Below, in pieces: positions 1 through 64,000 of a stretch of DNA of 64,000 nucleotides; positions within the stretch are counted from its first letter, which is position 1, and the number at the start of each line of letters is the position of its first letter. The notes under the pieces were generated by a model. It saw nothing but the letters and a program-made list of their open reading frames with translations, made no database searches and was not told the DNA's origin. The DNA comes from Candidatus Moraniibacteriota bacterium. Its GTDB lineage: Bacteria; Patescibacteriota; Minisyncoccia; Moranbacterales; GCA-2747515. The stretch is taken from NCBI GenBank assembly GCA_016699795.1, contig CP065011.1, positions 482,474 through 546,473 on the forward strand, given 5' to 3'. Made by a program: the position numbers and the translations under genes.

Positions 1-492
1 AAGGTATCCATTGTTTCTAGAGGCTCAGCAGGAGGTTATACCCTTTCTGTCCCAACTGAAGATAAAAGCCTTAGACGAAGAGATTATTTTATAGATGAAC
101 TTGCTGTACTTCTTGGTGCTTACACCAGTGAACATATTGTTTTTGGCGAAGTCACTACCGGAGCATCGAATGATTTAGAAAGAGCTACTCACATTGCCCG
201 TGAAATGGTAACTCGTTATGGAATGAGTTCTCTCGGACCTCGAACTTTCGGAAAAAAGAGTGGAAATATTTTTCTAGGAAGAGATATATCTGAAGAACGT
301 GACTATTCCGACACCACTGCCAGCGCTATAGATAAAGAAGTTTCTGATCTTATTAAAGATGCTTTCGAGACAGCTAAAAAAATCATTCTCGAAAAAAGAG
401 AAACTCTTAATAAAATAGCTGAGGTTCTTCTCGAAAAAGAGACTTTAGAGAAAGATGAATTTGATGCGATTATTTCCTCAAAAAAATCTTAA
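1..492 (+). CDS. ftsH: ATP-dependent zinc metalloprotease FtsH, C-terminal part (5' end outside window)
   Basis: Frame 1 from position 1 translates to ...IVSRGSAGGYTLSVPTEDKSL...FGEVTTGASNDLERATHIAREMVTRYGMS..., the conserved C-terminal M41 protease region of FtsH. The track ORF 205..492 is the tail of this frame. Confidence 0.85.
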   Translation, partial: KVSIVSRGSAGGYTLSVPTEDKSLRRRDYFIDELAVLLGAYTSEHIVFGEVTTGASNDLERATHIAREMVTRYGMSSLGPRTFGKKSGNIFLGRDISEERDYSDTTASAIDKEVSDLIKDAFETAKKIILEKRETLNKIAEVLLEKETLEKDEFDAIISSKKS

Positions 493-568
493 CTCATAGA
501 CAATTTTGTAATTGTTCTTTATTATTTACTCTAGCGATCTCTATTTTGTCCAAAATCAAGGACAAAAT

Positions 569-644
569 GAGTCCTTAGCTCAGGGGTTAGAGCGCTACGT
601 TGACATCGTAGAGGTCGGTGGTTCGATTCCACCAGGACTCACCA
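569..644 (+). tRNA. tRNA-Val (anticodon GAC), CCA encoded
   Basis: Manual cloverleaf: acceptor GAGTCCT/AGGACTC, D-arm GCTC..GAGC, anticodon stem CTACG/CGTAG with loop TTGACAT, T-arm GGTGG TTCGATT CCACC, 3' ACCA. Confidence 0.9.
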
Positions 645-1103
645 AAACAAGATTCTTTTATAAAAAACTTTTTCCTATAGTTCATTACTTTTTTTCTATA
701 TTTTTATAAAAAAGAAGTTTTTCTTCGTACTCTTTTTTATTTATCATCCTTTCTTTTTTATTCGAATCTTACATTAAAAACTATATAAAGTTCCTATTAA
801 AAAAATTTTATTCTTAAAGTTTAGACACTGAGAAGCTCCTTATTTTTTTATTCTCTCCCAAAAACTCATTTCTTAATTTCTTTAAGAATCTTCTTATTCC
901 ATTCAGTATTGCGTGATCGTACCAAAGAGTGTCTTTGCAGAAATAAATATGGAAGAAAATGATAGTTTCTCCCTCTATCCAAGAAGAAAGAAAAAATTAA
1001 ACAAAAACCTTTAAATGAAAAGTTTCGTTATTTCAAATGAGATCATTTTTCATATCAAGATAACCTCTCTTTTTTGATTTTATTTTGAGAAAAAATTCTC
1101 TAG

Positions 1104-2390
1104 TTAACAAGATTCGTAATAATATTTACAGTTTGCTTTGAGACTTCCCATTGCATTAGAATATGCCGATTGACATGCAGAAATTGTTGAAAAACTATTA
1201 GATATTCTTGTTGTTCCACAACAAGACGACTCTTCACATCTTATTAGAAAAGAATATGTTGTTCCGCCACTACCACTACCGCCGCCCCCTTTATAATACG
1301 AATTCCATGTAGAATTATTTGATTGATATAATTTATAAAATTGAGCCTTTGGTCCAATCTCACCGATAACCCGATTTACTTCCGATGTTATTTTTTTATC
1401 AATACTTCTTATTTCAGATGAAATGTGCTGTTGAATCTGACCTACACCACTACGAATAGTTTGTTGAATAAATGATGTTACAAAGGATGAAACGAGTGCG
1501 CTAAGAAATTCTCCAGGAGATTCCGCTGCTGCAATTATTTTATTTCCTAAGTCAGTAACCGCTGATTGTATATCTTTAATGAGAGATCCTGGTGTGATGA
1601 CATACCCTTCCGGCGTTGTTTGTGGTTTATAACCTTGATATGCCATTCCTTGTATCTTTGCCAATTCTTGTTTCTTTTCAAGTTCATAGGAATATTCTTG
1701 CTGAGCTATTGATGAATACCCGTAAGGATTATTATAATCATTTGAAAAATAAGCATCCCAACATTTCCAATTTCCAGCAGCAAACATTTCCGAAGGGTCT
1801 GTACAAAACTGATCCAGTGTATATTGTCTTACTTGATCCAATCCTTCAGCGACCACACCCCCGATAGCTCTTCTTGCATAATCTTCCATGTAAGAAGGAA
1901 AATTTTGGACAAATCTAACACCTTCATTAACAGCATCAACAGCAGCGCAAGAAGAAGAGACAAGATCCGTATAGGGATCATTCGTTGGACTCGAAGAATA
2001 AGCAGGGACATAATCACAGGTATTTTTTCCTTGAAAAGAAACTGAAAAAAAGTCATTTATGTAAAGAGTAGCCTCATCCATCGGAGCTTGAACAACAAAA
2101 TCTTCCCAATCCGTAATAATGAGAGTTTCTGAATAGCTTGCACCACCTATAAGTTGTCCTATTTGGGTATTAAGCAACTCGTAAGCTGTTACTTTTAATG
2201 TTCCTAGTATAGCCGCTTGAATTTCTGTATATGCAGTTTCCATAGCCTGCTTTGCAATCGCAGCCGCATAGGCCGCTCCCCAAACATCAGCCCGAGCAAC
2301 ATTCGGTTTCATTAAGAAAACTGAGGAAAAAAGAAAAATAATTAAGAAAAAGGAATGGGTTACTTTTATTTTACTTTTATTTTTTTGCAT
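1104..2390 (-). CDS. secreted hypothetical protein (signal peptide, Gly-rich linker, Cys-rich C-terminus)
   Basis: 428-aa ORF with N-terminal hydrophobic signal MQKNKSKIKVTHSFFLIIFLFSSVFLM...ARA. GGGGSGSGG stretch and terminal Cys cluster. No recognisable catalytic motif. Confidence 0.5.
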   Translation of the reverse strand: MQKNKSKIKVTHSFFLIIFLFSSVFLMKPNVARADVWGAAYAAAIAKQAMETAYTEIQAAILGTLKVTAYELLNTQIGQLIGGASYSETLIITDWEDFVVQAPMDEATLYINDFFSVSFQGKNTCDYVPAYSSSPTNDPYTDLVSSSCAAVDAVNEGVRFVQNFPSYMEDYARRAIGGVVAEGLDQVRQYTLDQFCTDPSEMFAAGNWKCWDAYFSNDYNNPYGYSSIAQQEYSYELEKKQELAKIQGMAYQGYKPQTTPEGYVITPGSLIKDIQSAVTDLGNKIIAAAESPGEFLSALVSSFVTSFIQQTIRSGVGQIQQHISSEIRSIDKKITSEVNRVIGEIGPKAQFYKLYQSNNSTWNSYYKGGGGSGSGGTTYSFLIRCEESSCCGTTRISNSFSTISACQSAYSNAMGSLKANCKYYYESC

Positions 2391-2406
2391 ATATTTTTAT
2401 TACACC

Positions 2407-3411
2407 CTACAAATCAAGTATCATATCTTGGACCCCGATAGTTTCTAATATTGTTGTTACTTCTTGTTGAAAATCACCAGCGAGAGCGATAAGTCCTTGC
2501 GCTCGCGAAAGAATGGCTATATTTCCAATAGGGTCTTCAGCATTTGGAGTTGATTCTTCTTCGAGAGAAAGCGCGTATTTTGCTATTTGTAAACCCTTTT
2601 TATGTATTGGAAGTACATTTTCTGGAACTTCCACATCATTCATAAGATTAAGAATACTTTCCCCTCGATCAGCCCATTGTTGAATGATCTTATAATTTCC
2701 CTGAGAAAATTCTGAAACTGAATTAGAAATTTCTGATTGCACAAAAGATGAAAAACCCTCTTGATCATTAAAGTCAATTTCATTTGACATTGCGGAAGCT
2801 ACGATATAAGAAATTTTAGATAAATACTCAGAAGTATCTTCCTTTTCTCTCTTCTTTCGTTCTTCTTCATCTAACTTTTTATATCCTTGTTTTAAAATCT
2901 TTATTTCATCATCAGCAATCTCAGGAAGTTGAATTTCTTTATTGGCTTCTTCCAAAGCTTGGCTCACTAATGACTCTACAGAATCTAGTGTTACCTCTGT
3001 TCCCTCAGCAGTTGCTTCTGAAGCGATCTGTGCAATTTGGGTTGCTGCTTTTTGTGTTAAATTTTCTTTTGTAGAAGAATCTTCTTCTCCTGTTTTTTCA
3101 TCCACTGAAACGACTTCTTTTTTTTCTACCGCAGGTGTGGGGGGTACTTCATCAGGAATAATTTTATCACCAGGCGCTGGCTTTAGAGGATTATAACCGC
3201 CCACAACTTCTGTATAATCACTATAACTATCTCCGTCGCTATCCGCATTATAGGGATCTGTTCCCAAAGCAGTTTCTTCAGAATTACTCAAACCATCTTT
3301 ATCAAAGTCTTCAAAAAGTGTTAAATTACTCGTTGCTCCTGAATATAAAGGGGAAAGTATTAAAATACTAATGACTAGTGCTATACTGAAAGTATAATTT
3401 TGATTGTGCAT
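2407..3411 (-). CDS. secreted/anchored acidic protein with thrombospondin-type-3-like Ca-binding motif
   Basis: 334 aa. N-terminal TM/signal. DPYNADSDGDSYSDY motif (DxDxDG-like). Long acidic coiled-coil-like remainder. Confidence 0.45.
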   Translation of the reverse strand: MHNQNYTFSIALVISILILSPLYSGATSNLTLFEDFDKDGLSNSEETALGTDPYNADSDGDSYSDYTEVVGGYNPLKPAPGDKIIPDEVPPTPAVEKKEVVSVDEKTGEEDSSTKENLTQKAATQIAQIASEATAEGTEVTLDSVESLVSQALEEANKEIQLPEIADDEIKILKQGYKKLDEEERKKREKEDTSEYLSKISYIVASAMSNEIDFNDQEGFSSFVQSEISNSVSEFSQGNYKIIQQWADRGESILNLMNDVEVPENVLPIHKKGLQIAKYALSLEEESTPNAEDPIGNIAILSRAQGLIALAGDFQQEVTTILETIGVQDMILDL

Positions 3412-3481
3412 ACATTTCTATTTTTATCATTTGCTAAAACTAGTATACTCTATTTTTATATTTTCGAAAATACTCTTCATT

Positions 3482-4405
3482 ATGAAAAATTCTATACTAA
3501 AAAATGAATTTCTTGAATCCCTTCTTGTAGAGAAAAATCGCTCTCATTTAACAAAAAAAACTTACGAAAGAAGGTTGAATCATTTTTTAAAATGGCTTCG
3601 TTATGAAGATCCTAAAGAAATAACTTTGGAACGCGTAAGAAGATATCGTATCTTTCTTAATAAGCAACTCAATCACGAAGGCTCTCCCCTTGATAAAAAA
3701 ACTCAATCTTATTACATCATAACTCTTCGAAGTTTTCTTAAATATCTTGCAAAAAGAGATATTACTTCTCTTAGTCCAGAGATACTTGATGTTGGAAAGA
3801 ATATTCAAAATGAAATAGAAACACTTAGCTCTGAAGAACTTCATCGACTTTTAAAAATTTCTTCAGGAAAAAATCTTCAAGATCTTAGAGATCGCGCTAT
3901 TTTAGAACTTCTTTTTTCTTCAGGGCTTCGTGTGAGTGAACTCACAAATCTAAATCGTTCCCATATAAATACCCATTTACAAGAAATGAGTATTCGGGGC
4001 AAAGGAAGAAAACTTCGATTAGTATTTATTTCTGATACAGCTAAAATAGCAATACAGAATTATCTTTCACAAAGAACCGACATGGAAGAGGCTTTATTTA
4101 TACGAACAGATAAAAGAGTCAAAAAAAATTCTTTAGAAAATCCCCGTCTCACATCAAGATCTATTCAAAGAATAGTAAAAAAACGAGCTCAAGAAGCAGG
4201 TATAGTAAAAGATGTTCATCCTCATACCTTACGACATAGCTTTGCTACTGATCTTTTAAGGAATGGTGCGGACATACGGAGTGTTCAGCTCATGCTTGGT
4301 CATGAATCTATAACAACTACTCAGATCTACACACATATCACAAACAAACAACTTAAAGGGATTCACAAAAAATATCATGGGAAATCCTCTTTGGAAGAAA
4401 GCTAA
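3482..4405 (+). CDS. tyrosine site-specific recombinase, XerC/XerD family
   Basis: C-terminal catalytic region HPHTLRHSFATDLLRNGADIRSVQLMLGHESITTTQIYTHI (R..H..R..Y box). Start moved to internal Met (MKNSILKNEF...) because the upstream extension is low-complexity. Confidence 0.8.
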   Translation: MKNSILKNEFLESLLVEKNRSHLTKKTYERRLNHFLKWLRYEDPKEITLERVRRYRIFLNKQLNHEGSPLDKKTQSYYIITLRSFLKYLAKRDITSLSPEILDVGKNIQNEIETLSSEELHRLLKISSGKNLQDLRDRAILELLFSSGLRVSELTNLNRSHINTHLQEMSIRGKGRKLRLVFISDTAKIAIQNYLSQRTDMEEALFIRTDKRVKKNSLENPRLTSRSIQRIVKKRAQEAGIVKDVHPHTLRHSFATDLLRNGADIRSVQLMLGHESITTTQIYTHITNKQLKGIHKKYHGKSSLEES

Positions 4406-4423
4406 AATAAATGAAAATTATCT

Positions 4424-6643
4424 TTATTTATGTAAAACATCAACTCCTTTGGAAATTTTTTTAATACCTACTTTTTGAAAAACAATGGTGTAGGTATCAT
4501 TATTTTGACTCACTATAACCCCTGAACCAAATGTATTGTGTGAGATACGTTCTCCGTCTTTATATTCTTTTTTATTCCTTTCTTCTTTTCTTTCTTTTAT
4601 ATACTCCTTTTTATTAAATTTTCTTTTTTCATATCTATACATTCCCTGACTATGCTCTTTTTTTTGCATCTCTTTCTTTACTAATACTTCAGGAATTTCA
4701 CTCAAAAATCGTGATGATGGATTTGCCTGCATAGAGCCAAAAAGCATTCTTTGTCGTGCGTAAAGTAAACAAATACTTTTTTTTGCTCGAGTTATTCCTA
4801 CATACATAAGTCTACGTTCCTCTTCAAGATCCTTTAATGAAAAAGAGCTTCGTGAATGTGGTAAAATATTCTCCTCAGTTCCTACAATAAAAACATGATC
4901 AAACTCTAAACCCTTCGCACTATGCATTGTCATACAATGAACAACATTTTCATTTCGATTAACTTGATCGCTATCAGCTATAAGCGCGGTTTCTTCTAAA
5001 AAAAACTGTAATGCTTCAGATAAATTCAATTCATCATAACGAGAAAGTACACTAAATAGCTCGCTAATATTTTCTATTCTTGCCTCATTTTCAGAAGTTC
5101 GTTTTTCACAAAGAGCAGCTTCATACCCTGAATTTTTATAGACATTTTTAGCCCAATCAGAAAGAGAGCTTTTTTCATTCAAAAGGGACATCCCTTTCAT
5201 TTTTTCACAAAAACTACGAATGCATTTACGTTTAGATTCTGCCATCACATCACAAGAAATTTCCATTCCCACATCAAGAATATTGCGAGAATTTTCTGCT
5301 AATTTTAACCACATTTCCAATGTCTTCTTTCCAATTCCTCGCTTTGGCTCATTTACAATTCTTATTAACGCCATTTGATCTGTTGGGTTAAGTAAGAAAC
5401 GAAAATATGCAATCATGTCCTTTATTTCTTTTCGATCATAGAATTTCAAGCCCCCCACTATTTTGTAAGGAATGTTTTCATGAAGAAAAATTTCTTCCAA
5501 TGCTCTAGATTGAGCGTTTGTTCTATATAAAACTGCAAAATTTTTATATAATTCTTCTTTATTTTTAGAAATCTCTTTTTTAATTGAATCAGCAACATAT
5601 TGAGCCTCCCCTGATTCATTATTCGCTTCATAAAAAATAATTTTCTTTCCCCCTTTTTTATCAGTCCAAAGTTTTTTCTCTTTTCTATTTTTATTTTGTG
5701 AAATAATACCATGCGCCGCATCAAGTATAATTTGAGTGGATCGGTAATTTTGTTCTAAATGTATTATCTTTGCGTCCGGATACTCTCTTTCAAAATCCAG
5801 AATATTACGAATATCAGCGCCTCGAAAAGCATATATAGATTGCCAATCATCTCCAACAGCACAAATATTTCTATGACTTTTTGCAAGTGTTGCAATAAAA
5901 CGATATTGAATATTGTTAGTATCTTGGTACTCGTCAACAAGAATATATTTAAAACGCTGTTGATATTTTTCTACAATATTTGGTTTTTTTTGAAAAATCT
6001 CCATTGTGACCAAAAGTAAATCATCAAAATCCAAAGCATTATCTCGAATAAGAATATCTTCGTATTTTTCATAAGCTCTTGCAATCATCTCTTCCATATA
6101 GTTCTGAGCTTGATCAGAAAATTCTCTTGAATTCAAAGATTTATTTTTTGCCGCTGAAATAATACTAAGAAATCCTTTTGGAGAAAATTGTTTCGCATCA
6201 AATCCAAGATCTTTTATTATTCTCTTGAGATACATCTCCTGTTCAGAAGTGTCAACAATGTGAAAATTTTTTTCCCTTCCTAATACCGTTATATCTTGAC
6301 GTAAAATTTTTGAACAAATACTGTGAAATGTTCCTGTGAGAGGGGTTTTTTCATGAAAGGAATTATTCGAAAAAAAAGATTGGGTAGGAATTTTTGTCAA
6401 CATTGCCAATCTTGATCGCATTTCTTCAGCCGCTTTGTTTGTGAAAGTAACTGACATGATATTTCCCCCGGAAACGCCTTTATTTCTTATAAGATGGGCA
6501 ATTCTATGCGTTAATGTTTTTGTTTTTCCTGAGCCAGCTCCCGCCAATATCAAAAGAGGCCCCTCAGTATGCAGGACGGCTTCTTTTTGTTCCTCATTTA
6601 ATGAAAAAAGTATATCTTCCATAGTGTTTTTCGATTGTATCAT
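4424..6643 (-). CDS. uvrD: UvrD/PcrA-family ATP-dependent DNA helicase
   Basis: 739 aa. N-terminal LNEEQKEAVLHTEGPLLILAGAGSGKTKTLTHRIAHLI (helicase motif I/Walker A). VDEYQDTN (motif II). Typical UvrD domain order. C-terminal Tudor-like tail. Confidence 0.85.
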   Translation of the reverse strand: MIQSKNTMEDILFSLNEEQKEAVLHTEGPLLILAGAGSGKTKTLTHRIAHLIRNKGVSGGNIMSVTFTNKAAEEMRSRLAMLTKIPTQSFFSNNSFHEKTPLTGTFHSICSKILRQDITVLGREKNFHIVDTSEQEMYLKRIIKDLGFDAKQFSPKGFLSIISAAKNKSLNSREFSDQAQNYMEEMIARAYEKYEDILIRDNALDFDDLLLVTMEIFQKKPNIVEKYQQRFKYILVDEYQDTNNIQYRFIATLAKSHRNICAVGDDWQSIYAFRGADIRNILDFEREYPDAKIIHLEQNYRSTQIILDAAHGIISQNKNRKEKKLWTDKKGGKKIIFYEANNESGEAQYVADSIKKEISKNKEELYKNFAVLYRTNAQSRALEEIFLHENIPYKIVGGLKFYDRKEIKDMIAYFRFLLNPTDQMALIRIVNEPKRGIGKKTLEMWLKLAENSRNILDVGMEISCDVMAESKRKCIRSFCEKMKGMSLLNEKSSLSDWAKNVYKNSGYEAALCEKRTSENEARIENISELFSVLSRYDELNLSEALQFFLEETALIADSDQVNRNENVVHCMTMHSAKGLEFDHVFIVGTEENILPHSRSSFSLKDLEEERRLMYVGITRAKKSICLLYARQRMLFGSMQANPSSRFLSEIPEVLVKKEMQKKEHSQGMYRYEKRKFNKKEYIKERKEERNKKEYKDGERISHNTFGSGVIVSQNNDTYTIVFQKVGIKKISKGVDVLHK

Positions 6644-6666
6644 AAAAAATTGCCTTTATCCAATAA

Positions 6667-8334
6667 TTGTTTCATACTAAAAATATGAAACTTATTATTT
6701 TAAAATTAGAGAGGATAATTAGCCTCCTAGAAAATACAAAAATTTCCTTTTCTCTTTGGATTGGGACCTTTTTAAGTATAATTTTTTCTAGAATCCTTAT
6801 TGAAAATTTGCTTGGAGGTTTTTCTCACAGAGAAATACATTTTCTTTTTTCGGAATTTTCTCATACGTTTCTTTTTTTCCTTCTTTCTTATTGTGTATTC
6901 CTTGTTCTTTTATCTAAAACGACAAAAACAAATATTTCAGCCACAGCAAATGTTCTTCTTTGGGGCTTTCTTATAATTCTTATTCCTCCCATTATAGATT
7001 ATTTTATCTCTCATGGGAGAGGTCTTTGGAGTTTCTATGAATTTGACAGCTTGGAAGGTCTTTTGCGTGGATTTTTCACTTTTTTTGGAGATACTCCTAA
7101 TATGGGAATTACCTATGGAGTTCGCATTGAGGTTATTTTGTCACTTTTCCTTTTTTTTGTTTATGTTTTTATTAAAACAAAAGACTATTTGCGAGCCCTT
7201 CTTACAACCTTTATTGCCTATACGTTCTTTTTTATACTTGGCACATTTCCTTCATGGATTGCATTCTTCGTACTTGGCTGGGAGAAAGGATTTATGGAAG
7301 TTACTTCTGTTGATATAGCGGGAATGTTTCTTTCTCCTGAAACATCCCTCTCTTATACTCCCGGGAACATCATAAATTCACTTAATGCAAAAATGAGCAT
7401 TATTTACGCCTATATTCTTTTCAATATCATTCCTCTATTTTCTTTTTTCTTCTACCCCAAAGAAACAAAATCACTTTTTCTTAATATTCGAGTACCCCAA
7501 ACTATTTACCACGCAGGGCTTGTTTATGTTGGGGCTGGTATTGCCCTCCTTTTTTCACAAAATCCAATAAACTTTCTAACTTTTTTTAATGGATTAGCCC
7601 TTGTTCTTCTTACCTTAACTGCGATAACAGCGTGGCTTACCAGCGTAGTAGTTAATGATATTTTCGATGAATCCATAGATGCTATTACAAATACCCATAG
7701 ACCCCTTATACAGAAAACTATTTCAAAAAACTCCTACAAAAAAGTTGGTTGGACTCTCTTCTTTCTCTCTTTATTTTTAGCAGGAATAGCTCATCCCTAT
7801 GCAATAGCCTTAGTTTTTGTGTATCACGCTCTCACATGGCTCTACAATGCACCTCCGTTTCGTCTCAAACGAATTCCTTTCATTGCAACATTCTTAGGAT
7901 CTATCGCCTCATTCATAATTATTCTTTTGGGTTATATTGCCTTTGACACCACAGGGATTATCACTGATATTCCTTGGGAAATAATTTTTCTTCTTCTTTT
8001 TTCTTATACTATTTCCCTTCCTATAAAAGACTTTAAAGATATTAAAGGTGATAAGAAAAATAATATTTGGACACTCCCTGTTCTTATGGGAGAAAAATAT
8101 GCACGACTTTTTGTAGCAACGGGAATTTTTTTCTCTTTTATTTTAAGTGCTCTTATTCTAAATGCTAAAAATATAATTCCTTGGGCTCTCATTTTTAGCA
8201 CAATTGCTTTTTTTATAGTATCTAATCCAAATCTTTCTATTTTGAATAAAAAAATTACTCCACAAATGCTCCCTGGTTTTATTATTGGCCTAGTCTTTCT
8301 TTACACATTAATTCTTTTGTTCTCAATCCTCTAA
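6667..8334 (+). CDS. UbiA-superfamily prenyltransferase with extra N-terminal multi-TM domain
   Basis: 555 aa polytopic membrane protein. C-terminal half carries NDIFDESID (NDxxDxxxD) and DFKDIKGD (second Asp-rich motif) characteristic of UbiA/DPPR-type prenyltransferases. N-terminal ~250 aa add ~7-8 more TM helices. Confidence 0.6.
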   Translation: MFHTKNMKLIILKLERIISLLENTKISFSLWIGTFLSIIFSRILIENLLGGFSHREIHFLFSEFSHTFLFFLLSYCVFLVLLSKTTKTNISATANVLLWGFLIILIPPIIDYFISHGRGLWSFYEFDSLEGLLRGFFTFFGDTPNMGITYGVRIEVILSLFLFFVYVFIKTKDYLRALLTTFIAYTFFFILGTFPSWIAFFVLGWEKGFMEVTSVDIAGMFLSPETSLSYTPGNIINSLNAKMSIIYAYILFNIIPLFSFFFYPKETKSLFLNIRVPQTIYHAGLVYVGAGIALLFSQNPINFLTFFNGLALVLLTLTAITAWLTSVVVNDIFDESIDAITNTHRPLIQKTISKNSYKKVGWTLFFLSLFLAGIAHPYAIALVFVYHALTWLYNAPPFRLKRIPFIATFLGSIASFIIILLGYIAFDTTGIITDIPWEIIFLLLFSYTISLPIKDFKDIKGDKKNNIWTLPVLMGEKYARLFVATGIFFSFILSALILNAKNIIPWALIFSTIAFFIVSNPNLSILNKKITPQMLPGFIIGLVFLYTLILLFSIL

Positions 8335-9192
8335 TTATATGTAATTTTCTTTTAGAAAATTTGTTATTTTTTTCCAGTCATTTACACTTAAGTCTTGAGC
8401 TCTAACTTTTTCCTTTAAATCTATTTGGAGAAGGAAATTTTCCATCATTTCTTTTTTTATAGGAAACCCATTCACAATGTTATTAGCCAATGTTTTTCTT
8501 CGAGCAGAAAAACCCGTTCTCACAACTCGAAAAAATAAATCTGTATTTTCATTATTTTTTTCACATTCTTTTTTTATTAAAACAAAAGCACTTTCCACTT
8601 TTGGAACTGGTTCAAATGCCTCTTTAGAAACAAAAAATTGTATTTCTGGGCGAGCATAATATTGCACCGCCACAGACAAAATGCTCATTTCTCCCAAAGG
8701 AGCACATATTCTTTCAGCAACCTCTTTTTGTATCATAAAAAACATTTCCCTCGGAGATTGTTTCATTTCTAAAAATTTTCGAATAATAGGTGAGGTTATA
8801 TAATAAGGTAAATTTCCAATCATTCGAAACGTCCCCTTTGAACTTTGAAGGTTTTTCTTTTTTTCATTTTCCACACTCTTTTCGCACAAAACCGTATTAA
8901 GATTTAATTCCGAAAAAATTTTTCCAATATCTGTTTTTAAAATATCTTGATGAACAATAAACGCATTAGAATAATTTTTAAATTTTTCTTTCAAAATAGG
9001 TATTAATCGATCATCTAATTCAATAGCTACCACGATAGCACCCGCATGAATAAGTTGCTCTGTTAAAACACCCTCTCCGGGACCAATTTCCACTATAAGC
9101 TCCCCCTCACATGGGGCGATCGCAGAAATAATTTTTTCTATCACCTGTTTATCTTGTAAAAAATTTTGTCCCAGTGATTTTTTTGCATCCAT
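8335..9192 (-). CDS. rsmA: 16S rRNA (adenine1518/1519-N6)-dimethyltransferase RsmA/KsgA
   Basis: 285 aa. KSLGQNFLQDKQVIEKII N-terminus and LIVEIGPGEGVLTEQL SAM-binding motif typical of KsgA. Confidence 0.85.
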   Translation of the reverse strand: MDAKKSLGQNFLQDKQVIEKIISAIAPCEGELIVEIGPGEGVLTEQLIHAGAIVVAIELDDRLIPILKEKFKNYSNAFIVHQDILKTDIGKIFSELNLNTVLCEKSVENEKKKNLQSSKGTFRMIGNLPYYITSPIIRKFLEMKQSPREMFFMIQKEVAERICAPLGEMSILSVAVQYYARPEIQFFVSKEAFEPVPKVESAFVLIKKECEKNNENTDLFFRVVRTGFSARRKTLANNIVNGFPIKKEMMENFLLQIDLKEKVRAQDLSVNDWKKITNFLKENYI

Positions 9193-9383
9193 ACAATAAT
9201 TTTCTTTCCTTTAAATATGTATTAAAAAACAAGATTTACATCTTTAATAGTAAGTCTTTTTAATACAAAAGCAAATTTCAACAAAAACTCTAAAAGATTC
9301 TTATTCGGATTAAAATATTATCACAATCTTTGTTATCAAATTTTACTATTTTTTCTAGATTTCTTTTTATTTTTAACAAACAA

Positions 9384-10322
9384 TTAATTTAAAATTTCTT
9401 CAACTTTAACTTCAATAACACCAGCACCTATAGATGCTATTTTTTCAAACGCCACCTTATCTAAATCTATAATTCTATTTTCTCCAAACGGCCCCCTATC
9501 ATTTATAACTACAATAACTGATTTTCCGTTTATCGTATTAGTTACTCTTACATGACTTCCTAGAGGCAACCAGGGACTTGCAGCAGCGTCTGTGCCTGTA
9601 AAAGAATACCACGTTCCAAAACCAGTATGTTTTTTACCAAGCTTCACATACGCTCCTTGCACCACTTTTTCATCCACCGGATCTTTTACAATCTCAGTTC
9701 GTATAAGTTTTCTCTTGATTTCCTTACTGTCATGCTTTAAAACTTCATACGTTAATTGTTTTTCACCCTTTTCTCCTTTTTGAATAATCTTTTTTTCCCT
9801 CCAACCTAAAGCGTTACTCTCTTCCGCTTGTATTTTATAAGGAATCATTTCCTTTTTCTTATCTTCTTGTATTTCAACTCGAATAACTTGTATTTCCATT
9901 CCATCAACCACAGGAACTCCCTTTTCAGGAAAGGTAATGTCTTCTTTTTTTAAAATTATATTATTTTCAGCTAAGACATTAGAAACAAAGGATGTATTAG
10001 TATTCAATTCATATTTTTTATCTTTCATAGTAATGTGAACTGTTTTTTTTCTCTGAATATAGAGTCGTAACCCCGAATCAATAAAAACATCTTTGGATGG
10101 AAAAATAGTATCACCCTCCAAAAGAACTATTCCTAGCTTTTGTAGAGCATCATTTACTGTTAGTGGTCCATCAAGCCTCACCGGATATTCCTTTTCTTCT
10201 TCACAAATAAAAAACTCACGAGTAAGATCACTCGTTTTAGAAGAATCTTTAGCGAATACAAAATAAAAAAATGAGCCCGATAACAGAAAAAGAAATATAA
10301 TAAAAGAAATACGAATCTTCAT
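9384..10322 (-). CDS. membrane-anchored 3D/RlpA-like (double-psi beta-barrel) cell-wall-binding protein, YabE-like
   Basis: 312 aa. N-terminal TM. C-terminal GTWYSFTGTDAAASPWLPLGSHVRVTNTINGKSVIVVINDRGPFGENRIIDLDKVAFEKIA resembles the 3D/RlpA DPBB domain. Confidence 0.55.
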   Translation of the reverse strand: MKIRISFIIFLFLLSGSFFYFVFAKDSSKTSDLTREFFICEEEKEYPVRLDGPLTVNDALQKLGIVLLEGDTIFPSKDVFIDSGLRLYIQRKKTVHITMKDKKYELNTNTSFVSNVLAENNIILKKEDITFPEKGVPVVDGMEIQVIRVEIQEDKKKEMIPYKIQAEESNALGWREKKIIQKGEKGEKQLTYEVLKHDSKEIKRKLIRTEIVKDPVDEKVVQGAYVKLGKKHTGFGTWYSFTGTDAAASPWLPLGSHVRVTNTINGKSVIVVINDRGPFGENRIIDLDKVAFEKIASIGAGVIEVKVEEILN

Positions 10323-10331
10323 AATAAAAAC

Positions 10332-11876
10332 TTATGATTCATAACGGAATCTATACTGTATCGCCTCAGCTATATGAGCAACACCAATTTCATTATTTTG
10401 TTCCAAATCCGCAATAGTACGTGCTGTTTTTATTAACCTATAATACCCTCGGGGACTCAATTTAAGAGCTGAGATAGCTTCTTTCAATAAAGTCTTACAT
10501 TCTGCATCCAATGAGCAATATTCTCCAACAGCCCTCGTTGAAAGCTGGCTATTTAAATCTATCTTCTCTTTTTCAAAACGATTTTTTTGTACCAATCTAG
10601 CATTAACAACACGACATCGGATATCATAACTTGATTCTGCTTCAGAAAAAGAAACTTCGGATTGAAGTTTTTCCACATCCAAACGTGGAACTTCTACTTG
10701 CAAGTCTATTCTATCAAGAAGTGGCCCTGATAATTTTTGTTGATACTTTTGTCTTTGACTATTCGTACAACTACACAAACGTTGTGGATCTCCTGCATTC
10801 CCACAAGGACAGGGATTCATCGCCGCAACAAGAACAAATCGTGAAGGAAATTCTATTGTTTGTTTCGCTCTTGAAACAACAACAAATCCTTCTTCCAATG
10901 GCTGTCTCAGATTCTCCAATACGCTTCTTGGAAATTCTGGAAATTCATCCAAAAATAATACACCTCTATGCGCTAAAGTTATTTCCCCGGGCCGAGGATT
11001 AGAACCTCCTCCTATAAGTGAGACGGCACTTGCGCTATGATGCGGACTTCTAAATGGTCGCTCTTTCAAAACAGCAATTTTTCTTGGTAAACAACCAGAA
11101 ATAGAATAAATTTTTGTAACCTCTAAACTTTCTTCTCGATTAAGTTCTGGGAGTATTGTAGGAACGGCACGAGCTAAAAGTGTTTTTCCCGATCCTGGAG
11201 GGCCTGAAAGAAGAACATTATGTCCTCCAGCAGCAGCGATCTCTAAAGCGCGTTTAGCATATTCCTGTCCGCGAATAAATCTAAAATCGCTTTCTCCAAT
11301 AATTCTTCCCTCATCAAAATCATAAGATTTATCAACAAATTGATGCGTCGGGAGCGTTTCTTTTCCTCGAAGATATAGTATTAACTCTCGCAAAGATTTT
11401 ACACCAAAAATATCAATTCCATCCACCACGGAAGCTTCATATAAATTTTCATAGGGGATAAAAATTTTTTCTATCCCTTTATTTTTAGCTTCACATACAA
11501 TTGATAAAATTCCACGAACAGGTCGCAAGCTTCCGGAAAGCGATAATTCCCCCACAAAGAGAAAATTTGAATTTACATAATCCAATTGTCCTGATGCAAC
11601 AAGGAAGCTTAAAGCTATAGGAAGATCATAAAGAGGACCTGCTTTAGGTAAATCAGCAGGGGCCAAATTAACAGTAACTCTTCCATGTGCATATGGAGGA
11701 GAGAATCCACTATTCTTTAAAGCTGATTCAACGCGACTTTTTGATTCTTTTACAGCCACATCCGGCAATCCCACAAGTATAAAACTTGGGAGTCCATTTC
11801 CTAAAACATCCGCTTCTACTTGAATAATCTTTCCCTCTAATCCAACCACCGCTCCAGAATTAACACTGCATATCAT
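10332..11876 (-). CDS. YifB/ComM-family Mg-chelatase-like AAA+ ATPase
   Basis: 514 aa. N-terminal Lon-like domain (MICSVNSGAVVGLEGKIIQVEADV). Walker A LLSGPPGSGKTLLARAV. Walker B GVLFLDEFPEF. C-terminal Mg-chelatase ChlI-like region. Confidence 0.85.
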   Translation of the reverse strand: MICSVNSGAVVGLEGKIIQVEADVLGNGLPSFILVGLPDVAVKESKSRVESALKNSGFSPPYAHGRVTVNLAPADLPKAGPLYDLPIALSFLVASGQLDYVNSNFLFVGELSLSGSLRPVRGILSIVCEAKNKGIEKIFIPYENLYEASVVDGIDIFGVKSLRELILYLRGKETLPTHQFVDKSYDFDEGRIIGESDFRFIRGQEYAKRALEIAAAGGHNVLLSGPPGSGKTLLARAVPTILPELNREESLEVTKIYSISGCLPRKIAVLKERPFRSPHHSASAVSLIGGGSNPRPGEITLAHRGVLFLDEFPEFPRSVLENLRQPLEEGFVVVSRAKQTIEFPSRFVLVAAMNPCPCGNAGDPQRLCSCTNSQRQKYQQKLSGPLLDRIDLQVEVPRLDVEKLQSEVSFSEAESSYDIRCRVVNARLVQKNRFEKEKIDLNSQLSTRAVGEYCSLDAECKTLLKEAISALKLSPRGYYRLIKTARTIADLEQNNEIGVAHIAEAIQYRFRYES

Positions 11877-11910
11877 AAAATCTAAAAAGTAAATAAAATT
11901 TAACCTATTT

Positions 11911-12354
11911 TCATCTTACCTCTTTTTTTATAAAAATACATAGGAAAAGTAAAGCTCCAAAAAAAATACCCGCATCTGCTATATTCCAATAAAAAAGATT
12001 AAAAAAAGAAAAATAATCATAAACACAACCAAAAATAAGTCTATCAAAGAAATTAGTTACACCTCCTCCAAAAAAAAGCAATAAAGCAATAATTTCTAAT
12101 GAAAAAACATTTTTCCTCTTCAAAGAGAAAATCTGAACTAAACACAAAAGAAGAAACAAGCTGATAATTATTATTATCCACATTTTCGAAAAAGAAGAAA
12201 ATGTCCCAAAAGAAAAACCAAAATTACAAAAAAGATGAGAATGGTATATGTATTTTAAAAATTGATGCGAGAGTAAAAATAAAATAGAAATAGAAAAAAT
12301 CATTTCCATCACAGAATGATTTTTAAAATATGAGCAAAAAAACAACTTATTCAT
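11911..12354 (-). CDS. lspA: lipoprotein signal peptidase II
   Basis: Conserved FFGGGVTNFFDRLIFGCVYDYFSF...WNIADAGIFFGALLFL block (GG..N..DR...G.V.DF and FN.AD motifs). Start placed at internal Met (MNKLFF...) to avoid overlap with the upstream gene. Confidence 0.7.
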   Translation of the reverse strand: MNKLFFCSYFKNHSVMEMIFSISILFLLSHQFLKYIYHSHLFCNFGFSFGTFSSFSKMWIIIIISLFLLLCLVQIFSLKRKNVFSLEIIALLLFFGGGVTNFFDRLIFGCVYDYFSFFNLFYWNIADAGIFFGALLFLCIFIKKEVR

Positions 12355-12703
12355 CAGCACACGTTTTAGCTTCAGGATAAATACGAAGCCTCTCTTCAGG
12401 AATAATTTTTCCACTCTTTTGTGAAATTCCATAATTCCCAGCATTAATCCTTTCCAAGGCTTCGATAATTTCTTGAAGATGTACTTCTAGTGTATTTTCT
12501 AAAGCAAGATTACTTTCATATTCCTCAACTTCGTGAGCATTATCTTCTTGATCTCGACCCAAATCATTGAATTGAGTTTCAAATCTTCCCTCTTGGTGAT
12601 CAGTTTCAATAGCAAAACGAGATAATTCATTTTCCAGTTTGGCCTTTTCTTCCAATAAAAAAACTTTCATCTCATCTAAAAATTTCTGATTATGTGTTTC
12701 CAT
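12347..12703 (-). CDS. DksA/TraR-family protein (zinc-finger cysteines mostly absent, YteA-like)
   Basis: 118 aa. Acidic coiled-coil N-terminal part and C-terminal ...INAGNYGISQKSGKIIPEERLRIYPEAKTCADE resembling the DksA/TraR C-terminus with only one Cys retained. Confidence 0.45.
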   Translation of the reverse strand: METHNQKFLDEMKVFLLEEKAKLENELSRFAIETDHQEGRFETQFNDLGRDQEDNAHEVEEYESNLALENTLEVHLQEIIEALERINAGNYGISQKSGKIIPEERLRIYPEAKTCADE

Positions 12704-12769
12704 ACAATTGAAGTTACTTTAACTTATTAAAATATAATACCATCCTAAAATAAAGGCGTCCAGATAGAA

Positions 12770-13189
12770 TTACAAAAATATATGTTCTAAATGACGAATA
12801 TTTTTTAAATTTTCATTCTCATCATAAGTAATTATGATTGCATCTAAAGAAAAAGGTGTCCGATTCCATTGAGGATGTTCTTTTAAATAACAAGAAATAA
12901 TTCGATGCAACTTTCTCAGTTTATCTTTCGTAATATTCATCTCTGGTGGAAGATTATCTTTTTTTAATCCAAAACCAGCCTTTACTTCAAAAAAAACTAA
13001 ATAATTATCTTTACAGGCTATAATGTCAATTTCACCCAAGGAATAGCCCTTAGAATTTCTAAAATTCCTTTCAATAATTTTATATCCTTTTCCTTTAAGA
13101 AAAACACAAGCATCATTTTCACCTTGACAACCCCTTTTTTTTAAATCTTTTTTAAAAGATTTACTCTTTAAAAATAAATTTCTCCACAT
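12770..13189 (-). CDS. yraN: YraN-family (UPF0102) predicted endonuclease
   Basis: GENDACVFLKGKGYKIIERNFRNSKGYSLGEIDIIACKDNYLVFFEVKAG matches the UPF0102 core. Start trimmed to internal Met because the long N-terminal extension runs into a GC-rich, probably non-coding island. Confidence 0.65.
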   Translation of the reverse strand: MWRNLFLKSKSFKKDLKKRGCQGENDACVFLKGKGYKIIERNFRNSKGYSLGEIDIIACKDNYLVFFEVKAGFGLKKDNLPPEMNITKDKLRKLHRIISCYLKEHPQWNRTPFSLDAIIITYDENENLKNIRHLEHIFL

Positions 13190-13239
13190 AAACAAAAAAA
13201 TCCCGAAAAAGGGAAATGCATTAAAAAGAAAAAATCTGT

Positions 13240-13600
13240 TACCAGGCGCCGTCCGCGCCCAAAAATATATTAATTTGGCTGTACGGCGCCCGATTTTTGT
13301 TATGCTCAAGCATCACTCGAGTATTTTCTATAAAGCGGGTGAGTGCTTTATAGTAACTCATTAGATGTAATGCTTTCGCACACTTGCCTCCCCGACCCCC
13401 GGCATAGAGCCTTTTTTTAAGGTACTGATTTTGTTTTTTTATTTTTATTTTAAGGATTTTTTTATTTTTATTTTTTTCTCCTCTCTCATACATTGTATGA
13501 ATAAAACGATAGGGGTCAGCGGAAACGTTCCGATTGCAAATAGGGGGAAATTACAACCGGAACGTTACCGCCGAAAAGCAAGTTTATTTGTTAATGTTCT
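13240..13600. ncRNA. candidate structured non-coding RNA (unassigned family)
   Basis: GC-rich segments inside a 480-nt intergenic gap in an AT-rich genome. Hairpin GGCGCCGT(13245-13252)/ACGGCGCC(13283-13290). 14-bp stem GCGGAAACGTTCCG(13519-13532)/CGGAACGTTACCGC(13558-13571) with one mismatch. GC-rich run CCTCCCCGACCCCCGGC at ~13387-13403. Confidence 0.2.
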
Positions 13601-13793
13601 CAACTCAACGATGTAAGTATAGCACGTAAAACCAATCTTTTCAAGTTAATTATTTAAACGACTCCATAAAGCGAAAAAATAACAATCTCTCTTCTCTTAA
13701 ATTTTTCAAATATACTTCTTATCCTTCTCTAAAAAAAAGTAATTCTCTTTTTTTAGCTTTAGATTAGCCTATAAAAAAGATCCTTTTATTTTT

Positions 13794-15776
13794 TTAGGGT
13801 ATCATATCAAGAACGACACGAACAGATTCCTTACTCGTTCCTATAGCAAGCATTTCATCCTTAAATGCATAATCAAAAGAATAATTTAAGGAACCTTTTT
13901 CAATATTATGAAAACGAACAGGGATGCTATTATATGAACCTGACATAAATGTATATACTGAAGGCAATAAAACAGCATCTTCATAAAGATCTTCTACAAG
14001 AAGAGCTCCGGATAATTCTAAATTTTTCTTTATATTTTCAGTTAATAATTTTTCTTTATTAAAATCAATAAGAAGTCCGAATCTTACTCCGTAAGACTCA
14101 TGACTTGCAACGAGATTCCAGGTAGCTTCTTTCGTTAAGTCGATAGTATTGGCTAAGGTAGAAAAAGCTTCTGTAATAGGAAAGGTTTCTTTTGTACTAG
14201 GATCTTTAAATTCAAATTTAAATTTATTTCCCACTGGTAATTCTTCTACATTTTCCCGTATCTTTTCTATTTCCTGATTAAAAGTAGTTTTATCCGATTG
14301 GATAATATTTATTTCATTTGTATTATATTTTTCAGCAACAACCACTGGTGGTATTATTGGATCTTCTTTAGGAATTTCATTACTAACGGGTGGTTTTATA
14401 GGCTCTTCTTCTTTTTTTACACCCAAACCTAAATACGACATTCCATCATATTGAATCCAAAAATAATAACCTCCCCAAAAAAATAAAATTAAAAAAATAA
14501 ATAAAAAAGAAAAATTGAAGATCTTTCTAGCGAAAGGTGAAAAAAAGTCCTCGTGAATTCTTTCTTTTTTATAAACAACTTTATCTTCAATTTTTGGAAA
14601 ATTATTTTCATTTGGATTTATTTTAACTTCCTCTTTTTTGCTTATATCTTCTGAAGAAAAATAATTATTTATTTTTTCTTTTTGTTGTTCAGTAATGTCA
14701 CCATTCTTCTCTGTAAAAGAAATTTCTTTATTCTCATTTTTAAATTCTATTGGTTTAGATTCTGTAATTGGAAGTTCTGGTATATTTTTTTCTGTAAATA
14801 CTTTTTCCTCTTTAGTATTCAAAGGCATTTTAACATCCCCATTTGGAATAACACCCTTCTCTAAAAATTTATTTTTTTCTTCCTGACTATTTTCCTCCTT
14901 ACTCTCTAGCGAGGAAGTTTTTCCCTCATGACTAGAAAATCCAAAAGATTTCTGAAAAAAGTCTTCAGCAGAGTCAAATTTTTCATCACTATTTTTTATA
15001 TAAGAATCATTTTCTTCTATTTTTTCATTTTCAGCAGAAGGTAATCGTGATAATATTTTCTCCTCTATATGCACATTATTAGAAATAGGAGTTGAAATAA
15101 TAATCTGTTCACCACCTCTTATTAAATCCTCCGTTTCAATATTTTTATCATTTTCCACTTTATCATTCTCTGATTCCTCTTTTTTTATAGACGTATCAAT
15201 GTTTAATTTTTCTTCATTTACTTCATCAACAATAGGAGAAGTAGTATCTACAGCGGGGATATTTTTATCCGAAAAAGTATTTATTAATTTTTCTCCTTCA
15301 TTAGTATTTAGTACTGATACAATTTCTTTCGAAGCTGTTGTCGTAACAACAGATGACTTATTAGAAAATTGTTCTTTTTGAACTCTAGATAAAGTCTCAT
15401 CAATAACGAGTGGCTTATTAACAGTACTATTCGGTGAATCAAAAATAATCTCTTTTATCCCGTCTTGTTTCTTTTTTAGAAAAAGATTCTCTTTATTATT
15501 AATTTCATCATTTCCAGAAGCTCCTATTTCTTGAGAAAAGAAAGGGGATGCTTCTTTTATGATACTATCTCTTTCATCGGATTTTATTTTTTCTTTTTCA
15601 GTCTCAAAAGAAATTCCAGAAACACCTTTTTTTTCAAAACGAAGCAAATCTTTTTTCATTGTTCTTATTAATGAAGAAAAATCTTTTTCAGGCTTACTTT
15701 GAGAATCCATTAACTCTGATGGATTTATAGTTTCTTGATCTTTTATTTTATTTTTTTTTCCAAACATACCAGACAT
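13794..15776 (-). CDS. bitopic low-complexity (K/E/N/S-rich) membrane protein, hypothetical
   Basis: 660 aa. ~400-aa charged low-complexity N-terminal region. Single TM (IFNFSFLFIFLILFFWGGYYFWI). ~225-aa C-terminal domain. Confidence 0.5.
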   Translation of the reverse strand: MSGMFGKKNKIKDQETINPSELMDSQSKPEKDFSSLIRTMKKDLLRFEKKGVSGISFETEKEKIKSDERDSIIKEASPFFSQEIGASGNDEINNKENLFLKKKQDGIKEIIFDSPNSTVNKPLVIDETLSRVQKEQFSNKSSVVTTTASKEIVSVLNTNEGEKLINTFSDKNIPAVDTTSPIVDEVNEEKLNIDTSIKKEESENDKVENDKNIETEDLIRGGEQIIISTPISNNVHIEEKILSRLPSAENEKIEENDSYIKNSDEKFDSAEDFFQKSFGFSSHEGKTSSLESKEENSQEEKNKFLEKGVIPNGDVKMPLNTKEEKVFTEKNIPELPITESKPIEFKNENKEISFTEKNGDITEQQKEKINNYFSSEDISKKEEVKINPNENNFPKIEDKVVYKKERIHEDFFSPFARKIFNFSFLFIFLILFFWGGYYFWIQYDGMSYLGLGVKKEEEPIKPPVSNEIPKEDPIIPPVVVAEKYNTNEINIIQSDKTTFNQEIEKIRENVEELPVGNKFKFEFKDPSTKETFPITEAFSTLANTIDLTKEATWNLVASHESYGVRFGLLIDFNKEKLLTENIKKNLELSGALLVEDLYEDAVLLPSVYTFMSGSYNSIPVRFHNIEKGSLNYSFDYAFKDEMLAIGTSKESVRVVLDMIP

Positions 15777-15831
15777 TTAATTTTTTTATTGTACATCAAA
15801 ATACAATTTTATGCCAACTATTTTTTTATAC

Positions 15832-17946
15832 CTATTCTGAAGCCTCTTTCATGGAGAGATTTATTCGTCCAAGATTATCAATCTCAATTACTTTAACTTT
15901 CACAATATCTCCAATCTTCACTATTGTTTCAACTTTTTCAACTCTTTCTTTTGAAAGCTGTGAAATGTGTATTAGACCTTCTTGTCCAGGAAGGACTTCT
16001 GCAAAAGCACCGAAATTCATAATACGAGTAATTTTTGCATTAAATAATTCCCCACTTTTCACTTCACGTGTAAGATTTTCAATCCATTGTTTCGCCTTTT
16101 CAGCACCTAATTCATCTACTGCTGTTATAAAGATAGACCCGTCATCTTCAATATCAATTTCTACACCCGTTTCACTAATAATTTCATTTATTATCTTTCC
16201 TCCAGGACCAATAACATCTCTTATCTTGTCTGGATTAATTTGAAGAATGATAATTCTTGGTGCATAAGGTGATAATTTTTCTCTAGGAGAGGCAATTTCA
16301 GATACTATAGAATTTAAGATGTCCATTCTATTTCCGTGTGATTGACGAAGAACTTCTTTTAACATTTCTACAGTAACTCCTTCAACTTTCACGTCCATTT
16401 GTAATGCTGTTATACCTTTTTGGGTACCTGCAACTTTAAAATCCATATCTCCGAAATGATCTTCGAGTCCTTGAATGTCTGATAATACTTTAAAGTCTTT
16501 TTCTCCAATAATAATACCCATAGCAATTCCACTTGCCGGAGCTTGTATTGGAACACCTGCATCCATAAGAGCAAGTGTTGAACCACACACTGAAGCCATT
16601 GACGAGGATCCGTTTGACTCTAAAACTTCACTCACTAAACGAATTGTGTAAGGAAAATCTTCTTTTGTTGGAAGTAATGGCTCCAAAGCTCTTTCAGCAA
16701 GCGCGCCATGTCCAATTTCTCTTCTTCCTGGTCCCCGCATCGGACGAACTTCACCTACAGAATATGGAGGAAAATTATAATGATGCATATAACGTTTTTT
16801 TGTATCATTTTCTTCCATTGAATCTAGTATCTGTTCTGCTCCTGGAGCACCTAAAGTTGCCACAGTAAGAGCTTGTGTCTCCCCTCTCGTAAAAAGACCC
16901 GTACCATGAGTCCTTGGCAAAACACCTGTTCTACAAGTTATTTTTCTTACTTCAGATAAAGCTCTTCCGTCTGGACGTTTTCCTTGTAATAAAACATTCT
17001 TATGCACAAGTTCATCTGCTACAATATCCACAATAAGAGAAGCTGCTTCTTTTGAGGCTTGTCCTTTTGGTTCTATTGAAGCTACCCACTCTTGTGTATA
17101 AGAAAATATTTTTTCACTTACTTCATTCAAACTATCATACTTCGCTACTTTAGAGTCCTTTTCAAATAAAATATCTTCATAAGAATTCTCTTGCAAAATA
17201 TTCCGTACGCCTAATTCAAATTCATCGCTCCACGTTAATAATGCGGGTTTTGATTTTTCTTTTCCTACATCTTCTCTTATGGAACGAATAAAATCTGATA
17301 TTTTTTTAAGATAAGAGGTTCCGTATTCAAAAGATTTAACAATATCATCTTCTGAAACTTGTTTCGCACCAGCCTCTATCATATTAATAGTATCACCACT
17401 TCCTGAAAGTACGAGATCTATATCACTTAATTTTCTTTCTTCATTTGTAGGATTTATAATAAAAGCATTGTCAATTCTCCCTATTCTCAAAGCGGCTATA
17501 GGGCCATTCCATGGTATATCAGAGATATGAAGAGCGAGTGAAGCTGCTATTATAGAAAGAACACTTGGTTCATTTTCTTGATCTATAGAAAGTACCGTAG
17601 CGATAACTTGAACATCATTTCTCATCCTCATATCAAATAAAGGTCTGATCGTTCTATCAATAAGACGTCCGTTCAAAATCGCTTCGTCTGTTGGGCGTCC
17701 CTCACGTTTAATGAATCGGCTACCCTTAATTTTTCCGGAAGCATAAAATCGTTCTTCATAGTCAACCATTAAAGGAAAATATCCTGTAATTCCTGATTGT
17801 CTTTTACTCATGGTAGCAGTTGCTAACACAACTGTTTCTCCATAACTCACACAAACAGATCCATTTGCTTGTTTCGCAAGCTCACCTGTTTCAACAGTAA
17901 GTGTTCTCCCCTCAAGTTCCATTGTCCAACGATTCACTTTACTCAT
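15832..17946 (-). CDS. pnp: polyribonucleotide nucleotidyltransferase (PNPase)
   Basis: 704 aa. Two RNase PH-like domains, a KH domain and a C-terminal S1 domain (...GELFNAKITRIMNFGAFAEVLPGQEGLIHISQL...). Immediately downstream of rpsO as in the classical rpsO-pnp arrangement. Confidence 0.9.
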   Translation of the reverse strand: MSKVNRWTMELEGRTLTVETGELAKQANGSVCVSYGETVVLATATMSKRQSGITGYFPLMVDYEERFYASGKIKGSRFIKREGRPTDEAILNGRLIDRTIRPLFDMRMRNDVQVIATVLSIDQENEPSVLSIIAASLALHISDIPWNGPIAALRIGRIDNAFIINPTNEERKLSDIDLVLSGSGDTINMIEAGAKQVSEDDIVKSFEYGTSYLKKISDFIRSIREDVGKEKSKPALLTWSDEFELGVRNILQENSYEDILFEKDSKVAKYDSLNEVSEKIFSYTQEWVASIEPKGQASKEAASLIVDIVADELVHKNVLLQGKRPDGRALSEVRKITCRTGVLPRTHGTGLFTRGETQALTVATLGAPGAEQILDSMEENDTKKRYMHHYNFPPYSVGEVRPMRGPGRREIGHGALAERALEPLLPTKEDFPYTIRLVSEVLESNGSSSMASVCGSTLALMDAGVPIQAPASGIAMGIIIGEKDFKVLSDIQGLEDHFGDMDFKVAGTQKGITALQMDVKVEGVTVEMLKEVLRQSHGNRMDILNSIVSEIASPREKLSPYAPRIIILQINPDKIRDVIGPGGKIINEIISETGVEIDIEDDGSIFITAVDELGAEKAKQWIENLTREVKSGELFNAKITRIMNFGAFAEVLPGQEGLIHISQLSKERVEKVETIVKIGDIVKVKVIEIDNLGRINLSMKEASE

Positions 17947-18000
17947 ATATCCTTTATTTCTGCTCTAGTAATAATCACACTAAATATTCTCTTACAAAAA

Positions 18001-18516
18001 CTAGCCCTTCACAGAAGAAGCAAATAGAAATTTCTTCTTTTCTGCACTTAAATCAAAAAATTCATCCGCTCTTTCAATAAGTTTAGCACTTGTTGATTCT
18101 CGAAATGCTATAACTTCAACACGACAACCAGCAGTATTTTGAATATATTCCACCAAAGGAAGATAGTCTCCGTCTCCAGAAACCAAAACAATAACGTCCA
18201 TCGATTTTGAAAATCGAACCGCGTCCATAGCAATACCAACATCCCAATCAGCCTTCTTTACTCCGCCAGCAAAAATTTGAAGATCTTTTTTCTTAACTTC
18301 ATATCCTGCGTTTTCAAGAGCTTCAAAAAAAGGCCCTTCCATACCCTCTTCAGTTTGAACTCCGTAAGCAATAGCTCTAATAAGCTTTCTTCCACTAACA
18401 CCTTCTTCAAGAATATTTTTAAAATTCACTCTTCGTCCATAAAGAACACGAGCCGTATAATACATATTTTGTATATCAACGAGAACACCAACTCTTTGTT
18501 CTTTAAATTTTGCCAT
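18001..18516 (-). CDS. NYN/LabA-like domain protein
   Basis: 171 aa. VGVLVDIQNMYYT...VIVLVSGDGDYLPLVEYIQ pattern typical of NYN (LabA-like) nuclease fold. Confidence 0.7.
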   Translation of the reverse strand: MAKFKEQRVGVLVDIQNMYYTARVLYGRRVNFKNILEEGVSGRKLIRAIAYGVQTEEGMEGPFFEALENAGYEVKKKDLQIFAGGVKKADWDVGIAMDAVRFSKSMDVIVLVSGDGDYLPLVEYIQNTAGCRVEVIAFRESTSAKLIERADEFFDLSAEKKKFLFASSVKG

Positions 18517-18548
18517 ATTTTTATTTTGAAGAAAGTATACTAAAGAAT

Positions 18549-18815
18549 TTAACCCTTGAGACCCAATTTTTTTACTACTTTTTTATATATATCTTCATTC
18601 GTTTTCTGCAAGTAAGCCATGAGGCGACGCCTCTTAGAAACCATTTTTAATAAACCTCTTCGGGAATGAAAATCTTTCTTATTCTGCTGTAAATGTGAAG
18701 TTAATCTTTTAATCTGCTCTGTAAATAGAGCTATTTGATATTCTGGGGATCCTGTGTCTTTATCATGACGTCGAGTATCTTTTGTTGCACCATTCTTTTG
18801 CTCTCCTGTAAGCAT
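18549..18815 (-). CDS. rpsO: 30S ribosomal protein S15
   Basis: ...[50 protein letters not shown]... matches S15. Start trimmed to internal Met (MLTGEQK). Confidence 0.85.
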
Positions 18816-19016
18816 ATATAAGTTTGAGCAGAGCATGAGTCTATAAAAACCCTTAATTCGTCTTATTAAACGAAATCAAACGAATAAAAAATTATCTTCA
18901 GAGTAAAGAAGCGATTTCTTTATTCAAATGCTTGCTTATAAATAAAAAATTACATTGAATACTATCTCATATATTCCAATTTTTGACAAGTCTTCTTTGA
19001 AATATACTTTTTAATT

Positions 19017-21473
19017 TTATACTGTCGTTGCTGCACTTAATTCATCCCCTGCTTTTGGACGCATAATACGAACTCCCTGTGTAGATCTACCCAAAAGAGG
19101 AATAGTTTTGAGAGCAATTCGAATTATTTGTCCTTTCTTCGTTATGATAATCAAATCTTCTTCAAGATCTTCTTTATAAACAACGCTAGCCCAAACTAAA
19201 TTACCTGTTTTTGGTGTTATATTAGCAGTTCGAATACCTCCCCCACCTCTTTTTTGGATTTTATATTGAGAGAATTTACTTCTTTTTCCATAGCCTTCTT
19301 TTGTAATAATAAGAAGTTCAGGATGTTTATCTAGATCTTGGATAACGTCCATGCCCACAACCTCATCGCCATGATGCAATCTTATTCCGCGAACACCAGC
19401 AGCCGTTCTTCCCATAGACCGCACATCCTCTTCGAAAAATCGAATAGCTTGTCCTTTGGCCGTTGTTAAGACTATTTCATTATTTCCAAATGTTGGTTTT
19501 ACCCAACCCAAAGTATCTTTTTCATCCAAGCGAATCGCAATAAGACCACTTCTTCGAACCTTCATCAAATCCAATATAGCTGTTTTCTTTATAACACCCT
19601 GAGCTGTGGCCATAACTAAATATTTATAAGCATGGTCTTTTCCAAAAGCAACGAATTCAGTTATATATTCACTTGGCGATAACTGTAGAAAATTAACCAT
19701 TGATTGCCCCTTAGAAACTCTAGATGATTCTGGTAATTCATAGGCTTTTAATTGAAATACCTTACCAAAATTTGTAAAGAAAAATAAATCATCATGCATC
19801 ATCACCGTTAACACTCTACGAATAAGATCATTTTCTTTAGTTGCAGCACCAATAACTCCCTTACCTCCTCTATGTTGAACACGATAGGTTGAAGGATCCA
19901 TTCTTTTCACATAGCCATCCCTTGATAAAGCTATTATAACCTCTTGGTTAGGTATGAGATCTTCTTGATTAATATCTCCAACACCTTGCGATACTACTTT
20001 AGTTTTTCGAGCATCCCCATAAGTCTTTTTTATTTCACGATATTCATCTTTTACAATACCCATAAGAGTCTCTCGTGAATCAAGAATACTCTGGAGTTCT
20101 TTCATTAAAATTTTCTTTTCTTCTAATTCATCTTCAATCTTTTTTCGTTCCAAACCAGCCAATGTCTGCAAACGCATTTCCAAAATTGCTGAAGCCTGTT
20201 TATCTGAAAATTGAAAAGAATTAACAAGATTTACATGAGCCTCTTCTTTTGAGGGCGACTTTTTTATAGTCTCTATAATCTTATTTATATGATCAAGTGC
20301 CTTTTTTAATCCCTCCAAAATATGTGCTCGATCTTTCGCTTTTTGAAGATCAAACTTTGTCCTTCTAAGAACAACTTCTTCTCTGTGTTTTAAATGCGCC
20401 TCTAAGACTGTTTTCAGATTAAGTACTTTTGGTTCTATTCCATCAACCAAAGCCAGCATATTTACATTAAAATTCTTTTGCAGATCTGTCATTGCATACA
20501 ATCTATTTAAGACTTTCTTGGGATAAGCGTCTTTCTTTAACTCTACAACAACACGAACTCCGTCCCTATCAGATTCATCTCGAAGATCCTTAATTCCTGT
20601 CATTTTTCCCTCATGAACTAGATTAGCAATTTTCTGTAAAAAATCAGCTTTATTTGTGGCATAGGTCATTTCAGAAATAATAATATGAAATACTCCATCA
20701 CGAACCTCCACAATTTCAGCTTTACCTCGCATTGCAATCTTTCCCCTACCCGTGCCATAAGCCTCTCGAATATCTTCTCGCCCAAAAATAATTCCTCCTG
20801 TAGGAAAATCTGGTCCTTTTATAAATTCCATAAGATCATCAACTCCTGCATCAGCATTATCCACAAGATATACAAGAGCATCCACAAGTTCTCCTAAATT
20901 ATGAGGAGGTATATTCGTAGCCATACCCACAGCTATTCCAACACTCCCATTAAGAAGAAGTTGTGGTAATTTAGAAGGAAGAACTGAAGGTTCTTTATGA
21001 ACACCATCGAAATTTGGAACAAAGTTAACAGTTTCTTTTTCAATATCAAAAAGCATTTCTTCTGCTATCTTCTGCAATTTTGCTTCAGTATAACGATAAG
21101 CAGCAGCGCTATCCCCATCCATTGATCCAAAGTTACCTTGACCCCAAATTAATGGGTACCTCAAAGAAAAATCTTGCGCCATTCGAACCATTGAATCGTA
21201 TACAGCAGTATCTCCGTGTGGGTGATATTTTCCAAGAACATCTCCAACTACTGTGGCTGATTTTCTAAATTTTGCACTTGATTTTAAACCCGAAGTCCAC
21301 AGTGAATAAAGAATTCTTCTGTGTACTGGCTTAAGACCATCTCGAACATCTGGCAATGCTCGAGAAACAATCACACTCATAGCATAATCAAGGTATGATT
21401 GTTGAATTTCATCAACAATAGACTTATCTTTAATATTTTCAGAAAATAAAGATTTTTCCGTTTCTTCTTTCAT
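19017..21473 (-). CDS. gyrA: DNA gyrase subunit A
   Basis: 818 aa. N-terminal [30 protein letters not shown] with active-site Tyr region. C-terminal beta-pinwheel repeats. Confidence 0.95.
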
Positions 21474-21474
21474 A

Positions 21475-21825
21475 CTAGTTTTTCTCTCTTATTTGATCAG
21501 TATTTGAAATATTTAAATTTTGTTGTTCATCTTCTGATTTTACGTTTTTATCATCATATTGAGTTTCTAACTGCTGTAAGGTGTTATATTTCAATTCCTC
21601 TGTTTCTTTATATATTTCCTTACCTCCTTCCATTAATTCTTTTTGAGGCAAAATATTTTCCAAGTTTTTTAATTGAAAAATAATTTGCATTTTTTGACTT
21701 GTAGAAACAAGCCAAATAACAACAATAAAAAACATACTCACAGAGACATAGGCGAGAACATATCTTTTTCTTATATATTCAGGTTTTTCTTTAATATTTT
21801 GAATATGTTTTGTAATAAAAAACAT
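21475..21825 (-). CDS. small single-TM hypothetical protein
   Basis: 116-aa ORF whose stop abuts the gyrA start. One hydrophobic helix. No homology recognised. Confidence 0.3.
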
Positions 21826-21853
21826 AGAAATTCATTCTCAAAAAAATAAAATT

Positions 21854-22507
21854 TTACAGAATTTGTGGTAATAATTCAACAATATCCATATTTCTATTAA
21901 CAAGATCTCTCGATTTTATTGTTAATTTAGGAAGAACTTCACAATCTTTGATTGCCATCTCAGAATAAAAAGCATCTTTTGTATTCTCTTCTCCGTATGA
22001 TTGTGGTATTCCATAATACATAGGAATTATTATTTTTGGCTCTATGGAGCGTATAAAATCCGTTGCTCTCTTAACATCCATAGCTTCTAATCCTCCTATG
22101 GGAATCATTAAAATATCACAATTATTCACTTGTGCATACACCTCTTTAGGAACATTACCACAGGTTCCTAAATGAACAATTTTTATATCCTCAACTTCTA
22201 TAAAATATCCTATTTTATCCCCCATGCAAACACCATCTCTATTTTCACAATCATATCCTATAATATTAACTCTGTGATGTGAATATTCTCCTGGTAAATG
22301 GATAGACATTGGCTTTCCTTTTATTTTAGATAAGGAAGATTTCTTTTTTGATGAAGTTAGAAATATAATATCTGCCTCTGTATATAAACCTTTCAAACCC
22401 GCTGTTTTTTCATCAGGATCAATAAAAAAGGTAAGTTCTTCAGCTAATCGACCCTCAGGTCGAGTTTGAATTTTAAAACTTGTACCGCCAAAATACTGAA
22501 TAATCAT
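21854..22507 (-). CDS. metallo-beta-lactamase-fold metal-dependent hydrolase (UPF0173-like)
   Basis: 217 aa. His/Asp-containing blocks (HLGTCGNVP, LMIPIGG) consistent with MBL fold. Assignment by overall pattern only. Confidence 0.5.
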   Translation of the reverse strand: MIIQYFGGTSFKIQTRPEGRLAEELTFFIDPDEKTAGLKGLYTEADIIFLTSSKKKSSLSKIKGKPMSIHLPGEYSHHRVNIIGYDCENRDGVCMGDKIGYFIEVEDIKIVHLGTCGNVPKEVYAQVNNCDILMIPIGGLEAMDVKRATDFIRSIEPKIIIPMYYGIPQSYGEENTKDAFYSEMAIKDCEVLPKLTIKSRDLVNRNMDIVELLPQIL

Positions 22508-22610
22508 AAAAAAGTCCTTAATTTACTTTTAAAGTATAAAAAAGTTAGCACATCTCACAATTTAAAGCAACTTACAAAAATATCTCTTTCACAATAAATT
22601 CTTTCTTTTG

Positions 22611-22840
22611 TCAATACTTATATTGTATTGTTCTATGTGGAACATTGTTTTGTATTTAAATTATTTATATTGCATTGTTCTATGTGGAACATTGTTTTGT
22701 ATTTAAATTATTTATATTGCATTGTTCTATGTGGAACATTGTTTTGTATTTAAATTATTTATATTGCATTGTTCTATGTGGAACATTGTTTTGTATTTAA
22801 ATTATTTATATTGCATTGTTCTATGTGGAACTCCTTTGTG
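22611..22840. repeat. 47-nt direct tandem repeat, ~5 copies, each with internal palindrome TGTTC-N6-GAACA
   Basis: Core TCTATGTGGAAC recurs at 22632, 22679, 22726, 22773 and 22820 (period exactly 47). Unit is ATTATTTATATTGCATTGTTCTATGTGGAACATTGTTTTGTATTTAA. First copy has 1 substitution and the last copy is truncated. Confidence 0.9.
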
Positions 22841-22890
22841 TTTTTTGGATACTTTATAAACACATTATCTTTAATTTGTCAATTATTAAA

Positions 22891-22919
22891 TTGACTTTTT
22901 GTTTTATATTCCATAGTAT
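22891..22919 (+). promoter_or_regulatory. putative sigma70-type promoter for the tRNA-Ala/tRNA-Arg genes
   Basis: TTGACT (22891-22896), 17-nt spacer, TAGTAT (22914-22919). Lies ~15 nt upstream of the tRNA-Ala 5' end. Confidence 0.35.
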
Positions 22920-22933
22920 ATATCTATGAGAAA

Positions 22934-23006
22934 GGGGATATAGCTTAGCTGGTAGAGCGCTTCCATGGCATGGAAGAGGTCGAGGGTTCGAGTCCCTCTA
23001 TCTCCA
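22934..23006 (+). tRNA. tRNA-Ala (anticodon GGC), CCA not encoded
   Basis: Acceptor GGGGATA/TATCTCC (one G-U). Anticodon stem CTTCC/GGAAG with loop ATGGCAT. T-arm GAGGG TTCGAGT CCCTC. Discriminator A. Confidence 0.85.
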
Positions 23007-23030
23007 CACCACACCAAAATCCAACAAAAA

Positions 23031-23102
23031 GCCCTTGTAGTTCAATGGATAGAACAGCACACTCCTAACGTGCTAATGTAGGTTCGATTCCTACCGAGGG
23101 CA
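23031..23102 (+). tRNA. tRNA-Arg (anticodon CCU), CCA not encoded
   Basis: Acceptor GCCCTTG/CGAGGGC. D-stem GTTC/GAAC. Anticodon loop CTCCTAA. T-arm GTAGG TTCGATT CCTAC. Confidence 0.8.
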
Positions 23103-23160
23103 CTCTCAATAATAATTCATCTTTACACGTTATTTTTTAGAATAAAACCTTTTAACCTTT

Positions 23161-23511
23161 ATGAGTTTACGACGAATTGAAAAAATAAACGAAGTTATAA
23201 ATCGAGAAGTTTCAGACATATTAAAACGTGATTTTTCCTTAGATTCAGAGATTTTCTGTACTATTATCAAAGTAGATACTTCACCAGATTTAAAACATTC
23301 AAAGGTGCATCTTAGTATATATCCAGAAAAAAGAGCCCCTTCTTTCTTAAAACGCTTAAGTAAACAAAAAGATAAAATTGAAAAAAAATTATTTTCTAAA
23401 CTCTGCATGAGAATAGTTCCGAAAATTGACTTTATTTATAATAAGACAGAACAAAAGGCCGATCATATTGAATATTTGCTAAAACGTATCCACGATGAAC
23501 AACAGTCCTGA
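23161..23511 (+). CDS. rbfA: ribosome-binding factor A
   Basis: 116 aa. MSLRRIEKINEVINREVSDILKRDF...TIIKVDTSPDLKHSKVHLS matches RbfA. Confidence 0.8.
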   Translation: MSLRRIEKINEVINREVSDILKRDFSLDSEIFCTIIKVDTSPDLKHSKVHLSIYPEKRAPSFLKRLSKQKDKIEKKLFSKLCMRIVPKIDFIYNKTEQKADHIEYLLKRIHDEQQS

Positions 23512-24532
23512 CTTACTGAAAACACCCTCGAGGATAAAGCCTTCTCTAGAACAACAAAAAAAGAAATTTCATAAAGAATTCCACACGTTCTATCACATTT
23601 TAAAAAATTCTAAAAATTTTCTTCTTGTTGCACACTCTTATCCTGACTTTGACACTTTAGGCTCAAATGTAGCTCTTTATAGATTTCTCAAACAGAATAA
23701 TAAAAAAGTAACCATTACTTGTACCCAAGAATTACCTTCGGAAATATCACATCTCTATCCTTCTATTTATCTAGAAAATCCAGAAAATCTCTCTCTTCAT
23801 TCCTATGATGTCATTATAGCCTGTGATTCGGTTGATAGGGGATTCTCAACTATTATTTATCCCCAGATAGACATAACGAAACAAATAACTGTTATTATCG
23901 ATCATCACCCCGATATCACAACACGTGCTGATGTAATGATTTTAGATCAATCCGCCTCTTCTGCTTGTGAATTATTAACAAAATTTTTTTATTCTCAAAA
24001 TATAGAAATTTCTTCTCTTATGGCAACGTCCTTACTTTCAGGAATATTGGGGGATACGGGAAATTTTCAACACACAAACACAACAAAACAAGTTCTTAAA
24101 ATAACATCACTTCTTTTAAATAAAGGAGCTCATCTAAAAAAAATTTCGTCTGGTATTTTTGCAAACAAAAAACTAAGCACACTCCAATTATGGGGAAAAG
24201 CTCTAGAAAATGCTAAAATAAACAAAGAAATTGGAGTTATTATTACAGGAATAACGCAAAAAGAAATAACTGATTGCCATGCTCATTCAGAAGAAATTTC
24301 TCAAGTTGCCAATATGCTTGCTACCGTTCCTGGTATTCATTTTTCTCTTGTATTAACTCAATACGATGCCTATACTGTAAAAGGAAGTCTTCGAGCAGAG
24401 CCTACTCATAACAATCCTATCGACCTTTCTCAACTCGCCCATAAATTAGGCGGGGGAGGACATGCGCTTGCTAGCGGATTTACGCTCAAAGGCCATCTTA
24501 TTCAAAGAAAAAATGATTGGATAATCCTCTAA
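23495..24532 (+). CDS. nrnA: DHH/DHHA1-family phosphoesterase (NrnA-like oligoribonuclease/pAp phosphatase)
   Basis: 345 aa. LLVAHSYPDFDTLGS and DHH-type motif IIDHHPD. C-terminal GGGH (DHHA1). Conserved position downstream of rbfA. Confidence 0.8.
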   Translation: MNNSPDLLKTPSRIKPSLEQQKKKFHKEFHTFYHILKNSKNFLLVAHSYPDFDTLGSNVALYRFLKQNNKKVTITCTQELPSEISHLYPSIYLENPENLSLHSYDVIIACDSVDRGFSTIIYPQIDITKQITVIIDHHPDITTRADVMILDQSASSACELLTKFFYSQNIEISSLMATSLLSGILGDTGNFQHTNTTKQVLKITSLLLNKGAHLKKISSGIFANKKLSTLQLWGKALENAKINKEIGVIITGITQKEITDCHAHSEEISQVANMLATVPGIHFSLVLTQYDAYTVKGSLRAEPTHNNPIDLSQLAHKLGGGGHALASGFTLKGHLIQRKNDWIIL

Positions 24533-24539
24533 TTGCTTT

Positions 24540-25103
24540 ATGGAAACTTTTGAAAAATTAGAAGGTCGTATTGTTAAATGCTATAAATGTTCTTTAGCAA
24601 CAACAGCAAAAAGAAAAGTTCCAGGATCAGGGAATAAAAAAGCTCATATCCTTTTTGTAGGGGAGGCTCCTGGAAAAAAAGAAGATGAAACAGGGGAGCC
24701 TTTTGTGGGAACGTCTGGAAAAATACTCAATGAACTCCTTGATTCCATATCCATAAGTCGTTCTGAAATCTTTATTGCTAATATTGTTAAATGTCGCCCT
24801 CCAAAAAATAGAGATCCTTCTCCTTCGGAGATTATTTTATGTAAACCATGGCTATTAAAGCAAATATCATTAATACAGCCAAAAGTTATCGTTACTCTTG
24901 GAAGACATTCTCTTAAAATATTTCTTGGAAATGATAAAAATATTTCAGAATGTCATGGAAAAAATCACACTATTTCTTTTTCTAAAGAAATAAAAGCTAT
25001 CACCATAATTCCACTGTATCATCCAGCTGCGACTATTTATAACAAAAAATTAAAAAAAGTACTCTTCGAAGATTTTCAGAAACTTCGAGAATTCCTTTCC
25101 TAG
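24540..25103 (+). CDS. uracil-DNA glycosylase, family 4
   Basis: 187 aa. KCYKCSLATTAKRKVPGSGNKKAHILFVGEAPGKKEDETGEPFVGTSGKIL (GEAPG and FVG.SG family-4 motifs with Fe-S cysteines). Confidence 0.8.
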   Translation: METFEKLEGRIVKCYKCSLATTAKRKVPGSGNKKAHILFVGEAPGKKEDETGEPFVGTSGKILNELLDSISISRSEIFIANIVKCRPPKNRDPSPSEIILCKPWLLKQISLIQPKVIVTLGRHSLKIFLGNDKNISECHGKNHTISFSKEIKAITIIPLYHPAATIYNKKLKKVLFEDFQKLREFLS

Positions 25104-25165
25104 CTTTATTCATTGACGACAACGACTCCTTTCTATACACTATCTATATAAGAGTGTGGGGAAAA

Positions 25166-25237
25166 GGTCGCGTGGCCGAGCGGTTTAGGCAAGGGTCTGC
25201 AAAACCCTCTACCCCGGTTCGATTCCGGGCGCGACCT
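25166..25237 (+). tRNA. tRNA-Cys (anticodon GCA), CCA not encoded
   Basis: Acceptor GGTCGCG/CGCGACC. Anticodon stem AGGGT/ACCCT with loop CTGCAAA. T-arm CCCGG TTCGATT CCGGG. Discriminator T. Confidence 0.85.
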
Positions 25238-25250
25238 CAGAAAAATTTTA

Positions 25251-25336
25251 GCCGCGGTGGTGGAATGGTAGACACGGAGGACTTAAAATCCTTTGAGATT
25301 TAAACCCTCATGCGAGTTCGAGTCTCGCCCGCGGTA
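25251..25336 (+). tRNA. tRNA-Leu (anticodon UAA), class II with long variable arm
   Basis: Acceptor GCCGCGG/CCGCGGT. D-arm GTG..CAC. Anticodon stem GAGGA/TCCTT with loop CTTAAAA. Long variable arm. T-arm GCGAG TTCGAGT CTCGC. Discriminator A. Confidence 0.85.
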
Positions 25337-25499
25337 CTTATAGTATAAATGGGAGGAAAAAATTTTATTACCAAAAAGAATTTATTTTCATTCTTGTAAA
25401 AAACTTTTTTCGTTAAAAACACAATACCTCCTTAAAATAATTTTAAGGAGGTATTTGCTCTCTTTTTTAATTTTCTCTTAATTTTCGAAAAAATATTTA

Positions 25500-26081
25500 T
25501 TATCGAATAACCTTTGCTTCAAGGTTTCTTCTCCCAAAAGCAATCGCTTCTTTTTTTGTTTCCATATAAATGTCAAATTTATTTCCTTTTATTGCTCCAC
25601 CACGATCTTCGCATGTATACATACCCATTCCATCTATAGAGATTTTCACTCCAAAAGGGTATTCTGGGGGACATGCTAAAGTTCTTTTTGGCTCAACCTT
25701 AACACCAGACGCTGTTATACCATCCGATTTTCCACATTCATCAGCTGATGCAGTATAAGCGCTAGCATTTATAACAAAATTTTCTTCCGAAAGATTTTTC
25801 CAACGATTCTCTTGTTTTTTTCTCCAAAGAGACATTTTTCTTTCGTATTCCAGATCAACTAATTGTTCTTCGGAATAAGGAATAATTCCTTCGTATACGG
25901 GCATATTTGGATTCTGCGTTCGATCAAAATTATAAAAATAAAGCAAATCTTTTTCTCTCAAATCTCCGCTTTCTGTTTCTGCTATTGCATAGAGAGGGGT
26001 AAAAAGAAACAATGAGAATAAAAATAAACTAGAACCAAAGAAATATTTCATTCTTAGAACAGAATTACAATATAAAGTCAT
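25500..26081 (-). CDS. secreted 3D-domain protein (MltA/Rpf-associated fold)
   Basis: 193 aa. Signal peptide. C-terminal ...ASAYTASADECGKSDGITASGVKVEPKRTLACPPEYPFGVKISIDGMGMYTCEDRGGAIKGNKFDIYMETKKEA matches the 3D domain (three conserved Asp). Confidence 0.65.
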   Translation of the reverse strand: MTLYCNSVLRMKYFFGSSLFLFSLFLFTPLYAIAETESGDLREKDLLYFYNFDRTQNPNMPVYEGIIPYSEEQLVDLEYERKMSLWRKKQENRWKNLSEENFVINASAYTASADECGKSDGITASGVKVEPKRTLACPPEYPFGVKISIDGMGMYTCEDRGGAIKGNKFDIYMETKKEAIAFGRRNLEAKVIR

Positions 26082-26393
26082 AAAATAACTTTATAATATT
26101 AGACTTTGTATTCTATAAAAAAATACAACGTGTCAAAAAATTGACTCACTACATTAACACTTTTTTATAATTTTGTCAATACTTCGGTGATGATTTTTCT
26201 GCTTTAAAAATGTTTCCTCATTATCATAGTTCGTTATTATATCTATCCTTCTTACTCCTTTTTTTCTCTTAAAATATATTTTTAAAAGAATTTTTTCATC
26301 ACAAAAAAAGATACTTTCCTTCAACAAAACACACTATTTTCCTTTCATTGATATTTTAAAAAGTCTTCGTCTCTTTTTTATAACCAAAAAATA

Positions 26394-26421
26394 AAAAATC
26401 CGTTTTTATACGGATTTTTTA
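26394..26421 (-). terminator. rho-independent terminator downstream of rpsA
   Basis: AAAAAATCCGTTTTTATACGGATTTTTT hairpin flanked by A/T runs (symmetric, could act on both strands). Confidence 0.5.
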
Positions 26422-26447
26422 TTCTATAAAAGCTTTTTCTCTGGTAT

Positions 26448-27614
26448 TTACTTTTTAAGAAGCATTAGTCCCATACGATGATCTTTTGATTCTATAGAAA
26501 GAATTTTCCAACGATACGTATTTCCTAAAACAAGAACTTCTTCCATCATCTTTCCCTGATATACATCTTTAAATTCACTAATATGAGCAAGTCCGTGAAT
26601 ATTTTGATCAAGATAAACGAAAGCACCAAAAGGATTTATCTTATCAACTTTACCTTCTACTTCATCCCCAACCTTATATTTAGTCTCTACATCTTCCCAA
26701 GGATCTTTTTTAAGAGCCTTAAGTGAGAGTGAGATTCTAGATTCTTCTATACCAATAATCTTTGCTTTTACCCTATCACCCGCTTTTACTATTTCTCGAG
26801 GATTATCGATTAATTGCCAAGCTAATTCTGAAATATGAACCAATCCTTCTAGTCTACTATCTCCAATTTGCTTTGATTCATCTACTTCGGAAGGATAAAA
26901 TTTAACAAAAGCTCCAAAATCAACAACACCACTCACCTCACCTTCAACAACATCTCCTTTCTTCAAACTAGAGATCATAGTCATTTCTTTCTCACTCTGA
27001 GCAGCTTTTTCACTTACAATAAGTTTTTCTGATTGTCTATCCCAATCAATAACACGAATCATTAATTCTTTTCCAATTAATCTGCGTAACATTTCCAAAA
27101 TTTTTGCTTTATCTCCATCATCAACTCGAGGATAATGTTCTCCTGACAATTGAGAAACTGGTAAAAATCCTGTAACTCCATTTACTTCAACAAGTAAACC
27201 TCCTTTATTTGCATCAAGAATCCTTGTTGGAACAGATGCTTTTTCTTTTGCTTTCTCTTCAATATCTTCCCATGCTCGTTCATAAGATGCCTGACGAACA
27301 GAAAGTTCTATATACCCATCTTCATTATCTAAATCTACAACCATTGCTTTTATAGGGTCTCCTATTTTGAGAGCATTAACAATTCCCATGCCGTCACGCA
27401 TTTCAACACCATAAACAATACCAATACCTAAAACGCCTAAATCTAACAAAAGAGCACTTGATTCTTTTTCGATAACACGTCCTTCTACGATATCACCCAC
27501 TAATGGAACATGAATTCCATTATTTTCAAGCATAGTTGTGAAAACATTCTCACTTTCTGAAGAACTTTCATTCTCCTTTACTTTTTTTTGGAAGATAAAT
27601 TTTGGTATACTCAT
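26448..27614 (-). CDS. rpsA: 30S ribosomal protein S1 (four S1 domains)
   Basis: 388 aa. Repeated S1 OB-fold modules (e.g. GDIVEGRVIEKESSALLLDLGV..., GDVVEGEVSGVVDFGAFVKF..., GDEVEGKVDKINPFGAFVYL...). Confidence 0.8.
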   Translation of the reverse strand: MSIPKFIFQKKVKENESSSESENVFTTMLENNGIHVPLVGDIVEGRVIEKESSALLLDLGVLGIGIVYGVEMRDGMGIVNALKIGDPIKAMVVDLDNEDGYIELSVRQASYERAWEDIEEKAKEKASVPTRILDANKGGLLVEVNGVTGFLPVSQLSGEHYPRVDDGDKAKILEMLRRLIGKELMIRVIDWDRQSEKLIVSEKAAQSEKEMTMISSLKKGDVVEGEVSGVVDFGAFVKFYPSEVDESKQIGDSRLEGLVHISELAWQLIDNPREIVKAGDRVKAKIIGIEESRISLSLKALKKDPWEDVETKYKVGDEVEGKVDKINPFGAFVYLDQNIHGLAHISEFKDVYQGKMMEEVLVLGNTYRWKILSIESKDHRMGLMLLKK

Positions 27615-27745
27615 AAGTATTTATTCAAAACATGTGAGGTCAAGATCCCACAAAACATTAATAAATTATTTACTTGACTACTTCTCTAGCCGGTATAAAG
27701 TACAGCATTTTTTTTCTTTTGGCAAGGGGTTATTCCTTCAAGGGG

Positions 27746-27773
27746 TTGACAAAAAAAATGAAGCTCGTATAAT
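27746..27773 (+). promoter_or_regulatory. near-consensus sigma70 promoter (TTGACA-16nt-TATAAT) upstream of the LysM-CHAP gene
   Basis: TTGACA at 27746-27751 and TATAAT at 27768-27773. ~150-nt leader before the ATG at 27924 contains palindrome CATTACTTCAAGTAATG (27821-27837). Confidence 0.5.
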
Positions 27774-27923
27774 TTTGTACGATATTTAATTCTTAAGGTT
27801 TCGTGATAATGATCATCCCTCATTACTTCAAGTAATGACTTCTGATCTCTAGTCTGAAACCATACAGAAGGAACGTGACGTATTCGTACGTACACACAAC
27901 AACAGCAACCAACTCATTTTGAT

Positions 27924-29075
27924 ATGGTTAGTTGCACAAATAGTAAAGATAGTCATCTTTTATCTAATGGTCGGCATAGATCCCGACTCTTCCATTTATT
28001 ACAAAGAGCTCGAAAAACTCGTAAGTATTCAGCTATAGCGGTTGTTTTAATGAGTGTTTTTCTTGTTTCTACTAATAATATTTCTACTCGTTATAAAACG
28101 AAAGATCAATTAGAAAAAGAAGTTTTTACGCATTCTTTTAAGACAAATACTATTGAAGAGAAAACTTCAAGAAATACCATTGCTGCTTTGCCTTATATTC
28201 AAACAAACAACACAACAACTTCACAACTAGAACAAAAACAGGAAATCTCCATTCTTCCACCTGATGCAAAAACTCAATCTGCTTTTTCTTATTTTTCAGC
28301 ACAATCCTTTGTAGCTACTGTTAATGCTATGGAAAAAGATCCTGAAATAGACGGTGGTATGACTCTTTATGTAGTACAAGAAGGGGATACGGCGAGTTCG
28401 ATAGCCTCAAAACATAATATAAACATCAACACACTCTACTGGGCAAACAATATTGAAAATATTGATGAGATTATGCCAGGAGACACCCTCTTCATCCTTC
28501 CTGTTTCTGGACTAAAATATAGTATTAAAAATGAAGACACTCTCAAAAGTCTTGCGGATAAATACGAAGTTAGTGAAGATCAAATCATAGCCTTTAATGA
28601 ACTTCCAGCAAATGGACAATTAAAAGAAGGTGATGAAATTATTATTCCGGGAGCAAAAAAGGATATTCCTGAACTGGAACAAGAAGAAGTATCACCAAAC
28701 ACAAATCTTTTTGCACCGAGGCAGTATACTGGATCTAACGGAAAAAATGTTGAGAACAGACATGGTAAACCCAACACTTTTCCTTATGGTTATTGTACGT
28801 GGTATGTAGCTCAACAAAAACACGTTCCTTGGCGAGGAAATGCTGGAACGTGGCTTTATAACGCCAAAGCCTCAGGATATGCAACAGGAAGTAAACCAAA
28901 AACAGGATCTATCGTTGTTACTACTGATAATACTTATTATGGCCATGTTGCTGTAGTAACGAAAGTATCGGAAGATTCTATTACTGTAAAAGAAATGAAT
29001 TATAAAGGATGGGGAGTTGTTAATACTCGAGATATTAGTATCAAAGATCGACGTATTAAAGGGTATATCTATTAG
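27924..29075 (+). CDS. membrane-anchored peptidoglycan hydrolase: 2x LysM + CHAP domain
   Basis: 383 aa. N-terminal TM. Two LysM repeats (YVVQEGDTASSIASKHNINTLYWANNI... and YSIKNEDTLKSLADKYEVSEDQIIAFNEL...). C-terminal CHAP-like domain with candidate catalytic Cys (YGYCTWYVAQ) and His (YYGHVAVVT). Confidence 0.75.
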   Translation: MVSCTNSKDSHLLSNGRHRSRLFHLLQRARKTRKYSAIAVVLMSVFLVSTNNISTRYKTKDQLEKEVFTHSFKTNTIEEKTSRNTIAALPYIQTNNTTTSQLEQKQEISILPPDAKTQSAFSYFSAQSFVATVNAMEKDPEIDGGMTLYVVQEGDTASSIASKHNININTLYWANNIENIDEIMPGDTLFILPVSGLKYSIKNEDTLKSLADKYEVSEDQIIAFNELPANGQLKEGDEIIIPGAKKDIPELEQEEVSPNTNLFAPRQYTGSNGKNVENRHGKPNTFPYGYCTWYVAQQKHVPWRGNAGTWLYNAKASGYATGSKPKTGSIVVTTDNTYYGHVAVVTKVSEDSITVKEMNYKGWGVVNTRDISIKDRRIKGYIY

Positions 29076-29287
29076 AAATTCTTTTTTAAAATAGGAATCA
29101 CACTCTTTAAAATACAGTATTGTGAAAAATAAATAGCATGATAAATCCTACATTTTTTAGTATTTTTTCTTTTAAAATAGGGGGGAATATTCTATTTCTT
29201 TCCAGGGTATGCACAAATTTTTGTTTTCATGATATTATAAAAATATAATAAAAAGATACTTTAGTGTAAGAATGTTTTCATTTTCTT

Positions 29288-31498
29288 ATGAAACAAATAC
29301 AAAATAAAAAAAGTTATTTCATTTTCTTTTCCACCTTCCTTTTCTTACTAGTTATTTTTCTTCCTACAATACTTTACGCTGCGCCAGGAGAGCCTAGTCT
29401 TGTAGATAAAGTTTTCAGCCCTATTATTAGCCTTTTACTCGGTATTCTTTGGTTAATAACTTCTCTTATTAATGTCGCGGCTGTTTTATTTGGCTATGTT
29501 GTTGATGCTAAAAGCTTTTCAACTATAATGAATAATCCAGCTATAAAGACTTCATGGATTGTTGTTCGTGATGTCCTTAATATCGCATTTATTCTTGTTC
29601 TTCTTTTTAGTGCTTTCGCTACTATATTTCAAATTGAAAAATTCCATGTAAAAAAAATCCTTCTTACTCTTATCATCATGGCTCTTTTAGTAAATTTCAG
29701 CTATCCCATATCGAGATTTATTATCGATACCGCAAACATCCCCATGTATCATATCGCCACTGTTGTTTTTGGCGAGGGCGCTGATTGGATGGCTGTTCTA
29801 GCGGGAGAGTCTGGATTAGGGGATCTCTTCAAGCCTGCAGCAGAATTTGAAAATCAACAATATAAAGATCTTTTAGCTGCTATTCTTTTTTCATTCATTT
29901 TTCTCATAACTTTAATGGCTCTTTCTGTTTTATTCCTCATTCGATTGGTAGTTCTTATTATACTTGTCATCTTTTCTCCTCTCGGTTTCGTAGCGGCAAT
30001 TCTCCCTTCAACCAAAAATTATGCTGATGATTATTGGACTGCCTTAATGAAAAATGCATTTTTTGGTCCCATTATGATGCTCATGCTCGCTCTCAGTATT
30101 TTTATTCTCAAGGCATTCCAAAGCGCAAGTATTGAAGGATTTGCTTCAGGAAATGCAGCTTCTACTTCTGGTGAAACAGCTCTTGCTCAATGGGCATTTG
30201 CTTTTGTTCCTGTTGTCATTCTTTGGGGAGGTATAATTTGGTCCCAAAAACTTGGTGCTGTAGGGGCAAGTTTAGTTATGAGTAAAGTTGATAGTTATTC
30301 CAGAAAAAGTTGGGGTGGTGTAAAACCCATTCTCTGGGCGGGAGATCGTGTAACAGGGGGGCTTACTAAAGGGATAGATGGGGGATTACGTTTTTTAGGA
30401 TATAATCGAGCTGCTCGAGTCAATTCAGCCTACAATCAAGCGAAAGCAGTTCCATCAGCAGTAAAAAAAGTTTATTGGGATGATAAAGTAGCCGCGAGAA
30501 AACAAGAAGCAGAAGATGCTCGAAACCTTGTAACAGGAAGATTACCTCTTAGCGGAACAACTGTTCGAAATGCCCACGAAAGACTCGAACAACAACAAAT
30601 ACAAAGAAAAAAGAAAGAAAATGAAGAGAAAAATTATACCATGTCCAACTATCGCAATGATTTAGCTGAATCGAACGACAAAGTAACCCGAATCGCGGCT
30701 GCTCAAGGAATGGCTCAAAAAGGATTTACGAACATTCCAGACATACAGAGAGCGCTCCAAGCTAGTAGAGGAGATTTGGATACGCAACAGTTAATCTTAC
30801 AAAAAATTCCCAAAGAATTAGCGTCGCAAATCAATCCAGATCAAATTCGTGGCTTAAGTAATAACCTCACAAATATAAATACTCTCCAAGAAAATCAACC
30901 AGGTCTCTCAAATGCTGACGCGCAGGCGGAAATTGATACCCTTAGAAACACGTTCGATTCCAAACTAAGAGAGAACCTTAAAGTAAAAAATACAGATGCT
31001 CTCGTTCAAAGTTTGTCGAATATACAAGGAAATACTAGACTCTCTTCCCAAATTTTAAAAAATGCGGATGCTGGAGCATTAAGAAATCTTAATACACAAC
31101 AAACAATAGCTCTTAGAAATACGCTAACTGACAGAGCCCGCATTCAAACTATTAATCCCCATCTCGATGCAACAGAAGTTGATGCTGAAATTGAGGAAGT
31201 AACACGAAGTCTTAGAAATGCTTTACGGGATGCGGGAAGAATAGATCTCTATATCGATAGTGAACTTGATCCAGCATATGTTGGTACTCGCACAAGAGAG
31301 CAAATCGTCAATACAACAGTCAGGAGTATGGATAATAAATCTCTTGGAAGCCAAAATGAGGCGTTCTATAGAAGTCAGGCTGTTCAAAACAATTTTGCAA
31401 ATATGACGCTTAACAATCCTCAAAGATTTAATGATGTAATGACACATATGAGCAATGAAAATCTAAACCATCTGCAAAGTCCAACTCTTCTCCCTTAA
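29288..31498 (+). CDS. VirB6/TrbL/PrgH-like polytopic membrane protein with ~330-aa hydrophilic C-terminal domain
   Basis: 736 aa. Signal peptide then ~8 TM helices. Long polar repeat/coiled-coil C-terminus. Architecture and position in a locus with VirB3-like and VirB4 genes suggest a T4SS channel component. Confidence 0.45.
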   Translation: MKQIQNKKSYFIFFSTFLFLLVIFLPTILYAAPGEPSLVDKVFSPIISLLLGILWLITSLINVAAVLFGYVVDAKSFSTIMNNPAIKTSWIVVRDVLNIAFILVLLFSAFATIFQIEKFHVKKILLTLIIMALLVNFSYPISRFIIDTANIPMYHIATVVFGEGADWMAVLAGESGLGDLFKPAAEFENQQYKDLLAAILFSFIFLITLMALSVLFLIRLVVLIILVIFSPLGFVAAILPSTKNYADDYWTALMKNAFFGPIMMLMLALSIFILKAFQSASIEGFASGNAASTSGETALAQWAFAFVPVVILWGGIIWSQKLGAVGASLVMSKVDSYSRKSWGGVKPILWAGDRVTGGLTKGIDGGLRFLGYNRAARVNSAYNQAKAVPSAVKKVYWDDKVAARKQEAEDARNLVTGRLPLSGTTVRNAHERLEQQQIQRKKKENEEKNYTMSNYRNDLAESNDKVTRIAAAQGMAQKGFTNIPDIQRALQASRGDLDTQQLILQKIPKELASQINPDQIRGLSNNLTNINTLQENQPGLSNADAQAEIDTLRNTFDSKLRENLKVKNTDALVQSLSNIQGNTRLSSQILKNADAGALRNLNTQQTIALRNTLTDRARIQTINPHLDATEVDAEIEEVTRSLRNALRDAGRIDLYIDSELDPAYVGTRTREQIVNTTVRSMDNKSLGSQNEAFYRSQAVQNNFANMTLNNPQRFNDVMTHMSNENLNHLQSPTLLP

Positions 31499-31503
31499 AT
31501 TGT

Positions 31504-32598
31504 ATGCCAAAACAAAAATATCCTTTTTTCTTTTATCCCATGCTTCTCGATAATGAAAAAAATCAAGGCTTTTCAAAAACATTTATCGACCATTGGATGC
31601 GCCAAAAAAAACTCCCCGAAAAAAGGGGTCTTGTTCTTGTTCACAGTAAAACAACCGAATGGATAGCAGAAATTTCAAAAAAATATAATTTTTCCGAAAA
31701 TCAGACAACAAGTCTTTCTCGTATTATTCGTGATTTTGGACTTAATGATATTAAGGAAAATGAAATTCCTTTGCTTATACAAAAAAGTTTCTCTGCTTTT
31801 TCCGAGGAGCAAAAAAAGTTTCTTGAGAATTTTATTGTAAAACTCTTTCAAATAGAGCTTCCTGAAGATACTCTTTATCAAGAAGAAATACCTAAGGAAG
31901 AAAGTAAAGAAAATTCTCTCCCAAAAGAGAGCATACCACAATCTCCAAAACTCACTCTTTTAGAAGCTCTTATTAAGTACCCACGAATAGGTCAGCAACT
32001 CATTACCTCTCAAAACATTGTTATGCGAGGTGCTCAAGAACCTGTTCGTCCTTCCATAAAAAATTGGATTACTCTTTATCAACAAGAAATGGGACCTTCA
32101 CCTCATGAAACTTTTGAAAGGGGAAATTTTCTTTTTCAAAATCAAAATGCTACAAGATTATCCCCGAGAGAACGTGAGTTAATTCATGAAATCCTCAAAT
32201 CTCTCGATGAAAACAAACCCCTTCCTATAAATCAAATTACTCAAGAAATCCGTCTGGATGAGATAATGAGTTCCTCTCAAGGTTCTTTTTCTAAAGAAAA
32301 AACTTCTCCTTCCATACAAACAACTTCGAATCAAAAAAAGGATTTAACTATGAATTCAGGCACGCTATCCCTAAATTCTTCTTCTACAAAAAAAGATAAT
32401 TTGGAGTATCGTTCGGAAGAAAAACCTTCTTATTCAAAACAAGACACTGCAATAGCATCAAATACTCAATCAACTTTTCAAGGATTGCGTATTGGCGGAG
32501 AAAATGATAATTTTTTTTCAAAAAAAACACTGGAAGATTCTCTTAATACTAAAAATATTAGTTTTTCCTCTGGTCAAAAATTCCCCGGAGAAGAATAA
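31504..32598 (+). CDS. hypothetical soluble protein within T4SS-like locus
   Basis: 364 aa with no TM. Ser/Thr/Gln-rich C-terminus. No motif recognised. Confidence 0.4.
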   Translation: MPKQKYPFFFYPMLLDNEKNQGFSKTFIDHWMRQKKLPEKRGLVLVHSKTTEWIAEISKKYNFSENQTTSLSRIIRDFGLNDIKENEIPLLIQKSFSAFSEEQKKFLENFIVKLFQIELPEDTLYQEEIPKEESKENSLPKESIPQSPKLTLLEALIKYPRIGQQLITSQNIVMRGAQEPVRPSIKNWITLYQQEMGPSPHETFERGNFLFQNQNATRLSPRERELIHEILKSLDENKPLPINQITQEIRLDEIMSSSQGSFSKEKTSPSIQTTSNQKKDLTMNSGTLSLNSSSTKKDNLEYRSEEKPSYSKQDTAIASNTQSTFQGLRIGGENDNFFSKKTLEDSLNTKNISFSSGQKFPGEE

Positions 32599-32683
32599 TT
32601 GATAAATTTTATTTTTTCTTATTTTTGTGTTACTCTCTAATACAGTAAGGTATTCTTTTTTTCAAAACAAAAATTATTAGAGT

Positions 32684-33163
32684 ATGATGCGATTTCCTGT
32701 TCCACAATTTATCGGAGTTGAAGATAAGATTGCAGGACCCCTCACATGGAAGCAACTTTATTGGATGATTGCTATGGGAGTATTTCTTCTCCTTCTATGG
32801 AAAGCTTTTTCCCTTATTGTTTTCATCCCTCTTGGTGGACTTGTTGTGAGTATTTTTACAGCATTTGCTTTCTATAAACCATGGGGTCAACCCCTTTCTA
32901 AAATGGTATGGCATGCTATGATATTTCTATTTCGACCCAAAACATATACCTGGCAACAAACACCCACTGCTGCAAAGATCATCGGGGGGGACATTGCCAT
33001 TCCGATAGCTCCAAAAAAAGAAGATCCTAAAAAAACATTACAACGAATACAAGATTATTCAGAAGTTCTTGATAATCCTACAAAGAAAACTTTTTCAGAT
33101 TCAATGGTGACTCCGAAATCAAAACGTGATATACTTTCAATATTCTCAAAAAAAGAAAAATAA
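32684..33163 (+). CDS. VirB3/PrgI-like small two-TM protein
   Basis: 159 aa with two adjacent hydrophobic helices (WMIAMGVFLLLLWKAFSLIVFIPLGGLVVSIFTAFAF). Sits directly upstream of virB4, the conserved virB3-virB4 order. Confidence 0.35.
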   Translation: MMRFPVPQFIGVEDKIAGPLTWKQLYWMIAMGVFLLLLWKAFSLIVFIPLGGLVVSIFTAFAFYKPWGQPLSKMVWHAMIFLFRPKTYTWQQTPTAAKIIGGDIAIPIAPKKEDPKKTLQRIQDYSEVLDNPTKKTFSDSMVTPKSKRDILSIFSKKEK

Positions 33164-33166
33164 CCT

Positions 33167-33874
33167 ATGTCAACAGAAAACCTACATCAGCCAAATCTTT
33201 CTCCAAAAAAACAAGGACCTAGTACTTTAGAGTATGTAGACGTTCAGGAAATTCATGATGGCATTGTAATACTCAGAGATGGCTCTTTTCGAGCTATTTT
33301 AGCTGTTTCTTCTCTTAATTTTGATCTCAAGTCTAGTGATGAACAAGATGCTATTATTTTTCGTTATCAGCAGTTTCTTAACTCTCTTGACTTTCCTCTT
33401 CAGTCCACTATTCATTCTCGAAGAATAAATATCGCACCTTATCTCGAAATGCTCAAAATTCGTGAAGCTGAACAAACAGATGAGCTTATGCGTATGCAAA
33501 TTTATGAATACCGTAATTTTATTAAGAATCTCACAGAAGTTCAAAATATCATGACAAAGTCTTTCTTTGTTGTTGTACCGTTTTTTCCTGTTGAAAAAAC
33601 AAAAAAAGGTATCTTTTCGGAACTTTTTCAAATGTTCAATCAAGATCTTGTTATCAAACACAAACTTGAAAAATTTGAAACTTACAAAAGCCAGCTCTTG
33701 CAAAGAGTTGATCATGTTGTTGCTGGTCTTTCTGGAATGGGGCTACGACTCGCGCTTCTAACCACAGAAGAAACCGTAGAACTTCTTTATAATTCATACA
33801 ATCCATCTCTCTTTAGTATGAATATTATTAATGACATCGAAAGTATGGAAACTCAAAATAGAATAACTCGATAA
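33167..33874 (+). CDS. VirB4 ATPase, N-terminal domain (separate ORF)
   Basis: 235 aa. LEYVDVQEIHDGIVILRDGSFRAILAVSSLNFDLKSSDEQDAIIFRYQQFLNSLDFPLQ matches the N-terminal region of Gram-positive VirB4/TcpF/Orf16-type ATPases. Ends with TAA 2 nt before the next ATG, in a different frame. Confidence 0.6.
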   Translation: MSTENLHQPNLSPKKQGPSTLEYVDVQEIHDGIVILRDGSFRAILAVSSLNFDLKSSDEQDAIIFRYQQFLNSLDFPLQSTIHSRRINIAPYLEMLKIREAEQTDELMRMQIYEYRNFIKNLTEVQNIMTKSFFVVVPFFPVEKTKKGIFSELFQMFNQDLVIKHKLEKFETYKSQLLQRVDHVVAGLSGMGLRLALLTTEETVELLYNSYNPSLFSMNIINDIESMETQNRITR

Positions 33875-33876
33875 AC

Positions 33877-35682
33877 ATGGACAATACTACAACAGAAAAA
33901 AAAGATTATCAGAAAGAAGACGAGCTCTATCAACAAGGAATGTCTTCTGTTCGAGGTTTTATAGCTCCTGCTGCTATGAAAATTTCTTCATCTTTCTTGG
34001 AGATGGGGAGTATCTTTTCTCGCACACTCTTTGTTATGACTTATCCGAAATATCTTAATAACGGTTGGTTTTCTCCCATAATTAATATTGATTTTTCCAT
34101 GGATATTGCCATGTTTATGCATCCCATGGATTCTTCTATTGTTCTCAAAGATCTTCAAAAACAATCGGCTCGAATTTATTCTCAAATTCATCTAGAAGCG
34201 GAAGGTGGTAAAGTTCGTAATCCTATTCTAGAAGCAGCTTTAGAGAATGTTGAGCGTTTACGAGATGATCTTCAAACTGGTACTGAAAGATTTTTTCGAT
34301 TTGGTATGTATCTTACGCTTTACGCATCATCCTCACAAGAATTAAATGATATAACGAATCAAATAGAATCTATTTTAGAAGCTCAGATGGTCTATTCCAA
34401 ACCCGCAGTTTTACGAATGGATGAGGGATATTCTTCTACCATACCATTAGCTAATGATGAGCTTGATTTAGCAAATAATCTTAACACCTCTCCTGTATCA
34501 ACAACCTTTCCTTTTATCTCTTCAGAACTTTCTTCTAATGAAGGTATTCTTTATGGAATAAATCGTCATAATAATAGCCTCGTTCTCTTCGATCGTTTTC
34601 ACATGGAGAACGCGAATATGGTTATTTTTGCAAAATCAGGTGCTGGAAAAAGTTATACTGTCAAACTTGAGATTCTTCGATCTCTTATGTTCGGAACTAC
34701 TGTTCATATTATTGACCCAGAAAATGAATATCAACATCTTTGTGGGGCTGTTGGAGGAACCTATGTGCCCATTTCACTTAACTCCTCCTATCACATTAAT
34801 CCTCTTGATCTTCCTAAGGTTGAGCCCGGAAAAGATGATCCTGAAGGAATTTTCCGAAGTCATGTAGCCTCTATAATCGGACTTCTTCATCTTATGCTTG
34901 GTTCCATAACTCCGGAAGAAGATTCTTTACTCGACCGTTCGATACGAGAAGCTTATGCCATAAGAGATATCACTCCTCATTCTAATTTTTCTATACTCAC
35001 AAGAGAACAAATGCCCACTATGAGTGATGTTCAGAATGTTCTTTCTAATGTACAGGGTGCTCAATCCCTCGCTGCACGTCTAGAAAAATATACTGAGGGA
35101 ATCTTTTCTGGATTTCTTAATCAACATACTAATGTTGAAACGTATGGAATACTCACAACGTATAATATTCGAGATCTGGAAGAAGAACTTCGCCCCATCG
35201 CTATGTATGTTGTTTTACAGCATCTCTGGAATGAAATGCGTCATGAGCTCAAACGAAGACTTCTTGTTATCGATGAAGCTTGGGTTATGATGCAAAATGA
35301 TGATGCAGCTTCTTTTGTTTTTGGTATTGCTAAAAGATGTCGAAAATACTACACAGGATTGACTACTATAACACAAGATATTGCTGATTTTATGAGCTCC
35401 CGTTATGGAAAACCTATTGTCACAAACTCATCTATTCAATTTCTTCTTCGTCAATCACCTGCATCTATTGATGTTATTCAAGATACTTTTTATCTTACAG
35501 ATCAAGAAAAATTTCTCCTCCTTGAAAGTAATGTAGGGGAAGGAATTTTCTTTGCTGGCCTCAAACATGTTGCTATACGTGTCGTCGCTTCTTACTCAGA
35601 AGATCAAATTATCACCTCAAATCCTCAACAAATTCTAGAAATTGAACAGGCTAAATCTGATTTTGAAAAAAGTAATCTCTAA
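33877..35682 (+). CDS. VirB4/TrbE/CagE-family conjugation/T4SS ATPase, catalytic part
   Basis: 601 aa. Walker A IFAKSGAGKSYTV. Walker B RRLLVIDEAWVMMQ. ...YPKYLNNGWFSPIIN... block typical of VirB4. Confidence 0.85.
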   Translation: MDNTTTEKKDYQKEDELYQQGMSSVRGFIAPAAMKISSSFLEMGSIFSRTLFVMTYPKYLNNGWFSPIINIDFSMDIAMFMHPMDSSIVLKDLQKQSARIYSQIHLEAEGGKVRNPILEAALENVERLRDDLQTGTERFFRFGMYLTLYASSSQELNDITNQIESILEAQMVYSKPAVLRMDEGYSSTIPLANDELDLANNLNTSPVSTTFPFISSELSSNEGILYGINRHNNSLVLFDRFHMENANMVIFAKSGAGKSYTVKLEILRSLMFGTTVHIIDPENEYQHLCGAVGGTYVPISLNSSYHINPLDLPKVEPGKDDPEGIFRSHVASIIGLLHLMLGSITPEEDSLLDRSIREAYAIRDITPHSNFSILTREQMPTMSDVQNVLSNVQGAQSLAARLEKYTEGIFSGFLNQHTNVETYGILTTYNIRDLEEELRPIAMYVVLQHLWNEMRHELKRRLLVIDEAWVMMQNDDAASFVFGIAKRCRKYYTGLTTITQDIADFMSSRYGKPIVTNSSIQFLLRQSPASIDVIQDTFYLTDQEKFLLLESNVGEGIFFAGLKHVAIRVVASYSEDQIITSNPQQILEIEQAKSDFEKSNL

Positions 35683-35687
35683 ACTCT

Positions 35688-36311
35688 ATGGAAAATGATA
35701 ATTTCCAAAGAGAATTCGAATATCAGCAACAACTCCAAAATCTACAAATCAATCAAAGGATGCGCTCTCAAAAAATAAATGAGAATTTGCAAAGAGGTGA
35801 AAAAACCTTACGCAAAGGATCCAGGATTGTTACTGATTTTAAAGGAATTTCTAAATCAAATCTTCTCAACGTCGTTAAATTAGCGAGAGAACATAGAGAG
35901 GCTATTAAGTATGGGGATTTTTCTGTTTTTTTTCTTCCTTTTGTTCTCGCTCTAGGAAAAGACGTGCCTCTTGACATGCTTGGGAATATTCCTATCTTTG
36001 GGCAACTTATAACAGCTATTCCTAGTTTTGCTATAACATTGTATCTTTTTGTATTTCTTTTTGGACATGGCTTGTGGTGGCGTAAAAGACTTTTACGAGC
36101 ATTACTCAAAATTTTACTTTTTTTACTTGATTATCTTCCTTTTCTCAATTTTCTACCTTGGACAACTTTGGGTGTTTTTCTTATTTATCGCGATGCCAAA
36201 AAAGACAAACGTGTAGCGGAAGAAGCTGAAAGAAAATTATTAGAAGAAGATAAAAAACAAAGATTACAAAATCGAAGACGTTTAGCACAAGCACAAGATT
36301 CGTTTATTTAA
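35688..36311 (+). CDS. hypothetical membrane protein (3 TM) in T4SS-like locus
   Basis: 207 aa. Polar N-terminus, three hydrophobic helices and a basic/acidic coiled C-tail. Confidence 0.4.
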   Translation: MENDNFQREFEYQQQLQNLQINQRMRSQKINENLQRGEKTLRKGSRIVTDFKGISKSNLLNVVKLAREHREAIKYGDFSVFFLPFVLALGKDVPLDMLGNIPIFGQLITAIPSFAITLYLFVFLFGHGLWWRKRLLRALLKILLFLLDYLPFLNFLPWTTLGVFLIYRDAKKDKRVAEEAERKLLEEDKKQRLQNRRRLAQAQDSFI

Positions 36312-36328
36312 TTAATTATTACCTTTTT

Positions 36329-36994
36329 ATGATTATTAAAAAAGAAATATTTCGATTTCTCTTCATTATCTTCGTAGCCGTTCTTGCTATGTTTTTTACT
36401 TTCCGATTTACTTCTAATGGTATTTTTGAAGGAATTCTTATTTATTTTATGTTTTTCTTCCTCTTTCCCTTATTATTTATTCTTTTTGTTCTCAAAGAAA
36501 AACTCACAAACTTCGGTTTTAAAATGAATATTTCCAAAACATCTCTCATTTGGTTTTCTGGAATACTCTTTGGTGCGGTATTCTTTTTCTCTTTATTTTT
36601 ATGGTTTTTTAACAAAGAAACAGAATTTATGCCACCCTCTGTTTTGACAGCATCTTTTTGGCCATTTTTTCTCTATTTTTTCATTTTATTGGGAAGTATT
36701 TCTCTTTTTTATGAAATATTCTTTCGTGGTTTTATCGAGCTTGGAACAAAAAAAATTCTTGGCTATTGGTCAATCCTCTTTCAATGGCTTCTTTTCATTT
36801 CCTTTCTCTATTTTACGAAAGATCTTTTTTTTGAGAATGGTTTTTTTAATTGGTTAATTCTTTTAGATATAACTTCTGCACTCTCATCAGGATTACTTAT
36901 TTATAAAACGGGATCTCTTTTTTTATCATTTCTTTTTTCTTGGTTTTTTGGTATACTTATTTCACTGATTTCGATAATCATCTATACTCTTTAA
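36329..36994 (+). CDS. hypothetical polytopic membrane protein
   Basis: 221 aa with ~6 TM helices. Weak resemblance to CPBP motif 1 (YEIFFRG) but lacks the His motifs. Confidence 0.4.
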   Translation: MIIKKEIFRFLFIIFVAVLAMFFTFRFTSNGIFEGILIYFMFFFLFPLLFILFVLKEKLTNFGFKMNISKTSLIWFSGILFGAVFFFSLFLWFFNKETEFMPPSVLTASFWPFFLYFFILLGSISLFYEIFFRGFIELGTKKILGYWSILFQWLLFISFLYFTKDLFFENGFFNWLILLDITSALSSGLLIYKTGSLFLSFLFSWFFGILISLISIIIYTL

Positions 36995-37037
36995 TAGATT
37001 TGAAAATACAAAAATTATTATTTTTAGAAAAATAAAT

Positions 37038-40000
37038 ATGCGCACAAGAAAAATTTCACGAATATTTGCATTTTTTCTTTTGATCAGCCTTAATATTACT
37101 TATATTTCTCCCGTTTTTGCCCAATTTAGTGGTCTTATTGAGGAAGCTGCGAGTATTATTGAGAGACGTTATCATCTCAATCTTGGATCCATACAAAACC
37201 AGGGTGAGTATTTTAATGTTTCCGATCAGAAAAAACTTGCTCCCGAACTTATTATGAATTTCACCCCAACAGATCCGAAGCCTGGGCAAGAACTTACAGC
37301 GAAATCTTTTCCTATGTATTTCGAAAATAATAAAGAAGAATTATATTATACATGGTATCTACAAAAAGAAGGTTGTGATGATCTAGATTCTAAAAATAAT
37401 TTAGAAAAATGTGATGCCGATGGAGATGGTACGCTTACCATTGAAGATTGGAAGGTGGAAGCTTCCCGTATAATTGCTAATAGCGTTATTGAAAGAGATG
37501 AAATTAAATATGACAATGATGATGATAATGATGGATTTGCTTATGTCCATACTGGTAAAAAAGTAGCTGTCTATGGTGGGGCTGCTCGAAGGCAAATACT
37601 TGAACGATGTTATATTCTGGATCGAGAAACTGGAGAACAACATGAATTAATTAAAGGAAAGGCTCCAGATGGAACTCCCGGAAATAATCAAAATCCATTC
37701 GATTGTGATCTGACAACACATAACGTTCGTTGTCTCGATCGTGCTGCTACACCCTCTGGATGTAGTTTACCTACTTGTTTTTCACATCCTTCACCCTATT
37801 TTACAGCGTTAGCTCCTGATTGTCTCTCTGATAATAAAATTTCTTGTGTAAGAGGAAAACCCTATTGTATAGCAAAAATCTATACACTTGATGATGACCC
37901 CGCGACTTATTTAGAAAAAGAACAATGTCATGATGACTACCCTGACTTTTGTGGCTCTCTTTATATAGATGCTAAAGAGTTAACTTCTTGTGATAATGGA
38001 GGTAATAATGGAAGTACTTATGCGACAGCTGGCTGTAAACACCTTTTTCCCAATGCTAAAGGAAAAGAATTTATAACAAACAACAAACAGGGGACTTCAG
38101 TCAATGAAGTTACAGGGGATGGGGAATACGAATTACAAGAAGAAAAATTTTGGGTTACCGATCCTCATAACGATGATACCGCCAACACAGGAAATGGTGA
38201 TGAATCCAATATTGTTGGTATGGGCATAGACACTTTTACATGGAATTATCAATTAGGCGATAAGGTTGGTTTGGTTATCGAAGGAACTTCCCAAATTCCA
38301 ACTAAATATGATAATCATTCCAAAATGATTATGTGGGCTTTTTCTAAAAATGATTGTCCCGTAACAGGAAAGGGTGTTTATTATCCCCAGGTAAAAGACT
38401 ATGCCGTTAAAATCCATACTACTACAATGGATCTTGATAGTTGTCTTGAAAAAAATCTTATCGATCCTCGAGAAGGGGGTCAAAAAAATAATATCGATGT
38501 AAGCTTGGTATATTCTCCTGAAAAACCAATGAATAATTCTCGTGTTGTTGGTGGTGAAGATACTGCTCCAGATAAAGATGATAGCCTTGGTTTTGGCGAA
38601 ACACTTACGATTAATTCTTCTATTTCAAATTCAAAAAAAGACGAGTCTCATATTTCTTATACCTGGAAAGTTTTTATTAGCAAAGATGGGACTTTCGATC
38701 CTAGAAAATATGTAAGGGAATCGGATCCTATTAAAACGGGAGATGAATCTACCGCAGGATGGGTTGAAATAACAAAAGAGCTTGTAAAATATAAACTCGT
38801 CGATCTCGTTGAGGGAAATAATATTTCAGATTTAGATATATCTCTCAATATAACTGAAAAGCTTTTAAAAGAAGCTGATCCTTCTCTAACTATTGAAAAG
38901 GTTTTTCCTGATTCTTTAGGAAATATTGGACATTTGCGAGTACGTCTTTATGTAAAAGAAGAATTTGCACCCGATGTATCTGCTGATGGAGTTTCTACGA
39001 TTATAATACCCGTTAATAATAGCGGGAAGAGACTTACCTCCTCATTAGCATTTCTTGATGATATAAAACCTAAAACTTTCATTAATGAAGATCCTAAATC
39101 TACAGCTAATAATAAAAAAGTTCTTATCTGTGAAGATAAACTTACTCTTGCTTCTGGCATTTGTTATGTAACCAAAAATGAAGTTATCGCTGCTGAATTA
39201 GGAAAGTTGGAAAATGAAGATGCTACTGAAAAACTTACTAATTTCTCATGGGAGCTTGACGGGAAACCCCTTCTTTGTGATAAGAATGTTTCTAGAAAAT
39301 ATTGTGAGGATGACAAACAAACTCGATACAATTTTTTTGCTATCACAGGAAAACCAGGAGAGCGTCATTCTTTAACACTAACAGCATTAGAAGAAGTAAC
39401 TGGTCAAGTAAAAACATTTACACAAACCTATGAAGTTGTCGATCCTTTTATAGAAATAATCCCCTTTGATGATAATGTTTGGCCTAAATATCTTGGAGCT
39501 TATCGAGACGCTCAAGGTAAATATCATGAAGATATAAGCACTGAAGTTTTTCAAGGTTATTTTGGGGACTCTGCCTATCTACAGGCTGTATTTTTTCCTG
39601 ATTTCTTGAAAAAAAGAGCTCGAAAACAATGGCTCTGCTCATCAAATCTTTGCGATACTACTCACATGGAGATTGGCGCAAATGAACTTCCTACCGTTTA
39701 TTTCCCTATGATAGATCCTCCGGGACATACTTATAATGTATCTATGGAAGCGATTTATCAACAGAACAGGGAAGTACGAGAGGCTATGCAAAGAATATGG
39801 GGAATGCGTATATTTGAAACTACTGATTATTGGATAAAGAAGGCTGTTCGTATTGAAGTTCTTGAAAATAATGAAGAGGAAGATATAGCTCTTTTAACTC
39901 CAAAAACATTTTTTGCCTCTGTTCTTTCAAACACCCCTAAACATATTTGGTTTGCAACGCAAGCATTTTTAAGCATTCTCGTTTCTATATTCATATTAGG

Positions 40001-40040
40001 AATTCTTTATTCTTTAGGAAGATCTAATCGTTCATCATAA
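37038..40040 (+). CDS. large Cys-rich cell-surface protein with signal peptide and C-terminal TM anchor
   Basis: 1000 aa. N-terminal signal (MRTRKISRIFAFFLLISLNITYISPVFAQ). Many Cys. Ca-binding-like CDADGDGTLTIEDW. C-terminal hydrophobic anchor FLSILVSIFILGILYSL followed by a basic tail. Confidence 0.6.
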   Translation: MRTRKISRIFAFFLLISLNITYISPVFAQFSGLIEEAASIIERRYHLNLGSIQNQGEYFNVSDQKKLAPELIMNFTPTDPKPGQELTAKSFPMYFENNKEELYYTWYLQKEGCDDLDSKNNLEKCDADGDGTLTIEDWKVEASRIIANSVIERDEIKYDNDDDNDGFAYVHTGKKVAVYGGAARRQILERCYILDRETGEQHELIKGKAPDGTPGNNQNPFDCDLTTHNVRCLDRAATPSGCSLPTCFSHPSPYFTALAPDCLSDNKISCVRGKPYCIAKIYTLDDDPATYLEKEQCHDDYPDFCGSLYIDAKELTSCDNGGNNGSTYATAGCKHLFPNAKGKEFITNNKQGTSVNEVTGDGEYELQEEKFWVTDPHNDDTANTGNGDESNIVGMGIDTFTWNYQLGDKVGLVIEGTSQIPTKYDNHSKMIMWAFSKNDCPVTGKGVYYPQVKDYAVKIHTTTMDLDSCLEKNLIDPREGGQKNNIDVSLVYSPEKPMNNSRVVGGEDTAPDKDDSLGFGETLTINSSISNSKKDESHISYTWKVFISKDGTFDPRKYVRESDPIKTGDESTAGWVEITKELVKYKLVDLVEGNNISDLDISLNITEKLLKEADPSLTIEKVFPDSLGNIGHLRVRLYVKEEFAPDVSADGVSTIIIPVNNSGKRLTSSLAFLDDIKPKTFINEDPKSTANNKKVLICEDKLTLASGICYVTKNEVIAAELGKLENEDATEKLTNFSWELDGKPLLCDKNVSRKYCEDDKQTRYNFFAITGKPGERHSLTLTALEEVTGQVKTFTQTYEVVDPFIEIIPFDDNVWPKYLGAYRDAQGKYHEDISTEVFQGYFGDSAYLQAVFFPDFLKKRARKQWLCSSNLCDTTHMEIGANELPTVYFPMIDPPGHTYNVSMEAIYQQNREVREAMQRIWGMRIFETTDYWIKKAVRIEVLENNEEEDIALLTPKTFFASVLSNTPKHIWFATQAFLSILVSIFILGILYSLGRSNRSS

Positions 40041-40059
40041 ACAAAAAAAACATTTTGCA

Positions 40060-41196
40060 ATGAAAAATATTTTTATTATAAGCTCTGTTCTCTTTAGTAT
40101 TACTCTACTTTCTTGGTTATTATTTGTTTTTTTTGTTAAAGATCCCAAAGAGATAGAAGAGAAGCCTTCTCCCATTAGTGAGATTCAAGAAAAAGAAGAA
40201 CCCAAAGAAACCAGCTCGCCTTTTCAAATTTTTAGTGATTTCCCTATTCTTTCTCCACTTCTTTCGGAAGACGGTTCTTCTATTTTTGGTTATCACAAAG
40301 AAACGTCCACACTTTATTCTCTTAATGTAGAAAGTGGAGAAAAAAAAGTCCTTCAAGACACACAACTCACAAATCCCCTCATTGCTCTCTGGGCAAAAGA
40401 TCCTCGTATTTCCATACTCAAAACTTCTCCCCAAAAAAATGCTGAGTATTTTCTCGTGGATAGTAATTCTCAAACAACAACACCTCTTCCTTCCAATATT
40501 ACCTATTTAAATTGGGATAATCTATCTGAAAAAATTATTTTCATTCAAAGAAAAAAGCCTGAGGAGATACTTTTTTCCACGGCAAAACCTGATGGATCAG
40601 AACCAAAAGAACTTCTTACTATCACAGAGAAAGGAAGAATTTCTCTTATTCCTGTACCACAATCCCCAGCTATAGCTTATTGGCCACAAAGCGCTAATAC
40701 AAAAATTTCACCACTTTTTCATATTAATCTTAGTTCCGGCACAAAAACGGAAATATTTTCAGGAAGATATGGGGGAGATTATCTCTATTCTCCTGATGGA
40801 GAAAAAATTCTTCTTAGTTGGTCTCCAGAAAAAAACAGTTCCAAACTCACACTCGCTCTCTTAAATAAATATGGCGGTCAATATAAAGATCTTGGCCTTC
40901 CTACATTAGTATCTAAATGTGCATGGGGAAAAAATACTGTACATATTTATTGCGCTGTTCCCACAGGAATACCCCAAACAGCTGTTATGCCCGATGATTA
41001 TCTTAATGGAAAAGTATCTACCGTAGATTCTCTTTGGAAAATAAACGTAGAAACTGGAAAAAAGGAACGTGTCGTAGAACTCTCTGATATAAAAGAAACT
41101 TTTGATGTTACTAATATTTTTATCGATGCAAGCGAGCAATTTCTTTATTTTACGAACAAATCCACAAATATCCTCTATAAAGTAAAACTCCCTTAA
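40060..41196 (+). CDS. membrane-anchored PD40/TolB-like beta-propeller protein
   Basis: 378 aa. N-terminal TM. Repeated ...SPDGEKILLSWSP..., ...KPDGSEP... blocks typical of PD40 propeller blades. Confidence 0.5.
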   Translation: MKNIFIISSVLFSITLLSWLLFVFFVKDPKEIEEKPSPISEIQEKEEPKETSSPFQIFSDFPILSPLLSEDGSSIFGYHKETSTLYSLNVESGEKKVLQDTQLTNPLIALWAKDPRISILKTSPQKNAEYFLVDSNSQTTTPLPSNITYLNWDNLSEKIIFIQRKKPEEILFSTAKPDGSEPKELLTITEKGRISLIPVPQSPAIAYWPQSANTKISPLFHINLSSGTKTEIFSGRYGGDYLYSPDGEKILLSWSPEKNSSKLTLALLNKYGGQYKDLGLPTLVSKCAWGKNTVHIYCAVPTGIPQTAVMPDDYLNGKVSTVDSLWKINVETGKKERVVELSDIKETFDVTNIFIDASEQFLYFTNKSTNILYKVKLP

Positions 41197-41211
41197 TCCA
41201 ATAGCTCTCTT

Positions 41212-42489
41212 TTGAAAATAAGAAAAAATATAGTAACCTCTATGTTTAAAAATAAAATATTTAAAAAAATAAACATCCTTCTTTTGAATATCAAAGAAAG
41301 AATTATTTTTTTTGTTTTTATTCTATCTTTTTTTATTATTCAAAGCCCCTCTGTTTTTGCCATGACTGAAGCTGAATGCGAAGCAAAAAGTGGTGCTGGT
41401 CCGAATGAGAAAGCTTATTGCTCTTCTACTATGTGCTCTACTGGGGAAGGGAAAGAGACTTATTTAGGAGAATGTGATTCACTTATCTCGCCACATTGTT
41501 GTAAAAAAGGAGATTACACTACAACTACAAGTTGCGCTGCTTTGGGTGGTACTTGTAGTGGCCACGCTAGTTGCCCCAGCCTCACCTCTCGTGTTGGTCT
41601 CTGTGATAAATTAGCTGATGGTGGAACTGATACTTGTTGTAAACCAACAAAGATTGTTTATCCTGATGGATCAACACCAAAAGCCAATTCAACCTCTTCT
41701 TTCGACTATACCCCCCTCGAACCCATTCCAGGTGCTACAAATGATACATCTACTCTTGCAGGATTTCTTGAAGGTCTTTATTTTTTTGTTATGTGGAGTG
41801 CAGGAGTGATGGCTATGTTCATGATAGGGTTGGGAGGTTTCTGGTATCTTACTTCAGCAGGAAACACTTCTCGTGTAGGAGAAGCTAAAACTATTATTGT
41901 TAATGCTCTTTTGGGACTTTTAGTTCTTACGTTTACATGGCTTATTCTCTACATCATTAATCCAGATCTTACTAAGTTAGATTGGAGTAGCTTGGAGGAA
42001 ATTCTCATTGATCGAAAGGGGTCCTCCTTTAACAATCCTCCTCAAATTGGTCCAGGAAATCCTAATAATGGTAATGGATCTTGTAGCCCAGTTTCCAATG
42101 GACCTTGTTCGGTTGAAAATTTAAAACAAACCTGTCTTTCTTCAAATGTAAATGTATTTTCACAAATATGTAATAAAGAAAGTAGTGGAGACCCTCTAAA
42201 ACCAAGTGTCGTTGATCGTTGTAAAAAAAGAGGTAATAATGAGCCCTTTTCTATAGGTCTTTATCAAATCAATCTTACTGTTCATACTATAGGCGGTCTT
42301 AATTGTCCTTCTGCCTTCAATGGAAAAAATTATGATTGTATAGTAATTAATAAGGATCTTTATGAAAAATGCGTTAAGGCGGCACAAGATCCCAATCTTA
42401 ATATAAAAAAGGCTTGCGAAATTTCAGGTAATGGTAATAATATAGGTCCTTGGAAAAATACAGCTATTACTTGCGGTCTTTATAAATAA
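41212..42489 (+). CDS. chimeric protein: signal peptide + Cys-rich domain + T4SS-pilin-like two-TM hairpin + lytic transglycosylase (SLT/VirB1-like) domain
   Basis: 425 aa. Hairpin LAGFLEGLYFFVMWSAGVMAMFMIGLGGFWYLTSAGNTSRVGEAKTIIVNALLGLLVLTFTWLILYIINP resembles TrbC/VirB2-type pilins of Gram-positive/CPR T4SS. C-terminal ...ICNKESSGDPLKPSVVD...FSIGLYQINL... resembles the SLT catalytic E-S and GLMQI motifs. Confidence 0.6.
   Translation: MKIRKNIVTSMFKNKIFKKINILLLNIKERIIFFVFILSFFIIQSPSVFAMTEAECEAKSGAGPNEKAYCSSTMCSTGEGKETYLGECDSLISPHCCKKGDYTTTTSCAALGGTCSGHASCPSLTSRVGLCDKLADGGTDTCCKPTKIVYPDGSTPKANSTSSFDYTPLEPIPGATNDTSTLAGFLEGLYFFVMWSAGVMAMFMIGLGGFWYLTSAGNTSRVGEAKTIIVNALLGLLVLTFTWLILYIINPDLTKLDWSSLEEILIDRKGSSFNNPPQIGPGNPNNGNGSCSPVSNGPCSVENLKQTCLSSNVNVFSQICNKESSGDPLKPSVVDRCKKRGNNEPFSIGLYQINLTVHTIGGLNCPSAFNGKNYDCIVINKDLYEKCVKAAQDPNLNIKKACEISGNGNNIGPWKNTAITCGLYK
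41695..42003 (+). repeat. 309-nt cassette, nucleotide-identical to 43614..43922 (pilin-like hairpin-coding segment), copy 1
   Basis: Direct comparison of the two stretches shows identity over 309 nt, encoding SSFDYTPLEPIPGATNDT...DWSSLEEI. Flanking sequence on both sides is unrelated. Confidence 0.85.
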
Positions 42490-42499
42490 AAATAGCTTT

Positions 42500-43054
42500 A
42501 TGAAAATAAATTATCGATTTTTTATTCTTTTTTTTCTTTCTCTTATTTTTTTAGTTGGGACTTTTTTTATAACACTACAGTATATTAACTTTCCTTTACT
42601 CCCAAATAAAAAAGAAACTCTAGAAAAAAAAGTGGGTGAAGAAAATAAACCTAAAAAAGAAAGAATTATTGAAATTCTAGACCATTCCAAATACACTCAT
42701 GAAAAAATAGGCTCGGATATAATATCTCAATCAAGAAAAATAGATGATACTATTTATATCTTTCTCGAAAAAAATAAAATTAGTGAATATGAAAATCCTG
42801 ATTATGTCATTTATTATTTTTTAAAAAAAAGTCCTAATGGGGAGATAAAACCTGAGGGCTCCGTAAGAATCATTCTTCAAAAAAAGCCATTTGAAGAGCT
42901 TAGAGCCCTTGCGGAAAAAGATTTTCTTGATAAACTTGCTCTTACAAAAGAGGATGCTTGTCAACTTGATATTTCAGAAACTATTTTATTTGAGATAGAT
43001 CCAGAGCATGGTGGGGTTGATTTTGGATTAAGTTTTTGTGAAAACTCTTTATAA
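42500..43054 (+). CDS. N-terminally anchored hypothetical protein (possible VirB8-like accessory)
   Basis: 184 aa. Single N-terminal TM then soluble domain. Assignment by architecture only. Confidence 0.35.
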   Translation: MKINYRFFILFFLSLIFLVGTFFITLQYINFPLLPNKKETLEKKVGEENKPKKERIIEILDHSKYTHEKIGSDIISQSRKIDDTIYIFLEKNKISEYENPDYVIYYFLKKSPNGEIKPEGSVRIILQKKPFEELRALAEKDFLDKLALTKEDACQLDISETILFEIDPEHGGVDFGLSFCENSL

Positions 43055-43205
43055 AGATTTCACTATTATTATAAATCCCTTCATAAAAACTTCTTCTAAC
43101 ATACTTTATTTTTCTTTCCAAAAAACGCATTGTCTTTTATAATTTAAAATAAGATATTTCAAATTATAAAATTAAATTGTCTTATTGTTTTTAAAATAAA
43201 ATAAT

Positions 43206-44420
43206 ATGAAAAATAAATTCTTTCCTTTTTTCTTTTCTTTTCTATTATTTTATTCATTCCTTCCGATTCAAGCTCAAGCAGGATTTACTTCAGATGCGGA
43301 ATGTTTTGATGCTTTTGGAGTACCAACAGCAAAGAATTCTGCTTGTGCGCAAGGGTATTATGAAGGTGGTGATATTTGTTACAAATTAGCTGATGGTACA
43401 ATTAACTGTAACTTAACAAAGTGTTGTATAGACGAAGAAAAAGGAAATAAAAATGATTTAACAAAAAAATGCCAAACTGAAATGGGGGGGACTTATATCA
43501 CAGGGAATATCTGCTCTACTGGTGATGATGAGAAAGGAACATTAAAAGATCCAAAAAATCCAACATATACCTACAAATGTTGTAAAAAAAATTATACAAC
43601 TCCTTCATCAGATTCTTCTTTCGACTATACCCCCCTCGAACCCATTCCAGGTGCTACAAATGATACATCTACTCTTGCAGGATTTCTTGAAGGTCTTTAT
43701 TTTTTTGTTATGTGGAGTGCAGGAGTGATGGCTATGTTCATGATAGGGTTGGGAGGTTTCTGGTATCTTACTTCAGCAGGAAACACTTCTCGTGTAGGAG
43801 AAGCTAAAACTATTATTGTTAATGCTCTTTTGGGACTTTTAGTTCTTACGTTTACATGGCTTATTCTCTACATCATTAATCCAGATCTTACTAAGTTAGA
43901 TTGGAGTAGCTTGGAGGAAATTGCAGTAGATGTGGGCTCTGAAACAGGAACAGGAAATAAATCAACAATTGATACACCAACAACCGTGGGTTGTGGGAAA
44001 ATAGTTGAAGCTGCGCATGCTATGGTAACTAGTGGCTGTAAATATAGCCAAGCGAAACGAAATGCTTGTACTGGAAATCCAGGGTATACAGATTGTTCTG
44101 ATTTTACATATCATGCCTATAAAAAAGCTGGTTGTAGCACTGGTTTTGGGAATACCACAGCTACTATGGTAGGTAAAACACCTACATTTAATGGAGATCA
44201 ATCAAGTCTTAAAGCTGGTGATGCTCTTGTTTATAATAATGGGGGTAGTGGTCATGTTGTTATATGTGAACAAGATGGCTGTAATACAATAACTCATGCG
44301 TCGGGAGAAAAAGCTGGTTTAAAAAAGGGAGCTTCCTCTGGTTACATATTTAAAAAACCGAACCTTCATGTTATTCGAGCAGAAACATTTTGTGCCAATG
44401 CTAAAGATGCTTCTTGTTAA
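43206..44420 (+). CDS. chimeric protein: signal peptide + Cys-rich domain + T4SS-pilin-like two-TM hairpin + NlpC/P60-or-CHAP-type cysteine peptidase domain
   Basis: 404 aa. Central 103 aa identical to the paralog at 41212..42489. C-terminal ...GYTDCSDFTYHAYKKAGC...GDALVYNNGGSGHVVIC... has Cys and His spaced as in NlpC/P60/CHAP papain-like peptidoglycan peptidases. Confidence 0.6.
   Translation: MKNKFFPFFFSFLLFYSFLPIQAQAGFTSDAECFDAFGVPTAKNSACAQGYYEGGDICYKLADGTINCNLTKCCIDEEKGNKNDLTKKCQTEMGGTYITGNICSTGDDEKGTLKDPKNPTYTYKCCKKNYTTPSSDSSFDYTPLEPIPGATNDTSTLAGFLEGLYFFVMWSAGVMAMFMIGLGGFWYLTSAGNTSRVGEAKTIIVNALLGLLVLTFTWLILYIINPDLTKLDWSSLEEIAVDVGSETGTGNKSTIDTPTTVGCGKIVEAAHAMVTSGCKYSQAKRNACTGNPGYTDCSDFTYHAYKKAGCSTGFGNTTATMVGKTPTFNGDQSSLKAGDALVYNNGGSGHVVICEQDGCNTITHASGEKAGLKKGASSGYIFKKPNLHVIRAETFCANAKDASC
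43614..43922 (+). repeat. 309-nt cassette, copy 2 (identical to 41695..42003)
   Basis: See copy 1. Offset between copies is 1919 nt. Confidence 0.85.
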
Positions 44421-44429
44421 CTTAAAAAT

Positions 44430-45146
44430 ATGACAAAAAAAATTATTTTTCTTATCGTTATCTTTCTATTCCTTCTAATTTTGGGAATATTCTTTTTTTT
44501 CCAAAAAAACAAAATAACACAAGAAGATTCTCCCACTAAAAATATACAAAAAATAGAAATTCCTACTGAGAAGGAAAAAGAAACAGCACTTATTTCAAAT
44601 GATTTACAAAATTTTCTTTCTACGCCGACATCAGAAGAAATAACGTGGTTCTCTCCAAAAAATACAGAAAAGAATGAGATTCTTCCTATAAGAGAATTTT
44701 TTCAAAAAAATTCTCTTCGTCTTTCTGTTGAAATGCAGACAAAGATCGATTGGAAAGACTATGATCTTTTTTTATGCCCATCTCCAGATGAAAATGGAGT
44801 GGGAGTCCGTCTTACTCAAATAGCAAATCCCCAAACAGGAAAACCTACTTATGAAGAAATACTTCAAGCTCTCGATACTTGGTCAAGCGTAATACCAATA
44901 GATCTTTGGTTATTATTTTTCAAAAATCCTGAAGAAACAAAAAATATACAATCCGTTTTTGTTGAAAATAAAGAGTATTCTTATGATTCTGCCTATGAAT
45001 GGAGATATAAAAAAGCAATTGTAACATTTGTTAGTGGAGAGAAAAAAGAATTTTATTATGGAACAGTTGCTCATAATATCCTTATTACGCAATCTCTTTC
45101 TTGTGTTCACAAAGTCTCCAAACAACTTTACGATCTTGTCCCATAA
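44430..45146 (+). CDS. N-terminally anchored hypothetical protein
   Basis: 238 aa. N-terminal TM (IIFLIVIFLFLLILGIFFFF) then soluble domain. 3' end overlaps the convergent gene by ~60 nt. Confidence 0.4.
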   Translation: MTKKIIFLIVIFLFLLILGIFFFFQKNKITQEDSPTKNIQKIEIPTEKEKETALISNDLQNFLSTPTSEEITWFSPKNTEKNEILPIREFFQKNSLRLSVEMQTKIDWKDYDLFLCPSPDENGVGVRLTQIANPQTGKPTYEEILQALDTWSSVIPIDLWLLFFKNPEETKNIQSVFVENKEYSYDSAYEWRYKKAIVTFVSGEKKEFYYGTVAHNILITQSLSCVHKVSKQLYDLVP

Positions 45147-46353
45147 AACAAACGAACCAAAATAAAAAACTTATATCATTCCTCCAATAGGGAGTGTCTA
45201 TTAAACCCCAGATTACTATCATACTAAGAAAAGAAAAAACAAAGAGATACAGTTCTTTGTTTTTTTTATCTCTTTCAAAAGAAAAAGTTAAAGAGTGTAG
45301 CGTACTTCCTAACACACAAAGAAAGCCTATAAAACCAACAAAGCCTGATTGCATATAAAAAGAAAGAAAAATATTGTGAGGATGTGGCACTGCCCATTCA
45401 AGATAAAAAGGATATTTATTTTGGTATTCCAGATACTTTTCTTGAAAATTTCCTGGTCCTATGCCCCAGAAAAAATTATCTTTGGTTATATCCCAAGCTG
45501 ATTGCCATATCATCAAACGAGAAACAAAGGATGATCTTGTTTCCATATCAAAAAATACAACTTCTTTTTCAAAGGTAAGAAAAAAGAAAACAACTACACA
45601 AAAAAGGAGGAGAAAGAAAAAATGCATACATATTAATAGTCCTTTTCTATTCTTTACCAAAGATAAAACACCTAAAGCAGTTAAGAGGCTCAAAAATGCA
45701 CCGTAAGACATTGTAAGTATCAAAGTTGAGATGATTATAGTAAAAAGAATATGATGGCCGTATTTCTCAAAAATAGAGCTTCTCATTGATATTTTCTTTT
45801 GTATTTTCTGCCAAAGATAGAGAAGGGCAGGTGCTATATATAAAGCAAGTTGATTAGGAGAATCATACCATCCTCGAAGACGATTATCGTACGTCATGCC
45901 AAAATCAAAAAAACTCAAAAAAAGAAGGGAAAAAGAAACCGCACCCGCACTTAAAACATAACTATACAGAAAGTTTTTCCATTCTTTTTCTTTTTTGTAA
46001 AAAGTAAAAAGAAGAAAAGTAAAAAGAAAGGGCAAAAAAAACCAACTCTTTATTATTCCCCATTCTCTGGAAGATATTCCTTCAGAAAAAAAGGCGGAAA
46101 AAAAAGTTCCAAAGAAAAGTAAAAGAACTCCAAAGAAAAAAAGTTTATTTTTTATTATTAAACACTGAAAACGGTATTGTAATTCTTTGGAGGAAAAAAT
46201 TCGTACAAGAAAAAGAAAAATACCTACAAGCAAAAGCACGTCTAGCATATTTGTTTTTATGCCAAAAAATTCAAACCGAATCACATATGTTGGTACAAGA
46301 AAAATAACTATATACGGATAATATTTTTCTCCTTTGGAAAAAAAATTTTTCAT
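45085..46353 (-). CDS. O-antigen ligase/Wzy-like polytopic membrane protein
   Basis: 422 aa with ~10-12 TM. ...HPHNIFLSFYMQSGFVGFIGFL... resembles the Wzy_C (O-antigen ligase) H-N...E/Q-G motif. Confidence 0.55.
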   Translation of the reverse strand: MKNFFSKGEKYYPYIVIFLVPTYVIRFEFFGIKTNMLDVLLLVGIFLFLVRIFSSKELQYRFQCLIIKNKLFFFGVLLLFFGTFFSAFFSEGISSREWGIIKSWFFLPFLFTFLLFTFYKKEKEWKNFLYSYVLSAGAVSFSLLFLSFFDFGMTYDNRLRGWYDSPNQLALYIAPALLYLWQKIQKKISMRSSIFEKYGHHILFTIIISTLILTMSYGAFLSLLTALGVLSLVKNRKGLLICMHFFFLLLFCVVVFFFLTFEKEVVFFDMETRSSFVSRLMIWQSAWDITKDNFFWGIGPGNFQEKYLEYQNKYPFYLEWAVPHPHNIFLSFYMQSGFVGFIGFLCVLGSTLHSLTFSFERDKKNKELYLFVFSFLSMIVIWGLIDTPYWRNDISFLFWFVCFMGQDRKVVWRLCEHKKEIA

Positions 46354-47636
46354 AGTATTTCTTCTTTCTGTTCTTTCTCAAACCAAAAAACACTTGAAAG
46401 AACAAGAAAAAGAACACTTATAATGTGAATAGAAAATAACGGGGTATCAAAAAACGTGTGCAGAGAAAAAACTCCGAGAGAAAACATCATGGATAAAGCG
46501 TAAAGATTTTTTTTCCTCTGTTGTAATCCAATCAAAAAAGATGCTCCTATCCACATAACCCAAAGAAAAAGTGAAAAAAGTCCCATTTCTACGGCGATAT
46601 CTAAATATATATTATGAGCATAAATAGGATCTCTATATTCAGCGCTAGGAAGAATTTCCAATGCATATCCACCCATACCCACACCCCAGGGCTTTTCCAT
46701 AATTATATACCATGATTGTTTCCACATATCCAATCGTCCTGCATTAGAATTATCTAGAGTAGAAAAAGAGGAAAGAGCTCTCTCAAAAAAAGGATTTTCA
46801 TAAAAAATAAAGGAAAAACAAAGAAATAAACTTATAAAAAGTCCTACAATAAGGCGAAATTTTCTCATTTGAACAAGAAAAAAAGATATTCCTAAAAAGG
46901 CGAAAAAGAAAAGTGCTATATAAGCACCTCGAGAAAATGTCAAGAGGAGAGCTAATAAAATAATACTTGCAATCATTGCGTATCCCCATGATTTTTTTGA
47001 ATAAGCATATATTAAGGTCCAAACCAAACAAAATTCCCAATAAAACGCGGCAATATGAGGATCTGGAAAAAATCCTATAGCACGAAAAACTGTTTCCCCT
47101 CCCACATTAACTAACCAACTCGAATATTCAATAACCGATTCCGAAAATGATTCTCCTAAAAAAAGAGGTGCTACAAGAGTCCTCCACCATAAAAGTGTTT
47201 TTTCTATACCAAAAAAGAATGGGAGTGTGAACTGAAAAATAGCAACGAGAGAGGATAAACATCCTGAAAATGCAAGTGCCTTTGAAAGAGCTTCGGGTGT
47301 CCATTTTTTTTGAAAAAACATCCAGGAAGCCATAAAAAAAAGGAGGAAAAAATTTATAAGAAAAAAAACTTTTCTTAGAGCCCATTCTTGGTTTTGGGCC
47401 CATAGAAAAGATAATGCAGCAAAAAAAAGGAAGGAAATACCTAGCCAAAAAGCCTTTGACTTTGGAAGTTCTAATTTTCCCGATATAAGAACTGTATGAA
47501 TCCAAAAGAAAAAAGCTAAAAAAATAATCAAACGAGTAATGCCTACATCAAAAGTTTCTGAAATATTAAGCGCGAATTGAAAAGGAAGAAAAAGAAGAAA
47601 AAGAAGAAGGAATTTATCGTTAAAAAATGATTTCAT
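46350..47636 (-). CDS. O-antigen ligase/Wzy-like polytopic membrane protein (paralog)
   Basis: 428 aa polytopic. ...AHNIYLDIAVEMGLFSLFLWVMW... matches the Wzy_C motif. ...SRGAYIALF... typical loop. Confidence 0.55.
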   Translation of the reverse strand: MKSFFNDKFLLLFLLFLPFQFALNISETFDVGITRLIIFLAFFFWIHTVLISGKLELPKSKAFWLGISFLFFAALSFLWAQNQEWALRKVFFLINFFLLFFMASWMFFQKKWTPEALSKALAFSGCLSSLVAIFQFTLPFFFGIEKTLLWWRTLVAPLFLGESFSESVIEYSSWLVNVGGETVFRAIGFFPDPHIAAFYWEFCLVWTLIYAYSKKSWGYAMIASIILLALLLTFSRGAYIALFFFAFLGISFFLVQMRKFRLIVGLFISLFLCFSFIFYENPFFERALSSFSTLDNSNAGRLDMWKQSWYIIMEKPWGVGMGGYALEILPSAEYRDPIYAHNIYLDIAVEMGLFSLFLWVMWIGASFLIGLQQRKKNLYALSMMFSLGVFSLHTFFDTPLFSIHIISVLFLVLSSVFWFEKEQKEEIL

Positions 47637-48442
47637 AATCGTGATCGTCTCAAATAAACATACAAAGAAAAAAATTTTTTCTCCAAAAAAGAAAGGTGTT
47701 TCTTACTGTATCGTTCCATTGAGTCATAATAGGCTGTTTTTTGCAATTTTTTATTTTCTTGAAAGCTTTTTCCCCCTTGATGACAAAATGTTATTTGAGG
47801 ATAATACCAACAGTTTTTTCCTTTTATCTCCTTCGTTCTCAAACAAAAATCCATATCTTCAAAATAGAGGAAAAAATTCTCATCAAAACCACCAAGATCA
47901 AAAAAGGTTTTTTTCCTAACAAAAAGAGTTGCCCCTGTCACCCATCCCGTCAATAAAGGTTTTTGAGGATCTGCCACAAAACCCGATACGAAGATACTAT
48001 ACCGAAAAATCCACCAAAAAAAATTTAAGAAATCTCCATAAATCCAAGGCTGAATGGTTCCTTTTTTTTCCACAAGTCGAAAACCCATAATTTCCACTTT
48101 TTGAGAAAGAAAAAAATTAAACGACTCTTTTATATCTCCGCTAAGATATTCTGTGTCAGGATTAATAAACCAAAGGTATTCTCCTTTTGCTTTTTTTGCA
48201 GCAAAATTACAAGCGCCTCCAAATCCAACATTTCCGCGTGGATGTAAAAATATTTGTAAAGAATATTTTTTCTTTTTATTTTCATCTATGAGAATACTCT
48301 CTGAAAAATCATTATTAATAATAATCCATTCAAACAAAAATCCTTCTTTTTCAAGACGAGTAGATAAAGAAAAAATGCATCGTTCAAGAAGAGATGCTGA
48401 TGCATAATTTACCACTATAAGAGAAAAAGTTTTATTCTTCAT
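47633..48442 (-). CDS. glycosyltransferase family 2
   Basis: 269 aa. N-terminal IVVNYASASLLERC. DxD-like region (FINPDTE). Overall GT-A fold pattern. Confidence 0.6.
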   Translation of the reverse strand: MKNKTFSLIVVNYASASLLERCIFSLSTRLEKEGFLFEWIIINNDFSESILIDENKKKKYSLQIFLHPRGNVGFGGACNFAAKKAKGEYLWFINPDTEYLSGDIKESFNFFLSQKVEIMGFRLVEKKGTIQPWIYGDFLNFFWWIFRYSIFVSGFVADPQKPLLTGWVTGATLFVRKKTFFDLGGFDENFFLYFEDMDFCLRTKEIKGKNCWYYPQITFCHQGGKSFQENKKLQKTAYYDSMERYSKKHLSFLEKKFFSLYVYLRRSRL

Positions 48443-49292
48443 ATGGGAGCGAACGTATAGCGAGATACACTGAACGTATCATAGCATTATTCGAATTCCC
48501 CCTAAAAAGATACCCACTTTTTATTTTGCGAACTATTTGAAAAATATACAGCCAAGGTCGCCACAATAAAGACATATTCTTATGAAAAAATAAGTTTCCG
48601 GAACGAATAAGAAAATAAGTCTTTTTTGGCTTATTAGACTCACTTACTTCTTCATGAACAATGGAATTTTTCGAAACAACATACACACCAAAACCCGCAT
48701 TTTTTGAGCGAAAACAAAAATCTACATCTTCATAATAAAGAAAAAATCTTTCATCAAAGAGTCCTATTTTTTTGTATACTTCTTTGGAAACCAACATCAC
48801 ACAACCAGGCACATAATCTGAAGGATAACAATCTTTATTTATTTTATTATCTTCGTGAATAGCCCTCAAACGAAACCAGTCAATCTTACCATAAGAAAAC
48901 CATATGGATCCATTAGGAAAAAGTATTTTTGGACTATAAACTCCTGGACCATATTTTTTTTGGGCGAAAGAAAGCTCTTTTATTGTGTTAGGGGAAAGAA
49001 AAGCATCATTATTAACAAGGAGAATATCATCCGCTCCTTTTTCTAAAGAAAATCGAATTCCTAAATTCATTCCAGCGGAAAATCCTGAGTTTTTTCCATT
49101 TATAATAAAATGTGCTCGTGAAAAATTTTTTTTCGCCAACTCCAAAGATCCATCAAAAGAGGCATTATCTACAACAACAACCTCGAAGTTTGGATATTTT
49201 GAAGCATAAATATGTTTAAGACAGGAAATTATAGTTGCCTTCCCATTATAATTTAAGACAACAACAAATACACGTCGATTTTTATAGTTCAT
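48432..49292 (-). CDS. glycosyltransferase family 2
   Basis: 286 aa. VVVLNYNGKATIISCLKHI...VVVVDNASFDGS...LLVNNDAF are classic GT2 motifs. Confidence 0.75.
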   Translation of the reverse strand: MNYKNRRVFVVVLNYNGKATIISCLKHIYASKYPNFEVVVVDNASFDGSLELAKKNFSRAHFIINGKNSGFSAGMNLGIRFSLEKGADDILLVNNDAFLSPNTIKELSFAQKKYGPGVYSPKILFPNGSIWFSYGKIDWFRLRAIHEDNKINKDCYPSDYVPGCVMLVSKEVYKKIGLFDERFFLYYEDVDFCFRSKNAGFGVYVVSKNSIVHEEVSESNKPKKTYFLIRSGNLFFHKNMSLLWRPWLYIFQIVRKIKSGYLFRGNSNNAMIRSVYLAIRSLPYEE

Positions 49293-49324
49293 AGGCTTTT
49301 TTTATTTTTTTAGTATAACACATC

Positions 49325-50752
49325 TTAAACAGGGAAACGATTAGGGAAAAATTGTTGCAATTCTTCCCTTGTAACTGCTCGAGTAAGGAAAATACTTACA
49401 CCATAAACAAACATAGCAATTCCCAATGTTACAAAAAAATGAAAATGCTCAGCACAAAGAAAGATAGCAAGAGCCATAAATCCTCCAGAAATTAAAATTC
49501 TCTCAATTCTTTTTGTCGCAAGAAAATATCCTATTTTCCTTTTCACAGCCCACCCAGTCAAGAGAGTAACGCAAAATTCTGTTATCACTGATGTCATCGC
49601 TGCTCCCAAAAATGAATATTTTGGTATAAGAATGACATTAAGTGCAAGATTTCCTAATGCACAAAAAAAGAGAAATTTCATAAGAAACATTTCTTTATTA
49701 GCGACTATTAAAATGGCATTAAAAAGATGTCCAAAAAACATACAACCAAGAGCAAAAAGGAGTATCTGCAAAACAGGAACAGATTCTATAAACGCAGCAC
49801 CTCCAATAAGAAGAATAATTTGTTCTGCTAACATAAAACCTCCTATTAACATAGGAATAACAATAAGAAAAAAAGTTTTTGCCGTTGCATCAGCAATTCT
49901 TTGAAAGCCTTTTTTGTCATCAAAAATTTTATGAGCAAGTAGTGGTAGCACTAAACCAATAATCATTGCTGGAAAGAAGACTACATTTTCTATTATTTTA
50001 TAAGCAGCCCCATAAATACCAACCGCTTCCGGACCCTTTATAAAAGAAAGGAGGATGGCATCAAATTTAAAATAAAAAAAGGTTATAAGAACCGAAATAC
50101 CCAAAGGAAATGATCGGCGAAGAAACACTTTCCAAAAAGAAATATCAAAACGAAAAGAAAAAGTAATAAATTTTCTACTCCAAAAAAAGAGAACGAAAAA
50201 ATTAAATGCCATAAAAACAACAAGCGAACTCATTATGGCAAGTAATCCCATATTCATCTTTATAGCAATAAAAATTATAGCTACTTGAATACATTTTCCT
50301 ATCAATTCAGTTAATGCTACACGATCCATGGAAAGATTTTTTTGAAAAATTCCATTCAAAACGGTATAAGAAGATGAAAAGAAGAAAGCGATCAAAGAAA
50401 GGATTATGGCTATTTTATGATAAGAAGAATAGGGAAGAAAAAAAACGAATACTGGTACTATTAAAATAACACTGAGTGATATAATCAATCGTAAAGTAAA
50501 AACATTCCCCATAATAAAAGCTTCATCGGCTTTTTTTCTTGATATTTCCCGAGTAGAGGCCGCGTTTAAACCAAAATCTGCTATTGCCATAAACAAAGCA
50601 AAAAATGCTAATGTTGTTGTGTATTCCCCAAAACCTTCTGGCCCAAGATATCGAGTAATTAAACCTATAGAAACAAGGGCTAATACTGTGGATAAGACTT
50701 TGGAAAAAGCACTAAAACCAACATTATATGCAATTTTTCTAGCAGTACTCAT
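49325..50752 (-). CDS. polysaccharide biosynthesis protein / Wzx-type flippase (MOP superfamily)
   Basis: 475 aa with ~12-14 TM. Typical N-terminal NVGFSAFSKVLSTVLALVSIGLITRYLGPEGFGEY of oligosaccharide flippases. Confidence 0.7.
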   Translation of the reverse strand: MSTARKIAYNVGFSAFSKVLSTVLALVSIGLITRYLGPEGFGEYTTTLAFFALFMAIADFGLNAASTREISRKKADEAFIMGNVFTLRLIISLSVILIVPVFVFFLPYSSYHKIAIILSLIAFFFSSSYTVLNGIFQKNLSMDRVALTELIGKCIQVAIIFIAIKMNMGLLAIMSSLVVFMAFNFFVLFFWSRKFITFSFRFDISFWKVFLRRSFPLGISVLITFFYFKFDAILLSFIKGPEAVGIYGAAYKIIENVVFFPAMIIGLVLPLLAHKIFDDKKGFQRIADATAKTFFLIVIPMLIGGFMLAEQIILLIGGAAFIESVPVLQILLFALGCMFFGHLFNAILIVANKEMFLMKFLFFCALGNLALNVILIPKYSFLGAAMTSVITEFCVTLLTGWAVKRKIGYFLATKRIERILISGGFMALAIFLCAEHFHFFVTLGIAMFVYGVSIFLTRAVTREELQQFFPNRFPV

Positions 50753-50812
50753 AGTTTTCTATTGAAAAATACTTATTCCTCTAGTATCCACGAAAAGAAG
50801 AAAAAAGTCGAG

Positions 50813-50845
50813 AAAAAAACCGCAAAAATTGCGGCTTTTTTTTCT
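50813..50845 (-). terminator. rho-independent terminator after the jag-yidC-rnpA-rpmH operon
   Basis: AAAAAAACCGCAAAAATTGCGGCTTTTTTTT: GC stem CCGCAA/TTGCGG flanked by A and T runs. Confidence 0.5.
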
Positions 50846-50863
50846 ATCTTTTTTTGGAAAAGT

Positions 50864-51352
50864 TTATTTCTTTCCTCCTACTGGCCTTATTATAACTTTT
50901 CTTTTTTCCCCTTCTCCAACACTTTCCGTTACTACATCCTCATTTTGAGAAAGACGCAAATGAACAAGTCTTCTCTCGTAAGCACTCATAGGACGCAAAG
51001 AAACGGCTTTATTTTCAGTTTTTGCCTCTTGAGCAGCTTGGTCTATCACATCAAAAATTAATTTATCTTTTTGTTGTCTATATCCATTAATATCAATAAG
51101 AAAAGGAAATTGATCTTCATGAAAAAGATGTTTTCTTACTAAAAGACGAATAATATATTGTAAAGAACGTAAATTTTCTCCACTTTGTCCAATAAGAATA
51201 TTAGCAGGTCCTGATGATTGAATATTAAAAATAACAACATCATCCAATGAAGAAGATGTAGAAACTTCCACTGAACAATCTTTCAGATCAGCCTTTTCAA
51301 GGATTTTTTCCAAGAATTTCTGTATTCTTTCTATAGCTTCATTTTGTTCCAT
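50864..51352 (-). CDS. jag: Jag/SpoIIIJ-associated KH + R3H RNA-binding protein
   Basis: 162 aa. C-terminal LRPMSAYERRLVHLRLSQNEDVVTESVGEGEKRKVIIRP is the R3H domain. Conserved position next to yidC. Confidence 0.75.
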   Translation of the reverse strand: MEQNEAIERIQKFLEKILEKADLKDCSVEVSTSSSLDDVVIFNIQSSGPANILIGQSGENLRSLQYIIRLLVRKHLFHEDQFPFLIDINGYRQQKDKLIFDVIDQAAQEAKTENKAVSLRPMSAYERRLVHLRLSQNEDVVTESVGEGEKRKVIIRPVGGKK

Positions 51353-51370
51353 ATCTTTCTGCTTTATCCC

Positions 51371-52123
51371 TTATAAAACACTTTTCCTTTTCATAACATA
51401 CCACTGTTGCGTAATCATAAAAAGAGTAGTTGTTAACCAGTAGAGTATCAGACCAGCACCAAACGTCAACCCTATAAACAAAGTAAGTGCAGGAAAAATA
51501 TAAAGCATTTGCGTATTCATCATTTCTGCAAAATCGGGAGTTGCTGATTTTTCATCTTTTTTATCCTCTTCTTTTTGCTTAATACTTTCATTTTTCTTTT
51601 TATTATTCATCATTTTCATTTGAAAATATTGTGCTACAGCTGTAATAAATGCCAGTATCGCATTTGGCTGATTGAGATCTAATATTCCCAAAAATAATGT
51701 ATCTACTTTTCCAGGATTAGGTACTATGGAATAAAGAAGTGTCTCATCTACAAGAAATCCTGCTCCAGAAATATTTATAAGTACTCTATAAATAGCGATG
51801 AAAAAAATAAGCTGTATAATAAGCGGCAAACACCCCCCCAAAGGATTCACTCCCTCTTTTTTATAAAGAGCCATAAGTTCTCGGGCTTGTTTCTCTTTAT
51901 CTTCTTTATACTTTTTTTGTAAAGCTTTAATTTTCGGTTGTATTTCTTGAAGTCCTTTTTGTGATTCAATTTGTTTTTTAGAGAGGGGTATAAGCACTAT
52001 TTTAAGAAGTATAGTTGTCAAGATGATAGCGATACCAAAATCTTCAAAAGAAACCGTATCATACAAACCTATAAGAATATTATAAAGTGGGTCATAAACA
52101 AGTGTGTGAAAAATTGAATTCAT
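51371..52123 (-). CDS. yidC: membrane protein insertase YidC/Oxa1 (short form)
   Basis: 250 aa with 5 TM. ...LSKKQIESQKGLQEIQPKIKALQKKYKEDKEKQ...GGCLPLIIQLIFFIAIYRVL... are hallmark YidC segments. Confidence 0.8.
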   Translation of the reverse strand: MNSIFHTLVYDPLYNILIGLYDTVSFEDFGIAIILTTILLKIVLIPLSKKQIESQKGLQEIQPKIKALQKKYKEDKEKQARELMALYKKEGVNPLGGCLPLIIQLIFFIAIYRVLINISGAGFLVDETLLYSIVPNPGKVDTLFLGILDLNQPNAILAFITAVAQYFQMKMMNNKKKNESIKQKEEDKKDEKSATPDFAEMMNTQMLYIFPALTLFIGLTFGAGLILYWLTTTLFMITQQWYVMKRKSVL

Positions 52124-52458
52124 AAAAAAATATTTTTTCTTTGGTTTAATAACGTCTCAATATCCTTTTTTACCTTATCAAAAACAATATCTTCTTTATT
52201 TCCACGAAAAACAAAAATGATATCGTATGTCGGTCTTATAAAAGGCAAAAGCGGATAAACCGCCTCACGAAGAATTCTTTTTATTCTATTTCTCTCATGA
52301 GCGCGTCGCCATTTCTTTGAACTTACAGCAACGCCCCAATGGAAACCTTTTTGAGAATTATTACAGAGCTGTATTCCACATACTCCATAAGAGAAAAAAT
52401 GACCTTCACGATACACCTTCTGAAATGAACGAAGTGTATAAGTATGTTTTTTTTTCAT
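52120..52458 (-). CDS. rnpA: ribonuclease P protein component
   Basis: ...GVAVSSKKWRRAHERNRIKRILREAVYPL... matches the RnpA RNR motif. Start set at internal Met (MKKKHT) so the gene does not overlap rpmH. Confidence 0.75.
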   Translation of the reverse strand: MKKKHTYTLRSFQKVYREGHFFSYGVCGIQLCNNSQKGFHWGVAVSSKKWRRAHERNRIKRILREAVYPLLPFIRPTYDIIFVFRGNKEDIVFDKVKKDIETLLNQRKNIFL

Positions 52459-52477
52459 AAAAATGAAAAAAGAAACT

Positions 52478-52609
52478 CTAAACGAGCTCTTTTCTTCCTT
52501 TTCTTCTTCTTGCTTGAAGTACACGCTTCCCTGCTGAGGTTAGGCTTCTTTTTAAGAAACCATGTGTATTTCTTCGCTTAATTTTCTTCGGCTGATATGT
52601 TCGCTTCAT
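52478..52609 (-). CDS. rpmH: 50S ribosomal protein L34 (missed by the >=60-aa ORF track)
   Basis: Manual reverse-complement translation gives [43 protein letters not shown] (44 aa), a textbook L34, in the canonical position upstream of rnpA. Confidence 0.85.
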
Positions 52610-53049
52610 ACTTTTTTGGATGATCTCTTAACTCGGAAAGAATATCTGTTTTTTTACTTATTGTCAATGCATTTTTCTTTTTATAAAAATATTTTTATTC
52701 TTCAGTACTCTATAAGAACGATTTTTTATTTTCAAATACGAGGTACAAGTTGTTAAAATAAAAAACTATTTATTTTTATTTTAAGGAATGTATATATTGA
52801 AAATTTGCTTTTTTATACGTATTTCGTATACATTTCGTATACTTTTCCACAGGTTTTCCACATGCATATTCTTTATTTCTTTTTATGCTTTAAATAAAGA
52901 ATATTCTTCTTTATTTTTAAATAATTTATTGGCTTTTAAAAAGAAAATAATGACATTATCCACAAGTTATCCCATATATACACCAAAAAACAATTTTCTC
53001 TGTGGTATACTGTTTTTTGAAAGATATCATTTATTCCTTTTTTGCTATT
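52610..53049. promoter_or_regulatory. rpmH-dnaA divergent intergenic region with consensus DnaA box (likely part of oriC / dnaA promoter region)
   Basis: AT-rich 440 nt. Perfect DnaA box TTATCCACA at 52956-52964. Weaker inverted box (tgtggtata) near 53003. Confidence 0.5.
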
Positions 53050-54447
53050 ATGAAATTTGATGAGATATGGAATGCCGTCCTAGGATCTATTGAGCTTTCG
53101 ATCTCAAAAGCTCAATTTGGAACATGGTTTAAAGGAACAAGAATACTTTCTTTAGAAAAAGATTCTGTTTATATTCGTGTTCCTAATGGATTTGCAAAAG
53201 AGTGGCTTGAAAATAAATTCAATATTATCATATTACGATCTCTTCATGACCTTGGTTATCCTGTAAAAGAAATTCATTGTAAGGTTGATGATTCTTTTAT
53301 TCCTAAAGAAAAAGTTTTTTCTGAAAAACAAAGCATTCCAACAAAAAGCATTCCTACATTTTCTTCGGAAATAAAAAATTTTCAACCAACTTCAAAAAAT
53401 TATCAGACTAATTCTTCCTCAAACCTTAATCCTCGTTATACCTTTGAGAACTTCATCATAGGAAATCATAATGAATTAGCATATTCAGCTTGTGTTGCTG
53501 TTTATCAAGATTTGGGAAATGCTTATAATCCACTTTTTATTTACGGAGGAGTAGGTTTAGGAAAAACGCATCTTCTTCAATCTATAGGGAATGCCATACT
53601 TAAAAATACTCCTGAAAAAAAAGTTCTTTACATAACAAGTGAGAAATTTACACAAGAACTTATTAATTCTATAAAGAACCATACGGTAGACACTTTTAAA
53701 AGTTTTTATCAAAACATAGATCTTCTTATTATTGATGATATTCAATTCCTTTCAGGAAGAGAAAAAACCCAACAAGAGTTTTTTCACATTTTTAATACTC
53801 TCTATCAACAAAACAAACAAATTGTATTAAGTAGTGATCGTCCACCAAAAGCAATCGCTACCTTAGAAGATCGCTTACGTTCTCGTTTTGAGGGTGGTAT
53901 GATTGCAGATATTAATAGACCTGATTTAGAAACAAGAATAGCCATTCTTCAAGAAAAAGCTCAACAAAAAAATATCTCTCTTTCTGATGAAATTTTTTCC
54001 TATATTGCCGAAAATATAACAAATAATGTAAGGGAGCTTGAAGGAGCACTTACTCGAATAACAGCACTTCAACAGTTTCATCACATAACACATCCTACTA
54101 TAAAAGATGTTGAGGATATTTTGAAAGAAATAGTTTCAAGTGGTAAAAAAAAGGCTATAAGCCAAGAAGATATTATACATTCTATCTCTTCATTTTATGG
54201 TATATCTTCAGAAGATCTCAAACAAAAGGGAAGAAAAAAGGAAATTGCAGAAGCTCGTCAAATGGCTATGTATCTTATGCGAAAAGAACTTCATCTTCCT
54301 TATACTGGAATTGGTAGATGTTTTGGAGGAAGAGATCATACAACAGCACTTCATGCTTTTGAAAAAATTGAAAAATTATTAGATACTGATGAAAAAACAA
54401 GAAAAGATGTTTCTTTTTTGAAGGAAAAAATTTATTGCATAGAATAA
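53050..54447 (+). CDS. dnaA: chromosomal replication initiator DnaA
   Basis: N-terminal MKFDEIWNAVL... AAA+ Walker A GGVGLGKTHLLQ. Walker B LLIIDDIQF. C-terminal DNA-binding helix-turn-helix (...EIAEARQMAMYLMRKELHLPYTGIGRCFGGRDHTTALHA...). Start trimmed to second Met. Confidence 0.9.
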   Translation: MKFDEIWNAVLGSIELSISKAQFGTWFKGTRILSLEKDSVYIRVPNGFAKEWLENKFNIIILRSLHDLGYPVKEIHCKVDDSFIPKEKVFSEKQSIPTKSIPTFSSEIKNFQPTSKNYQTNSSSNLNPRYTFENFIIGNHNELAYSACVAVYQDLGNAYNPLFIYGGVGLGKTHLLQSIGNAILKNTPEKKVLYITSEKFTQELINSIKNHTVDTFKSFYQNIDLLIIDDIQFLSGREKTQQEFFHIFNTLYQQNKQIVLSSDRPPKAIATLEDRLRSRFEGGMIADINRPDLETRIAILQEKAQQKNISLSDEIFSYIAENITNNVRELEGALTRITALQQFHHITHPTIKDVEDILKEIVSSGKKKAISQEDIIHSISSFYGISSEDLKQKGRKKEIAEARQMAMYLMRKELHLPYTGIGRCFGGRDHTTALHAFEKIEKLLDTDEKTRKDVSFLKEKIYCIE

Positions 54448-54747
54448 TTTTATTAGTGGAAAAGTTTTTTTTCTCTGTGTATTTTAAAAAATATTGGATA
54501 AGTCGTGTATAACTATGGAATAACTCTCGTATATCCATTGAATATTTCTGTTATTATTTTATTTTTTCTGTGTATAACGATAGTATCATTTTTCAAATAT
54601 ATTTTTTCCCACAATTTCTATTTATTTTTCCCAATAACCATTAATCTATTTTTATTTTATTAAAAGCTCTAATTTATGATATACACTTATCCACCTCACT
54701 AATAGTAATAAGTATTAATATATATAATTCTTATATCTTTCTCTTAT
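54448..54747. promoter_or_regulatory. dnaA-dnaN intergenic region with several DnaA-box-like 9-mers (candidate oriC/DUE)
   Basis: TTATCCACC at 54687-54695. TGTGTATAA (reverse complement of TTATACACA) at 54569-54577. TGGATAAG at 54495-54502. Extremely AT-rich. Confidence 0.45.
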
Positions 54748-55890
54748 ATGAAATTCATTTGTACTCAAGAAAACATAGCACAAGCACTTCATTACGTTTC
54801 TCGTATTGCAAAGAAACACGCAACTCTTCCTATTTTGGAAAATATTCTCATTCAAGTAGATAAAACAAAAATAAATATTATAGGCACAGATCTTGAAATG
54901 GGTATTTATCATTCTTTTCGAGCAAAAATTGAAGAAATTGGGGAGATTACTGTTCCTGCAAAAATAATAAGCGGTTTTATTTCACATATTCCTGCAGAAA
55001 ATTCCCTCACTTTTGAATTAAAAGAAAAAGATCTTTATATAGAAAGTGGAAAATATAAAGCTGTTATTGTGGGTTTGAGTGCTGAAGATTTTCCTATTAT
55101 CCCAAAACCAGAAAATCAAGAGAGGGAATTTTGTTGGGAAGTTTCTCTTTCTGAATTTCGAAAAAGAATAACACAGGCTATGGTTTGTATAGCTCCTAAT
55201 GATGTTAGAATTGAGTTCTCCGGGGTTTTTGTTCGTTTCTTGAAAGAGTCTATGGTTTTTGTTTCAACGGACGGATTTCGCCTTCTAGAGGTTCTATGTC
55301 CTTATGAGAAAAATAATAGTAAAGAGGAAGAAGATATTATCATACCTCTCAAAACTCTTTCTGAGCTTTTGCGATGTTTACCTACAAATTCTCAAGAAAA
55401 TATTCAAATACGAAAAGAAGAAGGGCAAATATTTTTCTTTATCGGAGAGAATACTATGATAGTTTCTCAGCTTATAAAAGGAAATTTTCCTGATTATTCT
55501 CAGATAATACCAAAAACTCATCATACTATAGTGGATTTGGATACAAAAGACTGTATTCGTGTTATGAAATTAGCTGGTGTTTTTGGGAGTAGTGTTATTT
55601 CAGAAGTCATTGTTCGAATAAATGCACAAGATAAAATTGTTCAATTTGAATCCAAGAGTGGAATTTCAGGAAAAAATACATCAATTCTCGAACCCCTTTA
55701 TCTTAAAGGGGTTGATCAAGAGATAATTTTTAATCCGAAATATATAAGTGATGCCCTCTCACTTTTTTCTAGCGATTCATTTCGTTGGGTGTTTGTAAAT
55801 GAATCATCACCAGCTCTTCTTGGAGAGATTGGAGAAAATGATGAAATTCATTCGGGATTTCAGTATGTACTCATGCCTATTAAAAAATAA
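54748..55890 (+). CDS. dnaN: DNA polymerase III beta sliding clamp
   Basis: 380 aa. MKFICTQENIAQALHYVSRIAKKHATLPILENILI... Three-domain length and position after dnaA. Confidence 0.9.
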   Translation: MKFICTQENIAQALHYVSRIAKKHATLPILENILIQVDKTKINIIGTDLEMGIYHSFRAKIEEIGEITVPAKIISGFISHIPAENSLTFELKEKDLYIESGKYKAVIVGLSAEDFPIIPKPENQEREFCWEVSLSEFRKRITQAMVCIAPNDVRIEFSGVFVRFLKESMVFVSTDGFRLLEVLCPYEKNNSKEEEDIIIPLKTLSELLRCLPTNSQENIQIRKEEGQIFFFIGENTMIVSQLIKGNFPDYSQIIPKTHHTIVDLDTKDCIRVMKLAGVFGSSVISEVIVRINAQDKIVQFESKSGISGKNTSILEPLYLKGVDQEIIFNPKYISDALSLFSSDSFRWVFVNESSPALLGEIGENDEIHSGFQYVLMPIKK

Positions 55891-55899
55891 AAAAGAAAT

Positions 55900-56184
55900 A
55901 TGGAACTTCTTTCTCATTATTTAAAATCACACGAGAAGAGAAAAATAGTTTTAGATGAGTCTACTGTACTTATTGCTGTTTCTCGTTGTATACAAGATCA
56001 ATTTGGAGCACAAGGAATGTGTAATATAAAAGCAGTTTCATGGAATAATGGAACGGTTATTTTGGAAATCCAAAAATCAATTTGGGCGGGGGAATTTCTT
56101 CAACAAAAAAAAACTTTTCTAGAATGTTGTAATAACTATTTTCAATCAGAACAACCTATTAAAAAAATTTTTGTTCGATCTTAA
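55900..56184 (+). CDS. small DUF721/DciA-like protein (possible helicase-loader-type), hypothetical
   Basis: 94-aa ORF immediately downstream of dnaN. Hydrophobic core ...VSWNNGTVILEIQKSIWAGEF... fits the DUF721 pattern. Assignment tentative. Confidence 0.35.
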   Translation: MELLSHYLKSHEKRKIVLDESTVLIAVSRCIQDQFGAQGMCNIKAVSWNNGTVILEIQKSIWAGEFLQQKKTFLECCNNYFQSEQPIKKIFVRS

Positions 56185-56298
56185 ATGATGAAGAGATAGT
56201 AAGAAATTATATTTGCTCTTTTAAATTTTTACTATGAATTAAAAATACAAAAAACTTGGATAGGTCTTTATAATTCCCGTAAAAAATAAAAATGAATT

Positions 56299-58929
56299 TT
56301 AAAAAGACACTTCAATTTTTTTCTCATCTTCTGCTGTATTTCCTACTTCATCTTGAAGTTTAACTTTGATAGAAAGTGTAGATCCATTTTTATCCTCTGG
56401 TATTGAATAAGAAATTGATTTAGAGGATGTTTTTTCTATTACATTTCCATCCACGATGTATTCAATAGAATCGATATCATAAGGAGAGTCTACATCAGTA
56501 CTTATAACGAGAGATCGTTGTGTGATTTGATTAGGGATAGAGAGTGATATTTTTGGTTTATACTCAGAAAAATCATCTTTTTTACATTCATCCTCAGGAG
56601 CTTCATCAAAAATATAATCTTCATCTTTATAATATTTCTGAACAGCTTTTTCCCAATTTTTATATTGAGGATCACTTTCGGGATTTTTTGGTTTCTCTCC
56701 TAGAGGATCTTTAATATCAACAAAATAAAGTATGGTATGTGCGTTAGCAAAATCTTTTTTTTCTTCATCATTATTGTCAGTACAATATTTATTAGCAAGA
56801 CAATATTTATCCTTTTTTCCTGGTATTTTACAAACTTTCACATTTTCTTTTATAGAGAGCTCACCATTAAGAATATCTTTTTCTCTTTTAAATTTTTCTT
56901 TATCGTATTCTGGAAAAGACTCCTTATTTGTATTTTTTAAAACTTCCTCAAGAAAAGAACGCCAAATAGGCGCGGCGATAACGCTACCATCAGCACCTAT
57001 TTTCATAGAACGATTATCATTATTACCAACCCAAACACCAACAGAAAGTGTTGGTGTATAACCCATTGTCCAAGCATCTCTGAATTCATTCGTTGTTCCT
57101 GTTTTTGCAGCGACTTGATAATTATCAAAACGAAGAAAGTTTTTTTCTCCAAATACAGGGGATCGGTATGCATTAGTTGAAAGAACATGATCTAACATAG
57201 CGACGTATTCTTCCTCTACAACACGAACACCTTGAGAAGATGTAAATTCTTCTAGGATTTTATTATCTTTCGTAACAACTCGAAGAATAGATGTTTTTTC
57301 ACGTCGAATACCACCCGATGCTAATGTCGCATAAGCATGAGTATGATCAAGAAGTTTTACTTCTCCACCACCAAGAACAAGAGAGAGGCCATAGCGACTA
57401 GGGTTATTGAGAGAGGTTATACCAAGACTTTTGGAAAGATTAATACTTTCTTTTGTACCAGCAAGATAAAGAGTTTTTACGGCAGGAATATTTAAAGATT
57501 GTGCTAAAGCTTCTTTCATAGGAACAGGACCACTAAATGTCCCATTATAATTTTGAGGAGAGTAGCCACCTTCTTTTTCATTATCAAATTGTGTTTCAAC
57601 ATCAAAAAGTATAGTTTCGGGTGTATATCCTTTTGTGAAAGCTGTAAGATATACAAAGGGTTTTATGGAGGATCCTGGTTGACGATCACGAAGAGCTACA
57701 TTTACTTGACCATCAATATCTTCACTAAAAAAATCTTTTGATCCAACCATGGCTACTATTTGACTATTTTTTGGATCTATAGCAACGAGTGCCGCATTCT
57801 CAGCATTCCATGAAGTTTTGTTTTTTTCTGCGCCTTCTCGAACAACTTTTTCTGCAAGTTGTTGTTTTTCCCAATCAAGTGTGGTGATAACAGAAAGACC
57901 TCCTTGTTCTAGCATTTCAACACCATATTTTTCTTCAAGATATTCTTTTACATACATAACAAAATGAGGTGCAAAAATATTATGAAGCTGAGGTTTTATT
58001 TTCTCAAGCGTATTTATATTTTTTGAATTTTCATATTCTTCTTGGGAGATGTAGCCTTTTTCTAGCATTTTGGATAAGGCTAATTGTTGTCTAGCGATAA
58101 GCTTCTCTGTTCGTGACCCGAATGGAGAAAGTGTTGAGGGTGCTTGGGGGAGTGATGCAAGAAGCGCAGATTCGTCAAGTGTCAAATCTTTAGCATTCTT
58201 ATTAAAGAATGTTTGTGATGCTGATTCTATTCCATAAGCATTTGATCCGTAGGGAATCTCATTAAGATACATAGAGAGTATTTCATCTTTGGAAAATTTT
58301 TGCTCTACTCGAAGAGAAAGAATAACCTCTTTAATTTTTCGTGTGTATGTTTTTTCAGATGTCAAGAGGGAATTTTTTATGAGCTGTTGTGTTATAGTGG
58401 AGGCTCCACGTTCTATATTCATTTTTATAATATTATTAAGAGCAACTCTTAATATGGAATCAATTTTTATACCTCGATGGTAATAAAAATCTTGATCCTC
58501 AAGTACTATCGTTGCATATTTCACACTAGAGGGAATATCGGAAAAAGGAATAAGTGTTCGTTTTTGTTCCCCATGAATTTCATAAAGAAGATGTTGACCT
58601 GTTCGATCATAAATTTTTGTGGACTCTGGTATTACTCGATCATTTACTTGACCTGGTGAGGGGAGATCTTTTGAAAAATAAAAAAACATTCCAATTAAAA
58701 AGATACTACCCAGACCAAAAAGAATACCAAGAATAGTAAAAAATTTTTTCCATGAAATTTTAAATCCTTTTTTTTCTTTTTGAGAATTGTTTTCGGGTGC
58801 TAATTTTCCATTTTTTGAAGAAGAAGATTCAAAAGAAGACTTCTTAATAACTGAGTTTTTTCTCTCGGGAAGATATTTTTTTGTAAAGATATAATTCATA
58901 AAATGATAGAATAAAGTATATTTAACCAT
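56299..58929 (-). CDS. class A penicillin-binding protein (PBP1A-type transglycosylase/transpeptidase) with C-terminal extension
   Basis: 876 aa. N-terminal TM. GT51 motifs (EDQDFYYHRGID, RGASTITQQL). Transpeptidase SSIKPF (SxxK) and KTGTT. ~170-aa extra C-terminal domain. Confidence 0.85.
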   Translation of the reverse strand: MVKYTLFYHFMNYIFTKKYLPERKNSVIKKSSFESSSSKNGKLAPENNSQKEKKGFKISWKKFFTILGILFGLGSIFLIGMFFYFSKDLPSPGQVNDRVIPESTKIYDRTGQHLLYEIHGEQKRTLIPFSDIPSSVKYATIVLEDQDFYYHRGIKIDSILRVALNNIIKMNIERGASTITQQLIKNSLLTSEKTYTRKIKEVILSLRVEQKFSKDEILSMYLNEIPYGSNAYGIESASQTFFNKNAKDLTLDESALLASLPQAPSTLSPFGSRTEKLIARQQLALSKMLEKGYISQEEYENSKNINTLEKIKPQLHNIFAPHFVMYVKEYLEEKYGVEMLEQGGLSVITTLDWEKQQLAEKVVREGAEKNKTSWNAENAALVAIDPKNSQIVAMVGSKDFFSEDIDGQVNVALRDRQPGSSIKPFVYLTAFTKGYTPETILFDVETQFDNEKEGGYSPQNYNGTFSGPVPMKEALAQSLNIPAVKTLYLAGTKESINLSKSLGITSLNNPSRYGLSLVLGGGEVKLLDHTHAYATLASGGIRREKTSILRVVTKDNKILEEFTSSQGVRVVEEEYVAMLDHVLSTNAYRSPVFGEKNFLRFDNYQVAAKTGTTNEFRDAWTMGYTPTLSVGVWVGNNDNRSMKIGADGSVIAAPIWRSFLEEVLKNTNKESFPEYDKEKFKREKDILNGELSIKENVKVCKIPGKKDKYCLANKYCTDNNDEEKKDFANAHTILYFVDIKDPLGEKPKNPESDPQYKNWEKAVQKYYKDEDYIFDEAPEDECKKDDFSEYKPKISLSIPNQITQRSLVISTDVDSPYDIDSIEYIVDGNVIEKTSSKSISYSIPEDKNGSTLSIKVKLQDEVGNTAEDEKKIEVSF

Positions 58930-58991
58930 ATTTTCTCTAAAAAGAAATTTTCTTTTTAGAGAAATGGCTATGTGAGATACAATTTTACTTC

Positions 58992-60407
58992 TTATTTTAC
59001 TTCAATAAGAAATTTCTTTAAATCACGTCGTCCAATAAGAACAGGATATTTTAAATGTTCTCGACTTGATATATTTAATTTAGAAGCAATATTCCTTTCA
59101 TTCATAATAAACTCTACAAGAACTACTGGACGAAGAGAAACGCCTGTGGCTGAAAAAACGAGAGAAACATCTTCTAAATGGGGAATTTTGTCATGATATT
59201 TTTCAAAAATCTGTTTTTCTAAAATTCTTCCGTATTTACTATTTTGAATATTAAATATTTCATCCGCAGTAAGTTTTTCAAAAATCTCTAAAGTTTTTTC
59301 GAAACCAAGTTTTTTTGCAAGATCTGTATCTATAGATGTTGAGTATGCTCCAGTATCTATTTTTGCCTTTACTTCAATTTGTCTATTATTTCTTCCAAAT
59401 AATTGAATCATTTCCATGGTTCCTATAACTTTTCTTCCAGAGATTTCTTCCAAGCTCTCCTCGATTTCTCCTCCGAAAAGATTTTTGCCTACGCGAGTGC
59501 CATGTTCCACACTTTTTATTTTTAAACCTGCCACGCGATCAAGCCGTTCACGAAGTCCTGAACGATTAGCTACTTGAATTTGAAGACCGGGACGGGAGTT
59601 TAATTCAAGAAAAACTGGACCTTTTTCTCTATCAATAGCAATGTCAGCACCAAGAAATCCTAAGCCAGAAACTTTTTGAGCTTCTATGGCGAGATGAAGA
59701 ATTTCCGTCCAATGAGGAATTTTTATTCCCGAAAGAGGCATTTCTGTTCCGGGAAGATATTCCACAGGACGAGCTTTTTTCCCATAGACTGCTGTTGTGG
59801 TAACGCCAGATGCCATATCAATTCCTAATCCCAAGGCTCCTTGTTGTAAATTTGCTTTTCCTTCAGATTCTTTTGTGGGGAGGCGGAGCATGGCCATAAC
59901 AGGAACATTGTTAAAAACAATAACGCGAATATCAGGAATTCCTTTAAAGGTATAGGGTTTAAATGTTTTACTTAGGCGCATGCGTTCTTCAAAAAAAGCA
60001 GTATCAGAAGTTCCTGATAAGGAAAAGGATCCGTCTAAAATATTATGAATATGCTCTTTTAGATCATACATCCCCACTTTTGAGCCATCAGCTTTTATCC
60101 ACGTAAGAGGATCTTTTTTTGATTTAGCATAGACAACAAGTATTCCACCACCACCAAATCCTCTATTTGGTTTTAAAACAAAAGTAGAGGGAAGAGATTC
60201 CCAATTGAACTGTTCAAGATCTTTATGTGTCTTTATGGAAGTTATCAAATCAGGCACAGGAAGGCCGTGTTTCTTAAAAAGCTTTTTACTAAGAAGTTTG
60301 TTATCAGCTAAAATTCTTGCTTTTCGAAGATTATTGGGTCGAATAAAATGAAGGTTCCGGGCATTCATTCCAAGAACAGACTTGCTTTTGTGAAAAAAAT
60401 CGAACAT
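58992..60407 (-). CDS. RimK-like ATP-grasp (alpha-L-glutamate-ligase-like) fused to retropepsin-like (DTGA) domain
   Basis: 471 aa. N-terminal ...FVLKPNRGFGGGGILVV...DIRVIVFNNVPVMAMLRLP... (ATP-grasp). C-terminal ...EVKAKIDTGAYSTSID...VLIGRRDL... with Asp-Thr-Gly-Ala aspartyl-protease signature (DUF785-like). Confidence 0.6.
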   Translation of the reverse strand: MFDFFHKSKSVLGMNARNLHFIRPNNLRKARILADNKLLSKKLFKKHGLPVPDLITSIKTHKDLEQFNWESLPSTFVLKPNRGFGGGGILVVYAKSKKDPLTWIKADGSKVGMYDLKEHIHNILDGSFSLSGTSDTAFFEERMRLSKTFKPYTFKGIPDIRVIVFNNVPVMAMLRLPTKESEGKANLQQGALGLGIDMASGVTTTAVYGKKARPVEYLPGTEMPLSGIKIPHWTEILHLAIEAQKVSGLGFLGADIAIDREKGPVFLELNSRPGLQIQVANRSGLRERLDRVAGLKIKSVEHGTRVGKNLFGGEIEESLEEISGRKVIGTMEMIQLFGRNNRQIEVKAKIDTGAYSTSIDTDLAKKLGFEKTLEIFEKLTADEIFNIQNSKYGRILEKQIFEKYHDKIPHLEDVSLVFSATGVSLRPVVLVEFIMNERNIASKLNISSREHLKYPVLIGRRDLKKFLIEVK

Positions 60408-60416
60408 AAAAATAAA

Positions 60417-61064
60417 CTATTTCAAAATATCTCGAAAACGCCAATATTCACTAATACGTAGACCTGTCCATTTCCCTACAGCAATATTGAGAACAATGGT
60501 AAGAAAAACAATCCAGGGAGATGCTAAAAGAAGGGTTTGAAAAGAAGGAATGCTGGTAAAATAATAACTTACTAAAGAAATAAGGAGTGTTTGACCAGAA
60601 ACAATGAAAGCTTCCTTCGTTCCTTTTTCCATTTGAGTAACAATAATTTTTTCAACTAAGGCAATCATAATGATAATAGGCGCTATAGACATAGCAGCAA
60701 AACCTGTTCGTTGAACAGAGCCACTTAAAGCCAAAAGGAGAAGTATAACGAAAGAAATAAAAGTTAATGTAATAGCTACTCGAGGAAGATAAAGGAGTCG
60801 AAATTTTTTAAGAAGGAAACGAGAAATCATTCCAACAAGAATAACGGTAGCAAAAATAGCAACGCCATATTTTACCCCAACAACAAGAAAAGAAAATGTT
60901 ATAAGTGTGGGCGTATAAATTCCAAAAGCCTTTATTCCAAAAACTTGTCTAAAAAAAGCAACGAGCGTTACTACAAAAGGAAGAAGAAGGAGATGTAATA
61001 CTGTTTCTTCAGGGACATTATGACTTATTATGTTGAGTATCCAGGGATGATAGAATGATTCCAT
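60417..61064 (-). CDS. multi-pass membrane protein (candidate 7TM-type partner of the RimK-like gene)
   Basis: 215 aa with ~6 TM helices. Immediately upstream and co-oriented with the ATP-grasp fusion (10-nt gap). Confidence 0.4.
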   Translation of the reverse strand: MESFYHPWILNIISHNVPEETVLHLLLLPFVVTLVAFFRQVFGIKAFGIYTPTLITFSFLVVGVKYGVAIFATVILVGMISRFLLKKFRLLYLPRVAITLTFISFVILLLLALSGSVQRTGFAAMSIAPIIIMIALVEKIIVTQMEKGTKEAFIVSGQTLLISLVSYYFTSIPSFQTLLLASPWIVFLTIVLNIAVGKWTGLRISEYWRFRDILK

Positions 61065-61085
61065 AGTGAATAATTATAAAATTTA

Positions 61086-61592
61086 CTATTTGAAAGGATT
61101 ATTTTTTCTACTATGAGCATGACAAAGCGCTATTGCTAAGGCGTCGGCTGTATCGTCAGGGGTTGGTATCTCTGGAAGAGAGAAAAGAGATGTTATCATT
61201 ATCTGCATTTGATACTTTTCTGCTCTACCATAGCCCGTTATCGATTGTTTTACCTGAAGCGGAGTGTATTCGGCGATACTAAGACCTTCATTAGCTAGTG
61301 TCAAGAGTATAGCACCTCGAGCCTGTGCTACTGTTATTATAGTCTTTTGGTTCTTAAAAAAAAAGAGCTTCTCAATTGCAGCCTCTTGGGGTTTATATTT
61401 CTTGCAAATATTTCGTATATCAAAAATTATTTCTTGAAGTCTTTCCACATCTTTATTTTTAGAAGATGTTTGAATGTGGCCATAAGCGATAGCTTTAGGT
61501 TTGATATCTACTTCTATAACTGCCCATCCCGTAGTGGCTGTCCCAGGATCAATTCCAAGAATAATTATTTTAGGTGAAGTTTCTTTTTTCAT
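61086..61592 (-). CDS. ruvC: crossover junction endodeoxyribonuclease RuvC
   Basis: 168 aa. IILGIDPGTATTGWAVIEV N-terminus (catalytic Asp). ...ADALAIALCHA... C-terminal motif. Confidence 0.85.
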   Translation of the reverse strand: MKKETSPKIIILGIDPGTATTGWAVIEVDIKPKAIAYGHIQTSSKNKDVERLQEIIFDIRNICKKYKPQEAAIEKLFFFKNQKTIITVAQARGAILLTLANEGLSIAEYTPLQVKQSITGYGRAEKYQMQIMITSLFSLPEIPTPDDTADALAIALCHAHSRKNNPFK

Positions 61593-61631
61593 TATTTTAC
61601 AAAAATATCACTACAATAGAAAAAGTGATAT

Positions 61632-62360
61632 TTAAATATTGTCGTAAATATTTTGAACATCTTCTTGTTCATCAAACTGCTCAAGGAGTGTTTCATAGCG
61701 AGAATATTCTTCATCAGAAAGAGAGATTTTTTGAGTACTTCGATATCCGATAGTAGAACTTAGTATGGAAATGTTTTTTTTCACAAGATTTTCCTGAGTT
61801 GTTTTTAAATTTTTTATTTCCGTATAGACAATAATAACATCATCTCTTATTTCTATATCAGAAGCACCAGCATCAATAATTATCATTTCCAAATCTTCTT
61901 GAGAAACTACTTGATCTTGAGAAAGTTCAATAATACCAACATTATCAAAAAGGTATCCAACAGATCCATTTGGAACCATTTGGCCCCCAGACTTTTTGAG
62001 AAAAGTTTTAATTTCAGAAACGGCACGATTTTTGTTATCAGTTGCAACAAGAATCATAAGAGAAATCTGACCAGCTGAAACGGGAATAAGTCCTTCATAA
62101 ACAATTTCTTGTATATCCCCACCTTCTTTTAACTCACCCGTACCTCTTTTTATAGCCCTTTCTATATTTTCTTTTGGCATATTCGCACTTCGAGCCTGGT
62201 CAACAAGGAGACGAAGACGAACATTCATAGAAACATCCCCTCCACCATCTTTAGCCGCTATAGTGATAAGTTTTCCAAATTTTGTGAATACAGAAGCCCT
62301 TTTTGCGTCAGTGATGGCTTTTTTGTGGCGAATACCATGCCAATGAGAATGTCCAGACAT
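61632..62360 (-). CDS. yebC: YebC/PmpR-family probable transcriptional regulator
   Basis: 242 aa starting MSGHSHWHGIRHKKA..., the invariant YebC N-terminus. Confidence 0.85.
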   Translation of the reverse strand: MSGHSHWHGIRHKKAITDAKRASVFTKFGKLITIAAKDGGGDVSMNVRLRLLVDQARSANMPKENIERAIKRGTGELKEGGDIQEIVYEGLIPVSAGQISLMILVATDNKNRAVSEIKTFLKKSGGQMVPNGSVGYLFDNVGIIELSQDQVVSQEDLEMIIIDAGASDIEIRDDVIIVYTEIKNLKTTQENLVKKNISILSSTIGYRSTQKISLSDEEYSRYETLLEQFDEQEDVQNIYDNI

Positions 62361-62619
62361 ACAATTATAATAAGTTGTTAATTACAGTATTCTATAATAA
62401 GAATAATGCTTGAAATACTATAAAAAATCAATACAAACTATTTAAGTGACAAGAGGAGAATAAGAAATAATAAAGTATTTGAAAATTATAAAGTTCATAA
62501 ATGTAAATATAGGTAATGAATTTTTTTAATATAAAAATAACTAATTTTTTAAAGAATGTTAAAATTTGCACAAAGAAAAAGAGGAAATAATATAATTTCC
62601 TCTTCGTAAGGACGTCCTT

Positions 62620-63102
62620 TTAATATAAAGCTTTTATTATATTTTTCGAGAGCTGAGTGTGTTCTTCTCTCCATTTTAAATCTTGTGGAGAAAGATACTT
62701 AAAACGACCATCACACACATCAGCAATGCGTTGTAAATCAGCTCGCGCAAGTGCGCCGATACTCATTCTTCCGTAAAGTTTTTTATTCTCCGTTATCCGA
62801 CGAGGAACACTAAGTGTCTCAAAAAAAAGAATAGGGCTACCCCCGCCATCGCGACGATAAAGATATTTCTCCATGTCTTTATCGAGAGGAATATCCCAAT
62901 CTAATTCAGAATTGAGACGAAAACATCCAGGAAATCCGAGTTTTCTATCATTGAGGGGAAAAGAATTCTCGAGTAAAATTTCATGTCCTATGTATCTGGG
63001 ATATTTTCTTTCCAGATAATGATCAATGAAATTTGTAACAACAACGAGAATTTTCTCAAAAAGAAATACTGTGCCTGGCTCTACGTTTTTTCTTTGATAC
63101 AT
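62620..63102 (-). CDS. hypothetical protein
   Basis: 160-aa ORF. No TM. No motif recognised with confidence. Confidence 0.4.
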   Translation of the reverse strand: MYQRKNVEPGTVFLFEKILVVVTNFIDHYLERKYPRYIGHEILLENSFPLNDRKLGFPGCFRLNSELDWDIPLDKDMEKYLYRRDGGGSPILFFETLSVPRRITENKKLYGRMSIGALARADLQRIADVCDGRFKYLSPQDLKWREEHTQLSKNIIKALY

Positions 63103-63425
63103 GGAACACCTCCTATTTTTTGCGAGATCTCTTCGAAAGAACTATTGGTAACAGTTTACTCAAAAAAACATATATGGCAAGTTTTTTGCTTTTTGAGAGA
63201 GAAGAAGCGTCAATTCGAAATATTTTTTGGTGTTTTTAAAATAAACATTTTTTGATTTGATGTTGAGAATAAAGAGAAAACCTTTTATAGTTGAATACAC
63301 AAAAGAAAAAAATAGAAGGATAGAAATTTGAGAAATTTCTTTTATGACGTACATTAAGAGTAAGAAAAAATGATAGAGTAAGGATAAAGAAGAGTTTTTT
63401 CGCGAAGATACATTACTGGTTATTT

Positions 63426-64000
63426 ATGAAATGTTCCTCTATGACTATACAAAAAAACAATAATACGCTTCTCCTCCTTGATGGAAATGCTATTATCCAT
63501 CGCGCGTTTCACGCTCTTCCACCTCTTACAACAAAAGATGGTAGGATTGTTAATGCTGTATATGGGTTTTCCATGACACTTCTTTCGGTTATTGAAAAGT
63601 TTCAACCTACCCATGTAGTAGCCTCATTCGATCTTTCTGGACCTACGTTTAGACATGAAGCTTACGAAGGGTATAAAGCAAAAAGAGTAAAAGCGCCTGA
63701 TGAATTGTATGCCCAAATTCCTTTGGTAAAAGAAGTTGTTCGAGCTTTTGATATTCCTATTTATGAAAAAAAAGGATTTGAGGCGGATGATATGATTGGA
63801 AGTATAGCGAAATTAGCTTCAAAAAAAGGATTTAGAGTTATAATTGTTACGGGAGATAATGATGCTTTACAGCTAGTGGATAGTAATATAAAAGTATTTA
63901 CTATGCGAAGGGGGATAAAAGACACCGTTCTTTTTGATAGTGAAAAAGTAATAGAGAAATATGGATTTTCTCCAGAAAAAATTCCTGATTATAAGGGACT
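63426..64000 (+). CDS. polA: DNA polymerase I, N-terminal 5'-3' exonuclease domain (3' end outside window)
   Basis: ...LLLLDGNAIIHRAFHALPPLTTKDGRIVNAVYGFSMTLL...AYEGYKAKRVKAPDELYAQIPLVKEVVRAFDIPIYEKKGFEADDMIGSIAKLA...IVTGDNDALQL are the hallmark 5'-nuclease motifs. Confidence 0.85.
   Translation, partial: MKCSSMTIQKNNNTLLLLDGNAIIHRAFHALPPLTTKDGRIVNAVYGFSMTLLSVIEKFQPTHVVASFDLSGPTFRHEAYEGYKAKRVKAPDELYAQIPLVKEVVRAFDIPIYEKKGFEADDMIGSIAKLASKKGFRVIIVTGDNDALQLVDSNIKVFTMRRGIKDTVLFDSEKVIEKYGFSPEKIPDYKG

Follow-up and report, generated by a model that had tools for sequence, protein, structure and literature searches.

The tandem array at 22618-22831 of the window (the whole 64-kb stretch of DNA analysed here) is probably a tandemly amplified parS, that is, a ParB-loading (centromere) array at the origin-proximal centromere locus of this lineage. 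This assignment, made from sequence comparison, is built on the repeat itself, its positional orthology to the parS clusters of relatives, the identity of the motif, the linkage of that motif to parAB operons elsewhere and the proximity of the array to the origin of replication. It further supposes that the source genome encodes a ParB and that this ParB would bind the two-mismatch variant of parS carried by the array; binding per site would probably be weak, and multiplicity may compensate for it. The array would have arisen by slippage or unequal exchange from one surviving site after loss of most of an ancestral multi-site cluster.

Structure and genomic setting of the tandem array

Tandem Repeats Finder delimited at 22618-22831 a tandem array with a period of 47 nt, 4.6 copies, 99% matches, 0 indels and a score of 421, which exceeds by far that of every other repeat in the 64-kb window. 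The unit, also recovered by the repeat search, is TTATATTGCATTGTTCTATGTGGAACATTGTTTTGTATTTAAATTAT; no strand is assigned to the array or to its cores. Copies 2-4 are identical to one another, copy 1 (22618-22664) differs by a single substitution, with TTGTAT in place of the TTGCAT of the other copies, and copy 5 is a 26-nt partial that departs from the repeat past GGAAC. The complete palindrome TGTTC-N6-GAACA occurs four times, with starts at 22629, 22676, 22723 and 22770, and a fifth core starting at 22817 terminates with GAACT instead of GAACA. The initial annotation had described five exact 47-nt repeats, each containing this palindrome: the tandem arrangement, the 47-nt period and four full palindromes are retained, but one copy carries a substitution, another is partial and the fifth core has an altered end. 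The period, devoid of indels, amounts to about 4.5 helical turns as had been pointed out, and neighbouring ParB dimers would therefore sit on opposite faces of the DNA, with AT-rich spacers lying between the cores. Because the copies are identical, the expansion is recent, in agreement with the first of the two explanations given earlier for their exactness (recent expansion or strong constraint); the identity of the copies reflects this recent expansion and not selection. When a 25-nt core probe was used, the matches were confined to the array, with 0.00 expected from dinucleotide-preserving shuffles of the 64-kb window.

The array lies in a divergent intergenic region. Its left neighbour is a gene encoding an MBL-fold hydrolase (Lactamase_B_3 in Pfam; 21854-22507, minus strand) and its right neighbours are tRNA-Ala(GGC) (22934-23007) and tRNA-Arg(CCT) (23031-23103), both on the plus strand and followed, on the same strand, by rbfA and a DHH/DHHA1 (nrnA-like) gene. 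The gene and tRNA coordinates agree with the divergent setting reported initially, and the TTGACT/TAGTAT promoter proposed for the tRNA operon corresponds to a promoter-like TTGACT-17-TAGTAT site at 22891-22919 on the plus strand, separate from the array. The array had been said to end about 50 nt before this promoter; by measurement, 59 nt separate it from the TTGACT hexamer at 22891. On the other side of the array, TTTGTCAA (22607-22614, minus strand) includes a TTGACA (22609-22614), a -35-like hexamer that faces the MBL-hydrolase gene and probably belongs to its promoter. Beyond the MBL-hydrolase gene are found a small conserved ORF (21475-21825), whose product, a single-pass membrane protein, matches no family significantly, and gyrA (19017-21473), whose product is 100% identical to QQS61763.1, a protein of a Candidatus Moraniibacteriota (Moranbacteria, CPR/Patescibacteria) MAG.

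parS clusters at the orthologous locus of related lineages

The corresponding loci of related lineages were reached through GyrA homologues (72-88% identical) and then by synteny. The block composed of the MBL-hydrolase gene, the small membrane protein gene and gyrA is syntenic across all relatives, and all the lineages keeping the order gyrA, small membrane protein, MBL on one side and tRNA-Ala, tRNA-Arg, rbfA, nrnA on the other carry a cluster of TGTTCCACGTGGAACA in the intergenic region. The orthologous intergenic regions of five relatives hold 3-8 sites each, which are exact TGTTCCACGTGGAACA or differ from it by one mismatch: four sites (one perfect and three with one mismatch) spaced by 93, 109-110 and 92-94 nt in L002 (GyrA 88% identical), six sites spaced by 66-72 nt in L012 (81%), three sites spaced by 95 and 145 nt in L013 (79%), eight sites, all perfect, spaced by 49-71 nt in L014 (81%) and eight sites in L135 (72%). 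In the fetched flanks of L012, L013, L014 and L135, no extra site with up to 2 mismatches was found. The GGAACT ending of the fifth core of the array is also seen in the last site of the closest relative, TGTTCCACGTGGAACT.

The intergenic regions of the window, L002, L012, L013 and L014 are otherwise unalignable. The 8-mers common to all five are GTGGAACA, TTTGTCAA and TTTTATAT (shuffle mean 0.28); TTTTATAT is of low complexity, and GTGGAACA and TTTGTCAA are the only non-trivial common 8-mers. A TTGACT followed by 17 nt and TAnnnT is also present in L012, L013 and L014, apart from the parS cluster, and in these three lineages the cluster stops about 40-50 nt 5' of the tRNA -35 hexamer. Assembly breaks at the L002 locus were considered as being caused by repeats; since the contigs diverge past the last parS into at least three continuations, these breaks are ascribed to an insertion or to strain heterogeneity and not to a tandem repeat.

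Across the clade, the clusters of relatives comprise 3-11 sites within 0.2-1.5 kb and are also met at other places. Five sites are located directly upstream of dnaA in L094, 10 downstream of gyrA in L117/L096, 11 just downstream of gyrA in L136, five of which are inside a Wzy_C gene, six about 2-3 kb downstream of gyrA and inside the Wzy_C gene in L139, and four about 10 kb from gyrA in L137. In some members of the clade, the parS sites occupy all three reading frames of the Wzy_C membrane-protein gene.

Identity of the repeated motif

The motif TGTTCCACGTGGAACA, found at the orthologous locus of the relatives, coincides at every position with the parS consensus shared by P. aeruginosa and P. 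putida (PMC7022226 Table 1; PMC4368675), a parS that has been validated by experiment. The general chromosomal parS consensus is TGTTNCACGTGAAACA (PMC7022226), and M. xanthus parS is TGTTCCACGTGGAACG, of which 22 sites are present within 3 kb near oriC (PMC3899335). The core of the array, TGTTCTATGTGGAACA, matches TGTTCCACGTGGAACA at 14 of 16 positions, the two changes (C6T and C8T) falling in the part of the CACGTG centre that belongs to the left arm, and its right arm, GTGGAACA, is perfect. This sequence is shared by cores 1 (22629-22644), 2 (22676-22691), 3 (22723-22738) and 4 (22770-22785). Core 5 (22817-22832) reads TGTTCTATGTGGAACT and has 3 mismatches to TGTTCCACGTGGAACA, thus matching this Pseudomonas-type reference at 13 of 16 positions. 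These five cores are the sole matches to parS with up to 3 mismatches in the 64-kb window.

To the identity of the consensus is added its association with partition genes. A scan of JGI metagenome contigs for two perfect TGTTCCACGTGGAACA sites placed 44-74 nt apart yielded at least 120 loci, and tblastn searches with the B. subtilis Soj and Spo0J sequences detected soj/spo0J homologues in the fetched stretch of 52 of the 120 loci listed. In 51 of these 52 loci, among those listed, soj/spo0J lie at less than 500 nt from the sites (median 152 nt). The presence of soj/spo0J close by in 51-52 of the 120 loci listed identifies TGTTCCACGTGGAACA as parS. When the low-GC CPR-like loci among those listed are taken separately, linkage of the perfect motif to par genes is observed in 1 of 18.

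The two changes found in the array cores are also met one at a time in nature, as the sites adjoining perfect sites include C6T singly four times and C8T singly three times; half-site positions 3 and 7 are invariant in these natural sites. The half-site GTTCCAC, which is bound by some ParBs (PMC7022226), is intact in every copy of the array. In P. aeruginosa, ParB binds specifically to parS5, TGTTCTACATGGAACA, the weakest of ten sites (PMC4368675), and parS5 and the array core have in common C6T and a broken central CG. In this bacterium, binding to two-mismatch sites is specific but weak, the integrity of the CACGTG centre being judged important, and none of the six weak sites substitutes for the four strong ones in segregation (PMC4368675). 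The array cores fall at the weak end of the range of sites bound in vitro by P. aeruginosa ParB (PMC4368675).

Position relative to oriC and predicted function

The origin region is contained in the window. It is marked by DnaA boxes at 52843, 52854 and 52956, by dnaA (53002-54447, plus strand), by the adjoining dnaN (54748-55890) and, in the upstream part of the origin block, by jag, yidC and rnpA (50864-52524, minus strand), and the fall of the cumulative GC skew ends at about 52-54 kb of the window. As dnaA, dnaN, the DnaA boxes and the skew change are all found at 52-56 kb, the array is about 30 kb off oriC and not at oriC. This distance represents 2.5% of the 1,186,598-nt (1.19 Mb) chromosome and places the array within the origin-proximal domain, where chromosomal parS sites are expected.

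By analogy with the ParABS working model (reviewed in PMC7022226), ParB (Spo0J) dimers would recognise each 16-bp core through their helix-turn-helix domains, and ParB would then close as a CTP-dependent clamp and slide outward onto the flanking DNA. A single partition complex would form about 30 kb from oriC, within the origin domain, and would recruit SMC and, if present, ParA, leading to the separation of the sister origins. The array provides four to five candidate loading sites in 214 bp.

No gene encoding ParB or ParA was detected in the 64-kb window by Pfam among all ORFs of at least 100 aa, and jackhmmer, run with Spo0J on every stop-to-stop ORF of 60 aa or more, gave no match in the window. 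Likewise, in ten related lineages, no parB was found at distances of up to about 6-10 kb from gyrA. The ORFs at 47633-49292, considered as parA/parB, proved to be glycosyltransferases, and the product of the small ORF at 21475-21825, considered as a DNA-binding partner, is a single-pass membrane protein without DNA-binding domain. It should be noted that better parS sites may be present elsewhere in the remaining 1.12 Mb of the genome. A literature search for ParB/parS in Patescibacteria, CPR, Saccharibacteria and Parcubacteria retrieved no relevant open-access paper.

Alternative interpretations of the array

The array could be the relic of a decayed centromere, in which, once the lineage had lost most of the ancestral parS cluster, one mutated parS would have been neutrally amplified by replication slippage without useful ParB binding, segregation being ensured by other sites or without ParABS. 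Every copy of the array indeed has two mismatches in its core, sites with two mismatches are poor ParB substrates in P. aeruginosa (PMC4368675) and the jackhmmer search revealed no parB gene in the window. The recent expansion deduced from the identity of the copies is compatible with neutral amplification, and the intergenic region is shorter, with 426 nt between the MBL start codon and tRNA-Ala compared to about 600-1,100 nt in L012, L013, L014 and L135. On the other hand, all copies preserve the right half-site and the outer left arm, C6T and C8T are each tolerated singly in natural clusters, and the array is the only candidate in the window, as no other parS with up to 3 mismatches exists in these 64 kb around oriC. 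Moreover, with its 4-5 sites, inside the range of 3-8 observed in the relatives, the array restores the site number typical of the clade. Because the two-mismatch cores and the failure to see parB weaken the case for function, whereas the natural occurrence of C6T and C8T, the preserved half-site and the number of sites sustain it, we consider a ParB-loading array to be the likely interpretation and a non-functional relic to be an unlikely one.

The other interpretations account for the array by its neighbours, by replication initiation or by an RNA product. The initial annotation had suggested an iterated transcription-factor operator or a UP/activator array, and an iterated palindromic protein-binding site is indeed what is found; the role at the tRNA promoter, by contrast, does not agree with the distribution of the clusters. 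A local operator or activator/UP array serving the MBL-hydrolase and tRNA-Ala/Arg-rbfA-nrnA promoters would fit the position of the array between the minus-strand TTGACA and the TTGACT-17-TAGTAT site, as well as the closeness of the cluster to the tRNA -35 in L012, L013 and L014 and its contact with tRNA-Ala in L135. However, the TGTTCCACGTGGAACA cluster does not stay with the tRNA promoter across relatives: it is away from tRNA genes in L094, L136, L139 and L137, the nearest tRNA gene being at 2.4-6.4 kb in L136, L094 and L137, and the cluster loci of L090 and L051 are devoid of any tRNA gene. Since the cluster is also found beside dnaA or in or next to the Wzy_C gene, 2.4-6.4 kb from tRNA genes, it is not an accessory of the tRNA promoter. 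In addition, the motif has the exact sequence of parS and accompanies parAB operons in 52 of the 120 loci listed, and no transcription-factor gene is adjacent, the ORF at 21475-21825 encoding a membrane protein. A dedicated operator is thus very improbable, and a regulatory side effect of the array is possible because ParB complexes silence neighbouring genes in P. aeruginosa (PMC7022226). We give even less credit to a cluster of DnaA boxes (a secondary origin or a datA/DARS-like titration site) or to replication iterons. Such a function could be suggested by the minus-strand reading of the right arm, TGTTCCACA, one base off TTTTCCACA, a box variant found twice upstream of dnaA, by the AT-rich spacers and by the divergence of gene orientation at this intergenic region. 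Yet TTATCCACA has no counterpart inside the array even when 1 mismatch is allowed, the arm of the relatives' sites, TGTTCCACG, has 3 mismatches to the DnaA box, and these sites are perfect palindromes, suiting a dimeric helix-turn-helix protein rather than DnaA. The origin itself is accounted for by dnaA, dnaN, the DnaA boxes and the flattening of the GC skew at 52-55 kb, so that the array does not qualify as an oriC/DnaA-box cluster, and the earlier proposal of a replication-related iteron is contradicted by this oriC, 30 kb away, and by the lack of a rep gene adjacent to the array. Equally implausible is an RNA-producing array, whether CRISPR-like, a TIGR guide array, a structured leader or an sRNA. 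The plus strand is predicted to fold with -78.8 kcal/mol (z = -13), and TIGR arrays, which are frequent among CPR bacteria, may include palindromes (PMC12045711); the fold is nevertheless explained by the tandem copies of a palindrome, aided by G.U pairing, and that of the minus strand reaches only z = -2.8. In TIGR-Tas arrays, the conserved repeats are separated by variable spacers of 8-12 nt and a tas (Nop-domain) gene lies next to the array (PMC12045711), whereas the copies here are identical, without variable spacers, and the neighbours are MBL, gyrA, tRNAs, rbfA and nrnA; no Nop-type (Tas) or Cas family was found by Pfam among the window ORFs of at least 100 aa. As already stated in the initial annotation, this pure tandem repeat is not a CRISPR array because it has no spacers, and hence none of the unique spacers of CRISPR. 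Rfam gave no hit above threshold at the array and, with E up to 1, just tRNAs and sub-threshold noise (mir-743, 29.7 bits for a gathering score of 67), and conservation among relatives does not extend to the stretches that separate the sites.

Comparison with known partition sites

A ParB-loading array at this locus can be compared with several known systems. It resembles the chromosomal parS of ParABS by its 16-bp palindrome of the same family, its relatives holding the exact Pseudomonas-type site at this locus, and by the clustering of several sites in an origin-proximal position (about 30 kb, 2.5%). It differs from it in that one arm of each core bears two C>T changes, the sites come from the head-to-tail repetition of a single 47-nt unit instead of being independent, no parAB operon is nearby and the host belongs to the CPR/Patescibacteria. 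The M. xanthus cluster (PMC3899335) is likewise a dense multi-site chromosomal centromere with the CC/GG parS subtype. Its sites, however, follow one another about every 140 bp at about 4 kb from parAB, most of them being near-perfect (PMC3899335), whereas the array has a period of 47 bp, identical units and a degenerate core.

The layout of the array is that of sopC of plasmid F, which is built of 12 units of 43 bp in tandem, SopB binding the 16-bp inverted repeat present in each of them (PMC3597684). Both are made of head-to-tail repeats of about 45 bp, or about 4-4.5 helical turns, with one ParB-type inverted repeat of 16 bp in each unit. By contrast, sopC has its own site, TGGGACCACGGTCCCA, and is plasmid-borne, directly beside sopAB, whereas the array is chromosomal, contains 4.6 units and is located among chromosomal housekeeping genes without adjacent partition genes of its own. 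With respect to its sequence, the core is comparable to parS5-parS10 and the half-parS of P. aeruginosa, which are two-mismatch derivatives of TGTTCCACGTGGAACA, and it keeps an intact GTTCCAC half-site. While parS5-parS10 are single, dispersed, weakly bound and insufficient for segregation (PMC4368675), the array repeats a weak site 4-5 times at the canonical centromere locus of the lineage. The kind of element is therefore already known, as a chromosomal parS cluster with a sopC-like tandem layout, of ordinary function in an understudied host, and its peculiarity is that a degenerate site has been re-amplified at the canonical centromere locus.

Duplication within parS clusters and origin of the array

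Tandem duplication inside these parS clusters is recurrent. A three-site unit of 184 nt is present in 2.1 copies in L014, a unit of about 205 nt is duplicated with 98% identity in L012, duplicates in L094 are 100% identical and 186 nt apart, and the spacing of the sites alternates between 48 and 200 nt in L136. True tandem units with a single parS site are found in L114 (48 nt, beside spo0J) and L024 (74-80 nt). The array is the extreme case of such cluster duplication, with one 47-nt unit and 100% identity between copies.

It is conceivable, if on the unlikely side, that this species, having lost the canonical multi-site centromere seen in its relatives, restored one through renewed amplification of a single weakened site into a sopC-like tandem array, either with multiplicity compensating for weak binding or with the specificity of ParB shifted towards TGTTCTATGTGGAACA. 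If true, this would be a natural case of bacterial centromere turnover, in a CPR clade with dense parS clusters (3-11 sites) in the neighbourhood of gyrA or dnaA, unlinked to parAB. On the likely reading as a ParB-loading array, an unexplained repeat becomes a recognisable centromere-like locus, which marks the origin domain of a closed CPR genome. In Moranbacteria, a dense parS cluster that evolves fast is kept at a conserved place next to gyrA and tRNA-Ala, its site number shifting through tandem duplication and its parS sequence being identical to that of Proteobacteria. This locus offers a concrete entry point for ParABS experiments in Patescibacteria, and annotation pipelines would gain from checking short palindrome tandem arrays near oriC against parS before listing them as unknown.

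As to the core itself, it may instead derive from a 9-nt deletion by which the flank GTTCTATGTG was fused to GAACA. L014 reads TTTGTCAAGTTCTATGTGTTCCACGTGGAACA, and removal of TTCCACGTG from this sequence gives the GTTCTATGTGGAACA of the window. If the core is such a deletion derivative, just one true half-site would be left in it. When the 21-mer ATTGTTCTATGTGGAACATTG was compared with genome contigs, one single-copy match was obtained, in an unrelated Gammaproteobacteria MAG (L001), and was taken as chance.

Palindromic context and folding of the parS sites

In all the fetched loci, taken from Moranbacteria relatives or from metagenome contigs with parS sites, the DNA flanking the perfect parS cores is palindromic far past the 16 bp of the site, as exemplified by loci L090 (2456-3200), L051 (1450-1760), L130 (5279) and L037 (1332). 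The palindromic arms vary between sites, one of them reading aaatagaa|core|ttctattt. Across these loci, the mean palindromic extension beyond the core was 1.4 bp at a GC content of at least 0.45, 1.9 bp at 0.32-0.45 and 4.2 bp below 0.32, for a chance level estimated at about 0.3-0.4 bp. Such extended palindromes may have been selected for extruding hairpins or cruciforms, or may have been produced by quasi-palindrome "correction" through template switching.

RNA folding of the 47-nt repeat array (window 22600-22850) turns its plus strand into a single long hairpin of -78.8 kcal/mol, with z = -13 as against z = -2.8 for the minus strand. On the plus strand, but not on the minus strand, the core's two C>T changes preserve G.U pairing. 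This plus-strand hairpin is probably a by-product.

parS sites within a coding sequence

An ORF for a Wzy_C (O-antigen-ligase-like) membrane protein contains parS sites in three related lineages (L139, 14219-15817; L136, 13126-14064; L138, 16012-17433). These internal sites are translated in all three frames, as CSTWN, FHVE and VPRGT/VSRGT. One of them coincides with the conserved protein motif ER...L(N/D)VSRGT, and others lie within segments that are repeated and look like inserts; PLQHKCSTWNILRG, for instance, is present twice in L139.

Surroundings of the parS locus

The parS locus of the window and the dnaA region are separated by a plus-strand gene block (window 29288-45146) that resembles a cluster for type IV secretion or conjugation and encodes PrgI, a TraG/VirB4-like P-loop ATPase, two T4SS-pilin-like proteins and SLT and NlpC/P60 domains, together with several large ORFs that have no Pfam match. 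In the fetched locus L094, the parS cluster directly adjoins dnaA. On the other side, a small minus-strand ORF between the MBL-hydrolase gene and gyrA (window 21475-21825), for which a family match was sought and none found, has one predicted transmembrane helix; its position is kept in all relatives, where its versions span 82-130 aa.

In the relative whose GyrA is 88% identical to that of the window (loci L002-L010, over their initial 600-780 nt), every contig stops or diverges right past the fourth parS, at ...TTTGTCAAGTATTGTAAC. At least three distinct continuations follow and no tRNA-Ala was seen in these contigs, a pattern that points to heterogeneity between strains, or to an inserted element, at the centromere locus.

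DnaA boxes and the candidate origin

Candidate oriC features were found at window 52821-52964 and 54498-54544. Upstream of dnaA, an 11-nt repeat (ATTTCGTATAC, 2.5 copies) adjoins three boxes, two of them TTTTCCACA and the third TTATCCACA, and the dnaA-dnaN interval carries a 22-nt repeat (2.1 copies). In a more distant relative (GyrA 62-68%; L117, 10976-12473, and L096, 2802-4270), a 154-nt unit present in three copies has a consensus DnaA box (TTATCCACA/GTGGATAAC) about 45 nt away from a parS, a pairing which suggests that DnaA and ParB sites are interleaved in this lineage.

What the first reader, a model, noticed from the sequence alone, without database searches (positions are those of the whole stretch)
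27924..45146. Type IV secretion-like locus (VirB3-like, split VirB4, VirB6/PrgH-like, pilin-domain proteins, multiple cell-wall hydrolases) with no relaxase/VirD4 in the window
Eleven-plus co-oriented plus-strand genes follow a consensus promoter. They encode a LysM-CHAP hydrolase, a ~8-TM protein with a big C-terminal ectodomain (VirB6/PrgH-like), a 2-TM VirB3-like protein directly preceding a VirB4 ATPase (clear Walker A/B), several small membrane proteins, a 1000-aa Cys-rich surface protein, a TolB-like propeller and two pilin-hairpin/hydrolase chimeras. This is the Gram-positive/CPR 'minimal T4SS' gene set. No relaxase, VirD4 coupling ATPase or oriT-like element is visible within the window. 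That argues against a conjugative plasmid/ICE and for a chromosomal apparatus, possibly for DNA uptake or host-cell interaction in an episymbiotic lifestyle. The combination of components here is unusual and poorly characterised.
Basis: partly seen in the sequence, partly recalled or inferred. Interest (0 to 1): 0.8.

Follow-up and report, generated by a model that had tools for sequence, protein, structure and literature searches.

The report
Patescibacterial chromosomal type IV secretion locus
This is a real, intact type IV secretion gene cluster in the chromosome of a tiny, probably host-dependent "Moranbacteria" bacterium; this non-conjugative kind of system was described in 2023-2025 and is thought to serve contact with the host cell, so the locus is a good new example rather than a new kind of system.

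Summary
Window 27924-45146 holds 14 co-oriented genes behind a perfect sigma-70 consensus promoter. They encode a LysM-CHAP hydrolase, a VirB6/TrbL-like protein, PrgI/VirB3, a TrsD-like protein plus VirB4, and a CPBP-like membrane protein. They also encode a 1000-aa Cys-rich surface protein, a TolB-like propeller and two pilin-hydrolase fusions.

No relaxase, coupling ATPase, adjacent integrase or flanking att repeats occur in the 64 kb. The flanks are housekeeping genes, and dnaA/oriC lies about 8 kb away.

The "split VirB4" is not a broken gene. In 78 of 78 related loci that have the TrsD-like gene, it is a separate gene from virB4.

The genome is a Candidatus Moraniibacteriota MAG. Gene order is conserved across 80 related genomes.

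This is the Patescibacteria-type T4SS, derived from monoderm MPF-FATA systems. It was described by Wang 2023 and Quinonero-Coronel 2025.

Some details were not found in the literature searched:
- The VirB2-like pilin module is fused to swappable wall-hydrolase domains.
- A 309-nt stretch encoding that module is 100% identical between the two genes. The same pattern recurs in two other genomes.
- A histidine-less CPBP-like protein is a conserved neighbour of virB4.

The function (host contact, with uptake or delivery) is inferred, not shown.

The parts
27746..27773 (+). Promoter-like site, TTGACA-16-TATAAT (12/12), about 150 nt upstream of the first gene
   Evidence: the only 12/12 match in 27400-45400. 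Sequence read. This is a pattern match only; no expression data.
27924..29075 (+). Membrane-anchored LysM x2 + CHAP peptidoglycan hydrolase (VirB1-type role)
   Evidence: Pfam LysM 8e-22 and CHAP 1.6e-18. One TM-like segment at residues 37-55. Found about 6 kb upstream of virB4 in most of the 29 of 80 related loci where it is detected.
29288..31498 (+). VirB6/TrbL-like polytopic membrane protein (7-8 TM) with an all-alpha hydrophilic C-terminal domain of about 400 aa ('extended VirB6')
   Evidence: Homologues carry PF04610 TrbL and PF19590, and 13 of 35 hit TrbL. AF2 model has pLDDT 76. Its best PDB matches are TrwI/VirB6 chains 8rtd_L, 8rt9_F and 7o3v (prob 1.0, TM-score normalised to target 0.48-0.54). 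Weak NCBIfam hit to the CD3337/EF1877 mobilome membrane protein family. Found in 56 of 80 loci.
31504..32598 (+). Conserved soluble protein of unknown function between the VirB6-like and VirB3-like genes
   Evidence: No TM segment and no Cys. No Pfam, NCBIfam or PDB match. Present in the same position in 57 of 80 loci.
32684..33163 (+). PrgI/VirB3-like small membrane protein
   Evidence: Pfam PrgI 5.9e-9, 36.8 bits against a cut-off of 27. Found in 74 of 80 loci immediately upstream of the TrsD-like gene.
33167..33874 (+). TrsD-like protein, homologous to the N-terminal part of VirB4; a separate gene
   Evidence: NCBIfam: VirB4 CD1110 profile positions 11-117 (8e-7) and TrsD (1.6e-6). All 28 orthologues hit TrsD and VirB4 N-termini. 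Precomputed Pfam PF26593 TraC-like. Ends in TAA, and the next ATG is 2 nt later in another frame. Separate from virB4 in 78 of 78 loci.
33877..35682 (+). VirB4 ATPase (signature T4SS motor)
   Evidence: Pfam TraG P-loop 4e-24, plus AAA_10 and DUF87. NCBIfam CD1110-family VirB4 at 346 bits, above the cut-off of 325. Identical (100%) to an NCBI Candidatus Moraniibacteriota MAG protein. Identity is 57-70% to VirB4 in 80 other patescibacterial genomes, but only 27-34% among the 15 best-ranked plasmid-borne VirB4 hits, and below 60% in all 2987 plasmid records with a match.
35688..36311 (+). Small 2-TM protein with Q-rich N-terminus and charged C-terminus; fast-evolving
   Evidence: TM-like segments at residues 107-125 and 135-153. 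Detectable in only 8 of 80 loci by tblastn, always directly after virB4.
36329..36994 (+). CPBP/Rce1-like 6-TM protein lacking the catalytic histidines (probably non-catalytic)
   Evidence: Fifteen of 25 orthologues hit PF02517 (best 1.9e-7). There is no conserved His in the orthologue group, and the window copy has 0 His. Found in 47 of 80 loci, about 2.4 kb after the virB4 start.
37038..40040 (+). 1000-aa Cys-rich type-I surface protein (signal peptide, C-terminal TM anchor); candidate adhesin or distal component
   Evidence: 22 Cys, with TM-like segments at residues 6-24 and 976-994. Found in 52 of 80 loci in the same position, with many invariant Cys, Trp and Gly. No Pfam or PDB sequence match.
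40060..41196 (+). N-terminally anchored TolB-like beta-propeller protein
   Evidence: NCBIfam TolB propeller 8.6e-6. The orthologue profile hits TolB chains in the PDB down to 7.4e-8. Found in 28 of 80 loci.
41212..42489 (+). Fusion protein: signal peptide, Cys-rich domain, VirB2-like two-helix pilin module, lysozyme-like SLT_3 domain
   Evidence: Pfam SLT_3 3.5e-5 and T4SS_pilin 7.8e-4, both below cut-off. 22 Cys, three hydrophobic segments. Orthologous pilin-SLT3 fusions occur in 8 other loci. The TTG start is uncertain; NCBI calls a 375-aa product.
41695..42003 (+). Copy 1 of the 309-nt perfectly identical pilin-module cassette
   Evidence: 100% identical to 43614-43922, while the flanks are 20-28% identical. 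An independent short-read contig ends at 41724, 30 nt into the repeat.
42500..43054 (+). Small bitopic protein with two conserved Cys, paired with the pilin-SLT3 gene; function unknown
   Evidence: One N-terminal TM segment. Five homologues in related loci; in L058 the homologue directly follows the pilin-SLT3 gene. No PDB or Pfam match.
43206..44420 (+). Fusion protein: signal peptide, Cys-rich domain, VirB2-like pilin module, NlpC/P60 endopeptidase domain
   Evidence: Pfam NlpC/P60 3.2e-4 and T4SS_pilin 7.7e-4, both below cut-off. AF2 model (pLDDT 68) has a helical hairpin at residues 157-189 and 194-224 and a well-predicted C-terminal domain. That domain matches LytE, T. thermophilus NlpC/P60 and Cg1735. 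Homologues with PF18895 plus PF00877 exist.
43614..43922 (+). Copy 2 of the 309-nt identical pilin-module cassette
44430..45146 (+). Small bitopic protein, lineage-specific, function unknown
   Evidence: One N-terminal TM segment. No tblastn match in the 80 related loci. No Pfam or PDB match. Its 3' end overlaps the convergent Wzy-like gene 45085-46353 by 62 nt.

Best explanation
**What it is (well supported).** This is the vertically inherited chromosomal type IV secretion system typical of Patescibacteria/CPR. The lineage derives from the conjugation machinery of monoderm bacteria (MPF-FATA). Here it sits in a Candidatus Moraniibacteriota (Parcubacteria group) genome, about 8 kb from dnaA/oriC.

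**Components**
- The cytoplasmic-membrane core is a VirB6/TrbL-like channel protein, PrgI/VirB3, and a VirB4 ATPase working with a separately encoded TrsD-like protein homologous to the VirB4 N-terminus.
- The wall is cut by a LysM-CHAP hydrolase and by two proteins in which a VirB2-like pilin hairpin carries a lysozyme-like or an NlpC/P60 domain.
- The lineage-specific outer parts are a 1000-aa Cys-rich surface protein, a TolB-like propeller, a histidine-less CPBP-like membrane protein and small bitopic proteins.

**How it works (inferred).** There is no relaxase or coupling ATPase at the locus, so it is not a DNA-export (conjugation) machine. Instead, VirB4 probably powers assembly of a pilin-based tube or contact structure. 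This structure, helped by its attached hydrolases, reaches or breaches the envelope of a host bacterium and serves as a conduit.

My estimates for the main direction of traffic are:
- uptake of host-derived macromolecules, especially nucleic acids: about 0.4;
- delivery of proteins to the host: about 0.25;
- contact or anchoring only: about 0.15.
For: **Component identities:**

**Source organism**
- The VirB4 and pilin-fusion proteins are 100% identical to NCBI Candidatus Moraniibacteriota MAG proteins (locus tags IPN70_02540 to IPN70_02595). The VirB4 cluster's longest contig is 1.19 Mb.
- The lineage is Patescibacteria group, Parcubacteria group.

**Chromosomal and vertically inherited**
- The flanks are gyrA, pnp, rbfA, tRNAs and rpsA-like S1 on one side. 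On the other are Wzy genes, glycosyltransferases, jag-yidC-rnpA, dnaA and dnaN, with DnaA-box clusters.
- GC is even at 0.31-0.37.
- No direct repeats bracket the locus.
- The same genes occur in the same order and on the same strand in up to 78 of 80 related genomes.

**Not conjugative:** no relaxase, T4CP or adjacent integrase in 64 kb.

**TrsD and VirB4 as an ancestral pair:** 0 of 78 loci have them fused.

**Literature**
- PMC12102498 describes the Patescibacteria VirB4 clade nested in MPF-FATA. It reports TrsD, PrgI, VirB6 and VirB2-like pilins near virB4, relaxase absence in most clusters, and proximity to dnaA/dnaN/rnpA/ksgA in Paceibacteria.
- PMC10633639 shows that the T4SS and its pilins are essential for epibiotic growth of a Saccharibacterium, while competence is dispensable.
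- The bioRxiv preprint 10.64898/2026.06.21.733656 reports tubular structures at the parasite-host interface and host RNA uptake in a cultivated member of the phylum.

**Pilin modules:** the perfectly homogenised pilin modules suggest that the fusion proteins must fit one common assembly.
Against: - No experiment exists for any Moranbacteria system. The direction of transport and the substrate are unknown.
- The window pilin modules score below Pfam's cut-off (19.9 against 26.6 bits). A two-helix hairpin alone is not diagnostic of a polymerising pilin.
- No VirB8-like component could be identified.
- A T4CP or relaxase could lie elsewhere in the 1.19-Mb genome, which I could not scan. PMC12102498 reports that VirD4-like genes are common in Patescibacteria but mostly far from virB4.
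- No VirB4 phylogeny was built here. Clade membership rests on the identity gap: 57-100% to CPR proteins, against 27-34% for the best-ranked plasmid-borne ones.
- The host-dependent lifestyle of this particular organism is assumed from its lineage.
Confidence: 0.85

Rival explanations
1. It is (part of) an integrative conjugative element or a decaying remnant of one. The T4SS would export DNA, with the relaxase and coupling protein encoded outside the window.
For: - VirB4, TrsD, PrgI and VirB6 are homologues of monoderm conjugation proteins.
- Among plasmid records carrying a VirB4 match, 2064 of 2987 are predicted conjugative.
- A tyrosine recombinase gene lies at 3404-4405.
- VirD4-like genes are reported to be common, but distant from virB4, in Patescibacteria.
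Against: - No relaxase or T4CP occurs in 64 kb.
- The recombinase is 24 kb away among housekeeping genes. It has the SAM_1 plus integrase architecture that I recall as typical of XerC/D; I did not test this.
- No att-like repeats bracket the locus, and there is no GC anomaly.
- All genes are intact.
- Position and order are conserved next to the same chromosomal neighbours across about 80 species-level genomes. That is the signature of vertical inheritance, not of a mobile element.
- Relaxases were found in only 103 of 3035 Patescibacteria genomes.
Confidence: 0.03
2. It is a ComB- or Ced-like dedicated DNA-uptake machine, that is, a natural-transformation apparatus for environmental DNA rather than a host-contact organelle.
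For: - No T4CP or relaxase is present, as in H. pylori ComB (own knowledge).
- The ATPase domain shows weak similarity to the archaeal DNA importer CedB (2.3e-13, far below cut-off).
- The literature proposes import of DNA or other macromolecules.
Against: - ComB is known to use VirB7-10 homologues (own knowledge). None was found among the 14 locus products.
- The CedB match covers only the shared P-loop region (about 75 residues).
- In the one tested species, ComEC-dependent competence is separate from the essential T4SS function.
- The locus invests heavily in wall hydrolases, a large Cys-rich surface protein and a propeller. This fits cell-to-cell contact better than uptake of free DNA.
Confidence: 0.1
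3. The pilin-hydrolase proteins are not pilus subunits. They would be VirB1-type wall hydrolases that use a pilin-like hairpin only as a membrane anchor or docking element at the T4SS, which would then have no pilus, as in ordinary Gram-positive systems.
For: - Both window copies carry bulky domains on each side of the hairpin: 135-161 aa on the N-terminal side and about 160 aa on the C-terminal side. These might hinder helical packing.
- The window has no stand-alone small pilin gene.
- The pilin Pfam scores are below cut-off.
- Gram-positive T4SSs normally lack pili.
Against: - Orthologous modules pass the PF18895 cut-off.
- Related loci encode the identical module both as a stand-alone 152-aa pilin and as a fusion (L074).
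- Pilin arrays are essential in S. epibionticum.
- Exact homogenisation of only the hairpin is easier to explain if the copies must co-assemble.
- Proteolytic release of the module cannot be excluded.
Confidence: 0.3

Closest known systems
Patescibacteria-clade T4SS (Quinonero-Coronel et al. 2025, PMC12102498; the functional example is SEML1_0006-0019 of Ca. Southlakia epibionticum, Wang et al. 2023, PMC10633639)
   Same: - It has VirB4 with an adjacent separate TrsD-like gene, PrgI/VirB3, VirB6 and VirB2-like pilin-domain genes, with wall hydrolases downstream of virB4.
- There is no relaxase or T4CP at the locus.
- It is chromosomal and close to dnaA/dnaN/rnpA, with ksgA also in the window. 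This is as reported for Paceibacteria-type genomes.
   Different: - Instead of an array of small divergent pilins, this locus has only two pilin modules. They are 100% identical over 309 nt, and each is fused to a Cys-rich N-terminal domain and a different peptidoglycan hydrolase.
- The locus also carries conserved Moranbacteria accessories that those papers, as far as I read them, do not discuss. These are a 1000-aa Cys-rich protein, a TolB-like propeller and a His-less CPBP-like protein.
- No experimental data exist for this lineage.
Monoderm conjugative T4SS of class MPF-FATA (pGO1/pSK41 TrsD-TrsE; pCF10 PrgH-PrgI-PrgJ-PrgK; Clostridioides CD1110-type ICEs)
   Same: - VirB4 meets the NCBIfam CD1110-family cut-off.
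- TrsD and VirB4 are two genes, as in pGO1.
- The gene order VirB6-like ... VirB3-like - VirB4, plus a CHAP-type hydrolase, resembles prgH-I-J-K (the pCF10 order is from my own knowledge).
   Different: - Only 27-34% VirB4 identity among the best-ranked plasmid-borne homologues.
- There is no relaxase, T4CP or oriT, no recognisable VirB8-like protein (PrgL/TraM/TcpC type) and no PrgB-type adhesin.
- VirB2-like pilin modules are present, which these systems lack.
- The locus is not on a mobile element.
R388/Agrobacterium VirB-type (MPF-T) T4SS of diderm bacteria
   Same: - The VirB6-like N-terminal domain shares the TrwI/VirB6 fold.
- VirB2-type two-helix pilin hairpin.
- VirB3 and VirB4 are adjacent.
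   Different: - No VirB5, VirB7, VirB9, VirB10 or VirB11 homologue was found among the 14 locus products, and no VirD4 anywhere in the window.
- The envelope is monoderm.
- The VirB6-like protein has a C-terminal alpha-helical extension of about 400 aa.
- The hydrolases are fused to the pilin modules rather than being a separate VirB1.

Membership tests
Patescibacteria-clade T4SS (PMC12102498) | VirB4 ATPase of the MPF-FATA-related lineage | tested here: met
   NCBIfam CD1110-family VirB4 at 346 bits, above the cut-off of 325. Pfam TraG P-loop 4e-24.
Patescibacteria-clade T4SS (PMC12102498) | VirB4 belongs to the monophyletic Patescibacteria clade | tested here: inconclusive
   No tree was built. 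As a proxy, the protein is 100% identical to a Moraniibacteriota MAG protein and 57-70% identical to VirB4 of 80 other patescibacterial genomes, including Portnoybacteria, Andersenbacteria and Saccharibacteria-labelled MAGs. Identity is only 27-34% among the 15 best-ranked plasmid-borne VirB4 hits.
Patescibacteria-clade T4SS (PMC12102498) | Separate TrsD-like gene (VirB4 N-terminus homologue) next to virB4 | tested here: met
   establish the homology; separate ORFs in 78 of 78 related loci. TAA stop and a frame change in the window.
Patescibacteria-clade T4SS (PMC12102498) | PrgI/VirB3 and VirB6 homologues near virB4 | tested here: met
   PrgI is above the Pfam cut-off. VirB6 is supported through homologues' TrbL hits and the TrwI fold match. 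The window protein itself gives no direct Pfam hit.
Patescibacteria-clade T4SS (PMC12102498) | VirB2-like (PF18895) pilin gene(s) near virB4 | tested here: met
   The window copies score 19.9 bits, below the cut-off of 26.6 but inside the paper's own criterion of i-Evalue below 0.001. Orthologous modules score 28-34 bits. The model shows a helical hairpin.
Patescibacteria-clade T4SS (PMC12102498) | No relaxase associated; chromosomal; near oriC genes in Paceibacteria-type genomes | tested here: met
   Pfam scans of the flanking ORFs of at least 100 aa. dnaA lies at 53002, with DnaA boxes nearby. The rest of the genome was not scanned.
Conjugative T4SS / ICE (MPF-FATA) | Relaxase (MOB) and oriT | tested here: not met
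   No relaxase domain was found in any Pfam-scanned ORF of the 64-kb window. Genome-wide absence is not testable with these tools.
Conjugative T4SS / ICE (MPF-FATA) | Type IV coupling protein (VirD4/TcpA) | tested here: not met
   No VirD4, TraG-D or FtsK-type domain in the window. ORFs without a Pfam hit have no Walker A motif.
Conjugative T4SS / ICE (MPF-FATA) | Integrase plus flanking direct repeats, and variable genomic location | tested here: not met
   No bracketing repeats. The only recombinase is 24 kb away and has the SAM_1 plus integrase architecture that I take to be XerC/D-like; I did not test this. The locus position is conserved across genomes.
Conjugative T4SS / ICE (MPF-FATA) | VirB8-like (NTF2-fold) bitopic protein such as PrgL, TraM or TcpC | tested here: inconclusive
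   The bitopic candidates 42500 and 44430 gave no sequence or profile match to any solved structure.
ComB-type DNA-uptake T4SS | VirB7-VirB10 homologues forming the envelope channel; role in transformation | tested here: not met
   No VirB7, VirB8, VirB9 or VirB10 domain was found. The function is not testable here.
CPBP/Rce1 intramembrane proteases (ORF 36329) | Catalytic motifs EExxxR, FxxxH and HxxxN/D (motif definitions from own knowledge) | tested here: not met
   The fold family is supported, since 15 of 25 orthologues hit PF02517. However, motif 1 reads YExxxR. A conserved Gln at position 152 appears, by my reading, to occupy the place of the motif-2 His. There is no conserved His, and the window copy has none.

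The most novel reading that the evidence does not exclude
In Moranbacteria the T4SS pilus, or distal tube, would be built from 'armed' pilins. One polymerisation cassette, kept identical by gene conversion, carries interchangeable wall-degrading heads (lysozyme-like, NlpC/P60, or a third Cys/His-rich type) and Cys-rich tips. The filament would then enzymatically drill through the host cell wall. The fusions would also explain why most Patescibacteria with VirB2-like genes lack a recognisable VirB1. The conserved histidine-less CPBP-like protein next to virB4 would act as a pilin chaperone or dislocase, or as a self-protection factor, rather than as a protease.
Probability: 0.2. Interest if true: 0.65.

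Novelty: new member of a known kind. Interest (0 to 1): 0.35.

Why it matters
Patescibacteria are a large share of bacterial diversity, and most are thought to live on other cells. Their T4SS is the first T4SS shown to be essential for the growth of the bacterium that carries it. Its substrate and direction of transport are still unknown.

This window adds a complete, near-oriC example from a long (1.19 Mb) Moranbacteria contig. It has a clear 14-gene inventory, and 80 syntenic relatives help separate the core parts from the lineage-specific ones:
- **Core:** VirB6-like, the conserved unknown 31504, PrgI, TrsD and VirB4.
- **Lineage-specific:** the CPBP-like protein, the 1000-aa Cys-rich protein, the propeller and the pilin-hydrolase fusions.

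The pilin-hydrolase fusions and their homogenised cassette give a concrete, testable idea of how such a machine could get through a host wall. As a system, however, this is not a discovery, because it is already in the literature.

Tried and rejected
1. **VirB4 as a pseudogene or frameshift: rejected.** The stop is TAA with a frame change. The same two-gene layout is present in 78 of 78 relatives. The longer VirB4 homologues of 770-830 aa do not contain the TrsD-like sequence.
2. **Alternative genetic code: not indicated.** Long intact ORFs are found throughout under table 11, and the TrsD-like genes of relatives end in TAA, TAG or TGA.
3. **ICE hypothesis: rejected**.
4. **Profile searches against PDB sequences: little gained.** The profiles for TrsD (A5), ORF 31504 (A4), ORF 36329 (A6) and the 1000-aa protein (A7) returned no hits. 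ORF 42500 (A9), ORF 44430 and the 'type 3' C-terminal domain of related pilin fusions returned only weak, uninformative matches.
5. **Pfam on 23 orthologues of the 1000-aa protein: nothing**.
6. **Foldseek of the whole pilin-NlpC/P60 model:** it recovered only the hydrolase domain, not VirB2 pilins. A domain-cut search was not possible with the jobs left.
7. **Assembly artefact as the cause of the 309-nt repeat: considered unlikely.**
   - The same pattern occurs in two unrelated assemblies.
   - An independent short-read contig breaks 30 nt into the repeat.
   - Read-level confirmation is still missing.
8. **Membrane topology of the VirB6-like C-terminal domain: unresolved.** Hydropathy gives 7 TM-like segments, whereas the model could accommodate 8 (my reading).

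Full report
**1. What is in the sequence**

Window 27924-45146 carries 14 plus-strand ORFs with short or no spacers. A perfect sigma-70 consensus (TTGACA, 16 nt, TATAAT) lies at 27746-27773. It is the only 12/12 match in the 18 kb scanned.

GC content is even across the window, at 0.28-0.37.

Five tRNAs are the only Rfam or ARAGORN features.

**2. Component identities**

| ORF | Assignment | Main evidence |
|---|---|---|
| 27924 | Two LysM domains plus CHAP, behind an N-terminal anchor | |
| 29288 | VirB6/TrbL-like; residues 400-736 are an all-alpha repeat domain | See below |
| 31504 | Soluble protein, function unknown | |
| 32684 | PrgI/VirB3 | 36.8 bits, above the Pfam cut-off of 27 |
| 33167 | TrsD-like (VirB4 N-terminus homologue) | See below |
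| 33877 | VirB4 | Pfam TraG P-loop 4e-24; NCBIfam CD1110 family 346 bits against a cut-off of 325, profile positions 176-732 of 752 |
| 35688 | Small 2-TM protein | |
| 36329 | CPBP/Rce1-like, without catalytic His | 15 of 25 orthologues hit PF02517; no conserved His; window copy has none |
| 37038 | 1000 aa: signal peptide, 22 Cys, C-terminal anchor |; no family match |
| 40060 | Anchored TolB-like beta-propeller | Profile against PDB TolB, 7.4e-8 |
| 41212 | Signal peptide, Cys-rich domain, two-helix pilin module, SLT_3 lysozyme-like domain | |
| 42500 | Small bitopic protein, function unknown | |
| 43206 | Signal peptide, Cys-rich domain, two-helix pilin module, NlpC/P60 domain | |
| 44430 | Small bitopic protein, function unknown | |

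*The VirB6-like protein (29288).* The window protein has no direct Pfam hit. Its homologues carry PF04610 TrbL/VirB6 and PF19590, and 13 of 35 hit TrbL. The AF2 model has pLDDT 76. Its best PDB matches are the TrwI/VirB6 chains of the R388 T4SS, with probability 1.0 and TM-score normalised to target of 0.48-0.54.

*The TrsD-like protein (33167).* It matches positions 11-117 of the same VirB4 profile and the TrsD/TraD family. All 28 orthologues tested do the same. The precomputed Pfam annotation is PF26593 TraC-like.

*Cysteine content.* The extracellular proteins have 19-22 Cys each, whereas the cytoplasmic and membrane-core proteins have 0-2.

**3. The 'split VirB4'**

The 235-aa ORF ends in TAA. 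The VirB4 ATG follows 2 nt later in another frame.

The TrsD-like gene is present in 78 of 80 related loci. In all 78 it is a separate ORF from virB4, ending in TAA, TAG or TGA.

This is therefore the ancestral TrsD + VirB4 pair known from pGO1 and reported as the most abundant T4SS component in Patescibacteria (PMC12102498). It is not a disrupted gene.

**4. Genomic context**

Pfam scans covered all 38 further non-nested ORFs of at least 100 aa in the window. They show ordinary chromosomal genes:
- a tyrosine recombinase with SAM_1 plus integrase domains (which I take to be XerC/D-like), UvrD, KsgA, a ComM-like Mg-chelatase family ATPase, LspA, PNPase and GyrA;
- RbfA, NrnA, UDG, an S1 protein, two Wzy-like proteins, glycosyltransferases and a flippase;
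- Jag-YidC-RnpA, DnaA, DnaN, PBP1, RuvC and YebC.

DnaA boxes cluster in the rnpA-dnaA and dnaA-dnaN spacers. The locus therefore ends about 8 kb from oriC.

There is no relaxase, no VirD4/FtsK-type ATPase and no integrase next to the locus. The ORFs without a Pfam hit have no Walker A motif. No direct repeats bracket the locus.

**5. Source and relatives**

VirB4, the VirB6-like protein and the pilin fusions are 100% identical to proteins of an NCBI 'Candidatus Moraniibacteriota bacterium' MAG. The locus tags run from IPN70_02540 to IPN70_02595, and the VirB4 cluster's longest contig is 1,186,598 bp. The lineage is Patescibacteria group, Parcubacteria group.

A scan of species-representative genomes returned 80 loci with VirB4 at 57-70% identity. 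Most are Moranbacteria. Portnoybacteria, Andersenbacteria and some mislabelled MAGs also appear.

tblastn of each window protein against these loci shows the same strand and the same order:

| Protein | Loci with a match (of 80) |
|---|---|
| TrsD-like | 78 |
| PrgI | 74 |
| ORF 31504 | 57 |
| VirB6-like | 56 |
| 1000-aa protein | 52 |
| CPBP-like | 47 |
| LysM-CHAP | 29 |
| Propeller | 28 |
| Pilin fusions | 21-22 |
| ORF 35688 | 8 |
| ORF 42500 | 5 |
| ORF 44430 | 0 |

The Wzy genes follow downstream in 24-26 loci.

The best-ranked plasmid-borne VirB4 proteins are only 27-34% identical. They are of the CD1110 type and come from Firmicutes and Actinobacteria.

**6. Comparison with what is known**

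Quinonero-Coronel et al. 2025 (PMC12102498) surveyed 3035 Patescibacteria genomes. They describe:
- a monophyletic VirB4 clade nested in MPF-FATA;
- TrsD, PrgI/VirB3, VirB6 and VirB2-like pilins near virB4;
- almost no relaxases;
- T4CP genes mostly far from virB4;
- location near dnaA, dnaN, rnpA and ksgA in Paceibacteria and Microgenomatia.

Wang et al. 2023 (PMC10633639) found that the T4SS and its pilins are essential for epibiotic growth of Ca. Southlakia epibionticum. A 2025 review calls these systems unique among monoderm T4SSs (PMC12857230). A 2026 preprint reports possible T4SS tubes and host RNA uptake in a cultivated member of the phylum.

The window locus matches this description feature by feature. 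It is a new member of a known kind.

**7. Details that go beyond the papers I could read**

*(a) Homogenised pilin cassette.*
- The two pilin-module genes share an exact 309-nt run (41695-42003 = 43614-43922). It coincides with the hairpin module, and identity in the flanks falls at once to 20-28%.
- Between genomes the modules are only about 40-50% identical at the protein level. Yet two other loci also have 100%-identical modules in adjacent paralogues with different C-terminal domains. L058 has 279 nt shared by a Cys/His-rich 'type 3' fusion and an SLT3 fusion. L074 has 207 nt shared by a fusion and a stand-alone 152-aa pilin.
- An independent short-read contig ends 30 nt into the window repeat, as expected at a true repeat.
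- Recurrent gene conversion limited to the module suggests that all copies must fit one common assembly.

*(b) Fusions are frequent.* Of 49 pilin-module ORFs near virB4 in 33 sources, 28 have a C-terminal extension of at least 100 aa. These are SLT3-like (8), 'type 3' (12), NlpC/P60 (the window) or unclassified. Database homologues show the same modularity, and some are named 'pilin' by NCBI. The literature searches I ran found no mention of such fusions.

*(c) CPBP-like neighbour.* The conserved CPBP-like neighbour of virB4 lacks the catalytic histidines.

**8. Mechanism: what is shown and what is inferred**

*Shown:*
- the homology of the core proteins to T4SS parts;
- the hydrolase domains;
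- the membrane or extracellular character of the accessory proteins;
- chromosomal, conserved, non-mobile context.

*Inferred:*
- VirB4, with TrsD, PrgI and the VirB6-like protein, forms the membrane translocon and drives extraction or assembly of the pilin-module proteins.
- LysM-CHAP and the pilin-borne hydrolases open peptidoglycan, either the cell's own, the host's, or both.
- The Cys-rich giant protein and the propeller form or stabilise the distal, host-facing part.

The missing coupling protein and relaxase argue against export of cytoplasmic DNA. A monoderm does not need a T4SS merely to release Sec substrates. I therefore favour a contact-dependent conduit with the following weights:
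- uptake of host macromolecules: about 0.4;
- delivery to the host: about 0.25;
- anchoring only: about 0.15;
- free-DNA uptake of the ComB or Ced type: about 0.1;
- conjugation: about 0.03.

**9. Limits**
- No VirB4 tree was built.
- The rest of the genome could not be scanned for a T4CP or relaxase.
- The window pilin and SLT/NlpC Pfam scores are below the gathering cut-offs and rest partly on orthologues and on the model.
- No VirB8-like protein was identified.
- The topology of the VirB6-like C-terminal domain is unresolved.
- The structure-prediction, protein-homology-search and family-scan quotas were exhausted before ORFs 31504, 37038, 42500 and 44430 could be modelled.

Noticed in passing
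window 41695-42003 and 43614-43922; L058 16221-17968; L074 10853-12194: A 309-nt stretch is exactly identical between two otherwise unrelated genes and coincides with the pilin hairpin module. The same pattern (279 nt and 207 nt) occurs in two other genomes. This suggests recurrent gene conversion confined to the module.
   Followed up: yes
L081 (Logan SRR11674012 contig), whose end corresponds to window 41724: An independent short-read assembly of the same sequence stops 30 nt inside the first repeat copy, as expected for a repeat-induced contig break. This supports the repeat being real.
   Followed up: partly
window 36329-36994: This CPBP/Rce1-like 6-TM protein is conserved just downstream of virB4 in 47 of 80 loci, but the orthologue group has no conserved histidine. 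The window copy has 0 His and has also lost two otherwise near-invariant residues (E117 to F, D212 to S). It is probably a pseudo-protease.
   Followed up: partly
L058 16221-17072 and 11 other related ORFs: A third C-terminal domain type is fused to pilin modules. It is rich in Cys and His and contains motifs such as SCHYGG, AVDF and NHVHVS. By eye these resemble LAS-type zinc peptidase motifs. Neither Pfam nor PDB sequence searches recognised it.
   Followed up: partly
window 22618-22831: A 47-nt tandem repeat of 4.6 copies at 99% identity lies in the spacer between a metallo-beta-lactamase-fold gene and tRNA-Ala. Its function is unknown.
   Followed up: no
window 52843-52964 and 54569-54695: DnaA-box-like sites (TTATCCACA with at most 1 mismatch) cluster in the rnpA-dnaA and dnaA-dnaN spacers. 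This marks the probable oriC, about 8 kb from the T4SS locus. Such boxes are also over-represented in the window as a whole: 31 found against 18.8 expected.
   Followed up: partly
window 31504-32598: This soluble, Cys-free 364-aa protein has a conserved central block (EPVRPS..NW..Y..ELG ... RGNFLF). It sits in a fixed position between the VirB6-like and VirB3-like genes in 57 of 80 loci. It matches no known family and may be an unrecognised core T4SS component of this lineage.
   Followed up: partly
window 44430-45146 and 45085-46353: The last gene of the locus overlaps the convergent Wzy-like gene by 62 nt. ORF 44430 has no detectable homologue in any of the 80 related loci.
   Followed up: no
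window 1104-3411 and 13794-15776: These are other secreted or anchored proteins without family assignment. One is a 428-aa protein with a signal peptide and a Cys-rich C-terminus. One is a protein with a TSP3 repeat. One is a 660-aa acidic, low-complexity protein with a single TM segment.
   Followed up: no
window 58992-61064: A gene for an ATP-grasp (sugar-transfer-associated) domain fused to a zinc-protease-like domain lies next to a gene for a 7TM 'transglutaminase-associated' protein. This pair is of unclear function in a reduced genome.
   Followed up: no

What the first reader, a model, noticed from the sequence alone, without database searches (positions are those of the whole stretch)
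41212..44420. Two paralogous chimeras: Cys-rich ectodomain + VirB2/TrbC-like pilin hairpin fused to different peptidoglycan hydrolases (SLT vs NlpC/P60-CHAP)
Both proteins have a signal peptide and divergent Cys-rich N-domains. Both share an identical two-TM hairpin with the GGFxYLTSAGN...GEAKTII..AL.GL pattern of Gram-positive/CPR T4SS pilins. They carry different C-terminal hydrolases: a lytic-transglycosylase-like domain (ESS...GLYQI) in one and a papain-like peptidase with C...H spacing (DCSDFTYHAY...GHVVI) in the other. Predicted topology is out-in-out, placing both the Cys-rich domain and the hydrolase outside the membrane. A pilin module covalently coupled to VirB1-like and PrgK/TcpG-like hydrolase activities in one polypeptide is not a described architecture, as far as I know. 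It could represent a cell-wall-piercing pilus subunit, or a membrane-tethered hydrolase pair that opens the envelope for the T4SS.
Basis: partly seen in the sequence, partly recalled or inferred. Interest (0 to 1): 0.85.

Follow-up and report, generated by a model that had tools for sequence, protein, structure and literature searches.

The report
Pilin-like anchors carrying interchangeable cell-wall hydrolases
Two neighbouring genes in the type IV secretion locus of an ultra-small (Moranbacteria) bacterium put a DNA-identical pilin-like membrane hairpin in front of two different cell-wall-cutting enzymes, each followed by its own partner gene, which suggests this poorly understood secretion machine breaches cell walls with pilin-borne enzymes.

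Summary
ORF1 (41212/41242-42489) and ORF2 (43206-44420) each have a signal peptide, a Cys-rich ectodomain, a two-helix hairpin of Pfam family PF18895 (T4SS_pilin) and a peptidoglycan hydrolase. ORF1 carries a lysozyme-like SLT_3 domain with an intact Glu-Ser and GLxQ motif. ORF2 carries NlpC/P60 with an intact Cys-His-His.

The genes sit at the end of a monoderm-type T4SS cluster (LysM-CHAP, VirB6-like, PrgI/VirB3, TrsD, VirB4) near dnaA, in a Candidatus Moraniibacteriota genome.

- The hairpins are identical over 309 nt of DNA with razor-sharp edges. Eight further same-genome gene pairs show 94-100% identical hairpin DNA, against 65-76% between lineages. This is concerted evolution.
- The hairpin acts as a recombination hub: the C-domain has been replaced, and N1-hairpin-C2 deletion chimeras occur in metagenomes.
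- Each cargo type has its own downstream membrane-anchored partner gene (SLT_3 with the 184-aa family, P60 with the 238-aa family), as in effector-immunity pairs.
- Cargo-bearing pilins are the norm in Moranbacteria T4SS loci.

The fusion is recorded silently in databases, but I found no description in the papers I could search. Pilus incorporation and the target wall are untested. I rate it a new variant of a known kind, interest about 0.7.

The parts
41212..42489 (+). ORF1 (IPN70_02585): signal peptide, 2 x 6-Cys ectodomain, PF18895 hairpin, SLT_3 lysozyme-like hydrolase. Probable true start is ATG 41242.
41362..41655 (+). ORF1 N-terminal Cys-rich ectodomain (aa 51-148, 12 Cys, two helix-plus-strands repeats)
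41695..42003 (+). Copy 1 of the exact 309-nt repeat. It encodes the pilin-type module: YTPLEPIPG motif, helix 1, SAGN-R/K loop, helix 2, INPDL motif.
42079..42486 (+). ORF1 C-terminal SLT_3 / GH23-like lysozyme domain (aa 290-425; E323-S324, GLYQ 349-352, W414)
42500..43054 (+). 184-aa protein with an N-terminal membrane anchor. Its family follows SLT_3-type cargo pilins in 8 of 9 lineages. Putative cognate inhibitor or immunity protein.
43206..44420 (+). ORF2 (IPN70_02595): signal peptide, Cys-rich ectodomain, identical PF18895 hairpin, NlpC/P60 endopeptidase
43614..43922 (+). Copy 2 of the exact 309-nt repeat (pilin-type module)
43983..44417 (+). ORF2 C-terminal NlpC/P60 domain (aa 260-404; C297, H350, H364)
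44430..45146 (+). 238-aa protein with an N-terminal membrane anchor. Its family follows P60-type cargo pilins in 7 of 7 lineages and is absent where the cargo is M15-like. Putative cognate inhibitor or immunity protein.
40060..41196 (+). 378-aa membrane-anchored protein with a weak TolB-like beta-propeller signal. Its family lies beside the pilin gene in 67 of 80 species loci.
37038..40040 (+). 1000-aa secreted protein with a C-terminal anchor; a conserved member of the cluster, function unknown
33877..35682 (+). VirB4-like ATPase (TraG P-loop, AAA_10)
33167..33874 (+). TrsD/TraD-like protein, resembling the N-terminal part of VirB4
32684..33163 (+). PrgI family protein (VirB3-like)
29288..31498 (+). 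Polytopic VirB6-like membrane protein. The ortholog carries TrbL_3 (weak), and there is a weak hit to the CD3337/EF1877 family.
27924..29075 (+). LysM + CHAP peptidoglycan hydrolase at the head of the cluster, a conventional VirB1-type candidate

Best explanation
ORF1 and ORF2 are cargo-bearing members of the Patescibacterial VirB2-like pilin family (PF18895). They belong to the chromosomal, monoderm-type T4SS of a Moranbacterium.

Proposed mechanism:
1. Sec export and signal-peptide cleavage leave the two-helix pilin module in the membrane, with its basic loop in the cytoplasm. The disulfide-rich N-domain and the enzyme domain lie outside. (Inferred from sequence.)
2. The shared pilin module is the handle by which the T4SS (VirB4, VirB3, VirB6) recruits both proteins. 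It clusters or polymerises them at the machine. (Inferred from synteny and from tandem-fused hairpin proteins.)
3. The two heads are complementary wall cutters. ORF1 is a GH23-like muramidase or lytic transglycosylase that cuts glycan strands. ORF2 is an NlpC/P60 DL-endopeptidase that cuts stem peptides. Together they supply the two activities that PrgK- and TraG-type T4SS hydrolases combine in one chain. (Homology and intact catalytic residues shown; activity inferred.)
4. The membrane-anchored protein encoded just downstream of each gene is a cognate inhibitor or immunity factor. It would keep the enzyme harmless beside the producer's own wall until the pilin module is extracted. I favour the neighbouring (host) cell wall as the final target. 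(Inferred from covariation only.)
5. Gene conversion keeps the pilin module identical between paralogs. The module also serves as the crossover point for swapping N- and C-terminal modules. (Shown comparatively.)
For: Domains, folds and catalytic residues.

T4SS context. The cluster holds PrgI, TrsD, VirB4, a VirB6-like protein and LysM-CHAP, close to dnaA. Synteny is conserved in L001-L005. In the 80 species-level loci, 67 have the 378-aa neighbour, 20 the 1000-aa protein and 11 VirB4 within the 6-kb flanks.

Pilin family.
- The hairpin profile retrieves 26,570 clusters at E<=1e-10. Typical members are 130-160-aa stand-alone CPR pilins, and two of them also carry PF04956.
- ORF1 and ORF2 are the only hairpin genes in the 64-kb window.
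- Published work finds the pilin array essential in Southlakia, and peptidase and lysozyme homologues downstream of virB4 essential too (PMC10633639; PMC12102498).

Oligomerisation hint. Single polypeptides carry 3-17 tandem hairpins. One of them (P0202) has three hairpins plus an SLT-like head.

Concerted evolution.
- Exact shared DNA between adjacent paralogs: 309 nt (window), 248, 319, 348, 243, 362 and 96 nt, and 100% identity over 267 nt in L092.
- A two-contig pair in one genome is 94% identical.
- Between lineages the hairpin DNA is only 65-76% identical.
- The flanking domains are orthologous across lineages, so the gene pair is old.

Module swapping. ORF2's N-domain is orthologous to that of P0012, but the C-domain is P60 instead of M15-like. 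N1-hairpin-C2 chimeras replace the two-gene unit in 5 contigs from MEGAHIT, JGI, Logan and a scaffolded assembly.

Cargo-partner covariation. SLT_3 cargo is followed by the 184-aa family in 8 of 9 lineages. P60 cargo is followed by the 238-aa family in 7 of 7. Neither follows the 12 M15-like cargo genes found among the 80 species loci.

The organism makes its own peptidoglycan: a class A PBP lies at 56299-58929.
Against: No T4SS pilus has ever been demonstrated in Patescibacteria, and the name 'pilin' for PF18895 is itself an inference.

A direct link to canonical VirB2 was not obtained:
- hhalign probability against Agrobacterium VirB2 was 0.8%.
- The hairpin profile gave only spurious hits against solved structures.

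Each subunit would carry about 110 aa on one terminus and about 160 aa on the other. That could hinder VirB2-type helical packing.

The window's own sequences score below the Pfam cut-offs when scanned as whole proteins.

The partner genes have no recognisable domains. Their role rests on gene order alone. The commonest cargo type (M15-like) has no such partner.

DNA identity of the hairpins could be a neutral result of gene conversion and carry no functional meaning.

A separate LysM-CHAP hydrolase in the cluster could already cover the VirB1 role.
Confidence: 0.55

Rival explanations
1. These are self-directed T4SS wall remodellers, the analogues of VirB1, PrgK, TraG and TcpG. The hairpin is only a membrane tether and never polymerises. 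The enzymes open the producer's own peptidoglycan so the channel can assemble. The downstream proteins are regulators or scaffolds rather than immunity factors.
For: The genes lie in a monoderm-type T4SS cluster. Monoderm T4SS hydrolases classically combine SLT and CHAP/P60 activities (PMC12102498). The P60 profile hits Tn916-like conjugative-element hydrolases. The organism has its own peptidoglycan synthase. The linkers of about 20-40 residues would reach the producer's own wall.
Against: It does not explain why the anchor is always a PF18895 module with all the conserved extramembrane motifs, scoring the same (about 130 bits) as in stand-alone pilins. It does not explain why hairpins stay identical even between paralogs on different contigs. 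It does not explain cargo-specific partners or the variable Cys-rich N-domains. A LysM-CHAP hydrolase is already present.
Confidence: 0.3
2. The proteins are polyprotein precursors. Proteases cut at the conserved YTPLExIPG and INPDL boundaries. This would release a soluble Cys-rich peptide, a mature minimal pilin of about 100 aa, and a soluble hydrolase, by analogy with the N- and C-terminal processing of TrbC and VirB2.
For: The boundary motifs are nearly invariant and coincide with the ends of the stand-alone pilins. The linkers on both sides are predicted to be disordered. Terminal processing and cyclisation of TrbC and VirB2 is established knowledge (from memory, not tested here).
Against: No dedicated protease such as TraF was identified in the cluster. 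In stand-alone pilins the motif directly follows the signal peptide, so it may simply be a structural part of the pilin.
Confidence: 0.08
3. They are ordinary housekeeping autolysins for growth or division that happen to lie next to the T4SS genes.
For: NlpC/P60 and SLT enzymes are common autolysins. The nearest solved relatives include CwlO, LytE and MepS.
Against: The position between the same T4SS-cluster genes is conserved in dozens of species. The fusion is to a family found near virB4 in 1,135 assemblies (PMC12102498).
Confidence: 0.05
4. The identical hairpins are an assembly or polishing artefact, or the ORFs are chimeric.
For: A 309-nt exact repeat can confuse short-read assemblers. 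The N1-hairpin-C2 contigs could be graph shortcuts.
Against: The source contig is 1.19 Mb. The same pattern appears in at least 8 further independent assemblies made with different assemblers, each with its own lineage-specific hairpin sequence. The chimeric contigs include k=141 MEGAHIT contigs and a Logan contig that cross the repeat without a break. Inferred from how such assemblers behave, this argues that they are real deletion alleles.
Confidence: 0.01

Closest known systems
VirB2-like pilin arrays of Patescibacterial T4SS (Pfam PF18895; Southlakia epibionticum ML1, Nanosynbacter lyticus TM7x)
   Same: Same Pfam family. Same signal peptide plus two-helix hairpin. Same kind of relaxase-less, monoderm-type T4SS locus near the replication origin. 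[quoted passage not shown]
   Different: Published arrays are small stand-alone pilins that are highly divergent from each other (mean 25%, maximum 54% identity). Here the pilin modules are DNA-identical within a genome. Each carries an N-terminal Cys-rich domain and a C-terminal peptidoglycan hydrolase.
Monoderm T4SS peptidoglycan hydrolases (PrgK of pCF10, TraG of pIP501, TcpG, CwlT, Tn916-like Orf14/16)
   Same: Encoded in the T4SS cluster. Membrane-anchored. They combine a muramidase/SLT activity with a CHAP or NlpC/P60 peptidase activity. The P60 profile hits solved Tn916-like hydrolases.
   Different: Those enzymes join both activities in one chain on a single N-terminal anchor. Here the activities are split over two proteins, each on a pilin-family hairpin, each with a variable ectodomain and its own downstream partner gene.
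Agrobacterium VirB1 / VirB2
   Same: A lytic transglycosylase and a pilin working in one T4SS. VirB1 promotes T-pilus formation (from memory).
   Different: They are separate proteins in a diderm. No sequence-level link between this hairpin and VirB2 could be shown.
Specialised ('evolved') secretion-system structural proteins and polymorphic toxin-immunity systems (VgrG3/TsiV3, Tse1/Tsi1, CDI and Rhs; Xanthomonas T4SS effectors X-Tfe/X-Tfi)
   Same: A conserved delivery module with variable C-terminal wall-degrading heads. A cognate gene lies immediately downstream and co-varies with the head type. Recombination at the conserved module swaps heads. Tse1 is among the structural matches.
   Different: The carrier here is a T4SS pilin-family hairpin, not a T6SS spike or a soluble effector recognised by VirD4. 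Immunity function is unproven, and the M15-like heads lack a partner.

Membership tests
Pfam PF18895 T4SS_pilin (Patescibacterial VirB2-like pilins) | Match to the family HMM | tested here: met
   The window sequences alone score 19.9-23.4 bits, below the cut-off of 26.6. However, 35 of 36 close relatives match (best 2.6e-11). 79 of 87 and 80 of 84 wider relatives match. A profile of the hairpin retrieves typical 130-160-aa PF18895 pilins.
Pfam PF18895 T4SS_pilin (Patescibacterial VirB2-like pilins) | Signal peptide followed by two long hydrophobic helices joined by a short loop with a basic residue | tested here: met
   Hydropathy. AF2 helices 182-214 and 219-249 with pLDDT about 85-90. Invariant K226 after the SAGN loop.
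Pfam PF18895 T4SS_pilin (Patescibacterial VirB2-like pilins) | Encoded near virB4 and other T4SS genes | tested here: met
Canonical TrbC/VirB2 pilins (PF04956) | Detectable sequence or profile homology | tested here: not met
   No PF04956 hit for the window proteins. 1 of 36 relatives hits at E 0.0014. hhalign against A. tumefaciens VirB2 gives probability 0.8%. The profile finds no pilin among solved structures.
Canonical TrbC/VirB2 pilins (PF04956) | Pilin-like helical hairpin fold | tested here: inconclusive
Canonical TrbC/VirB2 pilins (PF04956) | Polymerises into an extracellular filament with lipid | not testable with these tools
   Needs cryo-EM or cryo-ET. The tandem multi-hairpin proteins only hint at self-association.
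GH23 lytic transglycosylase / lysozyme-like (Pfam SLT_3 PF18896, SLT PF01464) | HMM match at or above the curated cut-off | tested here: met
   The isolated C-domain scores 28.4 bits against 27. 14 of 19 relatives hit SLT_3 and 5 hit SLT.
GH23 lytic transglycosylase / lysozyme-like (Pfam SLT_3 PF18896, SLT PF01464) | Catalytic Glu-Ser motif and the GLxQ motif | tested here: met
   E323-S324 and S-x-G-L-x-Q are invariant in 19 sequences.
GH23 lytic transglycosylase / lysozyme-like (Pfam SLT_3 PF18896, SLT PF01464) | Lysozyme-like fold | tested here: met
NlpC/P60 papain-like peptidoglycan endopeptidases | HMM, profile and fold match | tested here: met
   Pfam 21.1 bits is below the cut-off of 23. 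The family profile hits CwlO at 2e-6 and MepS at 5e-6. Foldseek gives probability 0.99-1.0, with TM 0.70 to LytE.
NlpC/P60 papain-like peptidoglycan endopeptidases | Catalytic Cys-His plus a third polar residue | tested here: met
   D-C297-S and H350 are invariant. H364 is present in ORF2 but variable in some relatives.
Monoderm T4SS hydrolases of PrgK/TraG/CwlT type | SLT and CHAP/P60 domains in one polypeptide on a single N-terminal anchor | tested here: not met
   The activities are split between two proteins, each on a two-helix pilin-type module.
Monoderm T4SS hydrolases of PrgK/TraG/CwlT type | Required for T4SS function | not testable with these tools
   Needs genetics in a cultivated relative.
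Polymorphic effector-immunity systems | Conserved delivery module with variable C-terminal toxin heads | tested here: met
   Heads found: SLT_3, SLT, NlpC/P60, CHAP, C39-like, VanY and M15/LAS-like. A head replacement is documented.
Polymorphic effector-immunity systems | Cognate gene immediately downstream that co-varies with the head | tested here: met
   SLT_3 with the 184-aa family in 8 of 9 lineages. P60 with the 238-aa family in 7 of 7. No partner for M15-like heads.
Polymorphic effector-immunity systems | Partner binds and neutralises the head; head is toxic to target cells | not testable with these tools
Beta-defensin-like 6-Cys domains (for the N-terminal ectodomain) | C-x(4-8)-C-x(3-6)-C-x(7-13)-C-x(4-12)-CC spacing and an HMM match | tested here: inconclusive
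   The motif occurs in 30 of the 330 proteins fetched, in nearly all cases upstream of the hairpin. Repeats from relatives hit Defensin_beta_2 (3.5e-4; 21.4 bits against 22.2) and Defensin_beta (0.004-0.04). The window's own N-domains give no hit. Disulfide connectivity is not testable.

The most novel reading that the evidence does not exclude
The Patescibacterial T4SS builds a filament, or a pilin cluster, whose subunits are 'evolved pilins'. One genome-specific VirB2-like module carries interchangeable peptidoglycan-degrading heads and defensin-like binding modules. Cognate immunity proteins protect the producer. The organelle would be a polymorphic, recombination-shuffled tool for drilling through the host cell wall, and would explain why this T4SS is essential for epibiotic life.
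Probability: 0.25. Interest if true: 0.9.

Novelty: new variant of a known kind. Interest (0 to 1): 0.7.

Why it matters
The T4SS of Patescibacteria is essential for epibiotic growth in the one species tested, but its role is described as completely unknown (PMC11665869; PMC12857230).

A covalent fusion of its pilin-family module to wall-cutting enzymes links the pilins to cell-wall breaching, in the manner of a Rosetta-stone fusion. It also fits the report that separate peptidase and lysozyme genes next to virB4 are essential in Southlakia.

The fusion qualifies the published conclusion that most VirB2-bearing Patescibacteria lack a VirB1 function. In Moranbacteria that function is built into the pilin gene.

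The cargo-specific partner genes give directly testable candidates for effector-immunity pairs.

The DNA-identical hairpins are a clear natural case of segmental gene conversion acting as a hub for domain shuffling.

Tried and rejected
Searches and tests that gave nothing useful:
- The hairpin profile against solved structures gave only weak, spurious hits to RNase K, a small membrane protein.
- The SLT_3 profile against solved structures gave nothing significant.
- hhalign of the hairpin profile against a single VirB2 sequence gave no signal. A proper VirB2/TrbC family alignment was not available.
- NCBIfam gave no hit for ORF1, ORF2 or either partner protein. Pfam gave nothing for the partners or the 1000-aa protein.
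A narrower alignment, A5, was used instead.
- Supplements of PMC12102498 list pilins only as 'VirB2'. They do not flag fusions, and the IPN70 genome is not found in the stored (truncated) text of the supplements.
- Model coordinates are not exposed. The N-domain fold, its disulfide pattern and the pilin superposition could not be examined separately.

Ideas considered and rejected:
- Assembly chimera (see rivals).
- Recent whole-gene duplication as the cause of the identity. The flanks are non-homologous, while the pair is orthologous across lineages.
- Purifying selection alone. All synonymous sites are identical too.

Full report
**1. What is there**

The window comes from a 1.19-Mb contig of a Candidatus Moraniibacteriota MAG; the two genes are IPN70_02585 and IPN70_02595. 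ORF1 (41212-42489, 425 aa from a TTG) and ORF2 (43206-44420, 404 aa) are separated by a 184-aa gene and followed by a 238-aa gene, all on the + strand.

The two proteins are similar only in a central segment of about 105 aa. At DNA level that segment is an exact 309-nt repeat, 41695-42003 = 43614-43922. In-register identity falls to 20-43% within the next 30 nt on both sides.

Hydropathy shows a signal-type N-terminus and two hydrophobic helices joined by the loop YLTSAGNTSRVGEAK. All 22 and 19 cysteines lie outside the hairpin. This fits an out-in-out topology with both flanking domains outside the cytoplasm.

ORF1 most probably starts at ATG 41242, which gives a classic signal peptide ending SPSVFA|MTEAEC. 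The NCBI start at 41362 would delete it.

**2. The domains**

*Whole-protein Pfam.* Scans give T4SS_pilin (PF18895) in both proteins, SLT_3 (PF18896) in ORF1 and NLPC_P60 in ORF2. All are just below the curated cut-offs.

*Hairpin.*
- 35 of 36 relatives hit PF18895, best E 2.6e-11.
- A hairpin profile finds 87,296 clusters at E<=1e-3 and 26,570 at E<=1e-10 among 1.84 billion representatives.
- In the word-indexed search the profile retrieves typical 130-160-aa stand-alone Patescibacterial pilins. Two of them also carry TrbC/VirB2 PF04956.

*ORF1 C-domain.*
- On its own it passes the SLT_3 cut-off (28.4 against 27).
- E323-S324 and S-x-G-L-x-Q are invariant in 19 relatives.
- The AF2 model has pLDDT >95 in this domain.

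*ORF2 C-domain.*
- Foldseek matches it to NlpC/P60 structures: Cg1735, a Thermus DL-endopeptidase, LytE (TM 0.70) and Tse1, with probability 0.99-1.0 for the best of them.
- Its family profile hits CwlO, MepS/Spr and Tn916-like conjugative-element hydrolases.
- D-C297-S and H350 are invariant, and H364 completes the triad.

**3. Context**

Upstream lie:
- a LysM-CHAP hydrolase
- a polytopic VirB6-like protein
- PrgI (VirB3-like)
- a TrsD-like protein
- a VirB4 ATPase
- two small membrane proteins
- a 1000-aa secreted protein
- a 378-aa membrane-anchored protein with a weak TolB-propeller signal

Downstream are Wzy-like and glycosyltransferase genes, yidC and rnpA. Then come dnaA (53002-54447), dnaN and a class A PBP. 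No coupling protein or relaxase was seen.

This matches the published picture of the Patescibacterial T4SS: monoderm (FATA-like), relaxase-less, and near the origin (PMC12102498).

ORF1 and ORF2 are the only hairpin-bearing ORFs in the 64 kb.

**4. Relatives**

*Synteny.* The whole cluster, including the pilin-SLT_3 / small gene / second pilin arrangement, is conserved in independent metagenome assemblies L001 and L002-L005.

*Species loci.* A scan of one genome per species returned 80 loci, mostly labelled Moraniibacteriota/Moranbacteria.
- 84 hairpin ORFs were found, and 80 hit PF18895.
- Most are 290-530 aa, i.e. cargo-bearing.
- 67 loci have the 378-aa neighbour next to the pilin gene.
- Of the 13 loci without it, 10 carry short hairpin ORFs of 135-253 aa.

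*Cargo types recognised.* SLT_3, SLT, NlpC/P60, CHAP, C39-like and VanY. The commonest head is a Cys/His-rich domain with an H..D...HxH motif, present in 39 of 84 ORFs. Its profile weakly hits the zinc-hydrolase fold of Sonic hedgehog (E 0.004) and Peptidase_M15 families. It is probably a LAS-type peptidase. So the recognisable heads are nearly all wall hydrolases.

**5. Concerted evolution and module shuffling**

Wherever two subfamily genes are adjacent, their hairpins are 95-100% identical in DNA:

| Locus | Longest exact shared stretch |
|---|---|
| window | 309 nt |
| L001 | 248 nt |
| L002/L004 | 319 nt |
| L021 | 348 nt |
| L022 | 243 nt |
| L024 | 362 nt |
| L053 | 96 nt (94.6% identity overall) |
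| L092 | 100% identity over 267 nt |

- Two hairpin genes on different contigs of one genome are 93.8% identical.
- Between lineages the same segment is only 65-76% identical.
- The flanks are orthologous between lineages: N1 39%, C1 64% and 40%, the intervening gene 31%, N2 48%.

The pair is therefore old, and the identity, which includes all synonymous sites, reflects ongoing gene conversion. This contrasts with published Patescibacterial pilin arrays (mean 25%, maximum 54% identity).

The hairpin is also a crossover point.
- ORF2 keeps an N-domain orthologous to that of P0012 but carries P60 where relatives carry the M15-like head.
- N1-hairpin-C2 proteins (P0005, P0020) occur in five contigs. 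In these, exactly the interval between the two repeats is missing.
- Several of these contigs come from k-mer assemblers that would normally break at an unresolved 319-nt repeat. I read them as real deletion alleles. That is an inference.

**6. Cargo-specific partners**

- The 184-aa family follows SLT_3-type genes in 8 of 9 lineages.
- The 238-aa family follows P60-type genes in 7 of 7.
- Neither follows M15-like heads.
- In L092 both pairs occur in one locus.

Both partners have a single N-terminal anchor and no known domain. This is the gene-order signature of effector-immunity or enzyme-inhibitor pairs.

**7. Mechanism**

Shown:
- the architecture
- intact catalytic motifs and folds
- T4SS synteny
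- hairpin homogenisation
- head replacement
- partner covariation

Inferred:
- The pilin module targets both enzymes to the T4SS and lets them cluster or co-polymerise. Single chains with 3-17 tandem hairpins, one of them with an SLT-like head, hint at self-association.
- The muramidase and the endopeptidase act together on peptidoglycan.
- The partners hold the enzymes inactive next to the producer's wall.

Speculative:
- The heads are carried outward on a pilus to the host wall.

The main rival is a purely self-directed VirB1/PrgK-like role, with the hairpin as a simple tether.

**8. Novelty**

Precomputed Pfam annotations already record PF18895 together with PF18896, PF00877, PF01464 or PF02557, and NCBI calls some members 'pilin'. 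I found no paper describing such fusions, the identical hairpins or the partner genes. I rate it a new variant of a known kind, with real bearing on what the essential Patescibacterial T4SS does.

Noticed in passing
window 41362-41655 and 43281-43604; relatives P0015, P0019, P0003, P0004, P0059, P0228 and others: The N-terminal ectodomains are built from one to three 6-Cys repeats, C-x5-8-C-x3-6-C-x8-13-(G-x-)C-x5-12-CC. AF2 predicts a short helix plus two or three strands per repeat. Several repeats from relatives have beta-defensin Pfam families as their top hit, all below threshold (Defensin_beta_2 at 3.5e-4, Defensin_beta at 0.004-0.04). The window's own repeats give no hit. This could be convergence on a cysteine pattern.
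   Followed up: partly
proteins P0194-P0217, e.g. P0195, P0197, P0202: Single polypeptides contain 3-17 tandem PF18895 hairpins, up to 1775 aa. P0195 has six near-identical hairpins. P0202 has three hairpins followed by an SLT-like Cys-rich domain. These 'polypilins' suggest that the hairpins self-associate.
   Followed up: partly
L006-L010 (proteins P0005, P0020): Metagenome contigs carry a single N1-hairpin-C2 chimera in place of the two-gene unit. The interval between the two hairpin repeats is exactly deleted. This is seen in five contigs from different assemblers.
   Followed up: partly
window 41212-41362: The NCBI annotation starts IPN70_02585 at M51 (375 aa). That removes the signal peptide which all homologues have. 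ATG 41242 or TTG 41212 is the more likely start.
   Followed up: yes
L047 and L052 (Bacterium BMS3Abin15, two contigs): The same genome has two cargo pilins on different contigs, with 93.8% identical hairpin DNA. One has an M15-like head and lies in the T4SS cluster. The other has an unrelated, Cys-free 110-aa tail and lies elsewhere.
   Followed up: partly
L011, L014, L018, L022, L024, L025 and about 20 other loci: Many MAG records titled 'uncultured Bdellovibrionales bacterium' carry the same Moranbacteria-type pilin/T4SS locus. The organism label of those records looks wrong.
   Followed up: no
A8 alignment (heads of L012, L016, L019 and other loci): The commonest cargo head in Moranbacteria has invariant GG..H...G...D and HxH motifs. 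Its profile hits the Sonic hedgehog N-terminal zinc-hydrolase domain (E 0.004) and weakly hits Peptidase_M15_3 and M15_4. No Pfam family reaches E 0.001.
   Followed up: partly
window 43121-43217: The AT-rich 150-nt spacer upstream of ORF2 contains two 50-nt direct repeats 47 nt apart. Each is about 70% similar to the region just inside the start of ORF1 (family D2). This may be a duplicated promoter or leader.
   Followed up: no
window 27924-36994 and 53002-58929: The T4SS cluster lies about 9-25 kb from dnaA and dnaN. It has no coupling protein or relaxase in the window. A class A PBP shows that the organism makes its own peptidoglycan.
   Followed up: partly
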